Part shown: piece by piece, positions 1 to 64,000 of the stretch
How positions within the stretch are numbered: position 1 is the stretch's first letter
How the letters are laid out: each line of letters starts with the position of its first letter
Assembly (NCBI GenBank): GCA_964629815.1
Contig: CAZVTA010000001.1
Location: 253,226-317,225, forward strand
Direction: 5' to 3'
From: an uncultured Candidatus Saccharibacteria bacterium
Lineage (GTDB): Bacteria; Patescibacteriota; Saccharimonadia; Saccharimonadales; AWTP1-31
DNA length: 64,000 nucleotides
Translations under genes and position numbers: made by a program
Notes under the pieces: model-generated
What the model was told of the DNA's origin: nothing
Databases searched by the model: none
Seen by the model: only the letters and a program-made list of their open reading frames with translations

Positions 1-2315
1 GGAATATCCCGGGTAACAATTTCTGGGCCAAGCTTTGTTTCGCGTACTTCAGTCATGTAGTCAACAATATGCACGCTTGTCAGTGTGTCATCTTCAACGA
101 GTTTTCGAGACAGAATGATGGCATCTTCGAAGTTGTAACCATTCCACGGCATAAATGCTACCGTCAGGTTCTTTCCGAGCGCAAGCTCGCCATTGTCGAT
201 AGACATACCTTCAATAAGGATGTCGCCAGCCTTAACTTTGTCGCCGGTATTGACTACAACTTTTTGGTTGATGCTTGTACCTTCGTTACTGCGTACAAAG
301 TGCATTGGTTCGTAGGTTACCTTGCCTTCTTTGTATTGAACAACAACTTCGTCGGCTGTGGCTTTTACGACTTCACCAGCGGCTTCAGCCATGACAACCT
401 GACCAGAGTTACGAGCCACAGCTGCTTCCATGCCTGTTCCAACAATCGGGGCACTTGGCTTAATGAGCGGAACAGCTTGACGTTGCTGGTTACTACCCAT
501 AAGCGAGCGGTACACGTAGTTCTTTTCAATAAATGGAATCAGTGCTGCACTCGAGCCAATAATCTGCTTACGCGATGCATCAACATGCGTTACATCATTG
601 GCATCAACCTCACCAGACACCAGCTTGTTGCGAGCACTAATACGGTCACTGACGAAGTAACCGTTATCATCGGTTGCTTCACCGGCACTGGCAATTACTG
701 CTTGTTCTTCTGCAGAAGCATCAAGATAGACGATTTCGTTGGTTACTTTGGCTTTAACCGGCCACGACACTTGTTCTTTTACAGCAGCAAGCTTCTTGGC
801 AGCTGCCTCAGTAATTACTGCGCCTGATTTAACAATAACTTTACCTTTTTCGTCTTCGAGGTCTACAGCGGCAATATGGCCAGCAGCTTTATCTGCAGTT
901 ACGGCATTGACGACACGTAGGTATGGAGTCTCGATAAAACCGTATTCATTTACACGGGCGTAGCTCGCGAGGTTAAGTACAAGTCCGATGTTAGCACCTT
1001 CTGGTGTTTCTACGGTACAAATACGACCATAGTGAGTTGCATGTGCGTCACGCACCTCAAAACCGGCACGTTCTCGAGAAAGACCACCAGGACCCATTGA
1101 ACTCAGGCGTCGTTTATGCGCAAGCTCACTCAGTGGGTTAATTTGGTCCATAAACTGACTGAGCTGTGAACTTGCAAAGAATTCACGCACAGCGGCAACA
1201 ACCGGTCGAGCATTGATAAGCTGTGCAGGAGTTACTGTTTCAATTTCGCTCATGCTCATACGGTCTTTCGTATTTCGCTCCATGCGAAGAAGGCCAATGC
1301 GGAACTGACGTTGCACAAGCTCGCCAACGAGTTTTACGCGTCGGTTTGCCAGGCTATCGATGTCGTCTGCTGGTTCTTGTGTGTTATTGAGGCGGATGAT
1401 TTCAGCAATGATTGCAGTAAGGTCCTCAAGACGCATAACACGGTTTTCGGTTGTATTTGGTATGTCTAGGTTCAGGCGCTTGTTAATCTTGTAGCGACCA
1501 ACTCGGCTAAAGTCAAAGCGCTTGAAATTGTAGAACATGTTTTCAATAAGTCCACGTGCATTGTCTACAGTAGCCAAGTCGCCTGGACGTAAGCGTCGGT
1601 AAACTTCGATAAGGGCATCGTTGATACCTTTGGCAGGATCTTTTTCGAGTGTTTGCGTAACATGCGCTACTTTACCGGTGTCTACATGCGCGAATGTCTC
1701 CTTAATTTGGCTTTCACTCATACCCAGCGCACGAAGCAGTGTTGTTACAGGGATTTTTCGCTTGCGATCAATCTTTACATATATAGCACCATTACTTGCG
1801 GTTTCGAATTCGAGCCATGCACCACGGCCTGGAATCACCTTGGCGCCGTAGAGATTTTTTGAGCCACTGTTGTCTGCAGTAAAGAAAACGCCAGCTGAAC
1901 GAATAAGCTGGCTTACTACAACGCGTTCTGCGCCGTTAATCACAAAAGTACCACGTGAAGTCATCCACGGGTAATCACCGAGATAAATTTCTTGTTCTTT
2001 GACTTCGCCAGTAACCTTATTTATAAGTTCTACAGTTGCCTTAAGGGGTGCTTCGTAACTGATATTGTTTTCGCGCGCTTCAACTTCAGTCATCTTAGGG
2101 TCTTCAAAGCGATACCCTTTAAAGTTAAGTGTTAGTTTTGTGCCGGTATAATCATCAATAGGGCTGACTTCTGCAAGAAGTTCGCCAAGGCCCTCTTCTA
2201 CGAGCCATTTCCATGATACGTTTTGGTGATCTACGAGGTTTGGTAGATCAATAGTGTCTGTATTGTTGGTAAAAAAGGTACGTGTTAACGCACCTGACTT
2301 GGTCGTTTTTGCCAT
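1..2315 (-). CDS. rpoB: DNA-directed RNA polymerase beta subunit, N-terminal ~771 aa; the 3' end of the gene runs off the left edge
   Basis: Absent from the ORF track because the frame is open to position 1. My reverse translation from ATG 2315 reads MAKTTKSGALTR. Further in it reads VAAVREFFASSQLSQFMDQINPLSELAHKRRLSSMGPGGLSRERAGFEVRDAHATHYGR, the conserved RpoB rif-cluster region. GGAG lies at 2328-2331 (complement), 12 nt upstream. Confidence 0.95.
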   Translation of the reverse strand, partial: MAKTTKSGALTRTFFTNNTDTIDLPNLVDHQNVSWKWLVEEGLGELLAEVSPIDDYTGTKLTLNFKGYRFEDPKMTEVEARENNISYEAPLKATVELINKVTGEVKEQEIYLGDYPWMTSRGTFVINGAERVVVSQLIRSAGVFFTADNSGSKNLYGAKVIPGRGAWLEFETASNGAIYVKIDRKRKIPVTTLLRALGMSESQIKETFAHVDTGKVAHVTQTLEKDPAKGINDALIEVYRRLRPGDLATVDNARGLIENMFYNFKRFDFSRVGRYKINKRLNLDIPNTTENRVMRLEDLTAIIAEIIRLNNTQEPADDIDSLANRRVKLVGELVQRQFRIGLLRMERNTKDRMSMSEIETVTPAQLINARPVVAAVREFFASSQLSQFMDQINPLSELAHKRRLSSMGPGGLSRERAGFEVRDAHATHYGRICTVETPEGANIGLVLNLASYARVNEYGFIETPYLRVVNAVTADKAAGHIAAVDLEDEKGKVIVKSGAVITEAAAKKLAAVKEQVSWPVKAKVTNEIVYLDASAEEQAVIASAGEATDDNGYFVSDRISARNKLVSGEVDANDVTHVDASRKQIIGSSAALIPFIEKNYVYRSLMGSNQQRQAVPLIKPSAPIVGTGMEAAVARNSGQVVMAEAAGEVVKATADEVVVQYKEGKVTYEPMHFVRSNEGTSINQKVVVNTGDKVKAGDILIEGMSIDNGELALGKNLTVAFMPWNGYNFEDAIILSRKLVEDDTLTSVHIVDYMTEVRETKLGPEIVTRDI

Positions 2316-2487
2316 ACGCCTATATAACTCCGCTTACTGCTTAATAACTTGTTGTTTTTTATAGTTTTTCGCGCGAAGAACTCTAAGATGGTGCTTTTTG
2401 GCTGAGTTTTTGTTGCAACACAGCAGTGCCCGACTTACTCTACTTCTTGAGCTTAAGTTTGATGAATATTGATCAGATTGTCAAGTA

Positions 2488-3075
2488 CTATTTTAGGCTG
2501 GTGACAATTTTGTCGACGATGCCATACTTTTTGGCTTCTTCGGCAGTCATCCAGTAGTCTCGTTCCATATCTTCTTGAATGCGTTTAACTGTTTGGCCGG
2601 TATTCTTGGCCATAATCTCGTTCAGGCGGCGTTTGATACGTAACGACTCTTTGAGATCAATCTCCATATCGGTAACCTTACCCCTGGTACCGCTGCTTGG
2701 TTGGTGAACCATGACGGTAGCATTCGGTAGCGCAATTCGCTTACCCTTTGTGCCAGAGCTCAGTAAAAACGCGGCAGCCGAAGCTTGGATGCCTATACCT
2801 ACCGTCTGAATATCATTACTTACATACTGCATGGTGTCATAGATAGCGAGCGCATCGTAGACACTTCCACCCGGGCTGTTTATATAAAAGAATATGTCTT
2901 TTTTTGGATCTTCTGCATGCAAAAAGAGCAGCTGGGCAACAATGAGGTTTGCCGTGTGTTCTGTAACTGCATCGCCCAAGAAGATAATGCGGTCTTTTAA
3001 GAGGCGACTATAGATGTCAAATGCGCGCTCTATGCGGCCCTCTGTTTCGATAACGGTTGGAATAACTGTACTCAT
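2488..3075 (-). CDS. clpP: ATP-dependent Clp protease proteolytic subunit
   Basis: Translation [22 protein letters not shown]...INSPGGSV. Triad context is retained: Ser in [11 protein letters not shown], His in MVHQP, Asp in ERDYW. The ORF runs to a TTG at 3111, but ATG 3075 (MSTVIPTV) matches the family N-terminus and has TACACT 7 nt upstream. Confidence 0.93.
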
Positions 3076-3120
3076 ACCAATCAGTGTAACGACAAAATTG
3101 GCACTCGTCAAGCCAGAGTG

Positions 3121-3456
3121 CTAGCTACTTGGTTGAAGATGTCTGTTGTATGAAAGTTCGACAATTTTTGCTTTGTTTGCGTCAAAACGTGGGTCAACAA
3201 CAGCCCCACCCGCAACATCCGCAACGAACCGAATAGTAGCTTCTGCAGCTAGTTTTCCAATTTTGTCGTGGGTGATACCTTGTTCATGATGAATAAGGAG
3301 TGCTTCTCTAGTGGCCTTAAGCAATGCAACTTCATCGGGCAATAAGTCGCCTTCAAAGGGCTCACGTAGTTTGGCCTCTATAGCGGCTACTGACATATCC
3401 ATGTCGAGCCAATTCTCGAGTATCATTCCACCCTCTGGGTCTCTACTGGGTCTCAT
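3121..3456 (-). CDS. hypothetical 111-aa acidic/helical protein encoded between tig and clpP
   Basis: ORF with AAGGA 8 nt upstream of ATG 3456, overlapping the tig stop. It is tightly packed: 11 nt after tig and 9 nt before the clpP ORF. No recognisable motif. Confidence 0.6.
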   Translation of the reverse strand: MRPSRDPEGGMILENWLDMDMSVAAIEAKLREPFEGDLLPDEVALLKATREALLIHHEQGITHDKIGKLAAEATIRFVADVAGGAVVDPRFDANKAKIVELSYNRHLQPSS

Positions 3457-3467
3457 TTGTTCTGTCC

Positions 3468-4751
3468 TTATTTTGTAGCGTAGGCTACGAGTTTTTCAAT
3501 AATCTTTTCTGTGCGGATTCGAGCCGCAATGTCTTGGCGAGCTTCTGGTTTGTTGAGTTCTGCCTGCATACTTGGGTCTTGGTATTGGCCCTTAAGGAGT
3601 TGCATGCGGATTTCGAGCTCTTCAGGTGTAACCTCGACTTTTTCTTTGTCGCCAATCGCGCCAAGCATAACACCTATTTTTACTTGTCGCTCTGCTTCTG
3701 GTTGGTTGCGCTTTCGATGTTCTTCTTCGGTAACGCCTTCTTCTTTAAGATGATCTTCCCAGGTGGTTCCACGATACATAAGGTTTTGGCGCTCATCTTG
3801 TTCGATGCGCATAACTTGCTCGGTGATGATTGACTCTGGAATTGCTACTTCTGTTTTAGCTGCAATCTTATCGAGGAGTTTTTCTTGGAGTGTATTGTCA
3901 AGGTTTCGTTGTTTTTCTGCAGTAAGCTGAGTTTTAATGTCTGCTTTGAGTGATGCCAGATCTTTGAACGGGCCAGCCTTGGCTGCGAATGCATCGTCGA
4001 GCTTTGGCAACACCACTTCCTGGACTTTTGTTACGGTACAGGTGAAGGTGATTTTCTTGTTTTGGAGGGCACTGACACCGTAATCTTTAGGAAACGTTAG
4101 GGTAAAGGTTTTCTCTTCGCCCGCTTTGAGGCCTATTAGGTTTTCTTCGAAACCTGGGATAAAGGTTTTAGAGCCGAGTGCTAGGGGGTAATCTTTACCG
4201 TCGGCACCTTGTACAGGCTCACCCTTGCTATCTACACCCTTAAAATCAATCCAAACCTGGTCGCCGTCTTTAGCGGCTCGGTCGACATCGTTCTTTTCGG
4301 CTACTTGTTTTTGAAGATTAGTAAGTACTTCTTTTACTTCGTCGGCCGTAACGGCTGCTTTTTCTTTGGTAACCTTCATTTTGGTGTAATCTGGCAGTCT
4401 TACCTCACCAAGTACGTCAACAGTTATTTCGCACTCAAAGGTAGTAAACGGTACGAATTTTTTTAGGTTTACTTGAGGTTGGCCAGCTACACGCAAGTTT
4501 TCTTTGCGAACAACTTGCATATATGCATGGTTCAGCACTGTATCGATAAACTCAGACTGCAACATCTGTGGGTCAAGATGTTTTTCTACGAGGTTAAGAG
4601 GCGCTTTGCCTGCACGAAAACCAGCAATTTTGAGCGATGGAGAATTGAGCGATTGCACCACAGATTGCTTAATATCAGATAGAGTTTTGTCATCAGCCAC
4701 GACCGAAATCGTAACGTTGGTCTTTGAATTGTGGGTTAGTTTCATTTGCAT
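3468..4751 (-). CDS. tig: trigger factor
   Basis: 427 aa. Ribosome-binding signature GFRAGKAP near the N-terminus, central FKBP-like region, and typical length and order next to clpP. Confidence 0.92.
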   Translation of the reverse strand: MQMKLTHNSKTNVTISVVADDKTLSDIKQSVVQSLNSPSLKIAGFRAGKAPLNLVEKHLDPQMLQSEFIDTVLNHAYMQVVRKENLRVAGQPQVNLKKFVPFTTFECEITVDVLGEVRLPDYTKMKVTKEKAAVTADEVKEVLTNLQKQVAEKNDVDRAAKDGDQVWIDFKGVDSKGEPVQGADGKDYPLALGSKTFIPGFEENLIGLKAGEEKTFTLTFPKDYGVSALQNKKITFTCTVTKVQEVVLPKLDDAFAAKAGPFKDLASLKADIKTQLTAEKQRNLDNTLQEKLLDKIAAKTEVAIPESIITEQVMRIEQDERQNLMYRGTTWEDHLKEEGVTEEEHRKRNQPEAERQVKIGVMLGAIGDKEKVEVTPEELEIRMQLLKGQYQDPSMQAELNKPEARQDIAARIRTEKIIEKLVAYATK

Positions 4752-4797
4752 AGAACGCTAGTATACACCGGTACTGTCTTTTTTACCAGAGGTGGCA

Positions 4798-6117
4798 TTA
4801 CTTTTTATTACGATAGTCGAGTAGTGCACTTGCTATACGACCTATCGAGAGTTCTTTTTCTTCGCCCGAAACAATATTTTTGAGCTTAAACTGACCAGAT
4901 GCTAGTTCGTTTTCACCAACGAACATTACCGAACGAACATGCAATTTTTCGGCATTTTTAATAAGCGCGCCTACTTTGCGCCCAGAGATATCGGTATAGA
5001 CATTTATGCCCTCTTCTCGAAGCTCTTGGAGGATCTTCTGCGACTCTTTGGTTTTATAGGTATTTTCGCCGATAAACCCAACAAACAAATCTATGCTCGA
5101 GGTTGCTGCAGGCAGAAGCCCGTGCGATTCTAAAAAGTTAGCAAGCGTAACATCGCCAAGACCAAACCCAACCGTTGGCACAGACTCAACTCCAAATAGC
5201 CCTACAAGCCCGTCATAACGACCGCCACCAAACATTGACCGGTTGTTTTCTGGGTCAGTGTCGAACATTTCAAACACAATATCGGTGTAGTAGTCGAAGC
5301 CACGCATAATAGTAATATCGAACTGTGCATTAAAGACACCACTCGAAGCAAGCAAATCTAGTAAGTCACGTATATCTTGAACCGACGCATGTGCCTGCAG
5401 TTTTTCGGGCAATTCGTCTACTGACTCACACTTGAGTATCTGAATGAGTTGTTCGCCCATGCCAGCTTCACGCTGGGAAGGAGTCATAATTGCATCTACG
5501 TCGGCGACAAACTCAGCCACAGGCATTTTGTGCATTCGGTCTATGAGTTTTGCGATTGTTTGAACTTGCACCGTGTCGAGTCCGAGATAATCTGATAGTA
5601 GTGTATCCATGAGCTTACGGCTGTTAATTCGAATTTGATACATGCTTGGTTTTGCTCCAAATTCGCGCAGCATTGCTTCTGCCAGAACAATAAGCTCGTG
5701 CTCTGCCTCGATGCCAGCAATGCCAAAGACATCTACATTGAGCTGCCAGTGCTCGCGTAGCCTGCCGCGCTGTGGCCGTTCGTATCGCCATAAATTAGGA
5801 ATGCTGTACCAGCGCACAGGATACACCAGCTCTTGACGTTTGGCCGCAACCATACGACTCACAGATGGGGTCATTTCTGGGCGGATAGCCACCGCTCGAC
5901 CTCCGCGATCAGTAAACGCATAGGTTTGTTCGTTTACAATCTCTTGGCCCGATTTCGCTTTGTATAGTTCAAGCGATTCTAGTATGGGGGCGTCATACTC
6001 TGCATAGCCGTAGCGTTCTGCAACACGTCGCATAACGTCGAACATGTAATTCTGTAGACGCTTTTGTTCGGGGTAAAAATCTCGGGTGCCTTTGTACGGT
6101 TGGGTAGATAATGACAT
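4798..6117 (-). CDS. hisS: histidine--tRNA ligase
   Basis: 439 aa. KGTRDFYP, AIRPEMTPS and MRGFDYYTDIVFE class II HisRS motifs, plus a C-terminal anticodon-binding region. Confidence 0.95.
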   Translation of the reverse strand: MSLSTQPYKGTRDFYPEQKRLQNYMFDVMRRVAERYGYAEYDAPILESLELYKAKSGQEIVNEQTYAFTDRGGRAVAIRPEMTPSVSRMVAAKRQELVYPVRWYSIPNLWRYERPQRGRLREHWQLNVDVFGIAGIEAEHELIVLAEAMLREFGAKPSMYQIRINSRKLMDTLLSDYLGLDTVQVQTIAKLIDRMHKMPVAEFVADVDAIMTPSQREAGMGEQLIQILKCESVDELPEKLQAHASVQDIRDLLDLLASSGVFNAQFDITIMRGFDYYTDIVFEMFDTDPENNRSMFGGGRYDGLVGLFGVESVPTVGFGLGDVTLANFLESHGLLPAATSSIDLFVGFIGENTYKTKESQKILQELREEGINVYTDISGRKVGALIKNAEKLHVRSVMFVGENELASGQFKLKNIVSGEEKELSIGRIASALLDYRNKK

Positions 6118-6202
6118 AACAGTGACCTATTATAGCGTAAAGTTGTTGTAATGTATGTGTTTCTGTTTGATAATACCTTACATAAATTAGGAGAAGTTCA
6201 AA

Positions 6203-6874
6203 ATGGCAAAAAACGAACAGCTAACCAGTGCTATTGATCTATTTGGCAAAAGTACCGATGCTATTAAGCGGTATCTAAAGTACTTTGCCGGTTTGTGGGC
6301 ATTACCGTTTCTTTATACTGTTGTAACGTCATTCGACAAAACTGCAGAAACGCTTAATGACACTGGCGATGTAAGTAACCTAGGCGCTAAGCTTATTTTG
6401 ATTCTAGTCGGAGTAGCGGTGTTTATTGTTGCTGCGGTGCTGATTCAGTCTGCAACCGTTGCACTCGAGCTCGAAGCCGCACAGAACAGCAAAATAACCT
6501 GGAAGTACCTATGGGAACAAACCAAACACTATGCTCTTCGTTTGCTCGGGCTTGGTGTTGTAACTGGGTTTATTGTGTTTGTGGGGCTCATTTTGTTCAT
6601 TGTGCCAGGTGTAATCTTTTTACGACGTTATATACTTGCCCCTTATGCCATGCTCGATAAAGATTTAAATATCTCTGAAGCTATGCAACGCAGTGCAGCG
6701 CTTACAAAACCATACAGTACTTCTATATACAGCGTACTGGTCGTGAGTGGACTGCTTGGTATTGTTCCGTCCTTCTTCGGTGCCATTGGCGCTATTGTTA
6801 GCTTTATTTTGGCATCGTTGTACTCTGTAGCTTTTGCAATTCGCTACGAAGAGCTCAAAAAACTTGCTAAGTAA
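6203..6874 (+). CDS. polytopic membrane protein, unknown function
   Basis: 223 aa with 4-5 hydrophobic segments. AGGAG lies 9 nt upstream of the ATG. No catalytic motif recognised. Confidence 0.7.
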   Translation: MAKNEQLTSAIDLFGKSTDAIKRYLKYFAGLWALPFLYTVVTSFDKTAETLNDTGDVSNLGAKLILILVGVAVFIVAAVLIQSATVALELEAAQNSKITWKYLWEQTKHYALRLLGLGVVTGFIVFVGLILFIVPGVIFLRRYILAPYAMLDKDLNISEAMQRSAALTKPYSTSIYSVLVVSGLLGIVPSFFGAIGAIVSFILASLYSVAFAIRYEELKKLAK

Positions 6875-6882
6875 TAGCGGCC

Positions 6883-7182
6883 ATGTTCACGTTTATTAAT
6901 TTGCTGATGTGGCTTGTTCTGGTAAGCATACTCTTGTTGGGAGTGTACCTTTACCCTGTGTACTTAAAACGTAAAAAGCCATTTTCTCAGTTGGGCGACG
7001 ACATGCGTTTTGCATACTTTTCCGTTATAGCCACAAGCGCACTAATCAGCATTACATTTAGATACGCTGCAAAATTGATGGGCACAAGTGAGCTCGTTAC
7101 TACTCAAATTAGCATGCTGTCATTCGTTTTATCCATAGTCTTACTGCTCTGGATCCCAAACAATTTTTCAAAAAAGAAATAA
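6883..7182 (+). CDS. small membrane protein (3 predicted TM segments)
   Basis: 99 aa, hydrophobic, with a Lys-rich C-terminus. Starts 8 nt after the upstream membrane gene. Confidence 0.5.
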   Translation: MFTFINLLMWLVLVSILLLGVYLYPVYLKRKKPFSQLGDDMRFAYFSVIATSALISITFRYAAKLMGTSELVTTQISMLSFVLSIVLLLWIPNNFSKKK

Positions 7183-7269
7183 AAAATATGTACGGTAACT
7201 TCAGTCTAGTCAAGCTGTTTGGTGTAGCGATTGCTTTATTTATAAAAATATCGTACAATATTGTTTAAT

Positions 7270-7950
7270 ATGTTTTCTGGTGTGCCTGGTTCTAAAATTT
7301 CGCTAGAACAAAATGGCGATACATTCCCACTCTACCCTGATAACAGAGACGGATTAACCGGAGTAGCTACTGGTTTAGTTGTCGGTGCAAGCATAGTTGT
7401 ACCGGCGTTTATCGATGCAATGCAAAATTTTGACGACTCTAGCAAGTTGCGAGAGAGCGCACAAGCGTTACACAGCAAGCTAGATCTTGTTAAAGATATG
7501 CAAGAATCTGTAGATAACCCCATATCAGATTTGTGCTTGGATGTTCTTCGGAGCGAACCATGCCCCATACCGGGCGATATTGACACGGGTTTGCGCAACC
7601 AAGAGTTATACCTGCAATACGACCAAATGAAAGAAGATCCTGATATCGCAAACGTTGTGTTTGTCGCACGCGAAGGTAGTGTTACGGCTATTCGCGACCA
7701 TCTTTCCCGGGCTAGTGCAAAAGTAACTGAGCAAATCAATTCAAACATCTCAGCTCAGAATGAGCTTGAGACTCCAGCATTTATTGATATTACGCTTATA
7801 TTCGGGGGTGTATGTGTCGCAATTATTACCGGTGCTGGATCAACGGTACTTAGTCATAGAATTCGTGCTTGGCGAAATGAACGCAAAGCTCATAGAGACG
7901 TGGATAAAGAGTTAGAAGATATGCTTAACGCATCATCAATGGACGAGTAA
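7270..7950 (+). CDS. hypothetical protein with two hydrophobic segments and an acidic C-terminal tail
   Basis: The ORF track starts at TTG 7261. ATG 7270 is preferred because TTGCTT-N17-TACAAT (7231-7259) sits just upstream. No family recognised. Confidence 0.55.
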   Translation: MFSGVPGSKISLEQNGDTFPLYPDNRDGLTGVATGLVVGASIVVPAFIDAMQNFDDSSKLRESAQALHSKLDLVKDMQESVDNPISDLCLDVLRSEPCPIPGDIDTGLRNQELYLQYDQMKEDPDIANVVFVAREGSVTAIRDHLSRASAKVTEQINSNISAQNELETPAFIDITLIFGGVCVAIITGAGSTVLSHRIRAWRNERKAHRDVDKELEDMLNASSMDE

Positions 7951-8027
7951 AAGCCGTTCGAGAACCACTCATCACTACTTAACTTTTAATTTATCTATAT
8001 CTGTCTGGTGCAGGCTCTGCTTGAAGT

Positions 8028-8053
8028 AAAAAAACCGCGATTGTCTCACGGTT
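8028..8053 (-). terminator. intrinsic terminator downstream of tRNA-Leu
   Basis: The minus-strand RNA reads AACCGUG-AGACAAU-CGCGGUU followed by a U run. That is a 7-bp stem including one G-U pair, a 7-nt loop, and 5-7 U. Confidence 0.6.
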
Positions 8054-8066
8054 CATTATAGCTGTT

Positions 8067-8151
8067 TGGTGCGGATGAAAGGACTTGAACCTTCACGCCT
8101 TGCGGCACTAGCTCCTAAGGCTAGCGTGTCTACCAATTCCACCACATCCGC
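8067..8151 (-). tRNA. tRNA-Leu (anticodon UAG), class II long variable arm, CCA encoded
   Basis: The reverse complement is GCGGATGTGGTGGAATTGGTAGACACGCTAGCCTTAGGAGCTAGTGCCGCAAGGCGTGAAGGTTCAAGTCCTTTCATCCGCACCA. Acceptor stem is GCGGATG/CATCCGC. Anticodon stem is CTAGC/GCTAG with loop CTTAGGA. T-loop is TTCAAGT. Confidence 0.92.
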
Positions 8152-8165
8152 GTATAGAGGCTATT

Positions 8166-8702
8166 TTACGATAAACGACGATAAAATACCAGCCGTGCAC
8201 CTGCAAATGTTTTATTTTTGACTTCTTGAAAATCAGCAAGATCTAATGTTGGCATGTCTGCAGGTATGCAAACAACTACAATGCCGTGGCTAACACAGTG
8301 CCGCGAGGCAATCTTGTTGAGGGTCGCTTCTGATACTTGGTCATGTGGTGGGTCGAGCAAAACTATATCGAACTGAAGCAGCTGATTATTGTCGGACCAA
8401 GAACTAACGTTGGCACGCACTGCTTTACAGGTATTTTGCAAACCTAATGATTGAATATTGGCCACTATTGTTTCGTATGCGTGCTTATCGACATCTATAC
8501 AGTACGCTGAAGCGGCACCTCGGCTAACAGCCTCGAACGCGAGCGCTCCGCTACCGCCGTACGCATCGAGCACCGACAAGCTAGTTATATCACCAAGCGT
8601 ATTGAAGAGTGCTGTTTTAACCCGATCTCCCATCGGGTGAGTACGATGCCCTTTTGGTGGCTGAAAGATTCGCCCGCTAAAAAGTCCTGCATTAATTCTC
8701 AT
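8166..8702 (-). CDS. rsmD: 16S rRNA (guanine966-N2)-methyltransferase RsmD family
   Basis: 178 aa. PTxDRVKxALFN-like RTHPMGDRVKTALFNTLG, SAM-binding LDAYGGSGALAFEAVSRGA, and the DPPH (DPPY-type) motif. Confidence 0.85.
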   Translation of the reverse strand: MRINAGLFSGRIFQPPKGHRTHPMGDRVKTALFNTLGDITSLSVLDAYGGSGALAFEAVSRGAASAYCIDVDKHAYETIVANIQSLGLQNTCKAVRANVSSWSDNNQLLQFDIVLLDPPHDQVSEATLNKIASRHCVSHGIVVVCIPADMPTLDLADFQEVKNKTFAGARLVFYRRLS

Positions 8703-9525
8703 GATTGGATTGTATTGGTTGAATCTTGGCTTCGATCAGTGCACCATACCATGCCAGGGTAACCATGTTAATGATGGTAGGGGCCAGTTTTTCGCGTACG
8801 TCGTAGGCGAGCTTTGTAGTCCAGCCTTTTTTATAGTAGCGGTCGTACATGTCTAAAATGGCAACTTCGCGAGCTGCTTTAATGAACGCCTGTGCAATTC
8901 CATCGTCTAGAAACTGCTGAATGCGGGCTGGTGTAGGTACGCAGTCGCCAAATGTCATTGGTTTGATGATAGAGGCAATACCGAATTCGAACATGCCATG
9001 GGTACTAATAAGCCCTTTGGGCCCCCACATTTTCCAGTTGTTTTTTACGAGTTCGCGTTTGGTTTCGCCCGGAATAATGATCTTATCTTTTATGGTAGTG
9101 CGAGTTTCGATACCTTCACCGCGTAGTTCACTCAACTTTTCTTCGTAGGGGTAATGGTGTGCTGGAGTCAAACCATCAACAATAGCATGCGCCAGCCACG
9201 CTGCTTCGAATGCGACTTTTTCGTGGTTTTGCTTCTTTAGTTCGACAACCAGTTGCTTGTAATGGTTCGTGATTAGCTCTACAAGCTGTGAATCGTCATC
9301 GTCGAACGGGCTGTAATAATGCCATGGTTCGTCGACTGCGGGGCTCTTACGCTTAATACCATCGGGTCCGTTTTTGCCTTCGAAGTGTAATATGCGGCCA
9401 ATTTTTGGAAATAACGTATCGTTATCGATGAGCTTAGTAAGGTGGCGACGCGCAACACGGTCAATTTTTTGGTGTGCGCCCATAATGCGCCCCGAAGCTT
9501 TCGTAAGTGTGGTTCCAGAATACAT
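8692..9525 (-). CDS. hypothetical protein, possible zinc-dependent phospholipase C / P1-nuclease-fold protein
   Basis: 277 aa. WLAHAIVDGLTPAHHY resembles the H..D...P.H metal-binding motif of Zn-dependent PLC-fold proteins. No signal peptide is visible. The function call is weak. Confidence 0.55.
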   Translation of the reverse strand: MYSGTTLTKASGRIMGAHQKIDRVARRHLTKLIDNDTLFPKIGRILHFEGKNGPDGIKRKSPAVDEPWHYYSPFDDDDSQLVELITNHYKQLVVELKKQNHEKVAFEAAWLAHAIVDGLTPAHHYPYEEKLSELRGEGIETRTTIKDKIIIPGETKRELVKNNWKMWGPKGLISTHGMFEFGIASIIKPMTFGDCVPTPARIQQFLDDGIAQAFIKAAREVAILDMYDRYYKKGWTTKLAYDVREKLAPTIINMVTLAWYGALIEAKIQPIQSNHEN

Positions 9526-9553
9526 ATTTTGTTTTGCCTTTCGCTCAGCCTAC

Positions 9554-11584
9554 TTAGTCTAGTCGAGTAACCGTTTGAAGCTGCGCAATTCGTTTAGATA
9601 ACTGCTTATAGTGTAGCAGATTATCCCGCCTAAGGAATGCTTCTGCGGCCTGTTGTGCTTGCTCAATCAGATGCGTATCGGTTAGCTGTGCAATTCGTAA
9701 ATCGAGCGTGCCGTGTTGGCGCGTGCCGTAAATTGCACCCGGGCCGCGTAGTTCTAGGTCGTACTCGGAAAGCTTAAAGCCGTCGTTGGTTGATTCGATG
9801 GCTCGCATACGTGCAGATGGGGCTTTTGAGTCGGTCATCATAAGATAACAGTAGCCCTGGTGTTCGCCACGCCCTACTCGCCCACGTAATTGATGTAGTT
9901 GGGCTAAACCAAACCGGTCGGCGTGCTCTATAAGCATAACGGTAGCATTTGGCACATCTACACCAACCTCGATAACCGTGGTGGCAACAAGAATATCAAG
10001 CTCGTGGTCTTTAAAGGCTTGCATTGTTTGTTGCTTGTCCTCAGCTTTCATCTTGCCGTGCACAAGCCCCACCCTAAACTTTTTGAATTGTTTCTTAAGC
10101 GTTTTATAGTGTGACTCTGCAGAAATAATTTTGTCATCAGTGCCATCTTCTATAGTTGGGCATACCACATACATCTGCCTGCCGTTTTCGAGTTCATGCT
10201 CAAGCGTGCCGTACAGCGCTGGGCGAGAGTTTGGCGATGCAATTTTTGTAATTATCGGTAGTCGATTTGCGGGTTTGGTACGAATAAGACTGATATCGAG
10301 CTCGCCATAAAGCGTCAGGGCAAGACTTCGCGGTATTGGTGTCGCTGTCATAGACAAAACATGCGGCATATGCCCAGCTTTTTTCTGCAATGTATTGCGC
10401 TGCTCTACGCCAAAGCGGTGCTGTTCATCAATAACAACAAGACCAAGCGAGTGCATATTGATTGAAGACTGGATAAGGGCATGGGTACCAATGATTATAT
10501 TAACATCGCCGGCAGTAATTCGTGCTTCTATGCGTTTTCTTTCGGCTTGCTTCATGCTTCCTACAACCAGACCAACTAAATGCTCATATCCGGTACCTTG
10601 CAACATGATATAGATGGTATGAGCATGCTGTTTGGCTAATAGTTCGGTTGGTGCCATAAGCGCAGTCTGAAAGCCCGCATCGGCGACCATAAGCGCAGCT
10701 AATGCGGCGACTACAGTCTTGCCTGAGCCTACATCACCTTCTACGAGCCGATTCATGCCATGCGTTTTTTGAAGGTCGGTATAGATTTGCCACAATACTT
10801 TGCGCTGGTCGTCGGTTAGGCTAAAAGGCAAACTGGCCACCGCTTGCTGTGCAAGTATGGTATTAAACGGAATACGCGGTGCTACCAACTTGTGTTGTTT
10901 TTGTTTCGTGAGCTTCGCTGCCAGAACGAGTTCGAATACTTCTTCAAAACCAAGCCTAAAGCGAGCCTTGTCTATATCTGTCTGTGTATTCGGAAAATGT
11001 ATAGCAGTTAGTGCATCAAAATGCGATACAAGCCCAAACTGTTCAACGAGCCACGCAGGAAGCGGTTCATAGGCTTTTACCTTTTGCGTTGCGTTATGAA
11101 TAACTTTGCGTAGTTCGGTAGATTTTAATCCCTTTATCTCGCGGTATACAGGCACAATACGGGCCGTGTTGAGTTGAAAGTCGCTGACGAGCTCGAGCGA
11201 AGGGTTTGTGATTGAAAAGCGACCGCGTCGTAATTCGAACAGCCCAGACAGATAATATGTTGTGTGGGGTTTTATTTGCTTGGCACGATAGGCCTGATTA
11301 AACCACACAACCCGTACGCTGCCCGTGTCGTCAGAAAAAACACCTTCTGTTACGTGCATGCCTCTACGCACATAGCGTGCATTAAGCGATGCAAGTGTAC
11401 CTTTTAGTGTTACCGTGCCAGGTTTTATGGTTGCGACCGTATGTACTGCCGAGAAGTCGTTATACTTACGAGGGTAAAAGCGCAGTAAGTCATCTACCGA
11501 TGCAATGCCGGCATGAGCAAGTTTTTGCATAAGTACTGGCCCAACACCAGAAACATCGCTTAATTCTATCCCAGGTTCTTGCAT
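9554..11584 (-). CDS. recG: ATP-dependent DNA helicase RecG
   Basis: 676 aa. N-terminal wedge/OB region, Walker A GDVGSGKT, VIDEQHRFG (DEQH box), and a C-terminal helicase domain. Confidence 0.95.
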   Translation of the reverse strand: MQEPGIELSDVSGVGPVLMQKLAHAGIASVDDLLRFYPRKYNDFSAVHTVATIKPGTVTLKGTLASLNARYVRRGMHVTEGVFSDDTGSVRVVWFNQAYRAKQIKPHTTYYLSGLFELRRGRFSITNPSLELVSDFQLNTARIVPVYREIKGLKSTELRKVIHNATQKVKAYEPLPAWLVEQFGLVSHFDALTAIHFPNTQTDIDKARFRLGFEEVFELVLAAKLTKQKQHKLVAPRIPFNTILAQQAVASLPFSLTDDQRKVLWQIYTDLQKTHGMNRLVEGDVGSGKTVVAALAALMVADAGFQTALMAPTELLAKQHAHTIYIMLQGTGYEHLVGLVVGSMKQAERKRIEARITAGDVNIIIGTHALIQSSINMHSLGLVVIDEQHRFGVEQRNTLQKKAGHMPHVLSMTATPIPRSLALTLYGELDISLIRTKPANRLPIITKIASPNSRPALYGTLEHELENGRQMYVVCPTIEDGTDDKIISAESHYKTLKKQFKKFRVGLVHGKMKAEDKQQTMQAFKDHELDILVATTVIEVGVDVPNATVMLIEHADRFGLAQLHQLRGRVGRGEHQGYCYLMMTDSKAPSARMRAIESTNDGFKLSEYDLELRGPGAIYGTRQHGTLDLRIAQLTDTHLIEQAQQAAEAFLRRDNLLHYKQLSKRIAQLQTVTRLD

Positions 11585-11590
11585 ACCTGT

Positions 11591-11596
11591 AGTATA
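11591..11596 (-). promoter_or_regulatory. -10 box TATACT 6 nt upstream of the recG ATG (leaderless candidate)
   Basis: The minus strand reads cTATACTacaggtATG. The spacer has no SD. Confidence 0.45.
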
Positions 11597-11606
11597 GATG
11601 ACGAAC

Positions 11607-12380
11607 TTAGGCTTTTCGAATTAGAAAGAATACACTTGGGCCAAAATAAATACGCGAGAGCACTTCTTGAGTAAGATCTTCAATCTTGAGCATAGAATTA
11701 ACTGACAAGAATTTCTTGAGTCCTGGAGAACGCAGGTTGGAAACAGACAATGTTTTTTCTACGCGAAGCCCGGCGTGCGCCAGTTGTTTTATGACCGTTT
11801 TTGGGTTATGGTTTACAAACGCAATTTCGTCGTCTCGTTTGTTCTTTTCTGATCGGATATCTACTGGTTCCACAGGAAGTTTCACAAACTTAGCAAGGTG
11901 CTTAAGCCGGTTTCGAGCATGCGCATAGTTTGCGACTTCTAGAATAATGTAGCCATCATCTGATAAGACACGCTTCAGCTCGCTAAACTCTACACTTGGG
12001 TCCGGGAGGTGATGCATAACACGAATCATGGTAATTAAGTCTACTGACTTATCCTTTAGGTCAAGTTTATCGGCTTGTGTTAACTTGCGGTCGATTTCTG
12101 GATGATCTTGCAAAAAGTCCTTAGCAATGTCGAGCTGCTGCTTGCTTGGCTCGGCTAAAGTTACTTTATCTGCATATTTCTCTAGGAAGACGCATAATCT
12201 ACCGTAACCACCGCCAATATCTATGGCGTGCTTGAAGTGTTTGCCGTCTAATAGTTTACGGATTGCAAGACGTTCTGCTTCGTTTTCGTAGTCGCGTCCG
12301 TCCCAGTAATGGAGGTAGTTGTGATTAGGGTCGTTATATTGATCTGCTTTTTTAACTTTAGATGTACTTGTTTTTGACAT
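11607..12380 (-). CDS. class I SAM-dependent methyltransferase
   Basis: 257 aa. IDIGGGYGRL motif I, DLITMIRVMHHLPDP. Confidence 0.8.
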   Translation of the reverse strand: MSKTSTSKVKKADQYNDPNHNYLHYWDGRDYENEAERLAIRKLLDGKHFKHAIDIGGGYGRLCVFLEKYADKVTLAEPSKQQLDIAKDFLQDHPEIDRKLTQADKLDLKDKSVDLITMIRVMHHLPDPSVEFSELKRVLSDDGYIILEVANYAHARNRLKHLAKFVKLPVEPVDIRSEKNKRDDEIAFVNHNPKTVIKQLAHAGLRVEKTLSVSNLRSPGLKKFLSVNSMLKIEDLTQEVLSRIYFGPSVFFLIRKA

Positions 12381-12387
12381 GAGTGTT

Positions 12388-12396
12388 AGTATACCA
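12388..12396 (-). promoter_or_regulatory. extended -10 TGGTATACT 7 nt upstream of the methyltransferase ATG 12380 (leaderless candidate)
   Basis: The minus strand reads TGGTATACTaacactcATG. Confidence 0.5.
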
Positions 12397-12405
12397 CGCT
12401 TTAGT

Positions 12406-13662
12406 TTATGAAATTTTTACCAACATACTGGTGTTTTTTCCGCGGCGAACGATGATACGTCCATGTATTGCATCGTGCACAGAAAGTGACGTTTGGCTTA
12501 TTGGAATTTGCTGTCCATTAACATAGATAGCATTACCTTCAAGAAAACGCCTCGCTTCTGATTTAGAGCTTGCAAGCTCACCCTCAACCAAGATCGATGC
12601 AATATCTACTTCGCCCTTTGCAGTCACGGTATTGAGTTCATCTTCGAGGAGTTTAAAATCGGCCTCTTCAAGGTCGATATATGACCCTGATCCGAATAAT
12701 ACTTCACTTACTCTTTCGATGCTTTTTGCCGCCGCCTTGCCGTGCACAATAGATGTTACCTCGTAAGCTAATCGTTTTTGTGCCACGCGGTCACCTTTAT
12801 TGTGAGCAAATTGCTTTTCAATTTCTGAAATTTCTGTTTCATCTAGCAGCGTATATATCTTTAGGTAGTCGACGACGCCAGCATCATCTAGATTGAGCCA
12901 GAACTGATAGAACTGATATACGCTTGTGAGGTTTTCGTCGAGCCACACAGCACCTGCTTCACTTTTGCCAAACTTAACTCCCGTAGTCTTGTTGACAACT
13001 AGCGGTGCAGACCAGATATGTGCTTCTCCTCCTGCGATTCGACGAATAAGTTCTACGCCAGCAATGCTGTTGCCCCACTGATCGGCCCCACACACCTGCA
13101 ACGATGCGCCGTGTGTTTTATAAAGATGCAAAAAGTCGTAGCCCTGTATGAGCGAATAGCTAAACTCAGCATAGCTAATACCATTGCCACTCTCTGACAA
13201 ACGAGATTGAACAAACTCGCGTCCAAGCATCTGTCGCATAGGCACGTGCTTGCCGACATCTCGTAAAAATTCGAGGTACCCAAGTCCCTTAAACCAATCG
13301 TAGTTATCGACAAGCTCAAATTCCATATCGTTAAAAAGCCGTTTGTATTGCGCTGCAATGCCTGCCTTGTTCTTGTCGACTTCGTCTTTGGTCTTAAGCT
13401 GCCGCTCTTCTGATTTACCATCTGGGTCGCCAATAAGTCCAGTTGCACCACCAACCAACAAAATTGCTGTATGTCCGTGCGCTATAAAATGACGCACCAT
13501 CATTGCTGTTGCCAAGTTGCCGATAGTCATCGATGGTGCACTTGGGTCAACTCCAAAATAAAACACAAACTTCTTTTTATCTAATTCGCCCGGGTCAGCA
13601 AGCGTCGTTTGGTTTACGAATCCACGCCAAACAAGCTCTTCGCTTAAGGTTTTTGTACTCAT
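12406..13662 (-). CDS. tyrS: tyrosine--tRNA ligase (HIGH signature replaced by TIGN)
   Basis: 418 aa. GGATGLIGDP, YSLIQGYDF, GADQWGN, KFGKS, and a C-terminal S4-like domain. It aligns with E. coli TyrS along its whole length. Confidence 0.95.
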   Translation of the reverse strand: MSTKTLSEELVWRGFVNQTTLADPGELDKKKFVFYFGVDPSAPSMTIGNLATAMMVRHFIAHGHTAILLVGGATGLIGDPDGKSEERQLKTKDEVDKNKAGIAAQYKRLFNDMEFELVDNYDWFKGLGYLEFLRDVGKHVPMRQMLGREFVQSRLSESGNGISYAEFSYSLIQGYDFLHLYKTHGASLQVCGADQWGNSIAGVELIRRIAGGEAHIWSAPLVVNKTTGVKFGKSEAGAVWLDENLTSVYQFYQFWLNLDDAGVVDYLKIYTLLDETEISEIEKQFAHNKGDRVAQKRLAYEVTSIVHGKAAAKSIERVSEVLFGSGSYIDLEEADFKLLEDELNTVTAKGEVDIASILVEGELASSKSEARRFLEGNAIYVNGQQIPISQTSLSVHDAIHGRIIVRRGKNTSMLVKIS

Positions 13663-13668
13663 ACAGAC

Positions 13669-13674
13669 AGTATA
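13669..13674 (-). promoter_or_regulatory. -10 box TATACT 6 nt upstream of the tyrS ATG (leaderless candidate)
   Basis: The minus strand reads TATACTgtctgtATG. Confidence 0.45.
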
Positions 13675-13734
13675 ACGTATCTATAAATGAAACAAATAAT
13701 GCTTATGATTATTGCTGCTTGAAATACAACTTTT

Positions 13735-13743
13735 TGGTATACT
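13735..13743 (+). promoter_or_regulatory. extended -10 TGGTATACT of the PBP gene (leadered, SD AAGGAG at 13759-13764)
   Basis: Read directly: tttTGGTATACTatatgccagaaccatAAGGAG. Confidence 0.5.
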
Positions 13744-13777
13744 ATATGCCAGAACCATAAGGAGTAGAAGTTAACAT

Positions 13778-16741
13778 ATGAGCACATCATCACCGGGTAG
13801 TAAAAAACCTCGCAAGAATATACATATTACCCGTAGTGGTAAAGAAATAAAGCTCAACCGTAGCTTAGTGGCTCGCTGGGTTGCCGGCAAAGACGCCAAG
13901 CAAACGCGTAAAGCTATGCGCAAAGCAGAACTTCCAAAGAATAAGTTCAAGCGCTTCCTGTACCATTTCCAGCCACGTCGCATGTATAACTACTGGTTTA
14001 GCCGTGACGGCGGTGTTATGGCACTCAAGATTGCGGGTATCGGCTTTGCAGTCGGTTTCTTGTTGTTGGTTGGCGTATTTGCATATTTCCGCAAAGACCT
14101 TCCAAACTTGCGTGATATTGCAGGCAACAACATTGGTGGTAGTATTCGCTATTACGACCGCACTGGCAAAACGTTGCTCTGGGAAGACTACGATGCAGTA
14201 AAACGCATACCAGTTGAAGACAACCAAATGAACCAGTACATCAAAGACGCTACGGTAGCTATAGAAGACAAAGACTTCTTCAAGCACGGAGGCTTTGATG
14301 TGCGCGGTATTATGCGTGCTGGTATCAACAACGTCTTTGGAGGCGGGAGTCAACAAGGTGGATCAACCATAACCCAGCAGCTCGTGAAGCTGACACAAAA
14401 CTGGACAAAAGACCGAAGTTATACGCGTAAGGCCAAAGAGCTGATTCTATCGGTCGAGCTTGAACGTAGCTACTCTAAGCAACAAATCCTAACTGGTTAT
14501 TTGAACACGGCGCCGTATGGAAACGTACAATATGGCGTTGAAGCAGCATCACGTGACTATTTCCAGAAGTCAGCCAAAGACCTAACCCTTGATGAAGCGG
14601 CTTTCTTAGCTTCCCTACCGAAGAGCCCCTCTTTCTACAGCCCTTATGGTGCCTACTTTAAGAGTAGTCCCGAGGAGTCGAAAGAAGCTCTTGTGGGTCG
14701 CATGCATTATGTTCTAAAACTCATGGAAGAGCAAGGCATGATTACCGCACAACAGCGTGATGATGCAAAAAAAGTTGACGTTCTTGCCAAGGTTAAAGAA
14801 CCACAGCCAAAGTATGCCGGAATAAAAGCTCCTTGGTTTGTTTTGGCCGCAAAGCGACAGCTCGAAGAACAGCGCGGTGCAGATTCAGTGAAAGTTGGTG
14901 GATGGACCGTAACTACAACACTCGATCTTGATAAACAAGCGATCGCCGAAGAGCAGCTCAACAAAGGAATGGCACAAGTTCGAAGGCAAGGTGGCGATAC
15001 TGCAGCATTTGCTGCTGAAGACGTAAAAACTGGACAAATGGTTGCACTGGTGGGCGGATCTGACTTTAATAATCCAGATTTTGGTCAGTTCAATTATGCA
15101 ACGCAGCCCTTGCCACCAGGATCGAGCTTTAAACCATACGACTATGCTGCACTCATCGAGAATAGTACGAACATTGGTGCAGGATCTGTCTTGTACGATA
15201 CGCAAGGTCCACTCGAAGGCTACCCGTGTACGAATAAAGCAGCGCCAAAACAAGGCGGTAACTGTTTGCACGACTACGACTTGCGTTATCCAGGACCCGT
15301 AACACTACGTTATGCGCTTGGTGGCTCGCGAAACGTGCCAGCGGTCAAAGCCATGCTTATAACAGGCATCGACAAAACAATTGAAACAGCAGAAAAGCTT
15401 GGACTAAAAAGTGGCTATAAGTGTTATCAGGACACTGCCCTGACCAAAGAAGGCGCCTGCTACGCATCGAGTGCTATCGGTGACGGTGCGTTTCTCCGAC
15501 TCGATGAGCACGTACATGCATTTGGAAGCTTGTCACGAAACGGACTAAACATACCTCAAACCTATATTCTTAAAATTACAAATGCGAGCGGCAAGACCAT
15601 TAGCGAATGGAAGGCAGAAAAAGGCACTCAAGCTATTCGCCAAGACACTGCATATATCGTTTCTGACATGCTGAGCGATCCCAATGCCAGCTACTTCCCG
15701 GCTGGCCGCAAACCACACCGCTACAAAGGCTGGAAATTTGCCATGAAGACCGGTACTACCAACGACGCTAAGGATGGATGGATGATGGGCTATTCTCCAC
15801 AATATGCTGCTGGCGTATGGGTTGGGTATCACACTCGTCAAAAGGCAATGTCCGGAACGATGGAATCAATGACTCAACCAATATGGCAAGGATGGATGAA
15901 TAAGGCGCACGATAATATCAAGCCATTTGACTGGTCTAAGCCCTCCGGTGTACAAACCCTACCTGCGTATGTCATACGAAGCCATGTCGGTATCGGTTCT
16001 GTTGAACCCAGCCCCGCAAACGATTTGTACCCGTCATGGTATAAACAGCCGAACAAAGCTACAAATGGAAAACGTGTCATCGATAAGGTAAGCGGTAAGT
16101 TGGCGACAGAGTGCACGCCAGATAAAGCCAAGGAAGAAACCAATGATGCAGCAGCGCTAACCTTCTCTGGTGATCGTTTCGTAACAGGTTCAGGCGGATC
16201 AAGCGACGATAAAGATGATATTCACAAATGTGATGACATAAAGCCATCGATAAGCCTTGTAAAGAATGGTAGCAATTCGGTAACTGCAACTGTCGCTGCG
16301 GGTACACACCCACTGTCTGGAGATAAATTTAAAGGAACGCTTAACTTCATACTTAACGGGCAGGTTGTGCAGTCTAGTGAAGTTTCATCAAGTCCGTCGA
16401 GCGTATCGTATACGGCAACTGCAAACGGCACTCTGACTGCACAAATCATCGATAGCGTACTCTACGATACAACGAGCGAAAGCGTTGAAGTAAGCTCCTC
16501 TGGAAGCAGTATTACTCTGAACAGCCCCTCGGGATCTGGCAATAGCGCAACCTTCAGCTGGTCTGGAGGTTCGCCAAGCTACACGGTAACCGTTACCAAA
16601 ACATCAAGCTCTTCAACCAAGACGTGTACTACAAGCTCATCTTCGTGTACGGTTAACCCGCTCTCTGGATCTGGAAACTACACAGCCATCGTAAGAGATG
16701 GTGACGGAAACGAGTCAAACACTGTTACATTTAGTCGCTAA
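13778..16741 (+). CDS. class A penicillin-binding protein (glycosyltransferase 51 + transpeptidase) with a Ser/Thr-rich C-terminal extension
   Basis: 987 aa. N-terminal TM segment. GT51 motifs EDKDFFKHGGFD and GGSTITQQLVK. Transpeptidase motifs SSFKP, SRN and KTGTT. AAGGAG lies upstream. Confidence 0.93.
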   Translation: MSTSSPGSKKPRKNIHITRSGKEIKLNRSLVARWVAGKDAKQTRKAMRKAELPKNKFKRFLYHFQPRRMYNYWFSRDGGVMALKIAGIGFAVGFLLLVGVFAYFRKDLPNLRDIAGNNIGGSIRYYDRTGKTLLWEDYDAVKRIPVEDNQMNQYIKDATVAIEDKDFFKHGGFDVRGIMRAGINNVFGGGSQQGGSTITQQLVKLTQNWTKDRSYTRKAKELILSVELERSYSKQQILTGYLNTAPYGNVQYGVEAASRDYFQKSAKDLTLDEAAFLASLPKSPSFYSPYGAYFKSSPEESKEALVGRMHYVLKLMEEQGMITAQQRDDAKKVDVLAKVKEPQPKYAGIKAPWFVLAAKRQLEEQRGADSVKVGGWTVTTTLDLDKQAIAEEQLNKGMAQVRRQGGDTAAFAAEDVKTGQMVALVGGSDFNNPDFGQFNYATQPLPPGSSFKPYDYAALIENSTNIGAGSVLYDTQGPLEGYPCTNKAAPKQGGNCLHDYDLRYPGPVTLRYALGGSRNVPAVKAMLITGIDKTIETAEKLGLKSGYKCYQDTALTKEGACYASSAIGDGAFLRLDEHVHAFGSLSRNGLNIPQTYILKITNASGKTISEWKAEKGTQAIRQDTAYIVSDMLSDPNASYFPAGRKPHRYKGWKFAMKTGTTNDAKDGWMMGYSPQYAAGVWVGYHTRQKAMSGTMESMTQPIWQGWMNKAHDNIKPFDWSKPSGVQTLPAYVIRSHVGIGSVEPSPANDLYPSWYKQPNKATNGKRVIDKVSGKLATECTPDKAKEETNDAAALTFSGDRFVTGSGGSSDDKDDIHKCDDIKPSISLVKNGSNSVTATVAAGTHPLSGDKFKGTLNFILNGQVVQSSEVSSSPSSVSYTATANGTLTAQIIDSVLYDTTSESVEVSSSGSSITLNSPSGSGNSATFSWSGGSPSYTVTVTKTSSSSTKTCTTSSSSCTVNPLSGSGNYTAIVRDGDGNESNTVTFSR

Positions 16742-18090
16742 TCTTTCTCGAGATAGGTGTTGAGTGCCTGTTTAATGTCTACAACCTCGTGTAACGCAGT
16801 TAACTTTGTGCCTGTTCGCTGAACGGGACCGATAGCACCGTCAAAGCCTAGTTTTTTTGCTTCTTGTAGGCGCTTTTCGCTGAGTGGCACATGACGAACT
16901 TCACCACTTAAACCAAGCTCACCAAAGACTACCGCATTCTTTTTTAGCTGCATGCCTTTGGATGCGCTCGCAATAGCCATACACACAGCCAAGTCTGCTG
17001 CAGGTTCGGTTATCTTCATACCGCCTACTATATTTATATAAATATCACAGTCTGCCAGTTGAAGCTTTGTTCGACGTTCGAGCATAGCTATTAAGAGCGT
17101 CACTCTATTCAGGTCAATACCACTTGCCGCTCGTTTAGGGTAACCATAGCTCGTTTTATTCACCAAAGCCTGCACTTCAACTAGCATGGCTCGAGAGCCC
17201 TCTATGGTTGCCAACACCACACTTCCATCGGTTATCTGACGTTCTGCAAGTAGAGCAGCCGATGGGTTAGCTACAGGTAACAACCCGGTGCTGGTCATTT
17301 CAAATATTCCAACTTCGTTGGTAGAGCCAAATCGATTTTTAACTCCTCGCAATACCTTGAATCCACCATATCTGTCCCCTTCAAGCTGAAGCACCGTATC
17401 AACAAGATGCTCTAGAATCTTTGGGCCAGCAATTGAGCCTTCTTTTGTAACATGCCCTACCAACACGAGCGCACTATTTGTCTGTTTTGCTACTGCCGTG
17501 AGAACGTGAGTACTGTTGGTGATTTGACTAACCGTACCTGGCGACGTTGCTACAGTATCAACCTTGATTGTCTGGATTGAGTCAATAATAACCAAACTAT
17601 ATGTTTTATCTGTCATCGTTGCCGCAATATCATTCGTGCTATTACTCGCAACAATATCAATGTTATTGCTGGTAACTTTAAGTCGTTCTGCACGCATAGA
17701 GATCTGATGAACCGACTCTTCGCCACTAACGTACAGCACCTTTGAATGTTTAGCTATTGCTTCGGCGACCTGCAATAAAATTGTACTCTTACCAATACCT
17801 GGCTGGCCGGCGAGCAAAGTAACACTGCCCGGCACAACTCCGCCACCTAACACATCATCTAACTCTGGGATCTGTGTTTTTAGACGAGACTCTGGTTGCT
17901 TGATTGCATCTGATAAATGAGCAACATGTAACGTGCTTCCTTGTTTTGCTGCACCTTTAATCATTGTTTGGTCAACGACGACCTCTTCTTCAAGTGTATT
18001 CCATTCTCCGCACGCATAACATCTCCCAGCCCATGTACTGGTTTGTGCACCACAATTGGTGCATACAAATTTTGATGCGCGTTTTACCAT
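16738..18090 (-). CDS. radA: DNA repair protein RadA/Sms
   Basis: 450 aa. Zinc finger CTNCGAQTSTWAGRCYACGEWNT, Walker A GQPGIGKST, KNRFG motif, and a Lon-like C-terminal domain. Confidence 0.95.
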   Translation of the reverse strand: MVKRASKFVCTNCGAQTSTWAGRCYACGEWNTLEEEVVVDQTMIKGAAKQGSTLHVAHLSDAIKQPESRLKTQIPELDDVLGGGVVPGSVTLLAGQPGIGKSTILLQVAEAIAKHSKVLYVSGEESVHQISMRAERLKVTSNNIDIVASNSTNDIAATMTDKTYSLVIIDSIQTIKVDTVATSPGTVSQITNSTHVLTAVAKQTNSALVLVGHVTKEGSIAGPKILEHLVDTVLQLEGDRYGGFKVLRGVKNRFGSTNEVGIFEMTSTGLLPVANPSAALLAERQITDGSVVLATIEGSRAMLVEVQALVNKTSYGYPKRAASGIDLNRVTLLIAMLERRTKLQLADCDIYINIVGGMKITEPAADLAVCMAIASASKGMQLKKNAVVFGELGLSGEVRHVPLSEKRLQEAKKLGFDGAIGPVQRTGTKLTALHEVVDIKQALNTYLEKD

Positions 18091-18108
18091 ACTGCCTAGT
18101 GTATCAGA

Positions 18109-19089
18109 TTAGAGCGATTGTTTGGTCTGTAAACGACTGTCAAGCGCTTTGGAGAGCTCGTTAATTTCGGCTGCTAGCTGGTTGCGCTCATCAAGTATTT
18201 TTTTGTATTGTGCGACTTTACTATTATACGAAGCGGTCATTGCGTTATAGTTCCTAACCTTCTGATTATATGCAGGAACAGCCGCATTATAGCCACTTAT
18301 ATCTCCTGCTTGCAGTAGTTGATCAAGCTTATTTTTTTGTACCTTTAGATCTTGTTGGGTTTTATCTAATTCACTACTAGCTGCTATAAGTTCGCTCTCT
18401 AGTTGTTTCAGCTTTTCATCGTTTGCAACAATCTTGTTTTTTCGACTCAAAAACTCTGTTTCATATTTTTGTGCATACTGTACAACAACCGAACGATCCG
18501 TAAAGTACTGTTCATAGTACACTTCGAGCGATGCTGGAAGGTTTGATACTTCAGTGCCAAGAATTGAATGAAGCTCGTTGTAGACATCTGCACCAGCTTT
18601 CTTATATTGCTCCATGACTGAAAGAATGCGTTCATTTTTTACCTGCCTGTACGCTTGGTCTAGTTGATCATGCAGCTCTGCTTTTTTAGAATCTGAAAGC
18701 CGTTCATATGCTTCGTGCAGCATCTCGTGTGCTGCAGTAACCTGTTCAACGCCATTGAGCCGCTCGTCAGTTACATCATACAAAAATATCCCTTCAGTTT
18801 TTATGTAGCAGCCCAGCACTATTGTCGCTTCATCTGCGCGGCATTTTTGTGAAAACGTATCTTTTGTCAGTAATGCTGGCTTGTTGACATAAAAATACCG
18901 CTTCCCATCGCCAGTCATCTGTGTATCCGTCGCAAGTGAGGCCACAACCACAGGAGGCGTATATCCACGTAATTTATACCAATCAACAATATCTTGTCGC
19001 TTGATGTATGCAACACCCGAGCATCCAAGTATAACGACAGCAAAAAATACGCCGACTGCCTGTCTTAGCCGAAAGTGCTTATGGTGCAT
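18109..19089 (-). CDS. membrane-anchored protein with an HExxH motif and a long C-terminal coiled coil, function unknown
   Basis: 326 aa. N-terminal TM segment (AVGVFFAVVILGCSGVAYI), HEMLHEAYE, and a heptad-like Q/K/E/L-rich C-terminal ~120 aa. Confidence 0.65.
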   Translation of the reverse strand: MHHKHFRLRQAVGVFFAVVILGCSGVAYIKRQDIVDWYKLRGYTPPVVVASLATDTQMTGDGKRYFYVNKPALLTKDTFSQKCRADEATIVLGCYIKTEGIFLYDVTDERLNGVEQVTAAHEMLHEAYERLSDSKKAELHDQLDQAYRQVKNERILSVMEQYKKAGADVYNELHSILGTEVSNLPASLEVYYEQYFTDRSVVVQYAQKYETEFLSRKNKIVANDEKLKQLESELIAASSELDKTQQDLKVQKNKLDQLLQAGDISGYNAAVPAYNQKVRNYNAMTASYNSKVAQYKKILDERNQLAAEINELSKALDSRLQTKQSL

Positions 19090-19104
19090 GTCTCCAATTA
19101 TAAA

Positions 19105-21576
19105 CTACTCATGTGAGAGCGTATATACAAGCTGGCTTGCTTTTACACCAACCTTTACGGTACTGCCCTTTTCGAGTTGCGCATCAAGTAATCCGTGCGC
19201 AATGTAATCTTCTATAGTATCCTGGATGAGTCGTCGAAGCGGACGCACCCCATTGTGCGCGTCGTAACCTTTTTCGAGCAGATACTGTTTTGCTGCAGGG
19301 TTGACTGAAACAATAACCCCGTGTCTGACAAGACGCTGTTTTAGTTCAGTGATCTGGAGATCAAGAATTGCAAGTGCATCTTTCTTAGTTAGCGCCCTAA
19401 AGACCAGTACCTTATCTATACGGTTTAATAGTTCTGGGCGCATAATCTTCTTGAGTTCGTCCTGTACTTTTTCTTTGTTGCGCATATGCAAACTATCAAG
19501 ATCTTTCTCAGTTTGCTTATCATCAACCCTAAAGCCCAATGATGCTTCCTTCTGCAGTTTGTCGGCACCAATATTACTGGTCATAATAATTATAGTATTG
19601 GTAAAATCAACGGCGCGTCCTTTTGCGTCTGTCAGCACTCCGTCTTCAAGAATCTGCAGGAGCATGTTAAACACATCTGGATGTGCCTTTTCGATTTCAT
19701 CGAACAGGATTAGACTATAGGGTTGTCTTCGTACTTTATCGGTCAGTTGGCCGCCTTCATCATAACCAACATAACCCGCTGGCGCACCAACCAAACGCGA
19801 GGCGGTGTGTCTTTCGCCAAACTCACTCATATCTATTTTAATGAGCGCTTCTTTACTACCAAAGAATTCACCCGCAAGCACACGAGCCAATTCTGTCTTT
19901 CCAACGCCCGTTGGCCCTAAGAATACAAACGATCCAATGGGGCGTTTTTCGCTACTCACACCAGAGCGATTGCGACGAATTGCTTTACTCACTGCTTCAA
20001 CCGCCTCATCTTGTCCTATAACATGTTTCGCAAGCGTCTTCTCAAGGCTTAGCAGGTATTTTGCTTCGGCACGTACTACTTTTTTGACGGGCACACCGGT
20101 CATACGTGCCACAACCTCAGCCACATCGTCGCTTTTTACGGTTATTGTATTAACTGCTTTGCCATCTTTGTGGAATGATTTCAGCTGTTCATTGATCTGA
20201 CTTGCGCGAGTTTTGTATTGCGCTGCCCGCTCGTAATCTTCAGAGTCGACAGCATCATCAATCTGCTGAGCTACGAGCTTAAGCTCTTTCTGTAATCGTC
20301 GTAGCTCAGGACTCGTCTTACCTTTATCAACGCGAAGATATGCTGCAGTTTCATCAAGCAAATCAATGGCCTTGTCTGGCATGTATCGATCGTTAATGTA
20401 CCTGTCGGCCATAGATACGATGTCTTCAAGTACTTCATCTGCGTACGTTACAGTATGATACGACTCATAGTGCTGTCGCAGACCCTTTAAAATCTGAAGC
20501 GTTTCCGGCTTAGAGGCTTCCGGTACAATAATTGGCTGCAATCTTCGCTCTAGCGCCGCATCTTTTTCAATATGTTTTGTGTATTCATCAGTTGTGGTTG
20601 CACCAATAAGCTGAACTTTGCCTCGTGCTAGAGCAGGTTTGAGTATATTACCCGCATCCATTGCACCTTCCGCAGCCCCTGCGCCAACTATAAGATGTAA
20701 CTCATCTATGAATACGATAGTTTTATTATCATTCTCAAGTTCTGACATGACTTTTTTGAGTCGTTCCTCAAACTCACCTCGGTATTTTGTACCAGCAATC
20801 ATGCCCGCTAGATCAAGCATAACAATACGTTTTTCAAGCAGTGAATCTGGAACGTCTTCAGCCACAATGCGTTGTGCCAAACCTTCTACAATGGCTGTCT
20901 TACCGACACCTGGTTCACCGATAAGCACGGGGTTGTTTTTTGTACGCCTATTTAGGATTGTAATCATGCGGCGGATTTGTGCATCTCGCCCAATAACTGG
21001 ATCAAGCTTGCCCTCGCGAGCAGCAGCAGTAAGATCGGTACCAAAGAAGTCTAATGCAGTTTTTCTTTTGTTTTTACCTCGGCGTCTGGTTCCCGTGTTT
21101 CCTGATGAGTCCATTTGTTGGCGATTTAGGAACTGCTCGAGACCTTGTGACAAATTCTCGACATCAATGTTCATCTCACGCAGTAGCACCGTTGCTCGGG
21201 CATTTTTTTGTGACAATATACTATACAGTATATGTTCAGTACCACAGAACTCTTGTCCAAAGTCTTGAGCAACTTCATAGGCCATTTTGAGGGTTAGTTT
21301 AGCAATTTCGCTCAATCCTTTGGCGCCCATGTTCAGTACCATTGTCTTAGGGGTAAGGTTCAGCGCTAAACGGGCTCTATCAAGTGTTACACCAGCATCT
21401 TCTAGAAGCTTTGCACCCATACTACTATCTTGAGCAAGCACTCCTAGTAGTAGGTGCTCTGTGCCGACATATGCACTCCCAAAACTGCGAGCAATTGCAT
21501 CTGCGTGTTTTAAGCTTTGTAGTGCATTATCTGTAAGATGGTTCAAAAATTCTTGGAAGTCTGGTGAGTTTTGCAT
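19105..21576 (-). CDS. clpC: ATP-dependent Clp protease ATP-binding subunit ClpC-type (class I AAA+)
   Basis: 823 aa. Two Clp-N repeats, Walker A motifs GEPGVGKT and GPTGVGKT, and a UVR-like linker ([14 protein letters not shown]). Confidence 0.93.
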
Positions 21577-21597
21577 AGTACTTTCATAGTATCAAAC

Positions 21598-21622
21598 TAG
21601 CACTCGCAGTGCAAGAGTGCTA
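21598..21622. promoter_or_regulatory. perfect 8-bp inverted repeat (TAGCACTC-N9-GAGTGCTA) between the 192-aa ORF and clpC
   Basis: Read directly from the sequence. It lies 22 nt upstream of the clpC ATG. It could be a weak terminator (followed by GUUUG) or an operator. It does not match the CtsR box I know. Confidence 0.3.
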
Positions 21623-21633
21623 AATGTACGTTC

Positions 21634-22212
21634 TTATACTACCAGGGATGTCCTAATATCATCCCCTGTATTGGTAACCTTGTGGAGAGGGCGCCATTTT
21701 TGAGGTATTGGATTAACAAAATACAGTGCGTCTCCAGGTGTGAGCGATAATGTTATCTGTTCTTTTGAAACTGGATCAACCAATGCACAGGTTGCACTTC
21801 CATCTAAGTTGACGGCAACGGTATCATCGGCGTACCTATCGCGGTGTTTGCGTGTATGGCCATTAGGGAGATAGCGAAGAATTTGAAATACAAATCTATC
21901 GTTAACATGTAGTTTTCTGGTTGCGGAGTAGAAGATTTGCAATAGGTCAGGGACAATTTCGCATACTTCTGAATCATTACGTATTGTATGAGGATTATTT
22001 GGATACTTCTTTGCGCTCCATGCACCTACCTGGTAGAATTCAATTCCTTCTTGTCCTGGAGGAGAATAGTCAGATGATCGAACAAACGAAAATTCATCGG
22101 CAAATTCAATAAGCAAATTAGCTTGTTCTGCAGCCCGGATAGCTGCACTACAATCTGCAAAGTTTGATATAAACTCCCAGTTAGCACCCTCTTGAGCCGC
22201 TTTTTCTGTCAT
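21634..22212 (-). CDS. 2OG/Fe(II) oxygenase-like protein (prolyl-4-hydroxylase-like motif pattern)
   Basis: 192 aa. H123-R-D125, then PGDALYF, H177, then R187-T-S189. The spacing is typical of the HxD...H...RxS facial triad plus the 2OG-binding Arg. Confidence 0.6.
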   Translation of the reverse strand: MTEKAAQEGANWEFISNFADCSAAIRAAEQANLLIEFADEFSFVRSSDYSPPGQEGIEFYQVGAWSAKKYPNNPHTIRNDSEVCEIVPDLLQIFYSATRKLHVNDRFVFQILRYLPNGHTRKHRDRYADDTVAVNLDGSATCALVDPVSKEQITLSLTPGDALYFVNPIPQKWRPLHKVTNTGDDIRTSLVV

Positions 22213-22223
22213 ATAATACCTAT

Positions 22224-22280
22224 TACTCGCCGTGTTCTTCGATTGCTTCGAGAAGGCTACTCTCGAGCTATTCTCTTTCC
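22224..22280. repeat. direct repeat copy A: untranslated remnant of the nusA 3' end
   Basis: 22227-22269 is identical base for base to 23163-23205 (43 bp), with weaker flanking similarity. On the minus strand it would encode LESSLLEAIEEHGE-TAA, but it is preceded by an in-frame TAG and lies in no ORF. Confidence 0.9.
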
Positions 22281-22354
22281 ACTTGAGACTTATTAGTTTA
22301 TGTAAGCCAATGCTTCAATAGTACCAGAATTAGTAATCCACATTCGAGTAATCA

Positions 22355-22870
22355 TTAAAGAACGATATCTGCCCATCCTGCCAAGAGTGTTATTCGAGGA
22401 GCACTGATTGGGTTGACACTATGCGGTATACGTCGCTCATCAGGCACTCGTTCATTATGCACAATGAACATATCACCAGGATATGCCATACCTAATCGTT
22501 TACCGAAACCTTCACCAAATCGTATATCAACTACACCCATTAACATTACGCCCTTAACAAGACCAACCGTACGGTGATCAGTGTGCGTTGGTACTTGATA
22601 CTCTTCTTCGGTCACTATAGCATTGACATAATGTGGCCGTGGCGAAACACCCCGCATGGCCTCGATGACCAAAGACATACCAACAAATGACTCTTGTTGT
22701 TCGTGAGACAACCGTACGTAAGGTAAGCTTGACTTCTCTGTACAACCAAGTGCTAGTTCGCCTAAATGTATAGCACTCAACAGATCATGACCCAACATGG
22801 CGGCGTCAACTGGGGGGATAATATTCCGCTGGATCTCAACTGATGGTTCACCATTCATTGTTGCAAACAT
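22355..22870 (-). CDS. 2OG/Fe(II) oxygenase-like protein, divergent paralog of the 192-aa ORF
   Basis: 171 aa. H96-T-D98, PGDMFIV, H150, R159-I-T161, then W. The motif order and spacing match 21634-22212. Confidence 0.6.
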   Translation of the reverse strand: MFATMNGEPSVEIQRNIIPPVDAAMLGHDLLSAIHLGELALGCTEKSSLPYVRLSHEQQESFVGMSLVIEAMRGVSPRPHYVNAIVTEEEYQVPTHTDHRTVGLVKGVMLMGVVDIRFGEGFGKRLGMAYPGDMFIVHNERVPDERRIPHSVNPISAPRITLLAGWADIVL

Positions 22871-22930
22871 ACACCGTCAGTGTATTGCACCAAGAGCCCT
22901 TAAACAAGATCTTACAGGACGACATAGCGA

Positions 22931-23155
22931 TTATTTCTGTCGTTTATCCCACATATCTTGAGTAATAACTCCACCCAAATCCATTGCAACAAGTAAACGC
23001 AGATATTCTAGTGGTGTATTTATATCTAATTGACGCACTCGCTCATTAATCTGCATAAGAATGTTATCTGGTAACATAATCGTTACAACACTCAGATCAG
23101 GTACTTCCCATCTCCATGCATCTTCAGGAATCGCGTCATCAAACTCGCCTGACAT
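22931..23155 (-). CDS. small ribbon-helix-helix-like protein (CopG/antitoxin-type fold predicted from pattern)
   Basis: 74 aa. VVTIMLPDNILMQINERVRQLDINTPLEYLRLLVAMDL fits a beta-strand/helix/helix RHH pattern. The ATG lies 3 nt after the nusA stop. Confidence 0.5.
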   Translation of the reverse strand: MSGEFDDAIPEDAWRWEVPDLSVVTIMLPDNILMQINERVRQLDINTPLEYLRLLVAMDLGGVITQDMWDKRQK

Positions 23156-23158
23156 TGG

Positions 23159-24304
23159 CTATTCGCCGTGTTCTTCGATTGCTTCGAGAAGGCTACTCTC
23201 GAGCTGCTCTTTCTTCTTTAGACGTGGCGGTTGCACTTTAGGCTCTGCTGCAACAGGAGCTGGCGCTTCTTCTGCGGTGATATCAATATCGTAGCCTGTT
23301 AGTTTACTTGCAAGGCGTACGTTTTGTCCACTTTTACCAATTGCAATACTTTGTTGGTCTTCAGGAACAAAAACAGTTGCTTTTTTGTTGGCTTCGTCGA
23401 GATCTACCTTTGTAACCTTAGTTGGGCTTAATGCATTGATGATGTATTTCTTAGGGTCTTTGTCCCATACAATAATGTCGATTTTTTCTTGTTCACCAAT
23501 CTCGCTCATAACCGCGTTTACGCGAGTACCATGACCACCAACAAACGTTCCCACAGGATCAACGCCTGGCACATTACTTATAACTGCAAGTTTAGTTCGA
23601 ACGCCAGCCTCTCGTGCAATGTCCTTAATCTCTACTGAATTGTTTTCCATCTCGGGAACTTCTGCACGGAAAAGATGCTCGACAAACTGCGCATTACCAC
23701 GGCTCACCACCAACTGTGGGCCACGAAAACCGCGTTCAACATCTTTAAGAAAAACCTTGAGACGTTGACCAGGATAGTATCGCTCACCTTGTATTTGTTC
23801 GCTGCGAGGCAAGATACCTTGGGCTTTGCCAAGATCTATGCGTACAATCATACCTTCAACACGAGAGACAAGCCCATTAATAATGGTTCCGATTTTATCG
23901 TCGTATTCGGCCATAACAATTTCTCGTTCTGCCTCACGAAGTCTCTGTAAGATAACTTGTTTGGCTGTTTGTGCTGCAACGCGACCAAAGTGCTCAACTT
24001 TTTCGTGAATCTCAATCATATCACCAATTGCAGCGTTCTTTTTCATAGCTTGTGCATCGGTAAGGCTAATTTCATATTTATCGTCGCCCACACGCTCAAC
24101 AACTTCTTTTTGGATATACGCATCAACGTCACCTGTAGCAAGATTCATCGTAACGCGCACTTCTTGCTCGCGATCACCATAATCTCGTCGATACGCTGCA
24201 GCAAGCGCTTGCTCAACAATTTCTTGCACCATATCTTCTGGTAAATTCTTCTCCTCTGCAATAGCTTTTACCGCTACTGCCAGTCCTTTCATATCTAGTT
24301 CCAT
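23159..24304 (-). CDS. nusA: transcription termination/antitermination factor NusA
   Basis: 381 aa. N-terminal domain, S1 domain, and KH domains with GKSGQNVRLAS. AAGGAG lies 8 nt upstream of the ATG. Confidence 0.93.
   Translation of the reverse strand: MELDMKGLAVAVKAIAEEKNLPEDMVQEIVEQALAAAYRRDYGDREQEVRVTMNLATGDVDAYIQKEVVERVGDDKYEISLTDAQAMKKNAAIGDMIEIHEKVEHFGRVAAQTAKQVILQRLREAEREIVMAEYDDKIGTIINGLVSRVEGMIVRIDLGKAQGILPRSEQIQGERYYPGQRLKVFLKDVERGFRGPQLVVSRGNAQFVEHLFRAEVPEMENNSVEIKDIAREAGVRTKLAVISNVPGVDPVGTFVGGHGTRVNAVMSEIGEQEKIDIIVWDKDPKKYIINALSPTKVTKVDLDEANKKATVFVPEDQQSIAIGKSGQNVRLASKLTGYDIDITAEEAPAPVAAEPKVQPPRLKKKEQLESSLLEAIEEHGE
23160..23214. repeat. direct repeat copy B: the functional 3' end of nusA
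   Basis: 23163-23205 is identical to 22227-22269. The offset between the two copies is exactly 936 bp. Confidence 0.9.
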
Positions 24305-24327
24305 ATATACTCCTTGTTTTTGCTATT

Positions 24328-24351
24328 AAAAAATCCGACCTGTCGGTCGGA
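24328..24351 (-). terminator. intrinsic-terminator-like hairpin in the nusA 5' leader (candidate attenuator)
   Basis: The minus-strand RNA reads UCCGACC-GACA-GGUCGGA followed by UUUUUU. The stem is a perfect 7 bp. It lies between a TGcTATACT box (24366-24374) and the nusA SD (24312-24317). Confidence 0.45.
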
Positions 24352-24365
24352 GCTCTACAAAAGAA

Positions 24366-24374
24366 AGTATAGCA
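24366..24374 (-). promoter_or_regulatory. extended -10 TGCTATACT upstream of the nusA leader hairpin
   Basis: The minus strand reads aaTGCTATACTttcttttgtagagc, followed by the hairpin. Confidence 0.4.
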
Positions 24375-24433
24375 TTAATATGTAGCGAAAACAACAGCTA
24401 TTTTAGCTGACATACTCTGCTAAACTTAAAAGA

Positions 24434-27052
24434 ATGAAAAAAGTAAAACTTCTTGCAGACCAATTTTTACCACACCACTATCGCCTAACACTAAGTCCTG
24501 ATAAAAAAACCATGGCCTTTACTGGTTCTGTTGTTATTCAAGGTAAGAAAATCGGTCGTCCAAGTAACCGCATAACACTTCATCAGAAAAACCTCAAAAT
24601 CACTTCTGCAACAATTCAGCATCACACGAAACAAGCCAACTCTGACATACACATAACCCGCATAAACACACACGAAACCTACGATGAAGTACGTTTACAT
24701 ACTGAAAAAGCCTTGCATCACGGTGAATACACCCTTGTGCTCGAATTTGAAGGCACTATAACTCGTGCCATGAATGGTTTGTATCCATGCTTCTTTACAA
24801 AAAATGGTTCTGAACAGCAATTGTTAGCAACTCAATTTGAAAGTCACCATGCGCGTGAAGTCTTTCCATGCATCGACGAACCAAGCGCTAAGGCAGTATT
24901 CGACCTAACAATTATTTCACCAAAGGGCGAGACCGTCATCTCTAACACGCCGATCGCATCACAGACAAGCACAAAACAAACCACAACCACAGTTTTTGAA
25001 CCTACGCCAATCATGAGTACGTATTTACTTGCTTTTGTGATCGGTGAGCTTGCATATAAGGAAAAGGTAACCAAGGATGGTGTAGCGGTGCGGGCATATG
25101 CAACCCCGCAGAACATAGAACACACTACTTTTGCGCTCGACATAGCTGTAAAAACCCTAGAATTCTTTAATGACTATTTCGATATACCCTATCCGCTCAA
25201 AAAATGCGACCTCATTGCTTTACCCGACTTTGCAAGTGGCGCTATGGAGAACTGGGGGTGCATTACTTTCCGCGAGCACGCGCTGTTTGTAGACCCCAAG
25301 AACACCAGCCTTCCAAGCAAGCAATATGTTGCTCTGGTTGTTGCCCATGAGCTTGCACATCAATGGTTTGGTAATCTTGTTACCATGCGCTGGTGGACTG
25401 ACCTTTGGCTTAACGAAGGTTTTGCGAGCTGGATCGAATATCTCGCAATTGACAAAATATTTCCCGAATGGAAACTTTGGACCCAGTTTATTGTCGATGA
25501 GCAGCAGCAAGCACTTAAGCTCGACGCACTTGAACACACGCATCCTGTAGAAGTACCTATCAAGCACCCCGACGAAATACGAACTATCTTTGATGCCATA
25601 AGCTACAGTAAAGGAGCAAGTGTCATACACATGCTCCATGAATATCTTGGAGCAAAAGACTTTCAAGCCGGTCTTCGGTATTATCTGAAAAAACACGCTT
25701 ATAAAAATACCGACACAGCCGACCTGTGGGATGCACTTGAAGAGGCTTCCGAAAAGCCCGTTAAAAAATTTATGCATGCCTGGACATCGCAAAGTGGCTA
25801 TCCACTTGTCACCGCACATGTAGAAGAGAATCAGTTGAAGCTTTCTCAGGAACGGTTTTACGTGAATGACACGGCAAAAAAACAAACTACACGGTGGCCT
25901 GTTCCCTTACTTACAAACGACCCATCCTTACCAGACACACTCACCGCCACCTCTACAAAGGTGCCCCTAACTACGAGCGGTACGCATAAACTCAATGCGA
26001 ATCAAAGTGGCTTTTATCGTACCTTTTATAATCCCGCCCATTTATACACACTCATGGAGCACGTCTCACGCGGTAAATATCAAGAACTGGACAGGCTCGG
26101 TATAATCGCCGATGCTTTTGAGGCGTCCAAAGCGGGCCACATAGATGCTGTCGATGTTCTAAATTGCATAGATTCATACGCCAACGAAACGAGCAGTGCT
26201 GTGTGGGACGTATTGGCTGGTGGTATCGCCAGTGTCCGCACAATAATCGCCGATGAAGATGTTCGAGAAAATATGAAACCTTATGTACGTCATTTGATTG
26301 CGCAACAGCAAACCCGACTTGGCTGGAACAAGAAACCGGGCGAATCATATTTTGATCAACTTTTACGTCCTACCATACTTTCTATGGCAGCGGCAGCCGA
26401 TGATCCTGATGTAGTTAGTAAGGTTACGAAGATTTTTGACGCAATGCACGCACCAAAAGATGCCCCAACCGAATTACGATCTGAACCTGTCTATGGAATA
26501 CTTCGTAACGGAGTACTCGACCCAGACATGAGAACCATTGTCTATGGAACCGTCGCGCGCAACGGGTCGGATACAGAGTTCAATAAACTCGTTGCAATGC
26601 ATAATGCAAGCGAATCAAGCGAAGAGCGCCTGAACCTTTGTATGGCAATTGCCGGTTTTAAGCAGAAGAAACTTACCAAACGGGCCCTTTCGCTCATAAA
26701 AAGCGAGCATGTGCGTCTGCAAGATGTAGCATATTGGCTGGCATACAGTTTTAGCAATCGGTTTGCGCATCAATTGACGTGGGAATGGGTTAAAGACAAC
26801 TGGCAATGGCTGCAAGAAAACCTCGGAAATGATTTAGCCTTTTACAGACTACCGATTTATGCAGCTCGCCCAAGCAGTGATAGAGCATTCTTAAAAGAAT
26901 ATACCGAGTTTTTCAATGCAAACATGTCTCCTGCATTTGAGCGAAGCATTCAACAGGGTATAGAAATGATAACGTGGCAAGCACGATGGCGAGAGCATAA
27001 TGCAAAGAGTGTACGTACCTTCTTCGCTAAGAAATCGTCAGAGCTTCAATAA
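24434..27052 (+). CDS. pepN: M1-family aminopeptidase N
   Basis: 872 aa. GAMENWG exopeptidase motif, HELAHQWFGNLVT...WLNEGFA zinc site, and an ERAP1-like C-terminal domain. Confidence 0.93.
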   Translation: MKKVKLLADQFLPHHYRLTLSPDKKTMAFTGSVVIQGKKIGRPSNRITLHQKNLKITSATIQHHTKQANSDIHITRINTHETYDEVRLHTEKALHHGEYTLVLEFEGTITRAMNGLYPCFFTKNGSEQQLLATQFESHHAREVFPCIDEPSAKAVFDLTIISPKGETVISNTPIASQTSTKQTTTTVFEPTPIMSTYLLAFVIGELAYKEKVTKDGVAVRAYATPQNIEHTTFALDIAVKTLEFFNDYFDIPYPLKKCDLIALPDFASGAMENWGCITFREHALFVDPKNTSLPSKQYVALVVAHELAHQWFGNLVTMRWWTDLWLNEGFASWIEYLAIDKIFPEWKLWTQFIVDEQQQALKLDALEHTHPVEVPIKHPDEIRTIFDAISYSKGASVIHMLHEYLGAKDFQAGLRYYLKKHAYKNTDTADLWDALEEASEKPVKKFMHAWTSQSGYPLVTAHVEENQLKLSQERFYVNDTAKKQTTRWPVPLLTNDPSLPDTLTATSTKVPLTTSGTHKLNANQSGFYRTFYNPAHLYTLMEHVSRGKYQELDRLGIIADAFEASKAGHIDAVDVLNCIDSYANETSSAVWDVLAGGIASVRTIIADEDVRENMKPYVRHLIAQQQTRLGWNKKPGESYFDQLLRPTILSMAAAADDPDVVSKVTKIFDAMHAPKDAPTELRSEPVYGILRNGVLDPDMRTIVYGTVARNGSDTEFNKLVAMHNASESSEERLNLCMAIAGFKQKKLTKRALSLIKSEHVRLQDVAYWLAYSFSNRFAHQLTWEWVKDNWQWLQENLGNDLAFYRLPIYAARPSSDRAFLKEYTEFFNANMSPAFERSIQQGIEMITWQARWREHNAKSVRTFFAKKSSELQ

Positions 27053-27380
27053 TATCACTTACATAGAATTCATTACCCGTAACCTCGATGGCGCCCAGTT
27101 CAATAGCTCCCTCATAGCTTGAAACAGCCCTCCATTGTTCTGCTGCATAGGTCATCTGACGCAGTTTCGTTGCAGTGATATAGTCAAAACCAGCCCCATA
27201 TGCATTCGATTTTCTGTACTTTACCTCAAAACACACTACAATATTTTGCTTCTTAGCAATAATATCAATTTCACATTGCGGAGTTTTCCAGTTTTTTGCA
27301 ATAAGTTTATATCCGACAGAGCGCAAGTAATCCGCTGCCTTATTCTCTGCTTTCCGGCCAGGTGTTTCTTCTACAAACAT
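27027..27380 (-). CDS. yraN: YraN-family (UPF0102) endonuclease-like protein
   Basis: 117 aa. AENKAADYLRSVGYKLIAKNWKTPQCEIDIIAKK and EVKYR match the YraN PD-(D/E)xK pattern. Confidence 0.8.
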   Translation of the reverse strand: MFVEETPGRKAENKAADYLRSVGYKLIAKNWKTPQCEIDIIAKKQNIVVCFEVKYRKSNAYGAGFDYITATKLRQMTYAAEQWRAVSSYEGAIELGAIEVTGNEFYVSDIIEALTIS

Positions 27381-27407
27381 AACACCCTACTTATAACGCA
27401 GGGTGTT
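27381..27407 (-). terminator. 8-bp hairpin between rplS and yraN (weak terminator or attenuator)
   Basis: AACACCCU-N11-AGGGUGUU, followed directly by AUGUUUGU, which is the yraN start. The U tract is poor. Confidence 0.3.
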
Positions 27408-27432
27408 ACAAACTAAAAGTGGTTACGGCTAT

Positions 27433-27867
27433 CTATTCTGCGGCTTCTTCAGCAGAATCTTCGACAGGTGCAGCTGCCTCTACCGGCTTCTCTTTAACTG
27501 TGTTTACCGCATTTTTGTCGAAGTCGACACTCGAAAGACGTGCAGCTTTACCGGTTCGAGCACGCATGTACGTTAAGTAATTTCGGCGAACTTTGCTTCG
27601 TTTGGTCACCTCAACCTTAACCACTTGAGGAGAGTGCAATAGGTATGATTTCTCCACACCGATACCGCCAGAAACACGACGAACTGTGATGTTAGAGGTA
27701 AGACTGTTCTTTTTAGTAACTCGAATAACCAAGCCTTCAAAGATCTGAACGCGTTCCTTGCTACCTTCTTTAATTTTTTGGTGCACGCGAACAGTGTCGC
27801 CTGGGCGGACATCCACAACATCGTGCTTTTTATACTTTTCTTCAATTTTTTGAATAATTGACTGCAT
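27433..27867 (-). CDS. rplS: 50S ribosomal protein L19 with an acidic/Ala-rich C-terminal extension
   Basis: The translation from ATG 27867 reads MQSIIQKIEEKYKKHDVVDVRPGDTVRVHQKIKEGSKERVQIFEGLVI, the L19 signature. The upstream 16 codons in the ORF track are rejected. TGGTATACT lies at 27904-27912. Confidence 0.93.
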   Translation of the reverse strand: MQSIIQKIEEKYKKHDVVDVRPGDTVRVHQKIKEGSKERVQIFEGLVIRVTKKNSLTSNITVRRVSGGIGVEKSYLLHSPQVVKVEVTKRSKVRRNYLTYMRARTGKAARLSSVDFDKNAVNTVKEKPVEAAAPVEDSAEEAAE

Positions 27868-27903
27868 AGATATATACCTTACACTATTTCTTGACTTTGT
27901 ACA

Positions 27904-27912
27904 AGTATACCA
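27904..27912 (-). promoter_or_regulatory. extended -10 TGGTATACT of rplS (leadered)
   Basis: The minus strand reads aTGGTATACTtgtacaaagtcaagaaatagtgtAAGGtatatatctATG. Confidence 0.5.
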
Positions 27913-27956
27913 CATCTGTTGTGATTATGAAATAGTTCAATATGACATTTTGGCGG

Positions 27957-27962
27957 TATACT
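27957..27962 (+). promoter_or_regulatory. -10 box TATACT 6 nt upstream of the malic-enzyme ATG 27969 (leaderless candidate)
   Basis: Reads cggTATACTaaatttATG. Confidence 0.45.
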
Positions 27963-27968
27963 AAATTT

Positions 27969-29105
27969 ATGAACTACGACGAACAAGCCCTCGCAGCCCA
28001 CAAACAACACCAAGGTAAGATCGCTCTCGCGCTTAAAGATTCACTCGATACAACCGACAAACTAAGCACTTATTACACACCCGGTGTTGCTGCCGTCAGC
28101 CGCCATCTTGCAGAACACCCAGAAGATACGCGTGACTACACGTGGACAGGAAATACTGTTGCAGTTATTAGTGATGGCTCAGCCGTACTTGGCTTGGGAA
28201 ACATCGGTCCAGAGGGAGCTTTACCCGTTATGGAGGGCAAATGTATGTTATTTAAACACTTTGCCAACATCGACGCCATTCCACTGGTACTTAATGTTCA
28301 TACCGCAGATGAGATTGTAAATACCATACAAGCACTTGCGCCCAGCTTTGGAGGCATAAACCTAGAAGACATTGCCGCGCCTCTCTGCTTTGAAGTTGAA
28401 TCACGACTTAAAGAATCGCTTGATATTCCTGTATTTCATGACGACCAGCACGGTACCGCTATTGTTGTGTTGGCTGGGCTTATAAATGCCGCAAAAATAA
28501 CCGGCAAAGATCTGTCTTCCTGCAGAATTGTTGTGGTTGGCGCCGGTGCGGCTGGAACAGCTATCATAAAGCTCCTTAATCGGTATGCAAAACCAGAGAT
28601 ACTTGCTGTCGATAGTAAGGGTATTATTAGCAAAGCACGTACCGACCTTAATGCAGACAAAAAAGATCTACTTGCTTTCACAAACAGCAAAGATGTAACA
28701 GGAAGCCTTTCGGACGCCATCATTGGCGCTGATATCTTTATTGGCGTGTCGCAGGCTGGCCTTCTAACACAAGAGATGGTGCAATCTATGAACAAAGATG
28801 CGATCATTTTTGCTATGGCAAACCCCGAGCCAGAAATTTTACCAGATATCGCCAAAACTGCAGGCGCAAAGGTCGTCGCAACCGGTCGCAGTGATTTTCC
28901 AAACCAAGTTAATAATGCACTTGCTTTTCCTGGCATCTTTAGAGGAGCATTAGACAACCGAGTCAAAGCCATAACCGAAGACCACAAGCTTGCAGCTGCC
29001 GAAGCAATAGCAGCGCTTGTTGAAAACCCTACACCAGAACACATTATTCCAAGCATTCAGGACAACAGATTAGTGTCTGCTGTAAAGAATATATTCAACA
29101 CGTAA
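27969..29105 (+). CDS. NAD(P)-dependent malic enzyme (short, MaeB N-domain type)
   Basis: YYTPGVA, VAVISDGSAVLGLGNIGPEGALPVMEGK, and the GAGAAG Rossmann motif. The start at MNYDEQAL (27969) is favoured by TATACT 6 nt upstream. Confidence 0.9.
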   Translation: MNYDEQALAAHKQHQGKIALALKDSLDTTDKLSTYYTPGVAAVSRHLAEHPEDTRDYTWTGNTVAVISDGSAVLGLGNIGPEGALPVMEGKCMLFKHFANIDAIPLVLNVHTADEIVNTIQALAPSFGGINLEDIAAPLCFEVESRLKESLDIPVFHDDQHGTAIVVLAGLINAAKITGKDLSSCRIVVVGAGAAGTAIIKLLNRYAKPEILAVDSKGIISKARTDLNADKKDLLAFTNSKDVTGSLSDAIIGADIFIGVSQAGLLTQEMVQSMNKDAIIFAMANPEPEILPDIAKTAGAKVVATGRSDFPNQVNNALAFPGIFRGALDNRVKAITEDHKLAAAEAIAALVENPTPEHIIPSIQDNRLVSAVKNIFNT

Positions 29106-29108
29106 GAA

Positions 29109-29888
29109 TTAATCTCGTTCTAGAACATAAATACGCTGATACCCAAGCACATGACCGATCATACGAGACGCCACTGTGTCCCGTGACGACATATCAACGT
29201 AATGTCTGACCAGTCGTTTACCGAACGTATCAGGCTCTGGCGCAGATGTTGGGGCTATATACTGACCCCTGCCAATTTCGCGAACAGCATCGGTCATACC
29301 GACTGTTTCGAATTGTCGAATAGGGCGATATCCATTTTGCCTAAAAAGCCTTTTATGTGCCCGAGCGTCGCCAAAGATATGGTGCGTACGATCAAACAAT
29401 CCCGAATCTGGCCAACCGTGTCGAAGCGCCCCAGACGCCTCACGGACTGTAAACAAACGATGTGCCGATATCAGCGGCATTGAAACAATGAGCCGGTGTC
29501 CAGGTTTACCAACACGCGCACATTCTTCAAAAATGGCCGGAGCATAACGCTTCGGAAAATGCTCAACTATATCAAGCGCTAATATAGCGTCAAACTGCCC
29601 GTCACGTAATGGAAGCTCTATTGCTTCTGCCTGAATAGCAAGCTCACTAGTATTTGCAGAGACAGCGTCATATGCAAGATCTACACCAATTATATTTTGT
29701 TTTGGTACATTTATTTCCTTATAGTTTACGACGCCATCATTGCACCCTAAGTCCAAAATAACCGCATCAGTATTCGCAATTTCGCCTAAGAGATTGCCTA
29801 CCGTTTTGTAGACAGGGTTTGCATATCGTTCATCAATCGGTTGTTGCAGATAAACACTCTCGCCAGCTTCATTTGTGTTCGTAAACAT
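29109..29888 (-). CDS. class I SAM-dependent methyltransferase
   Basis: 259 aa. VILDLGCNDGV motif I, DAILALDIVEHFP. Confidence 0.8.
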   Translation of the reverse strand: MFTNTNEAGESVYLQQPIDERYANPVYKTVGNLLGEIANTDAVILDLGCNDGVVNYKEINVPKQNIIGVDLAYDAVSANTSELAIQAEAIELPLRDGQFDAILALDIVEHFPKRYAPAIFEECARVGKPGHRLIVSMPLISAHRLFTVREASGALRHGWPDSGLFDRTHHIFGDARAHKRLFRQNGYRPIRQFETVGMTDAVREIGRGQYIAPTSAPEPDTFGKRLVRHYVDMSSRDTVASRMIGHVLGYQRIYVLERD

Positions 29889-29896
29889 GCTTGAAG

Positions 29897-29924
29897 ATTC
29901 TACAGCACAAAACTACTTTGTCAA
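29897..29924 (-). promoter_or_regulatory. sigma70-type promoter TTGACA-N16-TAGAAT, with the -10 box 8 nt upstream of ATG 29888 (leaderless candidate)
   Basis: The minus strand reads TTGACAaagtagttttgtgctgTAGAATcttcaagcATG. Confidence 0.55.
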
Positions 29925-29926
29925 TA

Positions 29927-31531
29927 CTAGCCTAGAACCCGAAATACTTCGTCGGCGCTCGTTTCACCGGCAAGCATTTTATAGACGGCACTCTGAAGCA
30001 TGGTTATCATACCATCTTTGATTGCAGCTTTTTCAATGTCTAATGCACTCAACTTTGCGCCTTGAACCTGCAGTAGCCTTACAAGGCCATCTGTCATAAC
30101 CATCTGCTCTCTGAGCGCTATCTGCCCCGAATAGCCAAACGGATTTGACTCGGATTTGCCGGGTTTATATAGCCGTATATTCGATAGGTCTGGCCGTTGT
30201 ACCATAGGTGGAAGCGAAGCAACAATTTCCTGAATTTTGGCTCGAACCGTTGCATCTGGTTCGTAAGCTTGTCGTGTTGCAGGGTCAAGCCGCCGCACAA
30301 GACGCTGAGCCATGATAAGCCGAATAGCTGAAAGGAATAAAGGATTTTGCCCGATAACATCCATAAGTCTCGTAAGAGCCGCAGCTGTGGAACCAGCGTG
30401 AAACGTTGAGAGTACCAAGTGTCCCGTAAGCGAAGCTTGCAGTGCAGTTTTTGCCGTATCAAGATCTCGGACTTCTCCCACCATCACGACATCCGGATCA
30501 AGGCGAAGCACAGCACGCAATTTGTTCGCAAACTGCGTCTGCTCTGAATTCTTGCTTGTTACAGATATCTGGGTTATACCCTCGAACTGATATTCAACAG
30601 GGTCTTCAATGGTAATAATTTTACGCTCGATAGTGTTAAGCGAATTGAGCATAGAATACAACGTCGTGGTCTTCCCGGAGCCCGTTGGCCCGACGGCAAG
30701 CACCAATCCCGAGGGTTTTTGAATAATACCCTCTACAATTTGCCGTTCACGCGTACTTAGCCCTAACCGATCAAGGCTGTACATTTCTGCGTTCATGTTA
30801 AACAGTCGCATTACAATGTCCATACCATTGATAGACGGAACCGTTTCAACACGAAGGTTGATATCAACCAAGTGGCCATCCGCCATTGTAACGCGTTGTC
30901 GGATGTGACCCTGTTGTGCCTCTTCCGAAGATGTAGAGATATTACCCGCACTTGCAATAGCACTGGTAAGCATTCTATTTTTTTCAACGCTGAGCTTTGC
31001 AACAGGGTGTAATACGCCATCTATCCTAAAACGAATACGAACCGCATCGAGCTGGTTCTCAATATGAATGTCAGATGCAGCCAACTTGTGCGCTTGCTGT
31101 GTGATATACGCCAACATATCATCGGCACGAACCTGTTCTAACGTTTTTGACACTTGCTCAATAAGCCCACTTTGATCGGAAGATGTTACCGACATATCCT
31201 GATATACGACCTGCTTTGGTGGATCGTACAGTTTCATGTAGTCTTTATAGCCAGTATCCGAAATCAACACAAACGAAAGTGTTGCATCTATAAACCGTTG
31301 CTTAAGACTGGCTATCGTTTGCTGAGAGGTGGTTGTCGTTATTCCAAACGTAATGCGGTTTGATTCTACAGAAATAGGTATAACACGTAGTGAGTACATT
31401 TCTTGAGGAGTGAGCGCATCCTTAAACAATGGTTTAGCTGCTTGAGCAGAAGTGTCTAAATACTCAAAACCCAGCAAACCAGCTCGCTTTGCGGTTGAAA
31501 GCTCTTCATCGCGTCTCGCATCTTGACTCAT
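29927..31531 (-). CDS. pilB: type IV pilus / type II secretion assembly ATPase (GspE/PilB family)
   Basis: Walker A GPTGSGKTTT, Asp box, Walker B DPDVVMVGEVRD, and His box TGHLVLSTFH. The start at MSQDARR (31531) is preferred over 31579. Confidence 0.88.
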   Translation of the reverse strand: MSQDARRDEELSTAKRAGLLGFEYLDTSAQAAKPLFKDALTPQEMYSLRVIPISVESNRITFGITTTTSQQTIASLKQRFIDATLSFVLISDTGYKDYMKLYDPPKQVVYQDMSVTSSDQSGLIEQVSKTLEQVRADDMLAYITQQAHKLAASDIHIENQLDAVRIRFRIDGVLHPVAKLSVEKNRMLTSAIASAGNISTSSEEAQQGHIRQRVTMADGHLVDINLRVETVPSINGMDIVMRLFNMNAEMYSLDRLGLSTRERQIVEGIIQKPSGLVLAVGPTGSGKTTTLYSMLNSLNTIERKIITIEDPVEYQFEGITQISVTSKNSEQTQFANKLRAVLRLDPDVVMVGEVRDLDTAKTALQASLTGHLVLSTFHAGSTAAALTRLMDVIGQNPLFLSAIRLIMAQRLVRRLDPATRQAYEPDATVRAKIQEIVASLPPMVQRPDLSNIRLYKPGKSESNPFGYSGQIALREQMVMTDGLVRLLQVQGAKLSALDIEKAAIKDGMITMLQSAVYKMLAGETSADEVFRVLG

Positions 31532-31538
31532 GCTACAT

Positions 31539-31544
31539 AGTATA
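31539..31544 (-). promoter_or_regulatory. -10 box TATACT 7 nt upstream of the pilB ATG 31531 (leaderless candidate)
   Basis: The minus strand reads tTATACTatgtagcATG. Confidence 0.45.
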
Positions 31545-31574
31545 AATGCTTGTGCTTTATATTGCACGTATGCG

Positions 31575-31580
31575 TACAAT
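31575..31580 (+). promoter_or_regulatory. -10 box TACAAT 7 nt upstream of the trmH-like ATG 31588 (leaderless candidate)
   Basis: Reads gcgTACAATacataccATG. Confidence 0.45.
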
Positions 31581-31587
31581 ACATACC

Positions 31588-32085
31588 ATGCAATCGATTG
31601 TACTTATTGCGCACAATTTGCGTAGCACACACAATGTCGGCTCGTTATTACGTACGGCTGAAGGACTCGGCATTACTCACGTGTATCTTACCGGTTATAC
31701 GCCTTATCCAACCCAAGCCAACGATACGCGGCTCCCTCACGAATCCATTAAAATAACAGAAAAAATCCACAAAACTGCCCTGGGAGCAGAAACTTTACAG
31801 CCTAATACACACTTCGCCGACTTGCACGACGCTATATCAAAACTCAAAGATGACGGTTATTCAATTATTGGCCTTGAACAGTCCGATACTGCTATAAAAC
31901 TACCCGATTATCAGCCTCCAAAAAAGGTGGCCTTGCTTCTGGGAAGCGAGGTAGATGGTATCGCTCAACAAGACCGCTTGCTGTGTGATGCGTTACTAGA
32001 AATTCCAATGTTTGGCAGTAAAGAGTCATTCAATGTCGTGCAAGCTGCCGCAATGGCTCTCTATCACTGCAAATTCATGGCATAA
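31588..32085 (+). CDS. SpoU/TrmH-family RNA 2'-O-methyltransferase
   Basis: NVGSLLRTAEGLG, LLLGSEVDGI and IPMFGSKESFNVVQAAAMALY SPOUT motifs. The start at MQSIVLIAHN is preferred. Confidence 0.85.
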   Translation: MQSIVLIAHNLRSTHNVGSLLRTAEGLGITHVYLTGYTPYPTQANDTRLPHESIKITEKIHKTALGAETLQPNTHFADLHDAISKLKDDGYSIIGLEQSDTAIKLPDYQPPKKVALLLGSEVDGIAQQDRLLCDALLEIPMFGSKESFNVVQAAAMALYHCKFMA

Positions 32086-32111
32086 CCGTAGCATTTTAAG
32101 CATATACGTTT

Positions 32112-32117
32112 TATAAT
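32112..32117 (+). promoter_or_regulatory. -10 box TATAAT 6 nt upstream of the CAP-domain gene ATG 32124 (leaderless candidate)
   Basis: Reads ttTATAATacttgcATG. Confidence 0.45.
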
Positions 32118-32123
32118 ACTTGC

Positions 32124-33356
32124 ATGTCACACAACCGTGCCCAGCTCAAGCGTCATGGGCACCATCAAAAACGCAACCAACACTTTTTAAAGGTCTATAC
32201 ACCATACTTACCTTTACTGGCAATTCCGTTCATTGCATTAGGCATATTTAGAAATCTCACCACGCAAGCTGTCCACAATAGTCAAAATAATGTACTTGCT
32301 TTTGCAACCAATATGAGCCCTACTGATCTGCTTACGGCTACTAATAGCCGTCGCTCTGCGGCTAACGTCGGTTCACTTACAATCAACTCCAAGCTCGCCA
32401 GTGCAGCACAGGCAAAAGCGAACGATATGGCACAAAAGAACTATTGGGCTCATGTTAGTCCTGACGGTTCTCAGCCATGGAGCTTCATATCAAATGCAGG
32501 ATATAGCTACAGTAAGGCAGGTGAAAATTTGGCATGTGGCTTCGATACAAGCATGAACACTGTTACCGGCTGGTACAACAGCCCGACACACAAGGATAAC
32601 ATGCTTAAAAGTGACTATACCGAAGTCGGTTTCGGCATCGTGAACGCAGCTGATTATAATTGTGGCGACCTGGATAAAATGCAACAAACGATTATTGTTG
32701 CCATGTACGCCCAGCCTTATACCAAAGCGTCGTCTCCCCAGAGCACCAGTCAAAAAACTTCTCCTACAAGCGCAAAAGCAACCACAACAGCAAAGCCAAC
32801 CAACGTACCTACAACCAGTACCGTTAAGATTACCGTACTTGACGAAAGTGGCAAACCAGCAAAAGGCGTGCTCGTAACACTTCACTCGGAGCCTAAGACC
32901 GCCTATACAGACGAGAACGGCGTTGCAACATTCACCAATGTAGAAGACGGAGATCATACGGCACGTTTTGAACTTAATGGCATCAAAAACGAACAAAAAC
33001 TATCCGTTTCTGCTATGACAAAGCCTGAAACAGCAATTAGCATACAACAACCAAAAACTAACACGAACCAAACATCAACTACGGATGGTTCATCAAATTC
33101 TGCAACGAGTAAATCTTCATCCATATCAAAAGGTCAAATCTTAACTAATGGAAAGACACCATGGGTAAGTGGCGTCTTAGTATTATTTATAGTGTTTGCT
33201 ATTACTTTTCTCGCTACAAAACACACGGTTGCACTACACAAATTTATCGTTAAAGGCGAACGATATATACTACACCACAAGCTACTCGATGCACTTATTA
33301 TTGCGCTTGTCTTAGGAGCAGTATTACTCAGTAGAACTGTCGGTTACATTTTCTAG
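32124..33356 (+). CDS. membrane-anchored CAP/SCP (PR-1-like) domain protein with a carboxypeptidase-regulatory-like beta-sandwich and a Ser/Thr/Pro linker
   Basis: 410 aa. N-terminal TM segment. CAP motifs YWAHVSPDG, GENLACGF and GWYNSPTHKDNML. VKITVLDESGKPAKGVLVTLHSE...GVATFTNVEDGDH. C-terminal TM segments. Confidence 0.8.
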   Translation: MSHNRAQLKRHGHHQKRNQHFLKVYTPYLPLLAIPFIALGIFRNLTTQAVHNSQNNVLAFATNMSPTDLLTATNSRRSAANVGSLTINSKLASAAQAKANDMAQKNYWAHVSPDGSQPWSFISNAGYSYSKAGENLACGFDTSMNTVTGWYNSPTHKDNMLKSDYTEVGFGIVNAADYNCGDLDKMQQTIIVAMYAQPYTKASSPQSTSQKTSPTSAKATTTAKPTNVPTTSTVKITVLDESGKPAKGVLVTLHSEPKTAYTDENGVATFTNVEDGDHTARFELNGIKNEQKLSVSAMTKPETAISIQQPKTNTNQTSTTDGSSNSATSKSSSISKGQILTNGKTPWVSGVLVLFIVFAITFLATKHTVALHKFIVKGERYILHHKLLDALIIALVLGAVLLSRTVGYIF

Positions 33357-33361
33357 TAACA

Positions 33362-36300
33362 CTATTGCAATTTGACGCTGTTTTTTCCTACTAAAGATCG
33401 TAAAACCTGTAGCGCATCCTCGGTGGGCTGTATTTTGTGAGGCAAGCGCAAAACTTGTTTGTCTGCATCGTTGCCAAGCACTAAAATAACCTCCACCATA
33501 CCTGGATGTGCGTCAATAATTTGTTTAAGTGCTAGCAGCACATCATTGCTGCTCTTTTCAATTCGAACATAGCACGTGCTGTACGACGAAGCGTCATCAT
33601 TAACTGTTTGTGCTATATGCTTTACGCGCTTCTTGGGCTCGGTTGGTGTCTTAACCGCCTTACCGCCAGGTATATAATTTTTTGCCTCGTCGTGTGTCAC
33701 TTCCCGTGCAGAATCGGCTAGTATTTTTACCTCAGAAGAAACATTACCATCTCTATCCTGGCCGGTTATTTTACCTCGCACACATACAATTCTGTCTTTT
33801 TGCCAGAGTTCAGGCGCCTGCGCATACACACCCGGAAAAAGAATAAGTTCCATCTCGGCTGAAGTATCGTCGATTTTTATAAAAGCCATCTTTTGGCCTT
33901 TTTTTGTTGTTATTTCACGAACATCAAGAATCACGCCACCAACAGTAACAGCCTTGTTGTGCATCGTCGGTTTTAATTGCGCCAAAGGCACTGTTTGCTC
34001 TGATAGCCAAATTTTATAATCCTCAAGCGGGTGTTGCGACAAATAGAGTCCAAGTAATTCTCGTTCCCATTGCAGCTGTTCACGCTGAGTAAATTGGTGA
34101 ACATCTTCATCTAGTTTTAGTTTCGGTCGAAAATCATCGGCTTCTGAAACAACATTACCGAACAGATCAGTTTGACCACTTACTTTCTCTTTCTGCAATC
34201 GAGAGCCATAGCCTAATAACACATCAAGGTTACCTAAAAGTAAAGATCGATCACCAAACCTATCTAGGGCGCCAGCTTTAATAAGGCTTTCCAACGCTTT
34301 TCTATTAACAACTCGTACGTTTACTCGCTCAAAGAAATCTTCGAGATTTTTGAACGGCGCTTCACTTCGTGCTCGAATGATCTCTTCTACGGCACCTGAT
34401 CCTACATTTTTTATCGCCGCCATTCCAAATCGTATTTGATTTGTTTCTGGAACAACAGCAAATTCCAGGAAAGATTCAGCCACATCGGGAGATAGTACCG
34501 TAAGACCCATGTGGTTGCACTCACTAATCTCGATTGCTAATCTGTCAGTGTCATCAAAGTCGCTCGTCATGAGTGCCGCCATAAACGCAGCCGGATAATG
34601 AGCCTTAAGATAGGCTGTCTGATAAGCAATAAGCGCATAACATGCGGCATGCGATTTATTGAAACAGTATGCTGCAAAATCTTCGAGCTGTTTCCAAAAC
34701 TGTTGCATCAGGCCCTGATCTATACCGGATACTCGTTGCCCACCAGAGATCATTTTGTCCTTCATTTTTGCCATAAGCTCAGCATTCTTTTTACCTATAG
34801 CCTTACGCAAAGTGTCAGCTTCACCGCCCGTAAAGCCGCATACTTCTTTACTTATCTGCATAACCTGTTCCTGATACACCAGCACCCCATAGGTATTCTT
34901 TAGAGCATTTTCCATAGTAGGATGAGGATATATGATCTCTCGTTGCCCATGTTTCCGCGCAATAAAGTCATCAATAAACTGCATTGGACCTGGCCGGTAC
35001 AATGCAACCATGGCAACGATATCTTCGAATTCTGTAGGACGAAGCTCTTTTAGATAGCGCTTCATTCCCGCAGATTCCAACTGAAACACCCCAGTTGTAT
35101 CGCCATGCTGAAAAAGTTTCATGGCTTTGTCATCGTCGAGTGGGATGGTGTTGATATCGATATCTTTGGCATAAACCTTTTTGATAATACGCAGTGCGTT
35201 TTTTATGATCGTTAAGTTCGAAAGTCCCAAGAAATCCATCTTGAGCAGACCAAGCTCTTCTACTGGTCCCATTGAGTACTGCGTTGATATTACCCCTTTT
35301 TGTGCCATCTCGAGCGGAGCATACTTTACGATTTCGCTTGGAGCTATGACAACGCCTGCAGCATGTACGCCGTGGCTCCGAATCGTTCCTTCCATCTGTA
35401 TTGCAAGATCAAAAATGCGTTTGCTTTGCTCATTTGATTCGTACTCTGTTTTTAGGTCTACGTCGTCTTTTAGCGACTGTTTGAGCGGAATATGCCGCCC
35501 CTGCACTGGAGGAGGAATCATTTTTGCAAGTCTATCCGCTTCGGCGTATGGAACCTGCAAAACTCTTGCTACATCGCGTACTGCGTTGCGCGCCGCCATA
35601 CGACCGAAAGTCACGATATTCGCGACACGGTCTGTTCCATATTTACGCACGCAATATTGGATAACCTCATCTCTTCGTGTATCTTGAATATCAATATCAA
35701 TATCCGGCATGCTGATTCGATCTGGGTTGAGAAATCTCTCAAATAGCAGGTCATATTTTATTGGGTCAAGCTCGGTAATCTTTAATGCATATGCAATAAT
35801 CGAGCCCGCCGCGGAACCCCTTCCAGGACCAAAAACAATACCTTCATCCTTGCCCCAGTTAATAAAGTCAGAAATAATCAAGAAATAGCCGTTAAACCCC
35901 ATCTGACTTATAACATTAAGCTCATATTCGGTGCGCTCTGCAATATGCTTAGGTAATGCTTTTTTTGCAACAGCAATACTCATCTTCGAAGCGTCTACTT
36001 CGCTTATACCTCCGTATCGCCACGCAACACCCCTGTAGACCAGCTTATGTAGGTAAGATTCCTCGGTTTCGCCTTCAGGGACCGGAAATTGCGGGATAAG
36101 AATTTTACCGAGTTCTATGTCTACACTGCACCTTTCGGCAATCTTGCGAGTATTTGTGATGATATCAGGATGAGTCTTGCCCCACCGTGTAATAATTTCT
36201 TCTGGGTCAGTCACATGCAGTTCAAATTCTTTAAGACTCATACGTTTTTCGTCGCTCATAAATGATCCCGTCTGTACACACAATAAGATCTCGTGAGCTT

Positions 36301-37000
36301 CTTGGTCTGCATGTTTCAAGTAATGTGCATCACATGTTAATGCGCATTCGATATCTAGTTCTTGGGCAAGGCGAAACGTTTCTTTTGTTACACGCACCTG
36401 CTCATCCCAAGCACTGGTGTGGTCTGGGTGACCATGGTCTTGAATCTCTAAATAGTATCGATCACCAAAGACCTGCTCGTACCACTGCGCTGTTTCTTTA
36501 GCTTTATCATACTGCTGGTTGCGCAGTGCATCACCTACTTCGCCACCGATACAGCCACTTAATACAATGAGTCCCTCGTTATACTTTTCGAGCAGTTCAT
36601 GGTCGACGCGCGGTTTATAGTAAAATCCATCGAGGTTAGCTATTGTACTAAGCCGCATAAGGTTTTCGTAACCCACATTGTTCATTGCAAGCAGTATTAA
36701 ATGAAACGGTGTTTTGTCTTTGCCGGCATCTTTATCAGTGTGTCGTCGAGGCGACACATACGTTTCCATACCAATAACGGGCTTTACTCCAGCTGCGTTG
36801 CACGCCTTATAAAACTCAATAACACCAGACATAGTGCCGTGATCTGTCATAGCAACAGCAGGCATCTTATGCTCGTTTACATAAGCGACCAAGTCAGGAA
36901 CTTTCGTTAACCCATCGAGCAAGCTGTACTGCGTATGATTATGCAAGTGAACATAATCAGCACCAGTTAAGGTGTTTTTTTGCGTCAAAATATACCCCAA
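33362..37000 (-). CDS. dnaE: DNA polymerase III alpha subunit
   Basis: 1212 aa. PHP domain HLHNHTQYSLLDG, palm motif MPDIDIDI, GVHAAGVVI, and a C-terminal OB fold. No ATG is available, so a TTG start at 37000 or 36988 is implied. Confidence 0.95.
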   Translation of the reverse strand: MGYILTQKNTLTGADYVHLHNHTQYSLLDGLTKVPDLVAYVNEHKMPAVAMTDHGTMSGVIEFYKACNAAGVKPVIGMETYVSPRRHTDKDAGKDKTPFHLILLAMNNVGYENLMRLSTIANLDGFYYKPRVDHELLEKYNEGLIVLSGCIGGEVGDALRNQQYDKAKETAQWYEQVFGDRYYLEIQDHGHPDHTSAWDEQVRVTKETFRLAQELDIECALTCDAHYLKHADQEAHEILLCVQTGSFMSDEKRMSLKEFELHVTDPEEIITRWGKTHPDIITNTRKIAERCSVDIELGKILIPQFPVPEGETEESYLHKLVYRGVAWRYGGISEVDASKMSIAVAKKALPKHIAERTEYELNVISQMGFNGYFLIISDFINWGKDEGIVFGPGRGSAAGSIIAYALKITELDPIKYDLLFERFLNPDRISMPDIDIDIQDTRRDEVIQYCVRKYGTDRVANIVTFGRMAARNAVRDVARVLQVPYAEADRLAKMIPPPVQGRHIPLKQSLKDDVDLKTEYESNEQSKRIFDLAIQMEGTIRSHGVHAAGVVIAPSEIVKYAPLEMAQKGVISTQYSMGPVEELGLLKMDFLGLSNLTIIKNALRIIKKVYAKDIDINTIPLDDDKAMKLFQHGDTTGVFQLESAGMKRYLKELRPTEFEDIVAMVALYRPGPMQFIDDFIARKHGQREIIYPHPTMENALKNTYGVLVYQEQVMQISKEVCGFTGGEADTLRKAIGKKNAELMAKMKDKMISGGQRVSGIDQGLMQQFWKQLEDFAAYCFNKSHAACYALIAYQTAYLKAHYPAAFMAALMTSDFDDTDRLAIEISECNHMGLTVLSPDVAESFLEFAVVPETNQIRFGMAAIKNVGSGAVEEIIRARSEAPFKNLEDFFERVNVRVVNRKALESLIKAGALDRFGDRSLLLGNLDVLLGYGSRLQKEKVSGQTDLFGNVVSEADDFRPKLKLDEDVHQFTQREQLQWERELLGLYLSQHPLEDYKIWLSEQTVPLAQLKPTMHNKAVTVGGVILDVREITTKKGQKMAFIKIDDTSAEMELILFPGVYAQAPELWQKDRIVCVRGKITGQDRDGNVSSEVKILADSAREVTHDEAKNYIPGGKAVKTPTEPKKRVKHIAQTVNDDASSYSTCYVRIEKSSNDVLLALKQIIDAHPGMVEVILVLGNDADKQVLRLPHKIQPTEDALQVLRSLVGKNSVKLQ

Positions 37001-37062
37001 AGTTACCTATACATTGTAGGAAAATTATCGCTTCAAAGCGAGTAATCGTACAATTTTACAAA

Positions 37063-37467
37063 CTACTTATTTGTAAATTTCTTGAGGCTATCTACAGCCT
37101 TGGTAGCATCTTTTATAGCACGGTCAAGATCCTTATCATCAGCACCACCCTCGTGAATGGCGCTGAGCATCTCTTTTACCTTAGTCTTAGATGCATCCGC
37201 CTTTTTCAAAGATGCCTGAACTTCCTTTTTTGCTTTAGTTCCTAGCTTTTTTGTTTCTTTATTTACTGTAGCTATAAGCGTCGTAAGTTCTGAGTGGAGT
37301 CGCTTCAACTTCGTTTCAGCTTCTTTCTTCACTCGCACTGCTGTTTTTTTTACATCTTGTCGTGTTTCTTTACCACTTTTTGGCGCCGTTAGTATTCCGG
37401 CAACATACCCTACTGCACCAGCAAGTAAAGCACCTACTGCTATTTTTTTTCCATCACCTTTTGCCAT
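37063..37467 (-). CDS. YtxH-domain protein (general-stress-like, membrane associated)
   Basis: GALLAGAVGYVAGILTAPKSGKETRQD is the YtxH signature. GGGAG lies 8 nt upstream of ATG 37467. The rest is Lys/Ala/Glu-rich helix. Confidence 0.7.
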   Translation of the reverse strand: MAKGDGKKIAVGALLAGAVGYVAGILTAPKSGKETRQDVKKTAVRVKKEAETKLKRLHSELTTLIATVNKETKKLGTKAKKEVQASLKKADASKTKVKEMLSAIHEGGADDKDLDRAIKDATKAVDSLKKFTNK

Positions 37468-37732
37468 TTCTTCGACTCCCTTTTGCTGTTTTATCTCTAA
37501 ATGATGCAACTACATTTGATAGCAGTTTTGCAATCGCGGCTGGTCCAGATGTGCTTCGAAAGAAGTCGCTAACTGCTTCTGCTTTATCGGCGATACTCTC
37601 CGCTTTTTCAGTTATATGCTTTACGCGATTCATAATTTGTATAACCTTAATAGCAATTACAATAAGCAAAACAAGCAATATGGCAAGTGTTGTCGACAAA
37701 ATTATGACGAGAATTCTCTCTGATGTATCCAT
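37454..37732 (-). CDS. small membrane protein, DUF948-like
   Basis: 92 aa. One N-terminal TM segment followed by an amphipathic helix. The usual genomic partner is YtxH. Confidence 0.55.
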   Translation of the reverse strand: MDTSERILVIILSTTLAILLVLLIVIAIKVIQIMNRVKHITEKAESIADKAEAVSDFFRSTSGPAAIAKLLSNVVASFRDKTAKGSRRNGKR

Positions 37733-37772
37733 GTACTCTGTTTATACCCTGTTTACATCTATTGTGCAATGT

Positions 37773-39233
37773 CTATTGTTGCAGTTCTTTGTCAATAAGC
37801 TTGCGGGCAAGCTCTGGATTTGCAGCACCTTTACTTGCTTTCATAACCTGGCCAACTAAGAACCCATATACCTTTGTCTGGCCTGCCTGGATATCCGATA
37901 CAGCCTGAGGGTTTTCTGATACCACCTGTTTAACTATTTCTGTTAAGACTGTCTCATCTGAAAGCTGTATGAGCCCATGGTCAGATGCAAATTGCTCTAT
38001 ATTATCGGGTAGATCACTACTCGCCAGTAAATCTGTGATAAGCTGTTTGGCATTGGTTGAACTAAGCTTACCTGAAGAAACTAGGCCATGCACCGAAACA
38101 TAGACGCTCTTTCGTTCATCATAGGATAGACACGTTCGCTGTGCGTCTGTATTCATGGGAATTTCTACATTGATTATCCAGTTTGCCACCGCTTTGGCGA
38201 GTTCAAGGTCATGTTCTAGGTCTTGGATTATTGCAAGATATGACAGCGTATCTCGTTCTACATCCGCATGAAGTAATATGTGCATTTGCTGCTCATTAAG
38301 ACCGATAGCAGAAAGTATCTTTCGCCAGTCATCCGGCAATTGGGGCATTGAACCAACGATACGATCAATATAGGCATCGTCCAACACTATCGGTGGCAAA
38401 TCTGGGTCTGGCATGTATCGATAGTCATGCGCCTGTTCTTTACCTCTTTGAGAAACAGTTTTTTGCTTTGATTCGTCCCAGCCGCGTGTTTCTTGAACGA
38501 CTTTCTCACCTTTCTCCAGAAGCTTGGTTTGACGTTCAATTTCATACTGGGCCGCTCGTTCAACAGCCTTAAATGAGTTCAGATTCTTTGTTTCCGTGCG
38601 GGTGCCAAGGTTATCATCATTGCTCACCGACACATTAACATCAAAGCGCATATTTCCATGGTACAGATCGCAATCTGACACACCTGCATATTTCATCAAT
38701 AAATATAGCTCTTCCGCATATGCACGAGCCTCGGCAGCAGAGTGCATTTCAGGCTTGGAGACAATTTCGAGCAGCGGTGTACCAGCACGGTTCAAATCCA
38801 CAAGCGTGTAATCATGCCCAGTTGGGTGTGTATTCTTTCCTGCGTCCGCCTCAAGATGAGCCTCATGTATCCGAACGCTGTGCTGCTTGCCGTTGACAAC
38901 AAAAACAACTCGTCCATCCGTAATTATCGGCATATTAAACTGGGTAATCTGATAGCCCATGGGTAGATCAGGATAAAAATAGTGTTTTCGATCAAATGCG
39001 CTATTCTTCTGCGGCTTCGTTCCAAGCGCATATGCCGCTCGTGTCGCAAACTCAACGGCTTTTTCATTTAAAACTGGTAGCGCACCGGGCAAGCCAAGAC
39101 AGATGTGACTAATAAGGGTATTTGGCGCTGCACGGCGCGCATCATTATCAATCGCAGCAAAAAGTTTTGTTTTTGTCTTAAACTGGACATGGCACTCAAT
39201 ACCAATGGTTGGCATATATTCACTATTTGCCAT
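37773..39233 (-). CDS. gatB: Asp/Glu-tRNA(Asn/Gln) amidotransferase subunit B
   Basis: 486 aa. PTIGIECHVQFKT, the GatB cradle domain, and a YqeY-like C-terminal tail. AGGAG lies 9 nt upstream. Confidence 0.95.
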   Translation of the reverse strand: MANSEYMPTIGIECHVQFKTKTKLFAAIDNDARRAAPNTLISHICLGLPGALPVLNEKAVEFATRAAYALGTKPQKNSAFDRKHYFYPDLPMGYQITQFNMPIITDGRVVFVVNGKQHSVRIHEAHLEADAGKNTHPTGHDYTLVDLNRAGTPLLEIVSKPEMHSAAEARAYAEELYLLMKYAGVSDCDLYHGNMRFDVNVSVSNDDNLGTRTETKNLNSFKAVERAAQYEIERQTKLLEKGEKVVQETRGWDESKQKTVSQRGKEQAHDYRYMPDPDLPPIVLDDAYIDRIVGSMPQLPDDWRKILSAIGLNEQQMHILLHADVERDTLSYLAIIQDLEHDLELAKAVANWIINVEIPMNTDAQRTCLSYDERKSVYVSVHGLVSSGKLSSTNAKQLITDLLASSDLPDNIEQFASDHGLIQLSDETVLTEIVKQVVSENPQAVSDIQAGQTKVYGFLVGQVMKASKGAANPELARKLIDKELQQ

Positions 39234-39576
39234 TTTCTAATACTCCTAAGTCTCGTAGTGCTTGACGAAAACCGATTAACGAACGCTTGACGTCTGCCTC
39301 TCTGAGGCGTTTTACAGAATCATCTCGTAGCTTCTTGGCAAAGTTATGCGCAAACCAGACGGCATCGTTATCGGTAATTTCTTTTTGGGCCGCAACCAGT
39401 CGTTCGCCCATACTTTTTCCTTTGAATCGCTTCTTTTTTAAGATCAGCTCGAGCAATTCGTCGGCTTGAGTAACAGCCTGAGCCCATGTCTCTCTGTTTG
39501 CACAATAACGCTGCAAATCCTTCCACTCCTGCTGATATTTCTCAAGTTTCAATTTTCTCCGCGGTAAGAACCTCAT
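39223..39576 (-). CDS. hypothetical 117-aa helical basic protein embedded between gatA and gatB
   Basis: ATG 39576 overlaps the gatA TGA (ATGA). GAGGAG lies 8 nt upstream, inside gatA. The stop overlaps the first 11 nt of gatB. No family recognised. Confidence 0.65.
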   Translation of the reverse strand: MRFLPRRKLKLEKYQQEWKDLQRYCANRETWAQAVTQADELLELILKKKRFKGKSMGERLVAAQKEITDNDAVWFAHNFAKKLRDDSVKRLREADVKRSLIGFRQALRDLGVLENGK

Positions 39577-40997
39577 ACAAATAACTCCTCTACCGCCTTC
39601 GCTGCACACAGCATTTCACGATCTGCTCGTTGGGGTGCAATAATCTGTAGGCCAATCGGCAGTCCATCGTGCTCACCAACAGGGATGGAAATGGCCGGTG
39701 AACCAACAAGACTCGCGCCAACCGTCATAACATCCGCTAAGTACATCTTAAGAGGGTCGTTTGAGTTCTCGCCAATTTTAAATGCTGTAGTGGGGGCAGT
39801 TGGGCCAATTAAAAAATCTACCGTTAAGAATGCTTTCTCATACTCTTTGATTAGTTTCGTACGTACCGTCTGTGCTTGCTTATAATACGCATCGTAAAAT
39901 CCGCTGCTGAGGACATGAGTACCAATCATAATGCGGCGCTTCGCTTCTTTACCAAAGCCTTGTGTACGCGTTTTTGTATAATGCTCTTCTAAATCGTTTA
40001 CATCATCTGCGCTATAGCCATAGCGCAGCCCGTCGTAACGGCTTAGGTTGCTACTAATCTCTGCTGGAACCACCACATAGTACACTGCGAGCGATAACGG
40101 CAGACTTGGCAGACTGATTGGCACGACCTTACCACCTGCAGCACTAATTTTTTCAGCAGCCCGTTGAACACACCGTCGAACATGAGAATCGACACCATCA
40201 CCCATGTATTCTTCAACAATGCCAAACACCTTACCCTTTAGCGACACGTCTAGTGGCAGCTCATAGCCTAAACTGTCTGCTTGAATAGTTGTTGCATCAA
40301 GCGAATCTTTACCTGACATAATATTTAGAACATATCCAAGATCATCAACCGTACGTGTAAGTATTCCAACTGTATCAGTACTGCTTGCCATTGCAATAAC
40401 GCCTGACCGAGACATCAAACCATAGGTTGGCTTAAACCCAACGCACCCAGAAAAACTTGCAGGTTGTCGGCTCGATCCACCCGTATCGGTCCCGAGCGCA
40501 AATGGCGCTATGCCAAGGACCACAGATACCGCCGAGCCTCCTGATGAACCACCGGCTACTCGTTCACGATCGTGAGGATTGCTCGTTACGCCAAAATCAC
40601 TGTTTTCTGTACTTGCTCCATGTCCAAATGCATCGAGATTTGCTTTTGCAACACAAATCGCTCCCGCAGCTTCTAATTTTTCAATGACCGTTGCTTGATA
40701 CGGCGCCGTAAATCCTTTGAGAATATTACTCGCTGCGGTCGTATCCGATCCAAAAACAAGAAAATTATCTTTTGCTACAAACGGCACGCCAGCAAGTGGT
40801 CCCACGTTCTCTCCAGAAGTTATACGGGCATCAATTTCTTTTGCACGTAGTAAAGCCCGCTCCTTAAGTGTCCATAACACCGCATGATATGGTTGTGCGT
40901 TTTCAATTGCACTCAATGACTTCTGCACCTGAGCCACAGCAGACGTAGTCCCCGCCTGCACATCTTGTGCAATAGTTAGTACAGATGGCCAGCTCAT
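39573..40997 (-). CDS. gatA: Glu-tRNA(Gln) amidotransferase subunit A
   Basis: 474 aa. Amidase signature GGSSGGSA and the catalytic Ser-cisSer-Lys context. Confidence 0.95.
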   Translation of the reverse strand: MSWPSVLTIAQDVQAGTTSAVAQVQKSLSAIENAQPYHAVLWTLKERALLRAKEIDARITSGENVGPLAGVPFVAKDNFLVFGSDTTAASNILKGFTAPYQATVIEKLEAAGAICVAKANLDAFGHGASTENSDFGVTSNPHDRERVAGGSSGGSAVSVVLGIAPFALGTDTGGSSRQPASFSGCVGFKPTYGLMSRSGVIAMASSTDTVGILTRTVDDLGYVLNIMSGKDSLDATTIQADSLGYELPLDVSLKGKVFGIVEEYMGDGVDSHVRRCVQRAAEKISAAGGKVVPISLPSLPLSLAVYYVVVPAEISSNLSRYDGLRYGYSADDVNDLEEHYTKTRTQGFGKEAKRRIMIGTHVLSSGFYDAYYKQAQTVRTKLIKEYEKAFLTVDFLIGPTAPTTAFKIGENSNDPLKMYLADVMTVGASLVGSPAISIPVGEHDGLPIGLQIIAPQRADREMLCAAKAVEELFV

Positions 40998-41287
40998 TCA
41001 ATCACTCGCTTTACTTTTATGTACCGTTCTTCGGTTGCTGGCACATTTTGCAGTAGGTCGTCTGGTGACGCTTGATACGACTTAACCTTGTCAGGACGCA
41101 TTACATTTCGAAGACCTGTTACCTGAGAAGTCATTTCAAGCCCACTAACATCAACCGACTGCAGCTGCTCTATATATTGCAATATTGCATCAAGTTCTTC
41201 AGTGAACTCTTTAACTTCTTTATCCGTTAACGACAGCTTCGCAAGGCGTGCCAATTTTAATACATCGTCGCGTGTAAGTTTTGTCAT
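40994..41287 (-). CDS. gatC: Asp/Glu-tRNA amidotransferase subunit C
   Basis: 97 aa. LTRDDVLKLARLAKLSLTDKEVKEFTEELDAILQYIEQL is typical GatC. There is a 4-nt overlap with gatA. Confidence 0.9.
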   Translation of the reverse strand: MTKLTRDDVLKLARLAKLSLTDKEVKEFTEELDAILQYIEQLQSVDVSGLEMTSQVTGLRNVMRPDKVKSYQASPDDLLQNVPATEERYIKVKRVIE

Positions 41288-41307
41288 TTGCAGATAATTA
41301 TAGAAGA

Positions 41308-42006
41308 TTAGCTCGTAAGAATCCAGCGAATAACCATATCGCGAATTTTTATGTACTCTGCTTCTTCAAACTGCATATTTGCAATACAAAAACGTTTACT
41401 ACTTAAATGTGAACAGAACATACAGTCCTGTAAATCTCGTGCATCATGAATAAAGAATGAATTGGTAATACTATTTGACCACGATACATTAAAGCTATTA
41501 CTGCATTTAGCGCTATCTTCGAGTCGTAAACAAAACATAGAGGCTTGCGACCTTTGACCTGCAACAATATATTCGCAGCCAGCTTGTACGCCATCGCTAA
41601 AAACAATATTTTTAGACTGATTTATGTCTTGGGAGCGAAATACGTTCTCTGAGCTATAAATATTATCGCTTTGTGCAATATTGAGCGAGTCAATTTGTCG
41701 CTCTGTGGTAGTAAAATTAATTTCATTCCATGCCGATAACACTTCTTCGATTGTAGCGAGGGCCTTCTTTGGCCTATTCCAATAGCCGTCTGGCATGGTA
41801 AAGTTTTTTTCGAGTGTCATGAACTTTGTCGGGTTGGTAGACTGTGCCCAGGTAGGCGTATTGTCTATTGAGTCATACACTTGCTGAGGCAAGCGAACAT
41901 CAAACGCAAATTTTTGTTGTACTTGTTCTAGTGTGAATGGATTCTGATAGCCAAATATCTGGCCAATCACTTTGTCGACAATTTCTTTTGCTTGTTGCTC
42001 GTTCAT
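41308..42006 (-). CDS. hypothetical protein with a Cys/Ser/Asn-rich degenerate repeat region in the C-terminal half
   Basis: 232 aa. The ATG overlaps the stop of the upstream ATPase (TAATG). The C-terminal ~120 aa shows roughly 20-residue pseudo-repeats containing 6 Cys. Confidence 0.65.
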   Translation of the reverse strand: MNEQQAKEIVDKVIGQIFGYQNPFTLEQVQQKFAFDVRLPQQVYDSIDNTPTWAQSTNPTKFMTLEKNFTMPDGYWNRPKKALATIEEVLSAWNEINFTTTERQIDSLNIAQSDNIYSSENVFRSQDINQSKNIVFSDGVQAGCEYIVAGQRSQASMFCLRLEDSAKCSNSFNVSWSNSITNSFFIHDARDLQDCMFCSHLSSKRFCIANMQFEEAEYIKIRDMVIRWILTS

Positions 42007-44240
42007 TATTTCTTACCCTTCCCAATCTTTAGTTTCTTGCGGCTCGAAGACTGACTTGCTAGCAGATCCTGCAGGTTCATACCTCTTGACTCTGTGGCAT
42101 TTGATCCCAAAGTCATGTCTGCAGCCACGTGTTGTGCTTGTTGAGCAGGTGGATTATGCACAATTTCAGGATTTCCTTCAAAAGCATGTACAGTTTGCTC
42201 ACCCATTTGTTGCGCTTCAGTAGGTGTTGCAGGCTCTAATATCTCTTTGACAAGCTGATCAGTTGGACTCATAGCGGTTGCAGACATTTCTGTTGGTGTG
42301 GGACCGGGCTCAAGGTGCGGTAGTGCAGGATTCATAACAGGTGATAAATTTGCAGCCGCCTGTTCAACAAATTTATCTGGCAACTGTTGCGGTTGATTGT
42401 ATACTTCAAGATCTTCTACCTTTACATTTGCAGACGGTAAAGCGTCGAGCGTACGCGCTTTGACGCACGGGAGCATCTGCCCATCGCTACTTAAGCGCAA
42501 AAAACACTCACGGGAGTTAAGCGCCGTAAGCATTTGAACGCGCACATCGGACTGTTTTAAGCCCTTTGCCTTTTCTTGCTCGAGTATCTCTTTAGGGATT
42601 TCTATCGTCAGATTACCTTCAAGCGCACGCGCATCTTCTTCGGAAACACGAAATACATAGTAGTTATAAACGTTCGTAAAGATAGCTTCTTGCAATGACT
42701 TCTCGATCTGGCCAAAGTATTGCTGAGTCAGAAATACATAGAGATTGTACTTTCTTGCCTCCGCAAGAATGCTCGCAAGCGCTGGGTTCTGTACAACCGA
42801 TACTTCATCAACAATAAGAATTATCTTTTCATTAAAAGCACGGGCTTGGGCGAGCAAAAATATCTGCTGAATGAGCAAACCAGCGACTGTCTTAACAACC
42901 TTCTCTCCCATACTTACCTTATTGAGTGAAAATACCGTCAAAAAGTTATTGCCAATAATCTTGCCTAACGATGCACCTTCGTCACCAGTCTTTGCGAGAG
43001 ATGGCTGCATCTGCATCTCATCAACAAGAGAGATAATGGGGACAATCGATTCGTTGTAGTATTTTGTACGCAGTTCATTAAAGTCGGCTCCAAAGAACTG
43101 AACGATATTTGCAGGTACATACCCGTCAACATGCTGCAGCAGTTGGTTCCTAAACTCTACATCAGTCACAAAGCGCTTGAGACTATCCAGAGACATTGTT
43201 TGCGCCGTCATTAGTACATATAAACTGAAACGAAGTAATCGTTCGACCTTCGGGTTAAACTGATCGGCTAAAAGGGATTTGAACAGCGTGCCCGTAAGCT
43301 CTGTTGCCGCTGATATATCCGTACCTGCGCCACCAAACAATTCTGTCGCTTGGTCATCGCCTTTGAAATTTATGACAGTTGAGTTTGGTATGCCTGCAAA
43401 ATCCTGTTCAAGTGAGGCATGAGGGTCAATAACAACTATCCGATAATTATTCTGCAGACCACCGGATTTACTCAAACGGTCTACAAATAACGTAATGAGT
43501 TTTGATTTACCGCTACCGCTCGCGCCAATAATAAAAGAGTGTTTGTCAAAATCGTAGGCATTAATTGGCAGGTAGTAGTTTTTAGGCAAGAACGGAAATG
43601 TATCGACCTCAAACACAGCGTTCACATTATCACTTTGCATAATGTGCAGTGCCTTTTGTATGTCGAGATACTTTGGCTGCTTTTTTCGCATGTATTTAGT
43701 ATTGGCAACAAAATCTACCGCTAATAGATGCGCCGGGAGCATAAAAAGGGTCTTTTTCGCGACACTGTGCTGACCAGCCGTATTCTTGAAATACATTTTG
43801 AGGCGAACATGTGCTTTTTCAACGTTCAGTGTCCGGATAGTAAACTCAGCAAATTCAAGCTCTTTTGCACGCTTTACTTGATACTTCTCCTTGAGATCCA
43901 AAATATTACCACCACCAACATACTGAACAAAACGCTCTACGCTTGATGCTTGCGGTAGTTTTACGAGACTATGGTCAATTGGCCGTAACACAACACCGTC
44001 AAGGTTATTCGAAAGAAGTCCAACATCTTTATTGGTACCAACCCAGTATCGCACGGTGCTTTTTTCGATAACAACAATTAATTTCCAGCTATTTAGAAAC
44101 CCTATGTATTGAGACAACCCTAGGACTATTGTCTTCCAGGCAGCAGCATCGAGTTGATCTCTCAACAGATACAATTCGTACCAATGTTCGTACTCAAGCG
44201 TACGATTGTTTTGCATGAGCTTTATTATATACATTTCCAT
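42006..44240 (-). CDS. FtsK/HerA-superfamily P-loop ATPase (VirB4/DUF87-like) with a disordered Pro/Gln-rich, Lys-terminated tail
   Basis: Walker A GASGSGKS, Walker B IILIVDE, and [13 protein letters not shown] (RKYN...TQ, as in VirB4-type ATPases). No TM segment. The true start may be ATG 44216 (MQNNRT), which has TATAAT 7 nt upstream. Confidence 0.8.
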
Positions 44241-44281
44241 TCATGCCGTAAAACTTTACAAGCACGTCAAAGAGGAATAGC

Positions 44282-45358
44282 ATGAGCATTATAGGGATAC
44301 GCATGTCGACTTTAGAAAAATACCCCGAAACCCAAGCAGAAACTCCGGTGCTCGATGTTCCAATGGATATAGTTCTAGACTATAAGACCGATATTGTACG
44401 GCCCGAGACTCATTCTCACTACACCGTACGTACCGATGGCGCAACCATGTCAGACGGGCATAGCTACGCGGTCGTAAAAGGGATACCAAAACACCCAATC
44501 ACCCCACTAACTATTGGCTTTACGTCTGCTTGGTGGACTAGTTCTCGGGGGCATAATCGTAGGACATTAGAGCATTTTACTCGCCTGGGCATTCCGACAA
44601 TATTGATTGGCGCCGAAGGCAGTTATCGACCGAGCGGCCCAAACGGCATCCCCCTACCAAAGGAACCTATCAGCCTCACACGCAGTGCTCATAGTTTTCA
44701 CGAAATCCTAAACATCATTGCAAGCTCAGAAGACCTTTCTACGCAAACAAGCACTAGAGATATGGTAATACTTGGCGAATCTAGAGGTGCAATGATCGCT
44801 AAAGGCATCATTGCAATCGCAAATGGTTATGGAAGAAATGTTGTTTACGCGGATGTGACTGCTCCCTGTTTTCCTGAAGCTTTTCAACCGAAAGATATAT
44901 TAAAACTCATGAAGCAATTGTATGGCGAACGGAATGCACTTGCTACACTAGCAGGCAATCTCACACTGCGCAGACTCGTACACTATCCGGCAACGCTAGA
45001 TTTACACCCAGAAGCTGTATCTGCCAACATACATACGTTTGGCCCCCTATTCAGCGGCGAAGCAGGAGAGCTCGCTAAAGCGATCGACAGCGACTTTCCC
45101 ATGCACATAACAACATTCAGCGACGACTTTGCAAGTATGCCAAAACGGTGGGCCCGTATATATGCAAATCACCCGAATGTACGTATCAAGCAAATTGACG
45201 GAGCACACCTTACGATAGCCCACCCACGAACATTGGAGCATATTGAAGGACGACTTTTGGGTCTATTTAGTGAAGTTGATAAACACGGGCCAGACGCAAG
45301 TAAGATTGATTATTCTCGAGTTCACCTAGACGATGGCGAATCGCCGCCTACATTTTAG
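44282..45358 (+). CDS. alpha/beta-hydrolase-fold protein
   Basis: 358 aa. Nucleophile elbow GESRG and a candidate His in [15 protein letters not shown] lies upstream. Confidence 0.65.
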
Positions 45359-47312
45359 ATTCGATATCGGCAATAATATCACGAAGTTCTGCAGCCTTTT
45401 CAAACTCAAGGTTAGCGGCAGCAATATCCATTTGTGCTGTGAGATCCTTAACCAAGTGCTTATACTCATCTTTTGGTATCTTTTTAAGGTCAACCTTGGC
45501 CTTCTTAGCCTCCTCGGGCAAGTCTGGTCTGAGACCCTTATCAACGACCTTGGAGACACCTGTGGGAGTGATGCCGTGTTTTGTGTTGTACGCTTCCTGA
45601 ATCGCGCGTCGGCGATTGGTTTCATCGATGGTACGCTGCATACTGCCCGTAATACTATCACCATACATAATGACCCGTCCTGATTCGTGTCGAGCTGCTC
45701 GACCAACCGTCTGAATAAGTGCTTGTTCACTTCTTAAAAACCCTTCTTTATCTGCATCAAGGATCGCAACCAGCGACACTTCAGGCAAGTCCAGTCCCTC
45801 GCGTAACAGATTAATACCTACTACTACGTCGTAGACTCCTAGTCGCAGATCGCGCAGAATATCGGTTCTATCAAGCGTATCGACATCACTATGAAGATAC
45901 GTTACCTTAATTTTCATCTCTTCTAGATATTCAGTCAGATCTTCAGCCATACGCTTAGTCAGCGTCGTTACTAACACGCGCTGACGTTTTTCAATGGTAG
46001 CGCGAATTTCGGCGATCAGATCATCAACCTGCCCTTTTGTTGATCTTACCTCTATGGGTGGGTCAAGCAGTCCTGTTGGACGTATCACCTGCTCTATTGG
46101 CTTGGGACTACGACTTAGCTCATACTGCGCAGGAGTAGCCGACACATACACCACTTGGTTCACATGTTTTTCGAATTCAGTAAATGTTAATGGACGATTA
46201 TCGAGCGCGCTTGGCAACCTAAACCCATGTTCTACAAGCACTTCTTTGCGTGCCCTATCGCCGTTATACATACCTCGAATCTGCGGAATAGTCATATGTG
46301 ACTCGTCGATAAACAATAAGTAATCGTCAGGATAGTAGTCGAGTAGCGTTGCCGGTTGCTCACCAGGCTCTCTGTTGGTAAGGTATCGGCTGTAGTTCTC
46401 TATTCCTTTTACGAAACCTGTTTCTTCGAGCATTTCGAGATCGAACTTGGTACGCTGTTCAAGTCGTTGAGCTTCGAGCAGCTTGCCTTCTGCTCGAAAT
46501 AACGTCAAGCGTTCTTGTAGTTCCTGTGCGATATCGGTTAAAGCAAACTTGAGTTTCTCTTGTGGGGTAACATAGTGCGAGCTTGGAAAGATCTTATGAG
46601 AATCTTTTCGTGCTAAGACCTCACCGGTTAGTGGCTCTATTTGTGTTATCTGCTCAATTTCATCACCAAAAAATTCAACTCTATAAGCTAGCTCTTCGCC
46701 GGCCGGAAAAATATCCACCACATCGCCGCGAACCCGAAAAACACCACGATGAAAATCAATATCATTTCGTTGATATTGTATATCTGTTAGCTGTCGCAAT
46801 AGCTTATCTCGCACCCGACGCTCTCCTACTCGTAGTTCGACTGCCAAACCATCATAATCTTCTACCGAACCGATACCGTATATACAGCTGACACTTGCAA
46901 CAATAATAACGTCTTTGCGGCTCAGCAATGCGTCTGTGGCAGCGTGTCGAAGACGATCTATTTCTTCATTAATTTGGCTATCTTTTTCAATATAGGTGTC
47001 GCTCCGCGCAATATACGCTTCTGGCTGATAGTAATCAAAATAGCTTACAAAGTAATGCACAGCATTTTCCGGGAAAAACTTTTTAAACTCACTGTAGAGC
47101 TGGGCTGCGAGCGTTTTATTGTGGCTTAAAATAAGCGTTGGTTTTTGTATGCGCTCAATAACATTTGCCATGGTAAAGGTCTTTCCTGATCCCGTAACCC
47201 CAAGCAACGTCTGTTCCTTTGTTCGAGACTCAAGACCCTTAACCAATGCCTCAATAGCTTGCGGCTGGTCGCCGCTTGGCTGAAAATCACTTCGAAGAAC
47301 AAACCGACTCAT
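45348..47312 (-). CDS. uvrB: excinuclease ABC subunit B
   Basis: 654 aa. Walker [16 protein letters not shown], helicase motifs, and a C-terminal UVR domain ([10 protein letters not shown]). Confidence 0.95.
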
Positions 47313-47319
47313 ACAGAGT

Positions 47320-47325
47320 ATTGTA
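47320..47325 (-). promoter_or_regulatory. -10 box TACAAT 7 nt upstream of the uvrB ATG (leaderless candidate)
   Basis: The minus strand reads gtTACAATactctgtATG. Confidence 0.45.
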
Positions 47326-47332
47326 ACAGAGT

Positions 47333-47902
47333 CTACTGATAGAGTTTTTTATAGCGTGCGTGCTTCTTTTCTAGTAACGCAATGAGGTCATGCACAAGTT
47401 TTTTTGGATCATCGCCAAACAACACATTATCATTACTGTCATGGCCAGTGGCATGTAGTATATCCATTATCTCCGTGCTCACACCGCCTGCACCTTGAAG
47501 CAGAGCAATCGGTGTCTCTGTTTCGAGCGCTATCGTAAACTCATGCAAAGTGCCCATGCGTCCGCCAATACTAATTACTGCATCGCTAGACGTTATAAGC
47601 AATGTATCTCGGCCAATATAATGCAAGCCCGAATAAAGAATGGTATCGTATGGCTCTAAAGGCAAACGATACTTCATACTATGCTCAACCTTTGAAGATG
47701 CTGGGCTAATTCCAAAACTCATCGCACCTTTTGCGTCCTTATACCCTTTTGCTCCTTGATACGGCAAACCCAACGTTGCGCCCGTCAATAGCACTTGACC
47801 AGCTTTCGCCAACTCCTTGCCTACTTCATATGCAAGCAATTTACCTTCTTCTGCGCTCTCGCCTTTTGACGCGCCTGATATACAAATTTGAAATCCACTC
47901 AT
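47333..47902 (-). CDS. SLOG/LOG-superfamily Rossmann protein (TIGR00725-like)
   Basis: 189 aa. [15 protein letters not shown], and [12 protein letters not shown] (GGxGTxxE motif). GGGGTG SD. The ATG overlaps the upstream stop (ATGA). Confidence 0.75.
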
Positions 47903-49140
47903 CTTATCACCCCAACTTCATTATGCAGCAACCCATGTTGTAACGTGCGGAATAGCTCTGGCTCCAGCATGCTATCTCCAATATAACGAAGCGATACCTC
48001 ATTCAACAAGCTTTGCCTCATATACTCATGCAGTTGCATAGTACGCGGCAGGTGATTACAGTAACTCACCGCGTTATCAATAAGATTAAATGAAAGCACC
48101 GTGTCGCCATCTTTACTCGCAACAAAAGCCGTATCTCGCCAAAAATCAAACACAGGACTTAGTTGGCACAATTCTTCTTCTACGGACTGCCACAACACAT
48201 CTTCTGCTTGCACATGTGGTTCAAGCACCGCTTTTAGTTCGTGTCCGTCCTCGCGTGCACCAATATGCCGTAGCACTACATGCCATCCAATAGTGTGTCC
48301 TGCAAAGTCAAGATCGAGTACAGCTTCTGGGTGAACTGCACGAGAGAATTCTTTGCCAAAATCACCTCGTACCTGATGCAATTTGAAATACGCGCTATAG
48401 AGACGCTGCTCAATAGCTGCATGCAACACCAGTGCAGACAGGACTGTGGCTATCCCGGGCAACTTTTCAACGGGCAGTGGCAGCATCACAATCGCACCAA
48501 GTTCTCGAGAAAATAGCAGGTTGTGTCCATGTCTGATCACAAACTGATGTGCATCCTCCTGCCAGCGTGATGAAGCTTTTATAATTTTCATGGGGCGGGT
48601 TTCAAAGTCACTGGGTGTTAGCCTTGCATACTGCTTGGTTAAACGCTCATTCCAGGCTGCCGTCTCAACAAGTCGCGCTACACAAACAATTGTCTCTATT
48701 GGCTCACGTTTTATCATAGAGTCAAGTGATTTGTAACCAAGTGTTTTAAGCGTTTTTTTTGGTGCTAGGCCCTTAAAAATCCGCTTCATTACTGCGTGCT
48801 TAACCACCCATACATTTTGCAGTGTTTTTCGTTTTCCAATAACTACCACAATACCATCGATAATCGACTCGACATCATCAGACTGCTTTGCATGCAATAT
48901 TTGTGCTAAAGTTCTGTCGCATTCCGCGATTTTTGCCTGAAGAGCCGAGTACATTTCCTCTGGGGTTGTATCAACAGGGTCCATGCCTAGCTCTGCAGTT
49001 TTTCTCCGTACAGCGGAAACAATTTCTGCAATAAGCTTAACGTCAATACCTGTCCTTCCTGTTGTTGCTTCCAAAGACCGAAGTCTTCTTGAAAAGTCAG
49101 GTTCGGTGCTCTCACTTAGCTCTGCAAGATGATGTGACAT
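47899..49140 (-). CDS. hypothetical 413-aa protein
   Basis: A long ORF with codon usage like its neighbours, translationally coupled to the LOG-like gene. No motif recognised. Confidence 0.65.
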   Translation of the reverse strand: MSHHLAELSESTEPDFSRRLRSLEATTGRTGIDVKLIAEIVSAVRRKTAELGMDPVDTTPEEMYSALQAKIAECDRTLAQILHAKQSDDVESIIDGIVVVIGKRKTLQNVWVVKHAVMKRIFKGLAPKKTLKTLGYKSLDSMIKREPIETIVCVARLVETAAWNERLTKQYARLTPSDFETRPMKIIKASSRWQEDAHQFVIRHGHNLLFSRELGAIVMLPLPVEKLPGIATVLSALVLHAAIEQRLYSAYFKLHQVRGDFGKEFSRAVHPEAVLDLDFAGHTIGWHVVLRHIGAREDGHELKAVLEPHVQAEDVLWQSVEEELCQLSPVFDFWRDTAFVASKDGDTVLSFNLIDNAVSYCNHLPRTMQLHEYMRQSLLNEVSLRYIGDSMLEPELFRTLQHGLLHNEVGVIR

Positions 49141-49163
49141 TGAATACTTTCGCGTGATGTTTA

Positions 49164-50168
49164 TTACAGTTTTGTTGCTTTATACCACGAAGGTGCGTGC
49201 TTTAAGAGCTCTGCAAGATGATGCTCCGACAATAGGCCTTTTTGGGCGCCAACGTATTGCACCACACTCATCGAATTGATGGGCGCCCATTGCAACGCTC
49301 CTTCGATAGTATTGCCTTTGATAATTGCAGCAACAAAGGTGCTGGTAAACGCATCGCCCGCACCCGTACGCTCGTATGGCGGCGAGGGATCTGGATAAAT
49401 GGGCATCTTGAGCCTATCCGTACCATCTGATGCATAGGCTCCTGCCGGTCCATCACTAATGACGACAATTTTAGGACCCAGAGCATGCAACTTATCAATC
49501 AGCTCATTCACATTCTTGTAGTCACCGCCCGTAATCATGACTGCCTCTTCGCGGTTGACCGCGATAAGTTCACTGCGTTTATACAGCTTTGCTAAGCGTT
49601 TGGTGCCTGCCGAAATCTGGAAAGTGCCCGGCTGGAAGGCTAATTTAACATCTGGGTGCCGCTCAAGCCAGTCAGCCATCTCATCATGAAAGTCCATAGC
49701 ATTTTTGCTAATCGAACTAAAATATATCCACTTTGGTATTTCATGCGGTCGTAGGTGTGGCCAATGATACACATATTCCTCGTGCTTAATCAAGATTGTT
49801 CGCTCGTCTTTGTACCATAGTACGTAATGATAATTGCTTTGCTTTCCTGGGTTAATGTGCATCAGCCTTGTGTCTACGCGGTTCTTTTTGAGCGAAGCTA
49901 GCATATCTCTTCCATGCTGATCATTTCCGACATTGGCATGTAGTGCACTTTTTAGTCCGAGACGCGCGAAACTCACGCTTGCATTTGCAGCGTTACCCAC
50001 CGCTTCGATAACTTCGGCATGATCGAATGGAATTTTGACCCCAAAGGGCATTGCGAGCCATTTGCCCGTAGTATCTTTGGTAACTTTTGCCTGGTCATCT
50101 TCAAGCTTGATGAATGCATCCGTAACGATATCACCTACCGAGAGTACATCAATTTCTGTTTTACTCAT
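49164..50168 (-). CDS. PfkB/ribokinase-family carbohydrate or nucleoside kinase
   Basis: 334 aa. N-terminal VGDIVTD and the C-terminal TGAGDAF anion-hole motif. Confidence 0.85.
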   Translation of the reverse strand: MSKTEIDVLSVGDIVTDAFIKLEDDQAKVTKDTTGKWLAMPFGVKIPFDHAEVIEAVGNAANASVSFARLGLKSALHANVGNDQHGRDMLASLKKNRVDTRLMHINPGKQSNYHYVLWYKDERTILIKHEEYVYHWPHLRPHEIPKWIYFSSISKNAMDFHDEMADWLERHPDVKLAFQPGTFQISAGTKRLAKLYKRSELIAVNREEAVMITGGDYKNVNELIDKLHALGPKIVVISDGPAGAYASDGTDRLKMPIYPDPSPPYERTGAGDAFTSTFVAAIIKGNTIEGALQWAPINSMSVVQYVGAQKGLLSEHHLAELLKHAPSWYKATKL

Positions 50169-50215
50169 CCACCCTAATCCTGTTTATGGTTTTATTGTGC
50201 CATATTTGACTGATA

Positions 50216-51130
50216 TTAATCAACCTGAGCTTTTCCCTCGGCATTAAAGGCATCGATTTTACTTTCGACCACTTTCTGTACCGCAGCAATGACTTGATCC
50301 ATCAGCTTTACAACCGCATACTCAGATTTATTTTCGGCAAGCACCTTTTCAAGCGTCGTCCTATACGCAACGCGCATGTCACTGTTGATATTTATTTTCG
50401 TAACACCAACCCGAACAGCATCTTCGAAATAGTGTAACGGCGTACCGCTGCCGCCATGAAGACTAATATTGCATGGAATTGCAGCTCGAATCTTCGTAAG
50501 CAATTCGATATCTAGTTTTTTTGGAACAGGGTATTGGCCATGAAGATTGCCAATCGCGGCAGCATACGTGTCAATACCGGTTGCCGCTACAAATGCCTTT
50601 GCGCCTTCTGGTGTGCTAAATGTTTTTTGAATTTCTTTATAATCAATTGTCTCGGTATGTTTGTTAGAGCTTCCACCAAAGTAGTGTGGCTCACTTTCTA
50701 CAAGCGCACCTGTTTGCTTAGCATAATCAACCACCTCCTTGGTCTGTGCTATGATTTCTGCCTCAGTAGCATCATGATTTGCTTGGCTAATATCAATGTG
50801 TATAAACTCAAAGCCCGCATCAATACCCGCCTTTGCAGACTCTACACTTGGAGAATGATCAAGATTAACATATATCTCAACGCCGTATTGTGTACGGTAA
50901 TTATCGACCATATCTCGTACATTTTCGAGTCCAAGAGCCTCGACTTCACCCTGGCTCACCTCAACAAGTACGGGTGCGTTTTTGTTTTTCGCAGCTCGAA
51001 CGACTGCAATAAGTGTTTCTTGGTTATCTAAGTTGAAGGCGCCTAGTGCATAATGACCCTTACGCGCTCGTAGCATTGCGGCACGAGCTTTATGACAATT
51101 GTCGCGAATTTGCTGCCTTGTAAGTCCCAT
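50216..51130 (-). CDS. fba: class II fructose-bisphosphate aldolase
   Basis: GAFNLDNQE, HLDH-type NLDHSPS, and LHGGSGTP. The start at MGLTRQQ (51130) has a GAGGGT SD. The upstream 25 codons in the ORF track are rejected. Confidence 0.9.
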   Translation of the reverse strand: MGLTRQQIRDNCHKARAAMLRARKGHYALGAFNLDNQETLIAVVRAAKNKNAPVLVEVSQGEVEALGLENVRDMVDNYRTQYGVEIYVNLDHSPSVESAKAGIDAGFEFIHIDISQANHDATEAEIIAQTKEVVDYAKQTGALVESEPHYFGGSSNKHTETIDYKEIQKTFSTPEGAKAFVAATGIDTYAAAIGNLHGQYPVPKKLDIELLTKIRAAIPCNISLHGGSGTPLHYFEDAVRVGVTKININSDMRVAYRTTLEKVLAENKSEYAVVKLMDQVIAAVQKVVESKIDAFNAEGKAQVD

Positions 51131-51193
51131 GGCTACCCTCACTATCATTAACTTGCTTACGCTTAAGAATAGCATATAATTACTCTTGTAGTC

Positions 51194-51817
51194 ATGGAAA
51201 AGCAAAAGTCACAAATAGCCGAAGTATTTCTCTGGCTGATGCCAACGTTGCTTGAGTCAATTATGTATGTCTTCATCGCCATAGCCACGGTTGTGATTAG
51301 CAACCTACAAGGTGTGCGCGACTTTTTATTCTTTTCGGACGACTTTAACCCCATTGGTACGGCGGTTAACAGTATTGATCAGCTCCTTACGCAGGTAGTT
51401 GGAGAACGCGCAGCGGGCGCTTTGTCGCTTGCTATATTCTGGGGACTGGTTGGGCTCGTTGTAAACATAATCTGGTGGCTTATTTCCAACTTTTCGACCG
51501 AGCTCAATAACGATCTTGTATTTAGTAGTTATATGCACCCTAGGTCAGCAGACCCAAAACAGCTGCTCCACGAGTTCTGGAAAAAAATTGCCTTTCAGTC
51601 AGCCGTAGCAGTCGTGGGCATTTTCTACCTTAACTTCTTTATTCGTAGCGCATTACCGCTTGTAACGACACGCTACGCCGAGTTCTTGCGTGCTTGGCCT
51701 GGGCAGAAAAACATTTTTAGCTTATTTACTGCAGTTATATTTCAAATAGTTCTTTTGCATACGTTTGTTGTTTTAACTCGAATGCTATTACTACGAAAAC
51801 AGGTCTTTAGTCGCTAA
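51194..51817 (+). CDS. integral membrane protein, unknown function
   Basis: 207 aa with 4 hydrophobic segments. TATAAT lies 13 nt upstream. Confidence 0.6.
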   Translation: MEKQKSQIAEVFLWLMPTLLESIMYVFIAIATVVISNLQGVRDFLFFSDDFNPIGTAVNSIDQLLTQVVGERAAGALSLAIFWGLVGLVVNIIWWLISNFSTELNNDLVFSSYMHPRSADPKQLLHEFWKKIAFQSAVAVVGIFYLNFFIRSALPLVTTRYAEFLRAWPGQKNIFSLFTAVIFQIVLLHTFVVLTRMLLLRKQVFSR

Positions 51818-52784
51818 GGATTGCATGAACCTGCAGGCGAATATTGTCTGCTGTAAGGCCATGTTTTTGCAACAATTCTTGCGGGGTGCCTGACTCTCCA
51901 AAAACATCATGAACTCCGAGACGGCGAACTGGTACCGGATGTGCCTCAGAAAGTGTTTCTGCAACCAACGAACCAAGCCCACCGGCAACCTGTGCTTCTT
52001 CTGCAACCAACACTTTTCCGGTACGCTTTGCGCTTCTTATAACCGTAATTGCATCGAATGGCTTAATGGACGGAATATGCACCACCTCTGCATCGATTCC
52101 GTCCTTCTGTAGCTTTTCGGCAGCAACGAGCGCATGATATGTCATTACCCCTGTAGTCATCAAAGAAATATCTTTTCCTTGGCGATAAACATATGCTTTG
52201 CCTATTTCAAAGGGCGTCTTGTCCGTTGTAAGCACTGGTGATGCGTCACGTGCCAGACGCAAATATGCTGGCTTACCTGATGCCGCTATTGCCAACGTTG
52301 CGCGTTCAGCTTCTAAACTGTCTCCGGGGACTATTACCGTCATGTTTGGCAGTACACGCATCAGTGCAATATCTTCAAGCATCTGGTGCGTGGCGCCATC
52401 TGGCCCAGTATACAGACCAGCATGTGAACCAACGATCACTACTGGCCGCTCGTTCAGGCACACAGTGGTGCGTATCTGCTCCCAGTTACGTCCAGGGCTA
52501 AATGCAGCATAACTACTTGTAAATGGAACCTTATCCATTGCTGCCAAGCCCGATGCAACCGTAACAAGATTCTGCTCGGCAATGCCCACTTCAAAAAAAC
52601 GCTCTGGAAATTTTTCGGCAAAATGGTTCATCTGCGTTGAACCAGTAAGGTCCGCACATAGCGCAACAACGCGCTCTTCTGCTTCTCCAGCTTTTAAAAG
52701 CCCACGGCCAAAGCCTGCACGGATTGGTTCTTCTGTTAGCTTGGCATTCAGCCAGCCATCGGCTGCAAGATACAGACTACTCAT
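51807..52784 (-). CDS. tkt: transketolase, C-terminal (pyrimidine-binding) subunit
   Basis: RAGFGRGL, FEVGIAEQN, and a C-terminal domain. GGAG SD. There is an 8-nt overlap with the N-terminal subunit gene. Confidence 0.92.
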   Translation of the reverse strand: MSSLYLAADGWLNAKLTEEPIRAGFGRGLLKAGEAEERVVALCADLTGSTQMNHFAEKFPERFFEVGIAEQNLVTVASGLAAMDKVPFTSSYAAFSPGRNWEQIRTTVCLNERPVVIVGSHAGLYTGPDGATHQMLEDIALMRVLPNMTVIVPGDSLEAERATLAIAASGKPAYLRLARDASPVLTTDKTPFEIGKAYVYRQGKDISLMTTGVMTYHALVAAEKLQKDGIDAEVVHIPSIKPFDAITVIRSAKRTGKVLVAEEAQVAGGLGSLVAETLSEAHPVPVRRLGVHDVFGESGTPQELLQKHGLTADNIRLQVHAILSD

Positions 52785-53622
52785 GTTCGCTCCGTATTTT
52801 TCCCTGCAAGGTACGCAACTCATGCAACGCCTTTACGGCTTGCTCATGGTTTGGCGGCACGCCGTGCCAATGAAAATCATACTCCATAAAATCAACCCCT
52901 TTTCCCGGAACGGTATGCGCAATGATAATGACCGGTTTTTCGACAATTGTCCGTGCCATAGCGCAGGCGTCAATAACTGCTTCGATATTGTTTCCATCTA
53001 TCTCGATTACATGCCAGCCAAAGGCTTGCCATTTTGCCCTAAGATCTTCAATTGGCATAACTGTTTCTGTTGGACCGTCGATCTGTATATTATTGCGGTC
53101 AATAATGCCGATGACATTATGAAGCTTGTATTTAGACGCAAACATTGCCGCCTCCCAAATGTTGCCTTCATCGAGCTCTCCATCACCCATAACCACATAA
53201 ACCCAACGATGCAACTGATTATTGAGGCGCATTCCAAGCGCCATTCCACACGCTTGGCTCAACCCACAACCCAAAGGACCACTCGTGGTTTCGAGTCCAG
53301 GTAATTTTGTTCTTTCTGGGTGCCCTTGTAATCGGCTTCCAAAAGCGCGCAGCGTCTTGAGCTCCTTGATGTCAAAATAGCCAGCATGCGCCATTGCCAC
53401 ATATTGCACCGGTACGCAATGACCATTGCTTAACAAAAACAAATCACGCTCATTCCAGTCTGGTCGCTTTGGATCGTGTTTTAAAATATCAAAGTACAGT
53501 GCTGTTACAATATCTGCCAGTCCTAAAGGTCCTGCACTATGCCCACTACCAGCATGCTCCAACATTCGAATAATGTCTGAACGAACTGCTACCGCTTTCA
53601 ACTCAAGGTCTTCAAGTGTCAT
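52777..53622 (-). CDS. tkt: transketolase, N-terminal (TPP-binding) subunit
   Basis: 281 aa. SGHSAGPLG and GDGELDEGNIWEA (TPP/Mg motif). ATGA overlap with rpe. Confidence 0.92.
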   Translation of the reverse strand: MTLEDLELKAVAVRSDIIRMLEHAGSGHSAGPLGLADIVTALYFDILKHDPKRPDWNERDLFLLSNGHCVPVQYVAMAHAGYFDIKELKTLRAFGSRLQGHPERTKLPGLETTSGPLGCGLSQACGMALGMRLNNQLHRWVYVVMGDGELDEGNIWEAAMFASKYKLHNVIGIIDRNNIQIDGPTETVMPIEDLRAKWQAFGWHVIEIDGNNIEAVIDACAMARTIVEKPVIIIAHTVPGKGVDFMEYDFHWHGVPPNHEQAVKALHELRTLQGKIRSEHE

Positions 53623-54260
53623 GATTTGTCGTTAATTAACTTCTTTAGTGTAGCATAAGCATGTTCTGGATTATCTGAGCCCTGTATCGAAGCTCCAACG
53701 TTCAGCACCGACACACCGTCCATGGCAATCTGGTGAATATTTATTGTGTTAATTCCCCCATCCCATCCAATCTCCAATGACGGATTTTGTTTTTTTAGTT
53801 TTCGCGCTTTATCAAGCAAGCGAAGATTTGCAACCCCGCCATGATACCCAAGATTTCCACTAAAAATAAGTACGTGGTCAATATCATGCATAGCTGGTTT
53901 AATTTTTTCAATGGGGGTATCCGGCAGTACCGCAACACCAACCTTGATTCCTGCTTCGTTCAAAGGATGAAAGACATCATAAAAATTGCCAGCAGCTTCC
54001 GCATGCAAAATAATCATATGGGGCTTGAGCTGTATCAATTGATTTAAAAATGGCTTAACAGCAGTATACATGAGATGAATATCCGCAATTGTCCCGGCAG
54101 GCCACCATACATGCGATATATCAATCAACTTATTTGGCGCAAACACGCCGTCGGAAAGGTCGATATGTATACGCTGCGCAAAAGCAGCAACACGTTCGAT
54201 CTGCTCACGATATTCGTGGGGTTCACGAGCAGTAATCGTAGGACAAATAACGTGCGCCAT
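53619..54260 (-). CDS. rpe: ribulose-phosphate 3-epimerase family protein (divergent)
   Basis: 213 aa. IHIDLSDGVFAPN and a TIM-barrel pattern. Sits in operon context with rpiB and tkt. Confidence 0.75.
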   Translation of the reverse strand: MAHVICPTITAREPHEYREQIERVAAFAQRIHIDLSDGVFAPNKLIDISHVWWPAGTIADIHLMYTAVKPFLNQLIQLKPHMIILHAEAAGNFYDVFHPLNEAGIKVGVAVLPDTPIEKIKPAMHDIDHVLIFSGNLGYHGGVANLRLLDKARKLKKQNPSLEIGWDGGINTINIHQIAMDGVSVLNVGASIQGSDNPEHAYATLKKLINDKS

Positions 54261-54706
54261 TAGCCGAGTGTATCCATTTCCTGATTACGACGAATGAACC
54301 GTGGTGCTGCTGCGAAAGGCGTATTGAGCCAGGTCTCAACTATGACATTAGCCTGTTGATCGGTTAAGCTTCGGGCCGGTAAGCAAAGTACGTTGGCATC
54401 ATCGTCATTGCGTGCACTGCGCACCGATTCTTGGTCGTACCCCAAACACGCACGTATGCCTTTAAATCGATTGGCGGCCATACACATACCTTGGCCACTG
54501 CCACACACTAAAATACCCCGCACCTCGTCGTCTGAACTTGCAAGCATGTCAGCAACAACTCGACCCGCAAATACCGGATAATCATCTTCTGGGTCCAGTC
54601 GCTCGTCGCCATCATCAGCAACATCATAGCCAGCACTCTTAAGATATGCTCCGAGCGTTCGCCGCATATGATACCCGTTATGATCTGAACCCAGATAGAT
54701 TTTCAT
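54260..54706 (-). CDS. rpiB: ribose-5-phosphate isomerase B
   Basis: 148 aa. IYLGSDHNGY and CGSGQGMCMAANR. Confidence 0.9.
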   Translation of the reverse strand: MKIYLGSDHNGYHMRRTLGAYLKSAGYDVADDGDERLDPEDDYPVFAGRVVADMLASSDDEVRGILVCGSGQGMCMAANRFKGIRACLGYDQESVRSARNDDDANVLCLPARSLTDQQANVIVETWLNTPFAAAPRFIRRNQEMDTLG

Positions 54707-54708
54707 GT

Positions 54709-55722
54709 CTATTTATGTAGTAACTTGCCGACATCTGCAACAAGTTCGACAAGACGATTACTATACCCCCACTCGTTATCGTACCAAACCACTACTTTGG
54801 CAAGATTGCCACCAACAACGTTAGTAAGTAAACTGTCGATAATACCCGAATGACTGTTGCCAATATAGTCACTACTTACCAGCGGCTCCTCGCTTACATC
54901 AATTACCCCCTGAAAATATGGTTCTTTTGCGGCTTTTTTGAGCGCATCGTTAATCGATTCTTTAGTTGTCGACTTTTTTAAGACCATTGTTACATCGCTC
55001 AAACTCACAACTGGCGTTGGTACGCGCACACTCAGTCCGTCGAACTTGTCCTTCAGCTGAGGAACCGTTTTTGTTACTGCAATAGCAGCGCCCGTAGTGG
55101 TTGGTACCATGTTTTCTGCTGCAGCACGTGCTTCGCGCATATCTTTAGCGGGCGCATCTTGCAAAACCTGGCTGGCAGTATAGCTGTGCACGGTCGTTAG
55201 CATTGCTTTTTCAACGCCAAACGCTGCATCCATAATAGCCATGACCGCCGCAATGGAGTTTGTTGTACAGCTTGCATTACTAATAATATCTCCCGCGGTT
55301 TTGAGCTTATCTTCATTAGCACCAATGACCAACGTATCTACCTCTTCGCTCTTACTCGGGCCGCTAATTACCACCTTTTTTGCACCAGCTTTTAGATGCA
55401 ATGCTGCGTCTTCTTGCTTAGTGAACCGGCCTGTCGACTCTATAACGACATCAACCTTCAGATCTTTCCACGGCAAAAGACTAGGATCTTTTTCTGCTGT
55501 TACACGAATCTTATCGCCATCAATAATTAAGTGATGCTCGTCTGACTTTACTTTATGCGCGTATGTTCCGTAATTACTATCATGCTTTAACAGATACGCT
55601 AAAACTTCAGTGCTCGTAAGATCGTTAATTGCAACAATCTCAATATCAGCACGTTCATATGCAATTTTAAACGCATTTCTCCCAATACGCCCAAATCCGT
55701 TGATGGCCACCCGTGTTTTCAT
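54709..55722 (-). CDS. gap: type I glyceraldehyde-3-phosphate dehydrogenase
   Basis: INGFGRIGR and SNASCTTN. GGGGGTG SD. ATG 55722 is preferred over GTG 55725. Confidence 0.95.
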   Translation of the reverse strand: MKTRVAINGFGRIGRNAFKIAYERADIEIVAINDLTSTEVLAYLLKHDSNYGTYAHKVKSDEHHLIIDGDKIRVTAEKDPSLLPWKDLKVDVVIESTGRFTKQEDAALHLKAGAKKVVISGPSKSEEVDTLVIGANEDKLKTAGDIISNASCTTNSIAAVMAIMDAAFGVEKAMLTTVHSYTASQVLQDAPAKDMREARAAAENMVPTTTGAAIAVTKTVPQLKDKFDGLSVRVPTPVVSLSDVTMVLKKSTTKESINDALKKAAKEPYFQGVIDVSEEPLVSSDYIGNSHSGIIDSLLTNVVGGNLAKVVVWYDNEWGYSNRLVELVADVGKLLHK

Positions 55723-55795
55723 CACACCCCCGTAGTTACTACGCTATTAATGCTACTATAAGCATAAACGATTTACGGGCTTGTTTCAACGATGT

Positions 55796-56332
55796 TTACT
55801 GTGCTTCTTTTGCCCAGCGCTCTTGGCATTCAACAATGATTTTCTTTGCAGCCTCGACATCACCCCAGCCAAGTACGTGTGTTGTTCCCGGCTTTTTAAG
55901 ATCTTTGTAATGGTTAAAATGATGCTCGACCTTTTGCTTCCATTGAATATGAATATCTTTTAAGTCTTTTATGGCATCGCCGGTGTTGCGGTCATCGGCC
56001 GGCACGCATACAATCTTGTGATCCATTTCACCATCGTCTTCAAAGTTTAGTACCGCTACAACGCGCGCCTTTAAGAATACACCCGTAGGGATTGGCTCAT
56101 TACAAATAACAAGCGTATCAAGCTCATCGCCATCCTCATCGAGCGTCTGTGGAATAAATCCGTAATTTGTTGGTTTTGCAAAAATGCTTGGCTCTACACG
56201 ATCAAGTTCAAACGTGCCCAGCTTACGATTCCATTCTATTTTAAGTGTCGACCACTTAGGAATCTCGATTACCGTGTTGATAACGCCACCGCTGATATCG
56301 CCAGCATCAAGAATTGCATTAAAATCTGCCAT
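55796..56332 (-). CDS. ppa: inorganic pyrophosphatase (family I)
   Basis: The translation from ATG 56332 reads MADFNAILDAG...VIEIPK...EDGDELD. AGGAG SD. The upstream 33 codons in the ORF track are rejected. Confidence 0.92.
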   Translation of the reverse strand: MADFNAILDAGDISGGVINTVIEIPKWSTLKIEWNRKLGTFELDRVEPSIFAKPTNYGFIPQTLDEDGDELDTLVICNEPIPTGVFLKARVVAVLNFEDDGEMDHKIVCVPADDRNTGDAIKDLKDIHIQWKQKVEHHFNHYKDLKKPGTTHVLGWGDVEAAKKIIVECQERWAKEAQ

Positions 56333-56379
56333 TATGTTCTCCTGTTTCTCTGATAATTTTATTATACTATATTCCGAGG

Positions 56380-57063
56380 ATGAAAATAATTGGACATAGA
56401 GGCGCAGCTGGACTTGCGCTCGAAAATACACTCAGCAGCATACAGGCCGCAATACGAGCCGGTGTTGATGCAGTTGAAATTGATATACGGGCCACGAAAG
56501 ACGGGCACCTGGTGCTTTCGCATGATGACAGCCTAGAACGAGTGTTTGGCAAAAAACTAAAAGTATCGCGTATTACCAAGGCTCAAACCAAAAAAATAAA
56601 AACCAAAGGCGGGCAGGTTCTTGTGCCGCTCGATGATGCGCTTGAAAAAACCAGGGGTACACCAATCATTATTGAAGGTAAAAGTGGCCGCTGGGCACGC
56701 CCCCTCCAAAAACTACTCAACGACAAGCAAGATACCGCTCGGACTACTGTTATCAGCTTTAATCACGAGGAACTTTATACATTTAGTCAACTATGTCCCG
56801 ATATCCCTTGTTATGTTCTCGAACACAAAAACCCATTTGACGCCATCAATGCTGCACGACTTTACGACTTTGAAGGCATAGACGTAAACTTCTGGACGCT
56901 CAACCCACTTGCCTATTGGCTTGCAAAGCGGCACAACCTAAAAGTTATTGTCTATACCATCAATAAACCGTGGATAGCACGCATGATCAACCGAATATAC
57001 CCTGAGGCAATCATAACCACAAATGTACCTAACAAGCTCCAGTTTCTTCGTAATCAACCATGA
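56380..57063 (+). CDS. glycerophosphodiester phosphodiesterase family protein
   Basis: 227 aa. IIGHRGAAGLALENTL and EIDIRATKDGHLVLSHD. Confidence 0.85.
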   Translation: MKIIGHRGAAGLALENTLSSIQAAIRAGVDAVEIDIRATKDGHLVLSHDDSLERVFGKKLKVSRITKAQTKKIKTKGGQVLVPLDDALEKTRGTPIIIEGKSGRWARPLQKLLNDKQDTARTTVISFNHEELYTFSQLCPDIPCYVLEHKNPFDAINAARLYDFEGIDVNFWTLNPLAYWLAKRHNLKVIVYTINKPWIARMINRIYPEAIITTNVPNKLQFLRNQP

Positions 57064-57734
57064 AAGCGGTATTGCATAACGTTCACCACGAGACATCCGA
57101 AATTTGGACATTTTATTTCAAACCAGAGCGTCCACTACGGCATATTGCTGGTCAATTTATCGAGCTTACCCTCCCGCACGCTCATCCAGATAACCGAGGC
57201 ATTAAACGATGGTTCACTATATCTTCGGCGCCTGGGCATGAGCTCATTAGTATAACCACCAAGCACGCTCGTACGCAATCAAGCAGCTTCAAGCAGGCGC
57301 TATGGAAACTTAAGCCCGGGGATACTCTAGATATGAGCGAAGCTATGGGCGATTTCGTTTTGCCAAAAAATTCAGATATAGAGCTAGTTTTTGTAGCAGG
57401 CGGTATTGGTATTACGCCGTTTCACAGCATAGTCCAGTGGCTTAGAGATACCAAGCAGTCGCGCAATATTCAACTACTATATAGTGTTCACAATGCTTCA
57501 GACATAGTATTTGCCGATACGTTCAGTACAGATTTTATTACGAGCACTACGAGAATTGCCCAGCCAAATCTAACGGCCGACGAAATAATTACGCTTGTTA
57601 ATGGAGTAACTGACAAACAAATCTTTATATCGGGCCCCGAACCCATGACCGAAGCGATTGTAGCTCAATTTAACAAGCTTGGAATCACCCAAGGTCAACT
57701 AATAACAGACTACTTTCCCGGCTACAAAAACTAG
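57060..57734 (+). CDS. FNR-like FAD/NAD(P)-binding oxidoreductase
   Basis: 224 aa. RWFTISSAP (RxYS-type FAD motif) and FVAGGIGITPF. ATGA overlap with the upstream gene. Confidence 0.75.
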   Translation: MKAVLHNVHHETSEIWTFYFKPERPLRHIAGQFIELTLPHAHPDNRGIKRWFTISSAPGHELISITTKHARTQSSSFKQALWKLKPGDTLDMSEAMGDFVLPKNSDIELVFVAGGIGITPFHSIVQWLRDTKQSRNIQLLYSVHNASDIVFADTFSTDFITSTTRIAQPNLTADEIITLVNGVTDKQIFISGPEPMTEAIVAQFNKLGITQGQLITDYFPGYKN

Positions 57735-57786
57735 CGCCAATACCGTCCAACATTAACCACCCGGTGTGACTATTTTGTATATAGTT

Positions 57787-58755
57787 CTATTCAGTTACAG
57801 GATGTTCTAGGTATTCTCGGATCATCAGTGCTGCGGTAGCACCTTCGCCCGTTGCGCTCGCTATTTGCATGGTTGCCCCGCTGCGTACATCGCCAGCAGC
57901 AAATACACCCTTCATGGTAGTTTCGAGCCTACTGTTGGTTTTTATAAGCCCTATCTCGTCAAGTTCTATTTTACTGGTTTGCAAAAACTGCGTATTTGGC
58001 GATAGGCCAACGAATATAAAAACACCATTTGCAACAAAATCATGAGTCTTGCCGGTTGTTTTGTGCGTACCAACAACCTTTACAACCTTACCGTCTTTCC
58101 CCACAATCTCATCTGTAGTGGTATTCATATGAACTGTGATTTTGTCGCTGTGTTTTTTCAGCTCTTTAACCAATATATCCGAAGCACGAAACGCATCGCC
58201 GCGAACCAATAAATCAATATGCGACGCAAAGCGAGTAAGGAATATTGCTTCCTGAACTGCGGAGTTACCACCACCGACAACAACGAGCCGTTTATCACGA
58301 TAAAAAGCACCGTCGCACGTAGCACAATAATGAACGCCACGCGCATAAAACTCTTGCTCGCCTGGAACACCGATCTTCTTCCAATCACTTCCGGTTGCGA
58401 GCAGCACCGCGCGTGCTTTAATATCACCGCTTGTTGTAGTTAGCAGTTTATATTCTTTCTTGTCTACGATCTGGGTTACTTCTCCAAGCTCGATATGTGC
58501 ACCAAATCGTTCCGCCTGCTGCCTAAGACCTTCTGCGAGATCAAGTCCTGCAATACCTTTAGGAAAACCGGGGTAATTATCTACCCAGTCGGTAATGGCA
58601 GCTAAGCCACCAATAACGCCCCGTTCGAAAAGCACCGTCTCAATATCTTCGCGAGTTGTGTAAATAGCTGCAGAAAGTGCCGCTGGCCCTGCGCCAACCA
58701 TAACAACGTCATATATTTTTTTGGTGCTTAATTCTTGGGACACAGAAAAACTCAA
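57787..58755 (-). CDS. trxB: thioredoxin-disulfide reductase
   Basis: 322 aa. GAGPAA, redox-active CATC (HYCATCDG), and GGGNSA. TTG start in the ORF track. Confidence 0.92.
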   Translation of the reverse strand: MSFSVSQELSTKKIYDVVMVGAGPAALSAAIYTTREDIETVLFERGVIGGLAAITDWVDNYPGFPKGIAGLDLAEGLRQQAERFGAHIELGEVTQIVDKKEYKLLTTTSGDIKARAVLLATGSDWKKIGVPGEQEFYARGVHYCATCDGAFYRDKRLVVVGGGNSAVQEAIFLTRFASHIDLLVRGDAFRASDILVKELKKHSDKITVHMNTTTDEIVGKDGKVVKVVGTHKTTGKTHDFVANGVFIFVGLSPNTQFLQTSKIELDEIGLIKTNSRLETTMKGVFAAGDVRSGATMQIASATGEGATAALMIREYLEHPVTE

Positions 58756-58810
58756 CTTTCTACACGCGGTTAGCGCATCCTACCTATTTGATTATAGTCC
58801 TATTGTACAA

Positions 58811-59059
58811 CTAGGCTACAGCTGGTGCTAGCTTTGCCAGATTATAGCCAACAATCACTTCTTTGCTATCATCGGCTTTGGTTACTACCGTAACAGGCAC
58901 GGCAAGCTGTCCGCTTATCTCTAAAGCTTCTTTCTGTCGTTCTGGGTGCTCATCGAGATTAACCTCTTCATAAGAAATTCCCTTGGACCCGAGCCATTTT
59001 TTCACCATAACACAGTATGCGCATGTGTTGGTTGTAAAGATTGTAATATTCTTGGCCAT
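58811..59059 (-). CDS. glutaredoxin/NrdH-like thioredoxin-fold protein
   Basis: 82 aa. CAYC active site. AAGGAG SD 6 nt upstream. Confidence 0.8.
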   Translation of the reverse strand: MAKNITIFTTNTCAYCVMVKKWLGSKGISYEEVNLDEHPERQKEALEISGQLAVPVTVVTKADDSKEVIVGYNLAKLAPAVA

Positions 59060-59105
59060 TGCTATCTCCTTAATAGTTTGTAGTGTTTGTTTGTGAGGTT
59101 ATCTT

Positions 59106-59135
59106 ATTATATGTAGCGTACAGCATAAGCGTCAA
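59106..59135 (-). promoter_or_regulatory. sigma70-type promoter TTGACG-N18-TATAAT of the glutaredoxin-like gene (leadered)
   Basis: The minus strand reads TTGACGcttatgctgtacgctacaTATAAT, followed by ...AAGGAGatagcaATG. Confidence 0.5.
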
Positions 59136-59163
59136 TACGCTATATATTGTGTTTTTTACGTTA

Positions 59164-59691
59164 TTATTCGCCAATCTTGATCATCTCAATGTCAAAAACA
59201 AGCGGCTCATTGGGGCCAATCTTAGGCGGACTTCCCTGTTCGCCGTAAGCTAACGCAGCTGGAATAATCAACCGCCGCTTACCACCAACTTTCATACCTG
59301 GCACACCTTGTTGCCAGCCCTGTATTACTCCATTTAATGGGAAGGTTGCTGGCTCGCCGCGCTCTACTGAGCTGTCAAAGACAGATCCGTCTTTTACCAA
59401 AGCTCCGGTGTAATGTGCAGTTACAGTATCGCCTGGCTTCACTTCTTGTCCGTCACCAACTTTAGTATCAATAATCTTTAGTTCTGTCACCGGATCGCTC
59501 GACGGGGTATAATTTTCTAATTTTTTATCACTCACGGCACTCTCCTGTGTTGTATTAGTATTTTTTTGATTAGACGACAGCTTTGCATCTTTTCTCATCT
59601 GGATGATAACCAAGATACTAAATCCAACGCTGGTTATTAAAAATAACACGGCTGCAATACCTGCGGCTATTCTATGACCTAGTTTTGCCAT
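59164..59691 (-). CDS. membrane-anchored FKBP-type peptidyl-prolyl cis-trans isomerase
   Basis: 175 aa. N-terminal TM segment. VTAHYTGALVKDGSVFDSS and GVIQGWQQGVPGMKVGGKRRLIIP. Confidence 0.88.
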   Translation of the reverse strand: MAKLGHRIAAGIAAVLFLITSVGFSILVIIQMRKDAKLSSNQKNTNTTQESAVSDKKLENYTPSSDPVTELKIIDTKVGDGQEVKPGDTVTAHYTGALVKDGSVFDSSVERGEPATFPLNGVIQGWQQGVPGMKVGGKRRLIIPAALAYGEQGSPPKIGPNEPLVFDIEMIKIGE

Positions 59692-59712
59692 AACCTCTCC
59701 CTTAGCCCGTAT

Positions 59713-59721
59713 AGTATATCA
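59713..59721 (-). promoter_or_regulatory. extended -10 TGATATACT of the FKBP gene (leadered, SD GGGAGAGG)
   Basis: The minus strand reads ttTGATATACTatacgggctaaGGGAGAGGttATG. Confidence 0.45.
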
Positions 59722-59747
59722 AAACAAGAGCTGTAGTGCCCACATAA

Positions 59748-61520
59748 TTATGCTGTAATTTCGTACGCTTTGAGCCGTTTCTTAGTGGATTCATTGCCGC
59801 CTTGCTGGAGTTCTAGAAGCTGTCCGTAAATACCGTTCGTCTTCGCTAGTCGAGCCGGACTACCAACTTCATCGACCTTACCATTCTTTATCGTAACGAT
59901 TGTATCCACATTCTGTATAGTGCTAAGGCGGTGCGCAATGATGATGGTGGTGCGACCTTTCATAAGCCGCTCGAGTGCTTCTTGAACCATATGCTCACTT
60001 TTACTATCCAGACTACTGGTAGCTTCATCGAGGATAAGAATCGGGGCATTTTTCAGAAGGGCCCGTGCGATTGCAATCCGCTGTTTTTGCCCGCCACTCA
60101 GTTTAAGTCCTCGTTCGCCAATTTCACTATCGTAACCCTTTTCGAGTTTCTCAATAAATTCGTGAGCGTTTGCTGCCTTAGCCGCCGCTTCGACCTGCGC
60201 ATCAGTGGCTGCCGGATTAGCGTAGGCAATATTCTCACGTATTGTCCCACTGAAAAGTGCTGGGTCCTGAAAGACGACACCAATATTCTCTCGCAGGCTC
60301 GACTGTTTGACATTTTTAATATCCTCGCCATCAATCGTAATCGTCCCATGCTGAGCTTCATATAACCGTAGCAATAGATTAGTAATAGTTGTTTTGCCTT
60401 CGCCACTTTCGCCAACAAGCGCAAGCTTGGTATCGGGCTCGACCTCGAACGATATATTCTTCAAAACATTGTTTTGTTTATCATATGCGAACGAAACATT
60501 TTCGAAACGTATATGGCCGTTTTGAGCCTGCATGTTTTGCGCATCTGGCCGGTCGGCTATTTCCGGCTGCAGTTGCATAATCTCAAAATAATCTTTACTG
60601 TCTGCTACCGCGCGCTGCGTCCGATCAACAAGAAAGCTAATCGTAAAGATCGGGATACGAATTTGCATTGCGAACAAAATTAGCGCTACTGACTGGCCTG
60701 GCGTATACACACCTCGAGCGCCCTCTATAAAGATATACAGATATACCGCAAAGAAAATTATATTCAGTACGAGTCGTCGTTGCACATCGGTAATGTGCCA
60801 CAGTTTTGACTGCGGTCGCTCTGTTTTGACCATAATATCGTAATGTTTTCTGAAGAGGCCCAACTCGCGCCGTTCTTGATTGTAGCTCTTTACAACCTTG
60901 ACTTGGTTAATAACCTCAGCAAAACGACCCGCTGCAATGTCCCAATGCTTATTAATTTTTTGCTGGTACGCTTGCCATTTCCCGCTGGTTCGTGCCGTCA
61001 TAATAATGTAAATCGGATATAAAGCCAGTAACATCAGTGCAACTTGCCAGCTATACATCGCAACCGCAATTAAAGAGAAGATGGTACTAAAAATAAACTG
61101 CAGAAAGTTATTGCTCATCATGTTCATGAAATCACTAATTTCACGCACTGATCGATTGAGCCGGTTTATAATCTTTCCGCTTAACTCTGTATCAAAGTAT
61201 TTCTGCGGTAAAGTCATAAGGTGCTGGTAGTAATTCTTGCTCAGCATACGACTTAAGATAATCCCCATCCGATCACCCAAAAAACCGTTCACGTTACTGA
61301 GAACATTGCTCAATAAATCGAGAACAAATATCCCAACCGCCAGCAATACCACATAATTAACACGCGCACTGGTTCCTTTTCTCATTTCATCAATTGCCCA
61401 ACCACTAATGAGCGGTTGCAGCAAGGCCATCAGTGATATAACCACAGTGAGCGCACCTATCGCCACATAATATCGCCATAAGCTTTTGGTATGAAGAATA
61501 ATGCGCCAAATATATTTCAT
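59748..61520 (-). CDS. ABC transporter, fused permease/ATP-binding (exporter type)
   Basis: 590 aa. Six-TM N-terminal domain, Walker A GESGEGKT, LSGGQKQR, and Walker B ILILDEATS. Confidence 0.9.
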   Translation of the reverse strand: MKYIWRIILHTKSLWRYYVAIGALTVVISLMALLQPLISGWAIDEMRKGTSARVNYVVLLAVGIFVLDLLSNVLSNVNGFLGDRMGIILSRMLSKNYYQHLMTLPQKYFDTELSGKIINRLNRSVREISDFMNMMSNNFLQFIFSTIFSLIAVAMYSWQVALMLLALYPIYIIMTARTSGKWQAYQQKINKHWDIAAGRFAEVINQVKVVKSYNQERRELGLFRKHYDIMVKTERPQSKLWHITDVQRRLVLNIIFFAVYLYIFIEGARGVYTPGQSVALILFAMQIRIPIFTISFLVDRTQRAVADSKDYFEIMQLQPEIADRPDAQNMQAQNGHIRFENVSFAYDKQNNVLKNISFEVEPDTKLALVGESGEGKTTITNLLLRLYEAQHGTITIDGEDIKNVKQSSLRENIGVVFQDPALFSGTIRENIAYANPAATDAQVEAAAKAANAHEFIEKLEKGYDSEIGERGLKLSGGQKQRIAIARALLKNAPILILDEATSSLDSKSEHMVQEALERLMKGRTTIIIAHRLSTIQNVDTIVTIKNGKVDEVGSPARLAKTNGIYGQLLELQQGGNESTKKRLKAYEITA

Positions 61521-61545
61521 GTACCTAGCTTAGCACAACCAACCC

Positions 61546-62433
61546 TTACATCGCTTCAAGAATCGCTTGCGCTGGGCGTCGAATTAGATCGTCGTAACCA
61601 ACCTGAACATCATACTGAGACATCGGCACCATGCCATCAACAAAATGGGGCAAAACTCGTTGCACCAATCTTTGAAGTCGCTTACTTGTGCCCGGAACCA
61701 GTTCATGTATAGCAGCCCGGACCACTACAGTATCAACCTCTGGTCGACTATGTATACCACTAGTTGTAGCGTGCAGATAGGCCTCATCATAGGCACTACG
61801 CGCGCGCATATTGTTTTCGGTACCGCCCCGCTTCCGATCGGCGGCATATGCATCAATCAACCCTAGAGGCAAGGCGTTATACACCTGGGCATCACGCTGA
61901 CGACGTGCTTCGGGTATTAGTGAAAAATCTGCAGGTTTTCGTGGACGCTTACCAACGATAGATAACTCAAGATGCTCCTCGTTATCATGTAAGAGTTGTG
62001 GAAGCTCATCGAGCCCGCTACTGGTAAGATGTCTACCTAGAGTTGTTCTGCCCGCATGCGCGCCCGTTTGCTTTGGGTCGTACGTATGCTGCTTCATGTA
62101 GCACGTACGCACTTTGGGTAGATGCCCAATTGTCTGCAATCCTGTTTCTGGGTCGACGTGCGTTACACGGTCGTCGATATACTCTGAATAATGCTCTTGC
62201 ATGTCCCCCACGTGCCAGATACCAGCAACCGTTTGCAAGCGCTGCAATAATGTATGGCTGCTGTCGTTCGCAAGCATGTCATGGGCAACACCTTCAACTG
62301 TCACGGCCGTCTCAAGCAAGGCCAAAACAGCGTTTCCGGCAAGAAGTCCTCGCTGATTAATGCGAAGGCTCTCTGTTGAAAATTGCCAAACACCTTTTTC
62401 AGCGCCATTTGATATAGCGATAAGATCTGTCAT
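61546..62433 (-). CDS. hypothetical 295-aa protein
   Basis: A long ORF with no TM segment and no recognised motif. Confidence 0.55.
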   Translation of the reverse strand: MTDLIAISNGAEKGVWQFSTESLRINQRGLLAGNAVLALLETAVTVEGVAHDMLANDSSHTLLQRLQTVAGIWHVGDMQEHYSEYIDDRVTHVDPETGLQTIGHLPKVRTCYMKQHTYDPKQTGAHAGRTTLGRHLTSSGLDELPQLLHDNEEHLELSIVGKRPRKPADFSLIPEARRQRDAQVYNALPLGLIDAYAADRKRGGTENNMRARSAYDEAYLHATTSGIHSRPEVDTVVVRAAIHELVPGTSKRLQRLVQRVLPHFVDGMVPMSQYDVQVGYDDLIRRPAQAILEAM

Positions 62434-62521
62434 ATATTTTTTCAGCTTTCTTAAGCTGTCACACTTTGTACTATTTTATAACAATATTTAGCGTATGTAA
62501 ATAGCTTTTGCTTTTTGCAAG

Positions 62522-64000
62522 CTACCAACCACCACCACCGCCACCACCGCCGCCGCCACCTGAAAAACCGCCCGACCCAGATCCACTCGGTGGCGCAAAG
62601 CTTGCGTTCATGGTCGATGCAGTATGAGAGAGACTATTGGTTAGATAGATAGCATTAAAGCTATTCCAATTTCCGTTGTACCAATTTGGTGGCGTCGTAT
62701 AGATATCCTTAAATTCTTGCGCCCATTGCTTTTCTAGGCCAAATAACATGGCGTAGGGCAACAAAGATTCAAATAGCTCTACGGAATGCTTTGGCCCGCT
62801 ATTGGGTTTTGCATATCGAGCATTCGGCGCCTCTAAAAGCTGGATTCTATCTTTTTCGGCTGTCCGTATGTATAATTCTAATCCATCTAAATGCTCTTTA
62901 ATTGCGACACCTTTGGTGGTTCGTTTAGGCATAAATATTGCAACAATCTCAATTATCACAGCCGCTAGTATAAAACCGACGCTCAACCACGACCGAAAAA
63001 TAAAGCTAGCAATTAATAAAATAGTCGCAACAATATGCAACGTGTTGCCAGCTGTTCGCGGGTTATAAACAAAATAATCTTGCTGTGTGAGCTCTAACGG
63101 CACACTCCGCTGCAGATCTTGGATGTGCATATAAAAGGTGCCTTTAAGACTACTGAGCCGCACCTCGGAACCGGCAAGACATAACCAATCTAACAACTTT
63201 CGCTCGGCTGAGGTCAACGAAGCCACATTCTTATTGGTACGCTTCAAAACATATTCTGTTGAATCTGGTGCAAATTTGCGTACCTTTTTTTCTTCAACTA
63301 TAACCAGATAGCCCCGTACAGCTAGATCAATAATTACTGCAGTAACCTCCTTTGCATCAAGGCGATAATCGCGCACAACTGCCGCTTCCATAACTGACAA
63401 GCCCTTTGGTGGTGTATATTCGGGCACAACCACACCCCTACCCTTAATGTCTTTTCCATGCCGCCACCACCGACGAAAAGCCCATACACCTGCTAATAAA
63501 GGAGGTACGGCAACCATTGCTACATACTTTCCGTTGTCCATCCACCAATCTTTACGAGTCGGCGCAACAAAGACCCCTTTGGCAACATATAGCTCTGCGG
63601 TCAACGTCTGTCCAGCACTCAAAGGCACGCTCGACCGAAATACATACGTTTGCTCAGAGCCTTCAGCTGTGCACTGCTTATCGACACGACCGTATGCACC
63701 CGTAAAACAATCTTTTTGGGCGACTCGCACGCCTTCCGGCATATGAAATGTAGCCGTAACCGATGAAAACGTTTGCTGCCATTGATCGCCATTAATATCC
63801 CAGATAAGTCTATCGGTATTGTCGCCAAACTTGATAACATTTTCGACGCTATAGTCGATAGTATATCGTTGCTTGCCCGTTATTGTGCGATTTGGGTCAC
63901 CAATTTTTAATACGGTATTCCCATTGCTACTATAGGTTGTGTATCCTGTGGGCGCATTCGTCGAAGATGTGATCTGATTCACATGTAAGCGCAAAGACTG
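62522..64000 (-). CDS. DUF2207-like membrane protein with a poly-Gly C-terminus; the 5' end lies beyond the right edge
   Basis: The frame stays open to position 64000. An extracellular N-terminal domain is followed by TM segments and then SGSGSGGFSGGGGGGGGGGGW, as in DUF2207 proteins. Confidence 0.75.
   Translation of the reverse strand, partial: QSLRLHVNQITSSTNAPTGYTTYSSNGNTVLKIGDPNRTITGKQRYTIDYSVENVIKFGDNTDRLIWDINGDQWQQTFSSVTATFHMPEGVRVAQKDCFTGAYGRVDKQCTAEGSEQTYVFRSSVPLSAGQTLTAELYVAKGVFVAPTRKDWWMDNGKYVAMVAVPPLLAGVWAFRRWWRHGKDIKGRGVVVPEYTPPKGLSVMEAAVVRDYRLDAKEVTAVIIDLAVRGYLVIVEEKKVRKFAPDSTEYVLKRTNKNVASLTSAERKLLDWLCLAGSEVRLSSLKGTFYMHIQDLQRSVPLELTQQDYFVYNPRTAGNTLHIVATILLIASFIFRSWLSVGFILAAVIIEIVAIFMPKRTTKGVAIKEHLDGLELYIRTAEKDRIQLLEAPNARYAKPNSGPKHSVELFESLLPYAMLFGLEKQWAQEFKDIYTTPPNWYNGNWNSFNAIYLTNSLSHTASTMNASFAPPSGSGSGGFSGGGGGGGGGGGW

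Follow-up and report, generated by a model that had tools for sequence, protein, structure and literature searches.

Conserved -10 boxes directly before start codons suggest leaderless gene expression in Candidatus Saccharibacteria

Boxed genes and their start codons

The window analysed here is a 64,000-nt stretch of DNA from an uncultured Candidatus Saccharibacteria bacterium (TM7; GCA_964629815.1 CAZVTA010000001.1:253226-317225). A first-pass annotation had listed 18 genes with a -10-like hexamer (box) shortly before the ATG and no Shine-Dalgarno (SD) sequence. All 18 hexamers, spacer lengths and ATGs matched the sequence exactly in a coordinate check, and an SD core (GGAG, GAGG or AGGA) at SD distance was absent from the boxed genes with the sole exception of the HExxH protein gene, where a GGAG lies only 2 nt from the ATG. 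Five of the 18 genes diverge from their upstream neighbour. Three further candidates were found outside that list, at 24434, 27867 and 54260 (the last weak), and box carriers in the window number about 20 of about 58 genes.

The arrangement of box and start was conserved upstream of orthologues despite diverged flanks. On the minus strand, recG (11582..11596; TATACT-N6-ATG, 22-nt intergenic spacer) has TANNNT at spacer 6-9 in 14 of 26 orthologues, and radA (18088..18106; the extended -10 TGATACACT, N7, ATG, 18-nt spacer) in 30 of 34. The HExxH protein gene (19087..19102, minus; TATAAT-N7-ATG, 15-nt spacer) is boxed in 20/29 orthologues, and a methyltransferase gene (12378..12396, minus; the extended -10 TGGTATACT, N7, ATG) has a box at spacer 6-11 in 16/23. 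gatC (41285..41302, minus; TATAAT-N9-ATG), which heads gatC-gatA-insert-gatB, keeps TANNNT at spacer 6-11 in 55 of 57 orthologues, 38 of them at 6-9. For uvrB (47310..47328, minus; the extended -10 TGTTACAAT, N7, ATG, 20-nt spacer) a box precedes the ATG in 48/62 orthologues, and among 11 of the remaining orthologues listed, 10 show TGnTACAAT/TACACT-N6-GTG. Both orthologues of the coupling-protein/HerA-like ATPase gene (44214..44229, minus; TATAAT-N7-ATG) are boxed at the same start, as are all three of the malic enzyme gene (27957..27971, plus; TATACT-N6-ATG), in which the start falls at the equivalent residue and the box, at N6-7, is TACAAT or TACACT. Two of the additional candidates are also preserved: the M1 aminopeptidase gene (24421..24436, plus; TGCTAAACT, N7, ATG) has TANNNT at spacer 6-9 in 15/19 orthologues, and a 160-aa ORF with its start revised to 27867 (27865..27881, minus; TAAGGT-N8-ATG, TTGTAC 17 nt upstream) is boxed in 10/12 orthologues at an internal ATG matching 27867.

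Other minus-strand cases are tig (4749..4765; TATACT-N8-ATG, with TAGACT-N8 in one orthologue), a 171-aa protein gene (22868..22884; TACACT-N8-ATG; no orthologue among the fetched loci) and a second methyltransferase gene (29886..29924), where TTGACA-N16-TAGAAT-N8-ATG forms a full sigma-70-type promoter sequence. pilB (31529..31544, minus; TATACT-N7-ATG) and a SpoU/TrmH-like gene (31575..31590, plus; TACAAT-N7-ATG) form a divergent pair whose 56-bp spacer holds two back-to-back boxes, and a CAP-domain protein gene (32112..32126, plus) has TATAAT-N6-ATG. tyrS (13660..13674, minus; TATACT-N6-ATG) is divergent from the PBP gene; its box lies at spacer 6-9 in 11/30 orthologues and further upstream in others. 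For clpC (21574..21591, minus; TGATACTAT, N9, ATG) the box is at spacer 6-9 in 10/29 orthologues. In many relatives the orthologues of both tyrS and clpC switch architecture.

Two cases are weak. The box of rsmD (8700..8714, minus; TACAAT-N6-ATG) lies within the upstream ORF (8692-9525), which the rsmD ATG overlaps, and has a counterpart in only 4/29 orthologues; this makes the case doubtful. Similarly, rpe (54258..54272, minus; TACACT-N6-ATG), the remaining additional candidate, overlaps the rpiB stop with its start, its box lies inside rpiB, and only 6/28 orthologues are boxed.

Both clpP (3073..3088, minus; TACACT-N7-ATG, -35 TTGACG at 3106-3111 with a 17-nt spacer) and clpC adjoin a CIRCE-type inverted repeat (strand not applicable). 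At clpP, GCACTC-N9-GAGTGC (3101..3121) lies directly upstream of the -10 box and the -35 TTG falls in the spacer of the repeat; at clpC, a perfect GCACTC-N9-GAGTGC core (21600..21620) lies upstream of the -10 box. The core occurs three times against 0.15 expected. We take the CIRCE/HrcA operator to be a TTAGCACTC-N9-GAGTGCTAA inverted repeat at a heat-shock gene promoter, and on this definition both repeats are predicted operators. The single clpP orthologue found has TATAAT-N7-ATG at the same start, and the four clpC orthologues with the same upstream CIRCE context (loci L001, L011, L025 and L032) all keep the box.

Pfam searches confirmed clpP, tig, rsmD, recG, tyrS, radA, clpC, malic enzyme, pilB (T2SSE), SpoU/TrmH, CAP, gatC, uvrB and both methyltransferases; for the type IV coupling/HerA-like ATPase the match was below cut-offs, and the HExxH and 171-aa proteins were without match in Pfam. 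The Trigger_N (from residue 1 of tig), RsmD, SpoU (from residue 4) and Rpe profiles align from residues 1-5, in agreement with a start beside the box, and residue 1 falls at the same codon in the orthologue alignments of radA, uvrB, gatC and malic enzyme. The boxes had been proposed to settle several start-codon ambiguities, and orthologues or Pfam agree for clpP, malic enzyme, trmH and the ATPase; pilB is without such support. The longest-ORF starts are wrong for these four genes and for the 27867 ORF, and probably for pilB as well.

Position and distribution of the box

For an unbiased set of starts, we called ORFs greedily and took the first ATG in each, independent of the start choices of the first-pass annotation. 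TAYAMT was found at spacer 6-9 before 14 of these 56 first ATGs (25%) compared with 18 of 2202 other ATGs (0.8%; Fisher p=2e-15), and 3 of those 18 were alternative starts proposed in the first-pass annotation. The hexamer by itself was not enriched in the window (140 observed vs 153.8 in shuffles). Its coupling to ATG was: the spacer histogram had maxima at 6 (9 sites) and 7 (13 sites) over a background of ~2.7, and dinucleotide shuffles gave 2.85+/-1.66 for TAYAMT-N6-ATG and 3.05+/-1.68 for TAYAMT-N7-ATG, with 0/100 shuffles reaching the observed 9 or 13. The enrichment of such a box over shuffled and internal-ATG controls, as the leaderless proposal predicted, was thus borne out. An unbiased search for enriched 6-mers at -20..-1 returned -10-type words (TATACT, TATAAT, TAAACT, TACACT, TACAAT and TGCTAT) and SD words (GGAGAA, AGGAGA and AAGGAG), and no third word type.

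When the window was pooled with 42 Saccharibacteria loci (545 starts), TANNNT at spacer 6-9 preceded 32% of starts and an SD core 17%, with both present at a single start; about half had neither, partly owing to crude start calling. The pooled peak sits at spacers 6-7, and neighbouring positions of the same upstream regions stay at ~2-3%. Box frequency varied with context, from 57% for co-directional genes with a 15-60 nt spacer to 27% for divergent and 7% for overlapping genes. In 80 metagenome loci, TANNNT at spacer 6-9 was again found before 221 of 1077 starts (21%) compared with 4.3% of internal ATGs (p=8e-64). Other phyla of similar GC content (361 starts) had strong SD and no box peak (each position at spacers 6-9 gave 0.6-1.4%). 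Our results indicate that the boxed-start architecture characterises the Saccharibacteria lineage and is not peculiar to this window.

Promoter signature

The box is often preceded by TG at -15/-14, which was present in 70/174 boxed starts (40%) compared with 6.9% of all TANNNT sites (p=3e-35), and in 4 of the 18 genes listed originally. With regard to the -35 region, a weak TTG appears about 17 nt upstream of boxes in the pooled starts. TTGACA-like elements are good in clpP and the second methyltransferase gene (TTGACG, N17 and TTGACA, N16, respectively) and otherwise reach 3/6 matches; the mean best -35 score was 3.33 vs 2.87 in background (p=0.02). A scan for the full -35/-10 consensus showed no enrichment (25 vs 33.5 in shuffles). 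A pyrimidine occupies -1 in 68% of boxed starts vs 52% of SD starts (p=0.01), and in 17/18 of the genes listed originally, an excess in line with a Y(-1)R(+1) start site.

SD-led genes and operons

The first-pass annotation had also described a second, SD-led gene class, and this description holds, with the SD conserved in orthologues of nusA, gatB and the PBP gene. nusA (24302..24315, minus) has AAGGAG 5 nt before the ATG and no box; its orthologues have an SD in 22/25 and a box in 0/25. For the operon-internal gatB (39231..39247, minus; AGGAG, then ATG) the corresponding counts are 28/40 and 0/40, and gatA is likewise SD-led, with its SD conserved across orthologues and no box. The PBP gene (13738..13780, plus) offers a leadered comparison, with TGGTATACT as its promoter ~34 nt upstream, a GGAG SD and the ATG at 13778; its orthologues keep TTTGcTATAAT plus GGAG, and the TGnTATAAT consensus lies ~30-35 nt upstream in about 30 of them.

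Boxes had been said to lie inside the upstream co-directional gene in several cases. This is true of 1/18 only (rsmD); elsewhere the box occupies a 15-60 nt spacer just past the upstream stop, and overlap with the upstream gene is limited to the -35 region. The related proposal of gene-by-gene promoters in place of long operons holds in part: many co-directional genes are separately boxed, but operons exist, as in gatCAB, where the first gene is of the leaderless type and the internal genes are SD-led. No intrinsic terminators were found between co-directional genes in the window, and hence read-through transcripts with these cistrons internal are also likely.

Leaderless reading and alternatives

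From the motif, its position, TG extension, conservation and phylogenetic distribution, all of which were observed, we infer where transcription would start and how translation would be initiated. The spacer 6-7 peak, the TG extension, the conservation in orthologues, the absence from control phyla and the conserved SD of the second gene class support the leaderless reading, and we consider it likely that these genes have a bacterial leaderless architecture of the GeneMarkS-2 group C type, with mRNAs beginning at or near the start codon. The promoters would be sigma-70-type and mostly extended -10 (consensus T-n-T-G-n-T-A-t-A-c/a-T; -35 weak or absent), separated from the start codon by 6-7 nt and in some cases by as many as 9-11 nt; this distance would have RNA polymerase begin transcription on the A of ATG (or the G of GTG) or 1-3 nt ahead of it. 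The resulting mRNAs, lacking a 5'UTR and SD, would be translated from the 5'-terminal start codon, a mode known to operate in Actinobacteria and Deinococcus. In some genes a spacer of 8-11 nt implies a leader of 1-4 nt, and those with spacers of 8-9 nt (tig, clpC, the 171-aa gene, the second methyltransferase gene and gatC) may have leaders of 1-3 nt. In this compact genome, promoters placed in the 15-60 nt spacers that follow an upstream stop would give many co-directional genes their own promoter, while other genes, including the operon-internal gatA and gatB, would rely on a canonical SD.

Could the boxes reflect composition alone, with AT-rich intergenic DNA or TAA/TAG stops supplying the TA, or starts picked to fit boxes? 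TANNNT is common (about 7% per 4-position window), and the box had been used to choose 6 of the 18 original starts. Nonetheless, the first-ATG test was independent of such choices, the shuffles never reached the observed N6 and N7 counts, the peak does not extend beyond spacers 6-7, and a stop-derived TA needs an intergenic distance of 9-12 nt, yet the 15-60 nt class is boxed most often. Together with control phyla of similar GC that have no peak and the replication in metagenomes, these results refute a chance or compositional artefact, to which we attach almost no probability. It is also very unlikely that the motif works in RNA, as an A/U-rich initiation element other than SD, similar to that of Bacteroidota (group B), in leadered or polycistronic mRNAs. 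Such an element would fit the motif-start distance, which is that of a ribosome-binding site, as well as the mutual exclusion of motif and SD (1 overlap in 545) and the low SD usage in these genomes (17%). However, the motif corresponds to the -10 consensus of sigma-70, and the six-fold enrichment of TG at -15/-14 points to recognition by sigma on DNA. An identical TGnTATAAT also lies 30-35 nt upstream of SD-led genes, a weak -35 TTG and one full TTGACA-N16-TAGAAT accompany the motif, predicted CIRCE operators adjoin it, and the SD words suggest that a canonical anti-SD is in use.

The boxes might instead be real promoters whose leaderless transcripts are a minor, supplementary or regulatory output, with protein made mostly from read-through polycistronic mRNAs on which SD-less cistrons are reached by termination-reinitiation or 70S scanning across 15-25 nt spacers. 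Those co-directional spacers without terminator-like hairpins, and the overlap of rsmD and rpe with the upstream stop, are in line with this explanation. We nevertheless regard it as improbable, considering that boxes occur at a similar rate before divergent genes (27%), which are beyond the reach of read-through, that conservation follows a fixed box-start distance and not the stop-start distance, and that overlapping pairs, where coupling is most plausible, are rarely boxed (7%).

Comparison with known systems

GeneMarkS-2 group C comprises Actinobacteria and Deinococcus-Thermus, e.g., Mycobacterium tuberculosis and Deinococcus deserti, in which a Pribnow-type -10 (TANNNT) lies 6-8 nt from the start of operon-first genes, SD is found only on other genes, and 25-50% of transcripts are predicted to be leaderless (PMC6028130). 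The Saccharibacteria boxes share the spacing and the lack of SD, at 32% of pooled starts. Mycobacterial leaderless mRNAs use ATG and GTG, and both stand at the predicted 5' end among uvrB orthologues. Unlike group C, the boxes described here belong to a CPR/Patescibacteria lineage, show a prominent extended -10 TG (40%), and in many cases fit into the 15-25 nt between the upstream stop and the start codon. In the searchable literature we found no report of leaderless prevalence in Saccharibacteria, and a preprint on the TM7x transcriptome analyses neither TSSs nor promoters.

The T-n-T-G-n-TATAAT-like consensus and weak -35 are shared with Gram-positive extended -10 sigma-A promoters, where TRTGn is the "-16 region". 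Firmicutes promoters of this type normally drive leadered, SD-containing mRNAs, whereas the Saccharibacteria discriminator runs directly into the start codon. As in archaeal leaderless genes (group D), mRNAs would begin at the start codon and internal operon genes have an SD; the archaeal promoter box (TATA/BRE), however, lies about 26 nt upstream (PMC6028130), and here a bacterial -10 lies at about 10 nt. Low SD usage and an A/T-rich signal near the start resemble group B, but the group B motif is no promoter and stands before every gene, those inside operons included (PMC6028130). Saccharibacteria internal genes are SD-led, and their motif has the TG extension and the -10 consensus.

Implications

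Start prediction for Saccharibacteria and CPR MAGs should use a leaderless-aware model, and the consensus TnTGnTAtAcT, with a design lacking a 5'UTR, may serve expression in newly tractable Saccharibacteria systems. Promoters in 15-25 nt spacers imply nested transcription units, not classical operons. The leaderless reading would extend a leaderless-rich architecture from Actinobacteria and Deinococcus-Thermus to a reduced-ribosome CPR phylum. This is relevant to the question of whether leaderless initiation is an ancestral trait or has arisen repeatedly as genomes were streamlined.

A broader reading is offered tentatively, as a possibility that we somewhat doubt: leaderless extended -10 initiation would be the commonest recognisable mode of first-cistron expression in Saccharibacteria and possibly in other CPR (e.g., Peregrinibacteria). 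CPR have reduced ribosomes and sparse ribosome-biogenesis factors, and the hosts of Saccharibacteria are actinobacterial. If this reading is true, CPR would be a third major bacterial lineage with a leaderless-rich transcriptome, a property as yet undescribed, and with their ribosomal reduction would have a simplified, perhaps ancestral Terrabacteria-like initiation regime, one that in Saccharibacteria would resemble that of their hosts.

Boxes at start codons in the window

The first-pass annotation had listed 18 genes, from clpP to uvrB, as preceded by a -10-like hexamer (box) and devoid of a Shine-Dalgarno (SD) sequence. Direct checking placed each hexamer, spacer length (nt between box and ATG) and ATG exactly where it had been reported, and no GGAG/GAGG/AGGA core occurred at SD distance except in the HExxH gene, where GGAG stands just 2 nt from the ATG. 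Pfam agreed with the names given to clpP, trigger factor, RsmD (Cons_hypoth95), recG, two class-I methyltransferases, tyrS, radA, clpC, malic enzyme, the T2SSE/PilB ATPase, the SpoU/TrmH methylase, the CAP-domain protein, gatC and uvrB. The TrwB/HerA-like ATPase matched below cut-offs only, and the HExxH and 171-aa proteins had no Pfam match. The GC content of the window is 44.8%. Its closest radA relatives (63-73% identity) are almost all Candidatus Saccharibacteria/Saccharimonadales MAGs, and its closest metagenome uvrB relatives share 75-83% identity.

To avoid circularity with the first-pass choice of starts, ORFs were called greedily and the first ATG of each was taken as its start. Our results indicated that TA[CT]A[AC]T (TAYAMT) at spacers 6-9 preceded 14 of 56 first ATGs versus 18 of 2202 other ATGs in the window (Fisher p=2e-15), and 3 of 421 in-frame internal ATGs. 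Three of those 18 are alternative starts from the first pass (27969, 31588 and 44216), each heading a long ORF. Across the 140 TAYAMT sites in the window, ATG was favoured at spacers 6 (9 sites) and 7 (13 sites) over ~2.7 elsewhere, and control trinucleotides showed no peak at spacers 6-7. Dinucleotide shuffles of the window gave 3.05+/-1.68 TAYAMT-N7-ATG and 2.85+/-1.66 TAYAMT-N6-ATG matches versus 13 and 9 observed, with no shuffle equalling the observation, and long-ORF starts account for 14 of these 22 matches. The hexamer alone was not enriched (140 vs. 153.8 in shuffles). These counts confirm the first-pass observation.

Promoter character of the box

We aligned on the box 174 boxed starts from the window and 42 Saccharibacteria loci, which yielded the consensus T-n-T-G-n-T-A-t-A-c/a-T. 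TG stood at -15/-14 in 40% of boxed starts, whereas TANNNT sites overall had it in 6.9% (p=3e-35), and a weak TTG lies ~17 nt upstream. The TG extension is recognised by sigma on DNA. An unbiased search for enriched 6-mers in -20..-1 recovered two word families only: -10 words (TATACT, TATAAT, TAAACT, TACACT, TACAAT, TAGAAT, TGCTAT) and SD words (GGAGAA, AGGAGA, AAGGAG). A pyrimidine immediately precedes 68% of boxed starts versus 52% of SD starts (p=0.01), and 17 of the 18 listed genes; this agrees with RNA polymerase preferring Y(-1)R(+1) where it initiates. In an Rfam scan of the window only one tRNA was detected (8070-8151, minus strand), so the upstream regions are not explained by any known leader or riboswitch. 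A terminator-like hairpin (8032-8054) follows this tRNA. Judged by these alignments, the box is a promoter and not an RNA element. The -35 hexamers are mostly weak, with good ones at clpP (TTGACG, N17) and at the methyltransferase gene mtase2 (TTGACA, N16). A full -35/-10 consensus scan of the window showed no enrichment and recovered only clpP and recG, which suggests that the information does not lie in the -35.

Conservation in orthologues

The sequence upstream of the orthologues has diverged, and what stays is a box at constant distance from the start. Specifically, TANNNT at spacers 6-9 was retained in radA (30/34 orthologues), uvrB (48/62), the HExxH gene (20/29), recG (14/26), malic enzyme (3/3) and the ATPase at 44216 (2/2), and also in two genes absent from the first-pass list, an M1 aminopeptidase at 24434 (15/19) and an ORF at 27867 (10/12). 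For gatC it was found in 38 of 57 orthologues, rising to 55 at spacers 6-11, and for the methyltransferase at 12380 in 10 of 23, rising to 16. Where uvrB lacks a boxed ATG, TGnTACAAT/TACACT-N6-GTG occurs at the homologous position in 10 of the 11 remaining orthologues listed (loci L094, L097, L107, L109, L110, L111, L115, L122, L129 and L144), so that the arrangement tracks the start codon, whichever codon it is; the predicted leaderless transcripts of these loci would begin with GUG. More generally, TAYAMT boxes preceded 26 of 448 GTGs upstream of the first ATG versus 4 of 5099 internal GTGs.

Boxes were poorly kept in rsmD (4/29) and in rpe at 54260 (6/28), whose starts both overlap the upstream gene, and both are doubtful as leaderless cases. 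The tyrS box was present in 11 of 30 orthologues and that of clpC in 10 of 29, with the architecture switching among relatives. In many of the related loci L002-L026, clpC has, instead of box and CIRCE, a tandem 'ATGATG' start that follows a G-rich or SD-like stretch, so that orthologues alternate between leaderless-type and leadered forms within the phylum; tyrS behaves likewise. The 171-aa protein gene, mtase2, pilB, trmH and the CAP gene had no orthologues among the fetched loci.

SD-led genes and gatCAB

The second class proposed in the first pass, SD-led and boxless, was borne out by nusA (box in 0/25, SD in 22/25 orthologues). An SD was also found in 35 of 47 gatA, 28 of 40 gatB and 29 of 47 gatA-gatB insert orthologues. 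With gatC boxed and the internal genes SD-led, gatCAB fits the textbook form of GeneMarkS-2 group C, the class with bacterial leaderless genes: a leaderless first gene followed by SD-led ones. The insert is a 117-aa ORF (39223-39576, minus strand) with its own conserved SD, and it occupies the same position in 47 related loci.

The -10 words cluster a second time at about 28-38 nt upstream of starts, a zone that includes the TTTGcTATAAT kept in ~30 orthologues of the PBP gene. At 13738-13780 (plus strand) this SD-led gene has a conserved extended -10 promoter and an unusually long SD-ATG gap of ~13 nt, also kept across ~30 orthologues.

Distribution across lineages

In the window and the 42 Saccharibacteria loci, TANNNT at spacers 6-9 preceded 174 of 545 first-ATG starts (32%) and an SD core 90 (17%), and the two occurred together once. 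The per-position profile was highest at spacers 6 (12%) and 7 (10%), with 2-3% at adjacent upstream positions and ~1% at internal ATGs. The 361 starts from loci of other phyla, among them Clostridia, Chloroflexota and Omnitrophota, gave 0.6-1.4% at spacers 6-9 and a strong SD signal. The pattern was replicated in an independent set of 80 metagenome loci, where the box preceded 221 of 1077 starts but just 4.3% of internal ATGs (p=8e-64) and TAYAMT peaked at spacer 6. Across these loci, the box-before-start pattern is a lineage trait of Saccharibacteria.

Six Peregrinibacteria loci (L048, L064, L067, L068, L074, L075) also had a TANNNT peak at spacer 6 (17% of 58 starts), with almost no SD signal. 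The architecture may extend to CPR lineages beyond Saccharibacteria.

Genomic context and CIRCE-type repeats

Box rate was 57% for co-directional genes 15-60 nt apart, 7% for overlapping and 27% for divergent genes (window and 42 Saccharibacteria loci). Stop codons as the source of the box TA were considered and rejected, given this peak in 15-60 nt spacers. Within the window, spacers of 15-25 nt right after the upstream stop hold the boxes of recG, methyltransferase, radA, HExxH, gatC and uvrB. The first pass had placed several boxes inside upstream genes; this applies to rsmD alone of the 18, and elsewhere it is the -35 region that falls in the upstream gene. The tyrS, malic enzyme, pilB, trmH and ATPase genes diverge from their upstream neighbours, and the 56-bp pilB/trmH spacer (31532-31587) holds two back-to-back boxes, separated by 30 bp and both with a spacer of 7 nt to their own ATG. 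No terminator-like hairpins were found between co-directional genes in the window; read-through is likely, as are nested transcripts.

The clpP and clpC boxes are directly preceded by perfect CIRCE-type inverted repeats GCACTC-N9-GAGTGC (3101-3121 and 21600-21620); the clpC repeat is flanked by TAGCACTC...GAGTGCTAG. The spacer of the repeat contains the -35 TTG, and the repeat is retained in related clpC/clpP orthologues (L001, L004, L011, L025, L032). This suggests HrcA-type control of the clp genes, and we propose that the operator lies over the promoter because there would be no 5'UTR to hold it.

Start-codon choice

The first-pass view that boxes settle start ambiguities held, by independent support, for four genes. 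The clpP start at 3075 is shared by an orthologue, and the alternative TTG (3111) lies inside the CIRCE operator; malic enzyme (27969) and the ATPase are supported by 3/3 and 2/2 orthologues, and for trmH (31588) the alignment to the SpoU profile begins at residue 4. For pilB, 31531 is the probable start.

Leaderless reading and known systems

Position, TG extension, conservation and lineage distribution together support, at the sequence level, the first-pass interpretation of leaderless-type promoters, and we consider it quite likely for the boxed class as a whole. Genes with spacers of 8-9 nt probably have leaders of 1-3 nt. Group C is marked by a Pribnow box placed 6-8 nt before the start codon of leaderless first genes and by an RBS at the remaining genes, with a leaderless share of 25-50% among transcripts; it is common in Actinobacteria (90%) and Deinococcus-Thermus (97%) (PMC6028130). 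The features that define it at the level of sequence are present here.

By title and abstract, the searchable literature contained no statement on leaderless richness of Saccharibacteria or CPR/Patescibacteria; the co-mentions of leaderless or SD with these lineages that we examined were reference lists or unrelated remarks. A TM7x transcriptome preprint had no content on transcription start sites (TSS) or promoters, and a wider search for promoters and transcription starts of N. lyticus gave nothing further. A CPR ribosome paper discusses anti-SD loss for some Parcubacteria only (PMC9297842), and a 2025 promoter survey inferred 188 TM7x TSS from RNA-seq coverage, with variable -10-to-TSS distance as its sole remark (PMC12641261). 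GeneMarkS-2 automated annotation may already silently model leaderless starts in Saccharibacteria. Mechanistically the box architecture is nothing new, since leaderless expression is a classical phenomenon; what appears to be unreported is its occurrence in this lineage. The finding can help to annotate Saccharibacteria and to work with them genetically, and it bears on how translation initiation evolved in lineages with reduced ribosomes.

Follow-up and report, generated by a model that had tools for sequence, protein, structure and literature searches.

The 3′ end of nusA occurs twice in a 64,000-nt stretch of DNA from an uncultured Candidatus Saccharibacteria bacterium (hereafter the window), on either side of two small genes, and this locus raises the question of how a housekeeping gene came to have a second tail. 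An earlier note on the sequence had read the arrangement as the classic scar of site-specific integration, with a recombinational cassette insertion as its fallback. Here we report a computational analysis of the locus, its genes and its counterparts in related genomes. Most likely, the structure is no mobile element but the scar of ordinary recombination at a highly variable position. This is in essence the fallback of the earlier note, which best fits a variable slot, cargo confined to that slot and a cassette that contains no recombinase.

Self-comparison of the window reproduced the perfect repeat that had been described at an offset of 936: positions 22227–22269 and 23163–23205 match at 43 of 43 positions, and the 64-kb window contains no other repeat of equal quality. 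Each half of the 43-nt core has exactly two occurrences at three or fewer mismatches, where shuffled sequences lead one to expect none. In register, the repeat covers 51 nt at 94% identity (22224–22274 versus 23160–23210); with a 2-nt indel allowed, the homology between the two copies, which we denote copy A and copy B, reaches roughly 67 nt. The extra 20 nt upstream, GTCTCAAGTGGAAAGAGAAT (22270–22289), pairs with GTCTAAAGAAGAAAGAGC (23206–23223). The anchored score of this extension was reached in 3 of 3,000 shuffles and in none of 3,000 random 60-mers from the window, and the extended homology is non-random. Identity across the repeat is thus mosaic, with no differences in the 43-nt core, five substitutions and an indel in the adjoining 20 nt and two differences in the next 4 nt. 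Because other species agree with the core at only 18–39 of its 43 positions, the perfect match between the copies points to recent exchange and not to conservation. A conserved RNA or terminator was ruled out as the basis of the repeat by fold z-scores of −0.5 to −0.6, by a sole terminator-like match that lies on the antisense strand and by the lack of a second copy in relatives.

The two copies differ in function. The intact nusA gene (23159–24304, minus strand) encodes a 381-aa protein with the Pfam domains NusA_N, S1 and KH_5, which is 79–86% identical to Saccharibacteria NusA (nearest 86%). Its C-terminal end reads ...QLESSLLEAIEEHGE, followed by GAA TAG. Copy B (core 23163–23205, minus strand), in which the stretch homologous to copy A spans 23159 to about 23223, comprises the last 14 codons and the stop of this gene and is its functional 3′ end. 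Copy A (22223–22289, minus strand; about 67 nt, with the perfect core at 22227–22269) reads TAG-LESSLLEAIEEHGE-TAA-TAG and is a dead relic of a nusA 3′ end. The earlier note had reached the same identification. The copy lies within no ORF, and its 5′-most 20 nt contain substitutions, a 2-nt indel and an in-frame TAG. Copy A terminates in GAG TAA and copy B in GAA TAG. Beyond the core, copy B again supplies the same final residue and an identically placed stop, and then continues as CCAATGTC, which resembles the TAG-CAATGTC junctions of L003 and L040. The flank that came in would therefore itself have been a nusA end. The proposal that the inserted block supplies a replacement end for nusA accordingly holds, with copy B as the working terminus.

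On its other side, the locus is bounded by clpC (19105–21576, minus strand; 823 aa), which in relatives is the conserved gene to the right of nusA, and by a CIRCE-like inverted repeat upstream of clpC, TTAGCACTCTTGCACTGCGAGTGCTAG (21597–21623, minus strand), which forms the conserved right border of the interval that we denote the slot. In all 55 relatives that have both genes on one stretch, nusA is followed by clpC. The spacer between them ranges from 45 to 2309 nt: it is at most 230 nt long and holds no gene in 31 of the 55, measures 350–921 nt with unrelated small ORFs in 23 and reaches 2309 nt in one. At 1582 nt, the spacer in the window is the second largest. On this comparison of sequences, the slot is hypervariable between conserved flanks. 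The commonest state among relatives is nusA directly before clpC, and the 192-aa gene that follows copy A in the window is itself content of the variable locus. An empty site with nusA running into the 192-aa gene, which the earlier note had expected in related genomes, was not found among these relatives. Nor was a second nusA tail present in any of about 60 relatives, although 24 of them hold inserts at the slot, and among 64 sources scanned two LESSLLEAIEEHG-coding segments occur in the window only. These counts speak against a recurrent att site, and the scenario in which relatives uniformly carry both copies as a conserved element was not seen either.

Between the repeat copies, the only ORFs of at least 60 aa are those of 74 aa (22931–23155, minus strand) and 171 aa (22355–22870, minus strand). 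The 74-aa ORF, the ATG of which lies 3 nt after the nusA stop, is an orphan: a search among 5.8 billion proteins found only the protein itself. Its AF2 model (pLDDT 63) has two isolated strand or bridge residues followed by three helices, and the best Foldseek matches, NikR and CdbA, are non-significant with E values above 3. The 171-aa protein, for which the AF2 model is unusable (pLDDT 41), is one of a very small family marked by an HxD...H...R motif; H96, D98, H150 and R159 are invariant in it, the pattern of a metal-binding HxD...H triad followed by Arg. Neither these two proteins nor the 192-aa protein has a match in Pfam, NCBIfam or PHROGs, and profile searches against PDB sequences returned nothing relevant. 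From motifs and weak matches, the 171-aa protein is possibly cupin/2OG-oxygenase-like and the 74-aa protein possibly ribbon-helix-helix-like.

Homologues of the 171-aa protein were sought in three ways: HMMER was run exhaustively on 1.84 billion representatives, 5.8 billion proteins were searched through a word index, and the relatives were scanned locally. The HMMER search returned P0124 only, and the word index added P0122. P0122, in L059, is 50% identical to the 171-aa protein, and the other homologue, at 27% identity, is represented by an ORF in L006 and by P0124, which are 88% identical to each other. These searches thus placed homologues at only two other sites, both of them between nusA and clpC and without repeats. 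The cassette has a GC content of 0.40–0.47, similar to its surroundings, which rules out compositional foreignness. The spacer that separates the 171-aa gene stop from the relic (22290–22354, minus strand) contains no CIRCE element and no significant structure, and a search for a decayed CIRCE element in the region after the 171-aa gene likewise found none; the 3′ end of this spacer, in gene orientation, would be an illegitimate junction.

The 192-aa ORF (21634–22212, minus strand), which starts with an ATG 10 nt after the relic stop, is a distant homologue of the 171-aa gene. Its product resembles nusA-adjacent ORFs in L010 (34% over 77 aa, E 3e-8) and in L005, the latter with a sub-threshold Cupin_2 match (E 0.0016), and H123, D125, H177 and R187 are invariant in this family. 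When the two families are compared with hhalign (probability 82%, E 1e-5, 152 columns, 14% identity), their HxD...H...R motifs fall into register. Members of both families were found only adjoining nusA. The 171-aa gene is closer to its counterparts in L059 and L006 (50% and 27%), and the 192-aa gene to those in L010 and L005, than the two are to each other; because each is closer to the genes of other species, the families would have split before these species did. Judged by these relationships, the incoming and displaced genes are alternative contents of one locus, drawn from different lineages, and not recent duplicates, with the 192-aa gene as the putative displaced resident. The start codons of the cupin-like genes in the slot lie 3–10 nt after a nusA stop, and these genes are probably co-transcribed with nusA. 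Their products form unannotated families that may be worth functional study. The description of the cargo as foreign is not supported by these results: the homologues of the 171-aa gene lie only between nusA and clpC, and the gene is a distant homologue of its own 192-aa neighbour.

No integrase or transposase was detected in the cassette, which holds only the 74-aa and 171-aa ORFs, by profile scans with Pfam, NCBIfam and PHROGs, as the earlier note had stated. Within the 64 kb, a recombinase was likewise not seen among ten of the larger unannotated ORFs, which were profile-scanned, or among the other larger ORFs as judged by their first 50 residues; one may be encoded elsewhere in the genome. 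The cassette ends carry no terminal inverted repeats; a transposon or insertion sequence was rejected on this ground, on the lack of a transposase and on a duplication that is 43–67 nt long and mosaic. The cargo has no matches among phages, plasmids or viral contigs, an exact scan for the 43-nt core gave no hits in JGI metagenome contigs and none in viral contigs, and the 192-aa protein had none in metagenome contigs. An exact NusA look-up for the same species returned no match, and we found no same-species genome of donor type (nusA, 74-aa gene, 171-aa gene) or recipient type (nusA, 192-aa gene, clpC). With no recombinase in the cassette and a cargo family that is confined to the slot and free of repeats elsewhere, the interpretation as classic site-specific integration is not supported.

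Of the four repeat junctions, three also occur in sequence data other than the assembly itself, namely in Logan unitigs from SRR16481182; since these unitigs are independent, the junctions are not an artefact of one assembly. Unitig L001 (953 bp) consists of 893 unique bases with k−1 = 30 repeat bases at each end, and unitig L058 begins 30 bases within the repeat and runs through the 192-aa gene into clpC. The filled state is defined by a left junction, nusA-core-ATAGCCAATG, and a right junction, GAGAAT-core-GTAATAGG; the alternatives are nusA-core-GTAATAGG for an empty site and GAGAAT-core-ATAGCCAATG for a circle or tandem. Unitigs at k=31 break at the repeat and fit the integrated form and an empty site plus circle alike. 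The sequence is MAG-derived, short-k assembly graphs branch at a 43-nt repeat, and an assembler might in principle have merged two strains with different versions of the slot. Such a merger is highly improbable here. The join between the region past the 171-aa gene and the nusA-like relic is covered by contiguous k-mers, in an independent Logan unitig present in three samples, and the junction from the relic to the 192-aa gene lies in another unitig; two simple strains would have neither.

We favour, with slightly better than even confidence, the explanation that an alternative version of the variable locus was stacked on the resident one by recombination that used nusA as its anchor and was completed by an illegitimate join on the far side. 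The ancestral order would have been nusA, 192-aa gene, clpC, and DNA from a related cell would have carried another version of the slot, comprising a nusA end, the 74-aa gene and the 171-aa gene. In the recombination of this DNA with the chromosome, nusA would have served as the homologous anchor, and the far end, about 65 nt past the 171-aa gene, would have been joined illegitimately to nusA about 64 nt before its stop. Because the two joins overlap on the recipient, the outcome would be an insertion that duplicates about 67 nt of the nusA tail instead of a replacement. At the end of nusA there would now be the incoming tail (GAA TAG, then the CCA ATG of the 74-aa gene), and the resident tail (GAG TAA) would persist as a dead relic before the displaced 192-aa gene. 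The 43-nt perfect block would be the site of the last homologous exchange, whether that was the crossover itself or gene conversion between the copies at a later time; an exchange confined to this block would explain the mismatches on both its sides. Natural competence has been shown in cultivated Saccharibacteria, where DNA is integrated by homologous recombination (PMC10633639).

Some features sit less easily with a stacked slot. The putative illegitimate junction shows a 17-nt patch with 14 of 17 matches and then a 2-nt indel beside the core, which does not amount to a clean microhomology join, and the 5′ part of the relic combines this 2-nt indel with non-conservative changes. Furthermore, homology-facilitated illegitimate recombination normally yields an insertion with a deletion, not with a duplication. 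The patch is non-random, but a decayed stretch of the relic would look just the same. Either the duplication predates the last exchange within the core, or the 17 nt reflect homeologous pairing and lie outside the relic. The direction of the event, its donor and its homologous-plus-illegitimate mechanism are what we infer from the arrangement; a mirror-image event, with the 192-aa gene incoming and clpC as the anchor, yields the same structure.

Other mechanisms would leave a similar layout. If a recombinase encoded elsewhere, or a helper element, acted on the 43-nt core as attP/attB, the 936-bp unit would be a non-autonomous integrative cassette, the repeat copies would be attL and attR and the unit could be excised as a circle. 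The anatomy suits such sites, with a perfect core, weaker flanks, an element-side flank that restores the gene end and a relic at the distal junction, and the k=31 unitig graph fits a circle plus empty site as well. We nevertheless judge this reading unlikely: neither the cassette nor the ten scanned window ORFs encode a recombinase, about 60 relatives (24 of them with inserts) lack a second nusA tail, the cargo family is known only at the nusA–clpC locus and there without repeats, the core is absent from JGI metagenome and viral contigs, and no phage or plasmid homologues were found. An old in situ tandem duplication of the nusA tail with a cupin-like gene, followed by divergence, gain of the 74-aa gene and gene conversion of the relic centre, strikes us as distinctly doubtful. 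It would account for the tail–gene, tail–gene layout, for the distant homology of the two genes and for a relic with a decayed edge and a perfect centre, as conversion tracts would leave. Yet the 171-aa gene is far nearer to L059 and L006, and the 192-aa gene nearer to L010 and L005, and so old a duplication requires that all relatives, the four closest with their empty spacer included, have shed the relic and at least one of the two genes, and that a 43-nt non-coding block stayed perfect throughout.

Integration of the Campbell type, by a single RecA crossover within the 43-nt identity between the chromosome and a small circular or concatemeric DNA carrying a nusA tail and the two genes, likewise seems rather improbable to us. 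The minimum for RecA exchange is usually quoted as roughly 25–30 nt, which the 43-nt perfect block exceeds, and the mosaic can be read accordingly, with the relic consisting of donor upstream sequence, core and resident downstream sequence and the functional end of resident upstream sequence, core and donor downstream sequence. Such DNA might have arisen by looping out from a donor in which the duplication already existed; the reading is thus a variant of the favoured explanation that places the illegitimate join earlier and in another genome. That earlier illegitimate event is still required, however, no donor with the duplication was found among the relatives scanned, and crossover efficiency is low at 43–67 nt. 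We give similarly little credence to the idea that the duplicated tail is a working part, with the two copies acting as homology arms of the cassette in a recombinase-free cassette array after nusA, or that the unit is a mini-element moved in trans by an unseen integrase. With such arms, a two-tail cassette could insert by double crossover, loop out or pass between competent Saccharibacteria without a dedicated recombinase.

As stacked versions of one slot, the locus would record a single readable gene-gain event in the Saccharibacteria, which have small genomes, few mobile elements and natural competence. It suggests that the nusA–clpC slot is refilled with fast-evolving small genes, and that recombination with a housekeeping gene as its anchor can enlarge the content as well as replace it. 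The 43-nt repeat further predicts a presence/absence polymorphism. On present evidence, the cassette is not a new kind of mobile element.

Comparisons with known systems place this scar among several precedents. The element e14 and phage 21 use an integrase to enter the 3′ end of the protein gene icd in Escherichia coli and supply a replacement end. As in icd, a duplicated 3′ gene end brackets the insert at nusA, the distal copy is a relic and the proximal copy, with synonymous differences, leaves the gene whole. In contrast to e14 and phage 21, the cassette lacks an integrase, an excisionase and phage genes, measures 0.9 kb against tens of kilobases and carries a cargo family native to the locus, and relatives show no reuse of the site. 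Hotspots at which chromosomes gain and lose genes lie between conserved core genes and are renewed by homologous recombination in their flanks; the slot shares with them its conserved flanks, its zero to three unrelated small genes per species and its lack of mobility genes. Whereas ordinary flank exchange replaces content without a scar, here content was added and a gene tail duplicated. Campbell-type insertion-duplication, in which circular DNA enters by a single homologous crossover and which is used in gene-disruption vectors, gives the same order of homology, insert and homology, with the crossover within the common block, but the homology at nusA is only 43–67 nt and neither a vector nor a replicon is present.

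A further parallel is offered by displacement arrays that homology-facilitated illegitimate recombination produces, as proposed for type VI secretion system (T6SS) effector–immunity genes and Rhs orphans, in which a conserved anchor lies upstream and a displaced downstream gene carries a 3′ fragment of it (PMC5361080). Unlike in those arrays, the anchor here is the housekeeping gene nusA, which stays intact, the cargo is a small cupin-like gene with an orphan and not a toxin–immunity pair, and we see a single displacement step in one genome only. As in the T6SS arrays of Vibrio cholerae and in orphan Rhs/CdiA-CT modules, the anchor gene lies upstream with the new module laid beside it, and the pushed-back resident gene retains a 3′ fragment of the anchor, here the relic at 22223–22289. 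As in the T6SS and Rhs arrays (PMC5361080), too, the stacked genes would come from different lineages and not from duplication.

All genes of the repeat region lie on the minus strand. The 43-bp direct repeat claimed in the earlier note was confirmed: positions 22227–22269 are identical to 23163–23205 (43/43, offset 936); aligned in register, the two copies match over 51 nt at 94%. No other repeat of such quality occurs within the 64-kb window, and each half of the core was found exactly twice at up to three mismatches, with none expected in shuffles. The nusA gene (23159–24304, minus strand) ends in copy B, as ...QLESSLLEAIEEHGE followed by GAA TAG, and copy A reads TAG-LESSLLEAIEEHGE-TAA-TAG and lies within no open reading frame (ORF), bearing out the assignment of B as the real gene end and A as a relic. 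Once a 2-nt indel is allowed, the homology extends 20 nt further upstream, where GTCTCAAGTGGAAAGAGAAT in copy A pairs with GTCTAAAGAAGAAAGAGC in copy B; this extension is non-random (its score was reached in 3 of 3,000 shuffles and in 0 of 3,000 random window 60-mers), and the relic therefore measures about 67 nt (22223–22289, minus strand). The copies differ by five substitutions and the indel in these 20 nt, then by nothing in 43 nt; beyond the core, the last-codon wobble base and the stop differ (GAG TAA versus GAA TAG), and the flanks are then unrelated. The identity is thus a mosaic.

The core holds a 7-bp hairpin (TTCGAGA-AGGCTAC-TCTCGAG; 22247–22267 and 23183–23203) to which the LESSLLE codons give rise; only on the antisense strand does it have a terminator-like score, and no significant RNA fold of the repeat was detected. 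At a minimum length of 25 nt, the window has just one further direct repeat (33604–33632 and 37603–37631; 29 nt, 83% identity, 3,999 nt apart), whose copies lie on either side of the region of the large dnaE-like gene; chance is its probable origin.

The cassette contains only two ORFs, encoding 74-aa (22931–23155) and 171-aa (22355–22870) proteins, and neither these two nor the 192-aa protein matched Pfam, NCBIfam or PHROGs, in keeping with the earlier description of a unit carrying neither integrase nor transposase. The two cargo proteins had no phage or plasmid matches, the cassette has no terminal inverted repeats and its composition is not distinctive. Inspection by eye of the first 50 residues of window ORFs of at least 100 aa suggested housekeeping genes. 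Ten larger unannotated window ORFs scanned against Pfam included no recombinase or transposase; one was a VirD4/TrwB-like ATPase, a 744-aa protein (42006–44240, minus strand) with matches to TrwB/VirD4-type coupling proteins and HerA-like ATPases. This protein may belong to a type IV secretion-like system of the sort reported in Patescibacteria, and its gene has unannotated neighbours at 41308–42006 and 44282–45358.

By its NusA sequence, the window belongs to Saccharibacteria. Among other organisms, the nearest NusA is 86% identical; one closer entry, P0001 (100% over 377 aa), probably derives from the window's own genome. We compared 56 loci from a genome scan and 5 from contig look-ups, and at 55 loci nusA is followed by clpC in the same order on the same stretch. 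The spacer is at most 230 nt and without a gene at 31 of these, 350–921 nt with assorted small ORFs at 23, and 2,309 nt at one (L049), which carries one methyltransferase-like ORF and one further ORF. Among the five closest relatives, four have an empty spacer (L002, L012, L060 and L062) and one, L061, carries an unrelated ORF of 116 aa. With 1,582 nt and three genes, the spacer in the window is the second largest observed, and many inserted ORFs start only a few nucleotides past the nusA stop. This distribution shows that the nusA–clpC spacer is a hypervariable slot between conserved genes; the 192-aa gene (21634–22212, minus strand) is slot content rather than a fixed neighbour of nusA. Besides two cupin-like families, small Cys-rich proteins may form a second recurrent group right after nusA: those of L003 (95 aa) and L031 (107 aa) match each other at 32% identity (E = 8e-10), and the N-termini at L035 and L054 resemble them without a significant match. 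Just upstream of clpC lies a CIRCE-like inverted repeat (TTAGCACTC-N9-GAGTGCTA[GA]; 21597–21623, minus strand), also seen in many relatives (L014, L021, L022, L024, L047 and L059), which suggests that clpC is under heat-shock control of the HrcA type in this Saccharibacteria clade.

The 74-aa protein is an orphan, matching only itself among 5.8 billion proteins; in its AF2 model (pLDDT 63), helices follow two isolated strand/bridge residues, and its best Foldseek matches are RHH proteins, not significant. The 171-aa protein is a member of a tiny family: a word-index search returned itself and P0122 (50% identical), and an exhaustive HMMER search of 1.84 billion representatives returned itself and P0124, which is 88% identical to an ORF of the relative L006. 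That ORF lies between nusA and clpC, and the gene order at L059 is nusA, P0122, CIRCE, clpC; neither locus has a relic of the nusA tail. The 192-aa protein is similar to nusA-adjacent ORFs of L010 and L005, the latter with a sub-threshold Cupin_2 match. Profile alignment (hhalign probability 82%, E = 1e-5, 152 columns) shows distant homology between the 171-aa and 192-aa families along their whole length, and their invariant HxD...H...R motifs align with each other. AF2 gave no usable model of the 171-aa protein, and the label of cupin or 2OG-oxygenase-like applies at the level of motifs only.

The duplicated nusA tail is not recurrent in relatives. Each relative's nusA tail compared with its own spacer gave chance-level scores only, and fuzzy searching in all six frames turned up LESSLLEAIEEHG exactly once in each relative having this C-terminus and twice in the window only. 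Other species match the 43-nt core at 18–39 of 43 positions, so the 43/43 identity reflects recent exchange, not conservation.

We favour, with some reservation, a reading in which recombination anchored in nusA, completed by an illegitimate far join, stacked an incoming version of the slot on the resident one; the earlier note's fallback, a recombinational cassette insertion, is thereby supported. As cargo, the cassette brings an alternative form of the content that other lineages have at this slot, and with it a nusA end of its own: in copy B the flank after the core restores Glu and a stop and then reads CCAATGTC, a pattern shared with the nusA/ORF junctions in L003 and L040. The relic sits directly in front of the 192-aa gene, and in L016 and L017 the sequence that follows the nusA stop matches the relic's downstream flank, TAGGTATTA. 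On the simplest view, homology in nusA would have served as the anchor; at the other end, DNA some 65 nt past the end of the 171-aa gene would have joined illegitimately to nusA about 64 nt before its stop, leaving the two versions stacked and the nusA tail duplicated. The perfect 43 nt may mark the last homologous exchange (a crossover of slightly different alleles, or later conversion), in which case the decayed 5′ part of the relic is older; alternatively, a 17-nt patch may have been the homeologous pairing patch for the illegitimate join. A mirror-image event anchored in clpC would give an identical map, and either gene could be the one that came in.

That the arrangement is an assembly artefact is very improbable, since independent unitigs carry its junctions. 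The same sequence is present in Logan unitigs from SRR16481182: L001 (953 bp, seen in three samples) has 893 unique bases with 30 repeat bases per end, the expected product of a k=31 graph at a 43-nt repeat, and L058, starting 30 bases inside the repeat, extends into the 192-aa gene and on into clpC. This independently confirms three of the four junctions; at k=31 the unitigs fit the integrated form and an empty site plus circle alike. A perfect direct repeat of 43 nt predicts occasional loss of the 936-bp unit.

The earlier note's main claim, site-specific integration of foreign cargo, is unsupported. A trans-mobilised integrative cassette would account for the attL/attR-like anatomy, but with no recombinase in the cassette or among the ten window ORFs scanned, no recurrence and a cargo bound to this locus, we consider it unlikely. 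Slightly more doubtful is an old tandem duplication kept up by gene conversion: it fits the tail-gene, tail-gene layout, but each gene resembles genes of other species more closely than it does the adjacent one, and many losses would be needed. We give the same low weight to Campbell-type integration of a small circle, a variant that shifts the illegitimate step to an earlier genome.

Saccharibacteria have natural competence and use homologous recombination to integrate DNA (PMC10633639). Scars of this kind are already known, and this one lies at a variable slot in Saccharibacteria that is newly described. Anchoring and displacement with orphaned 3′ fragments, by homology-facilitated illegitimate recombination, have been proposed for V. 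cholerae T6SS effector–immunity arrays and Rhs loci (PMC5361080), and the reading favoured here would follow the same logic of anchor plus displacement.
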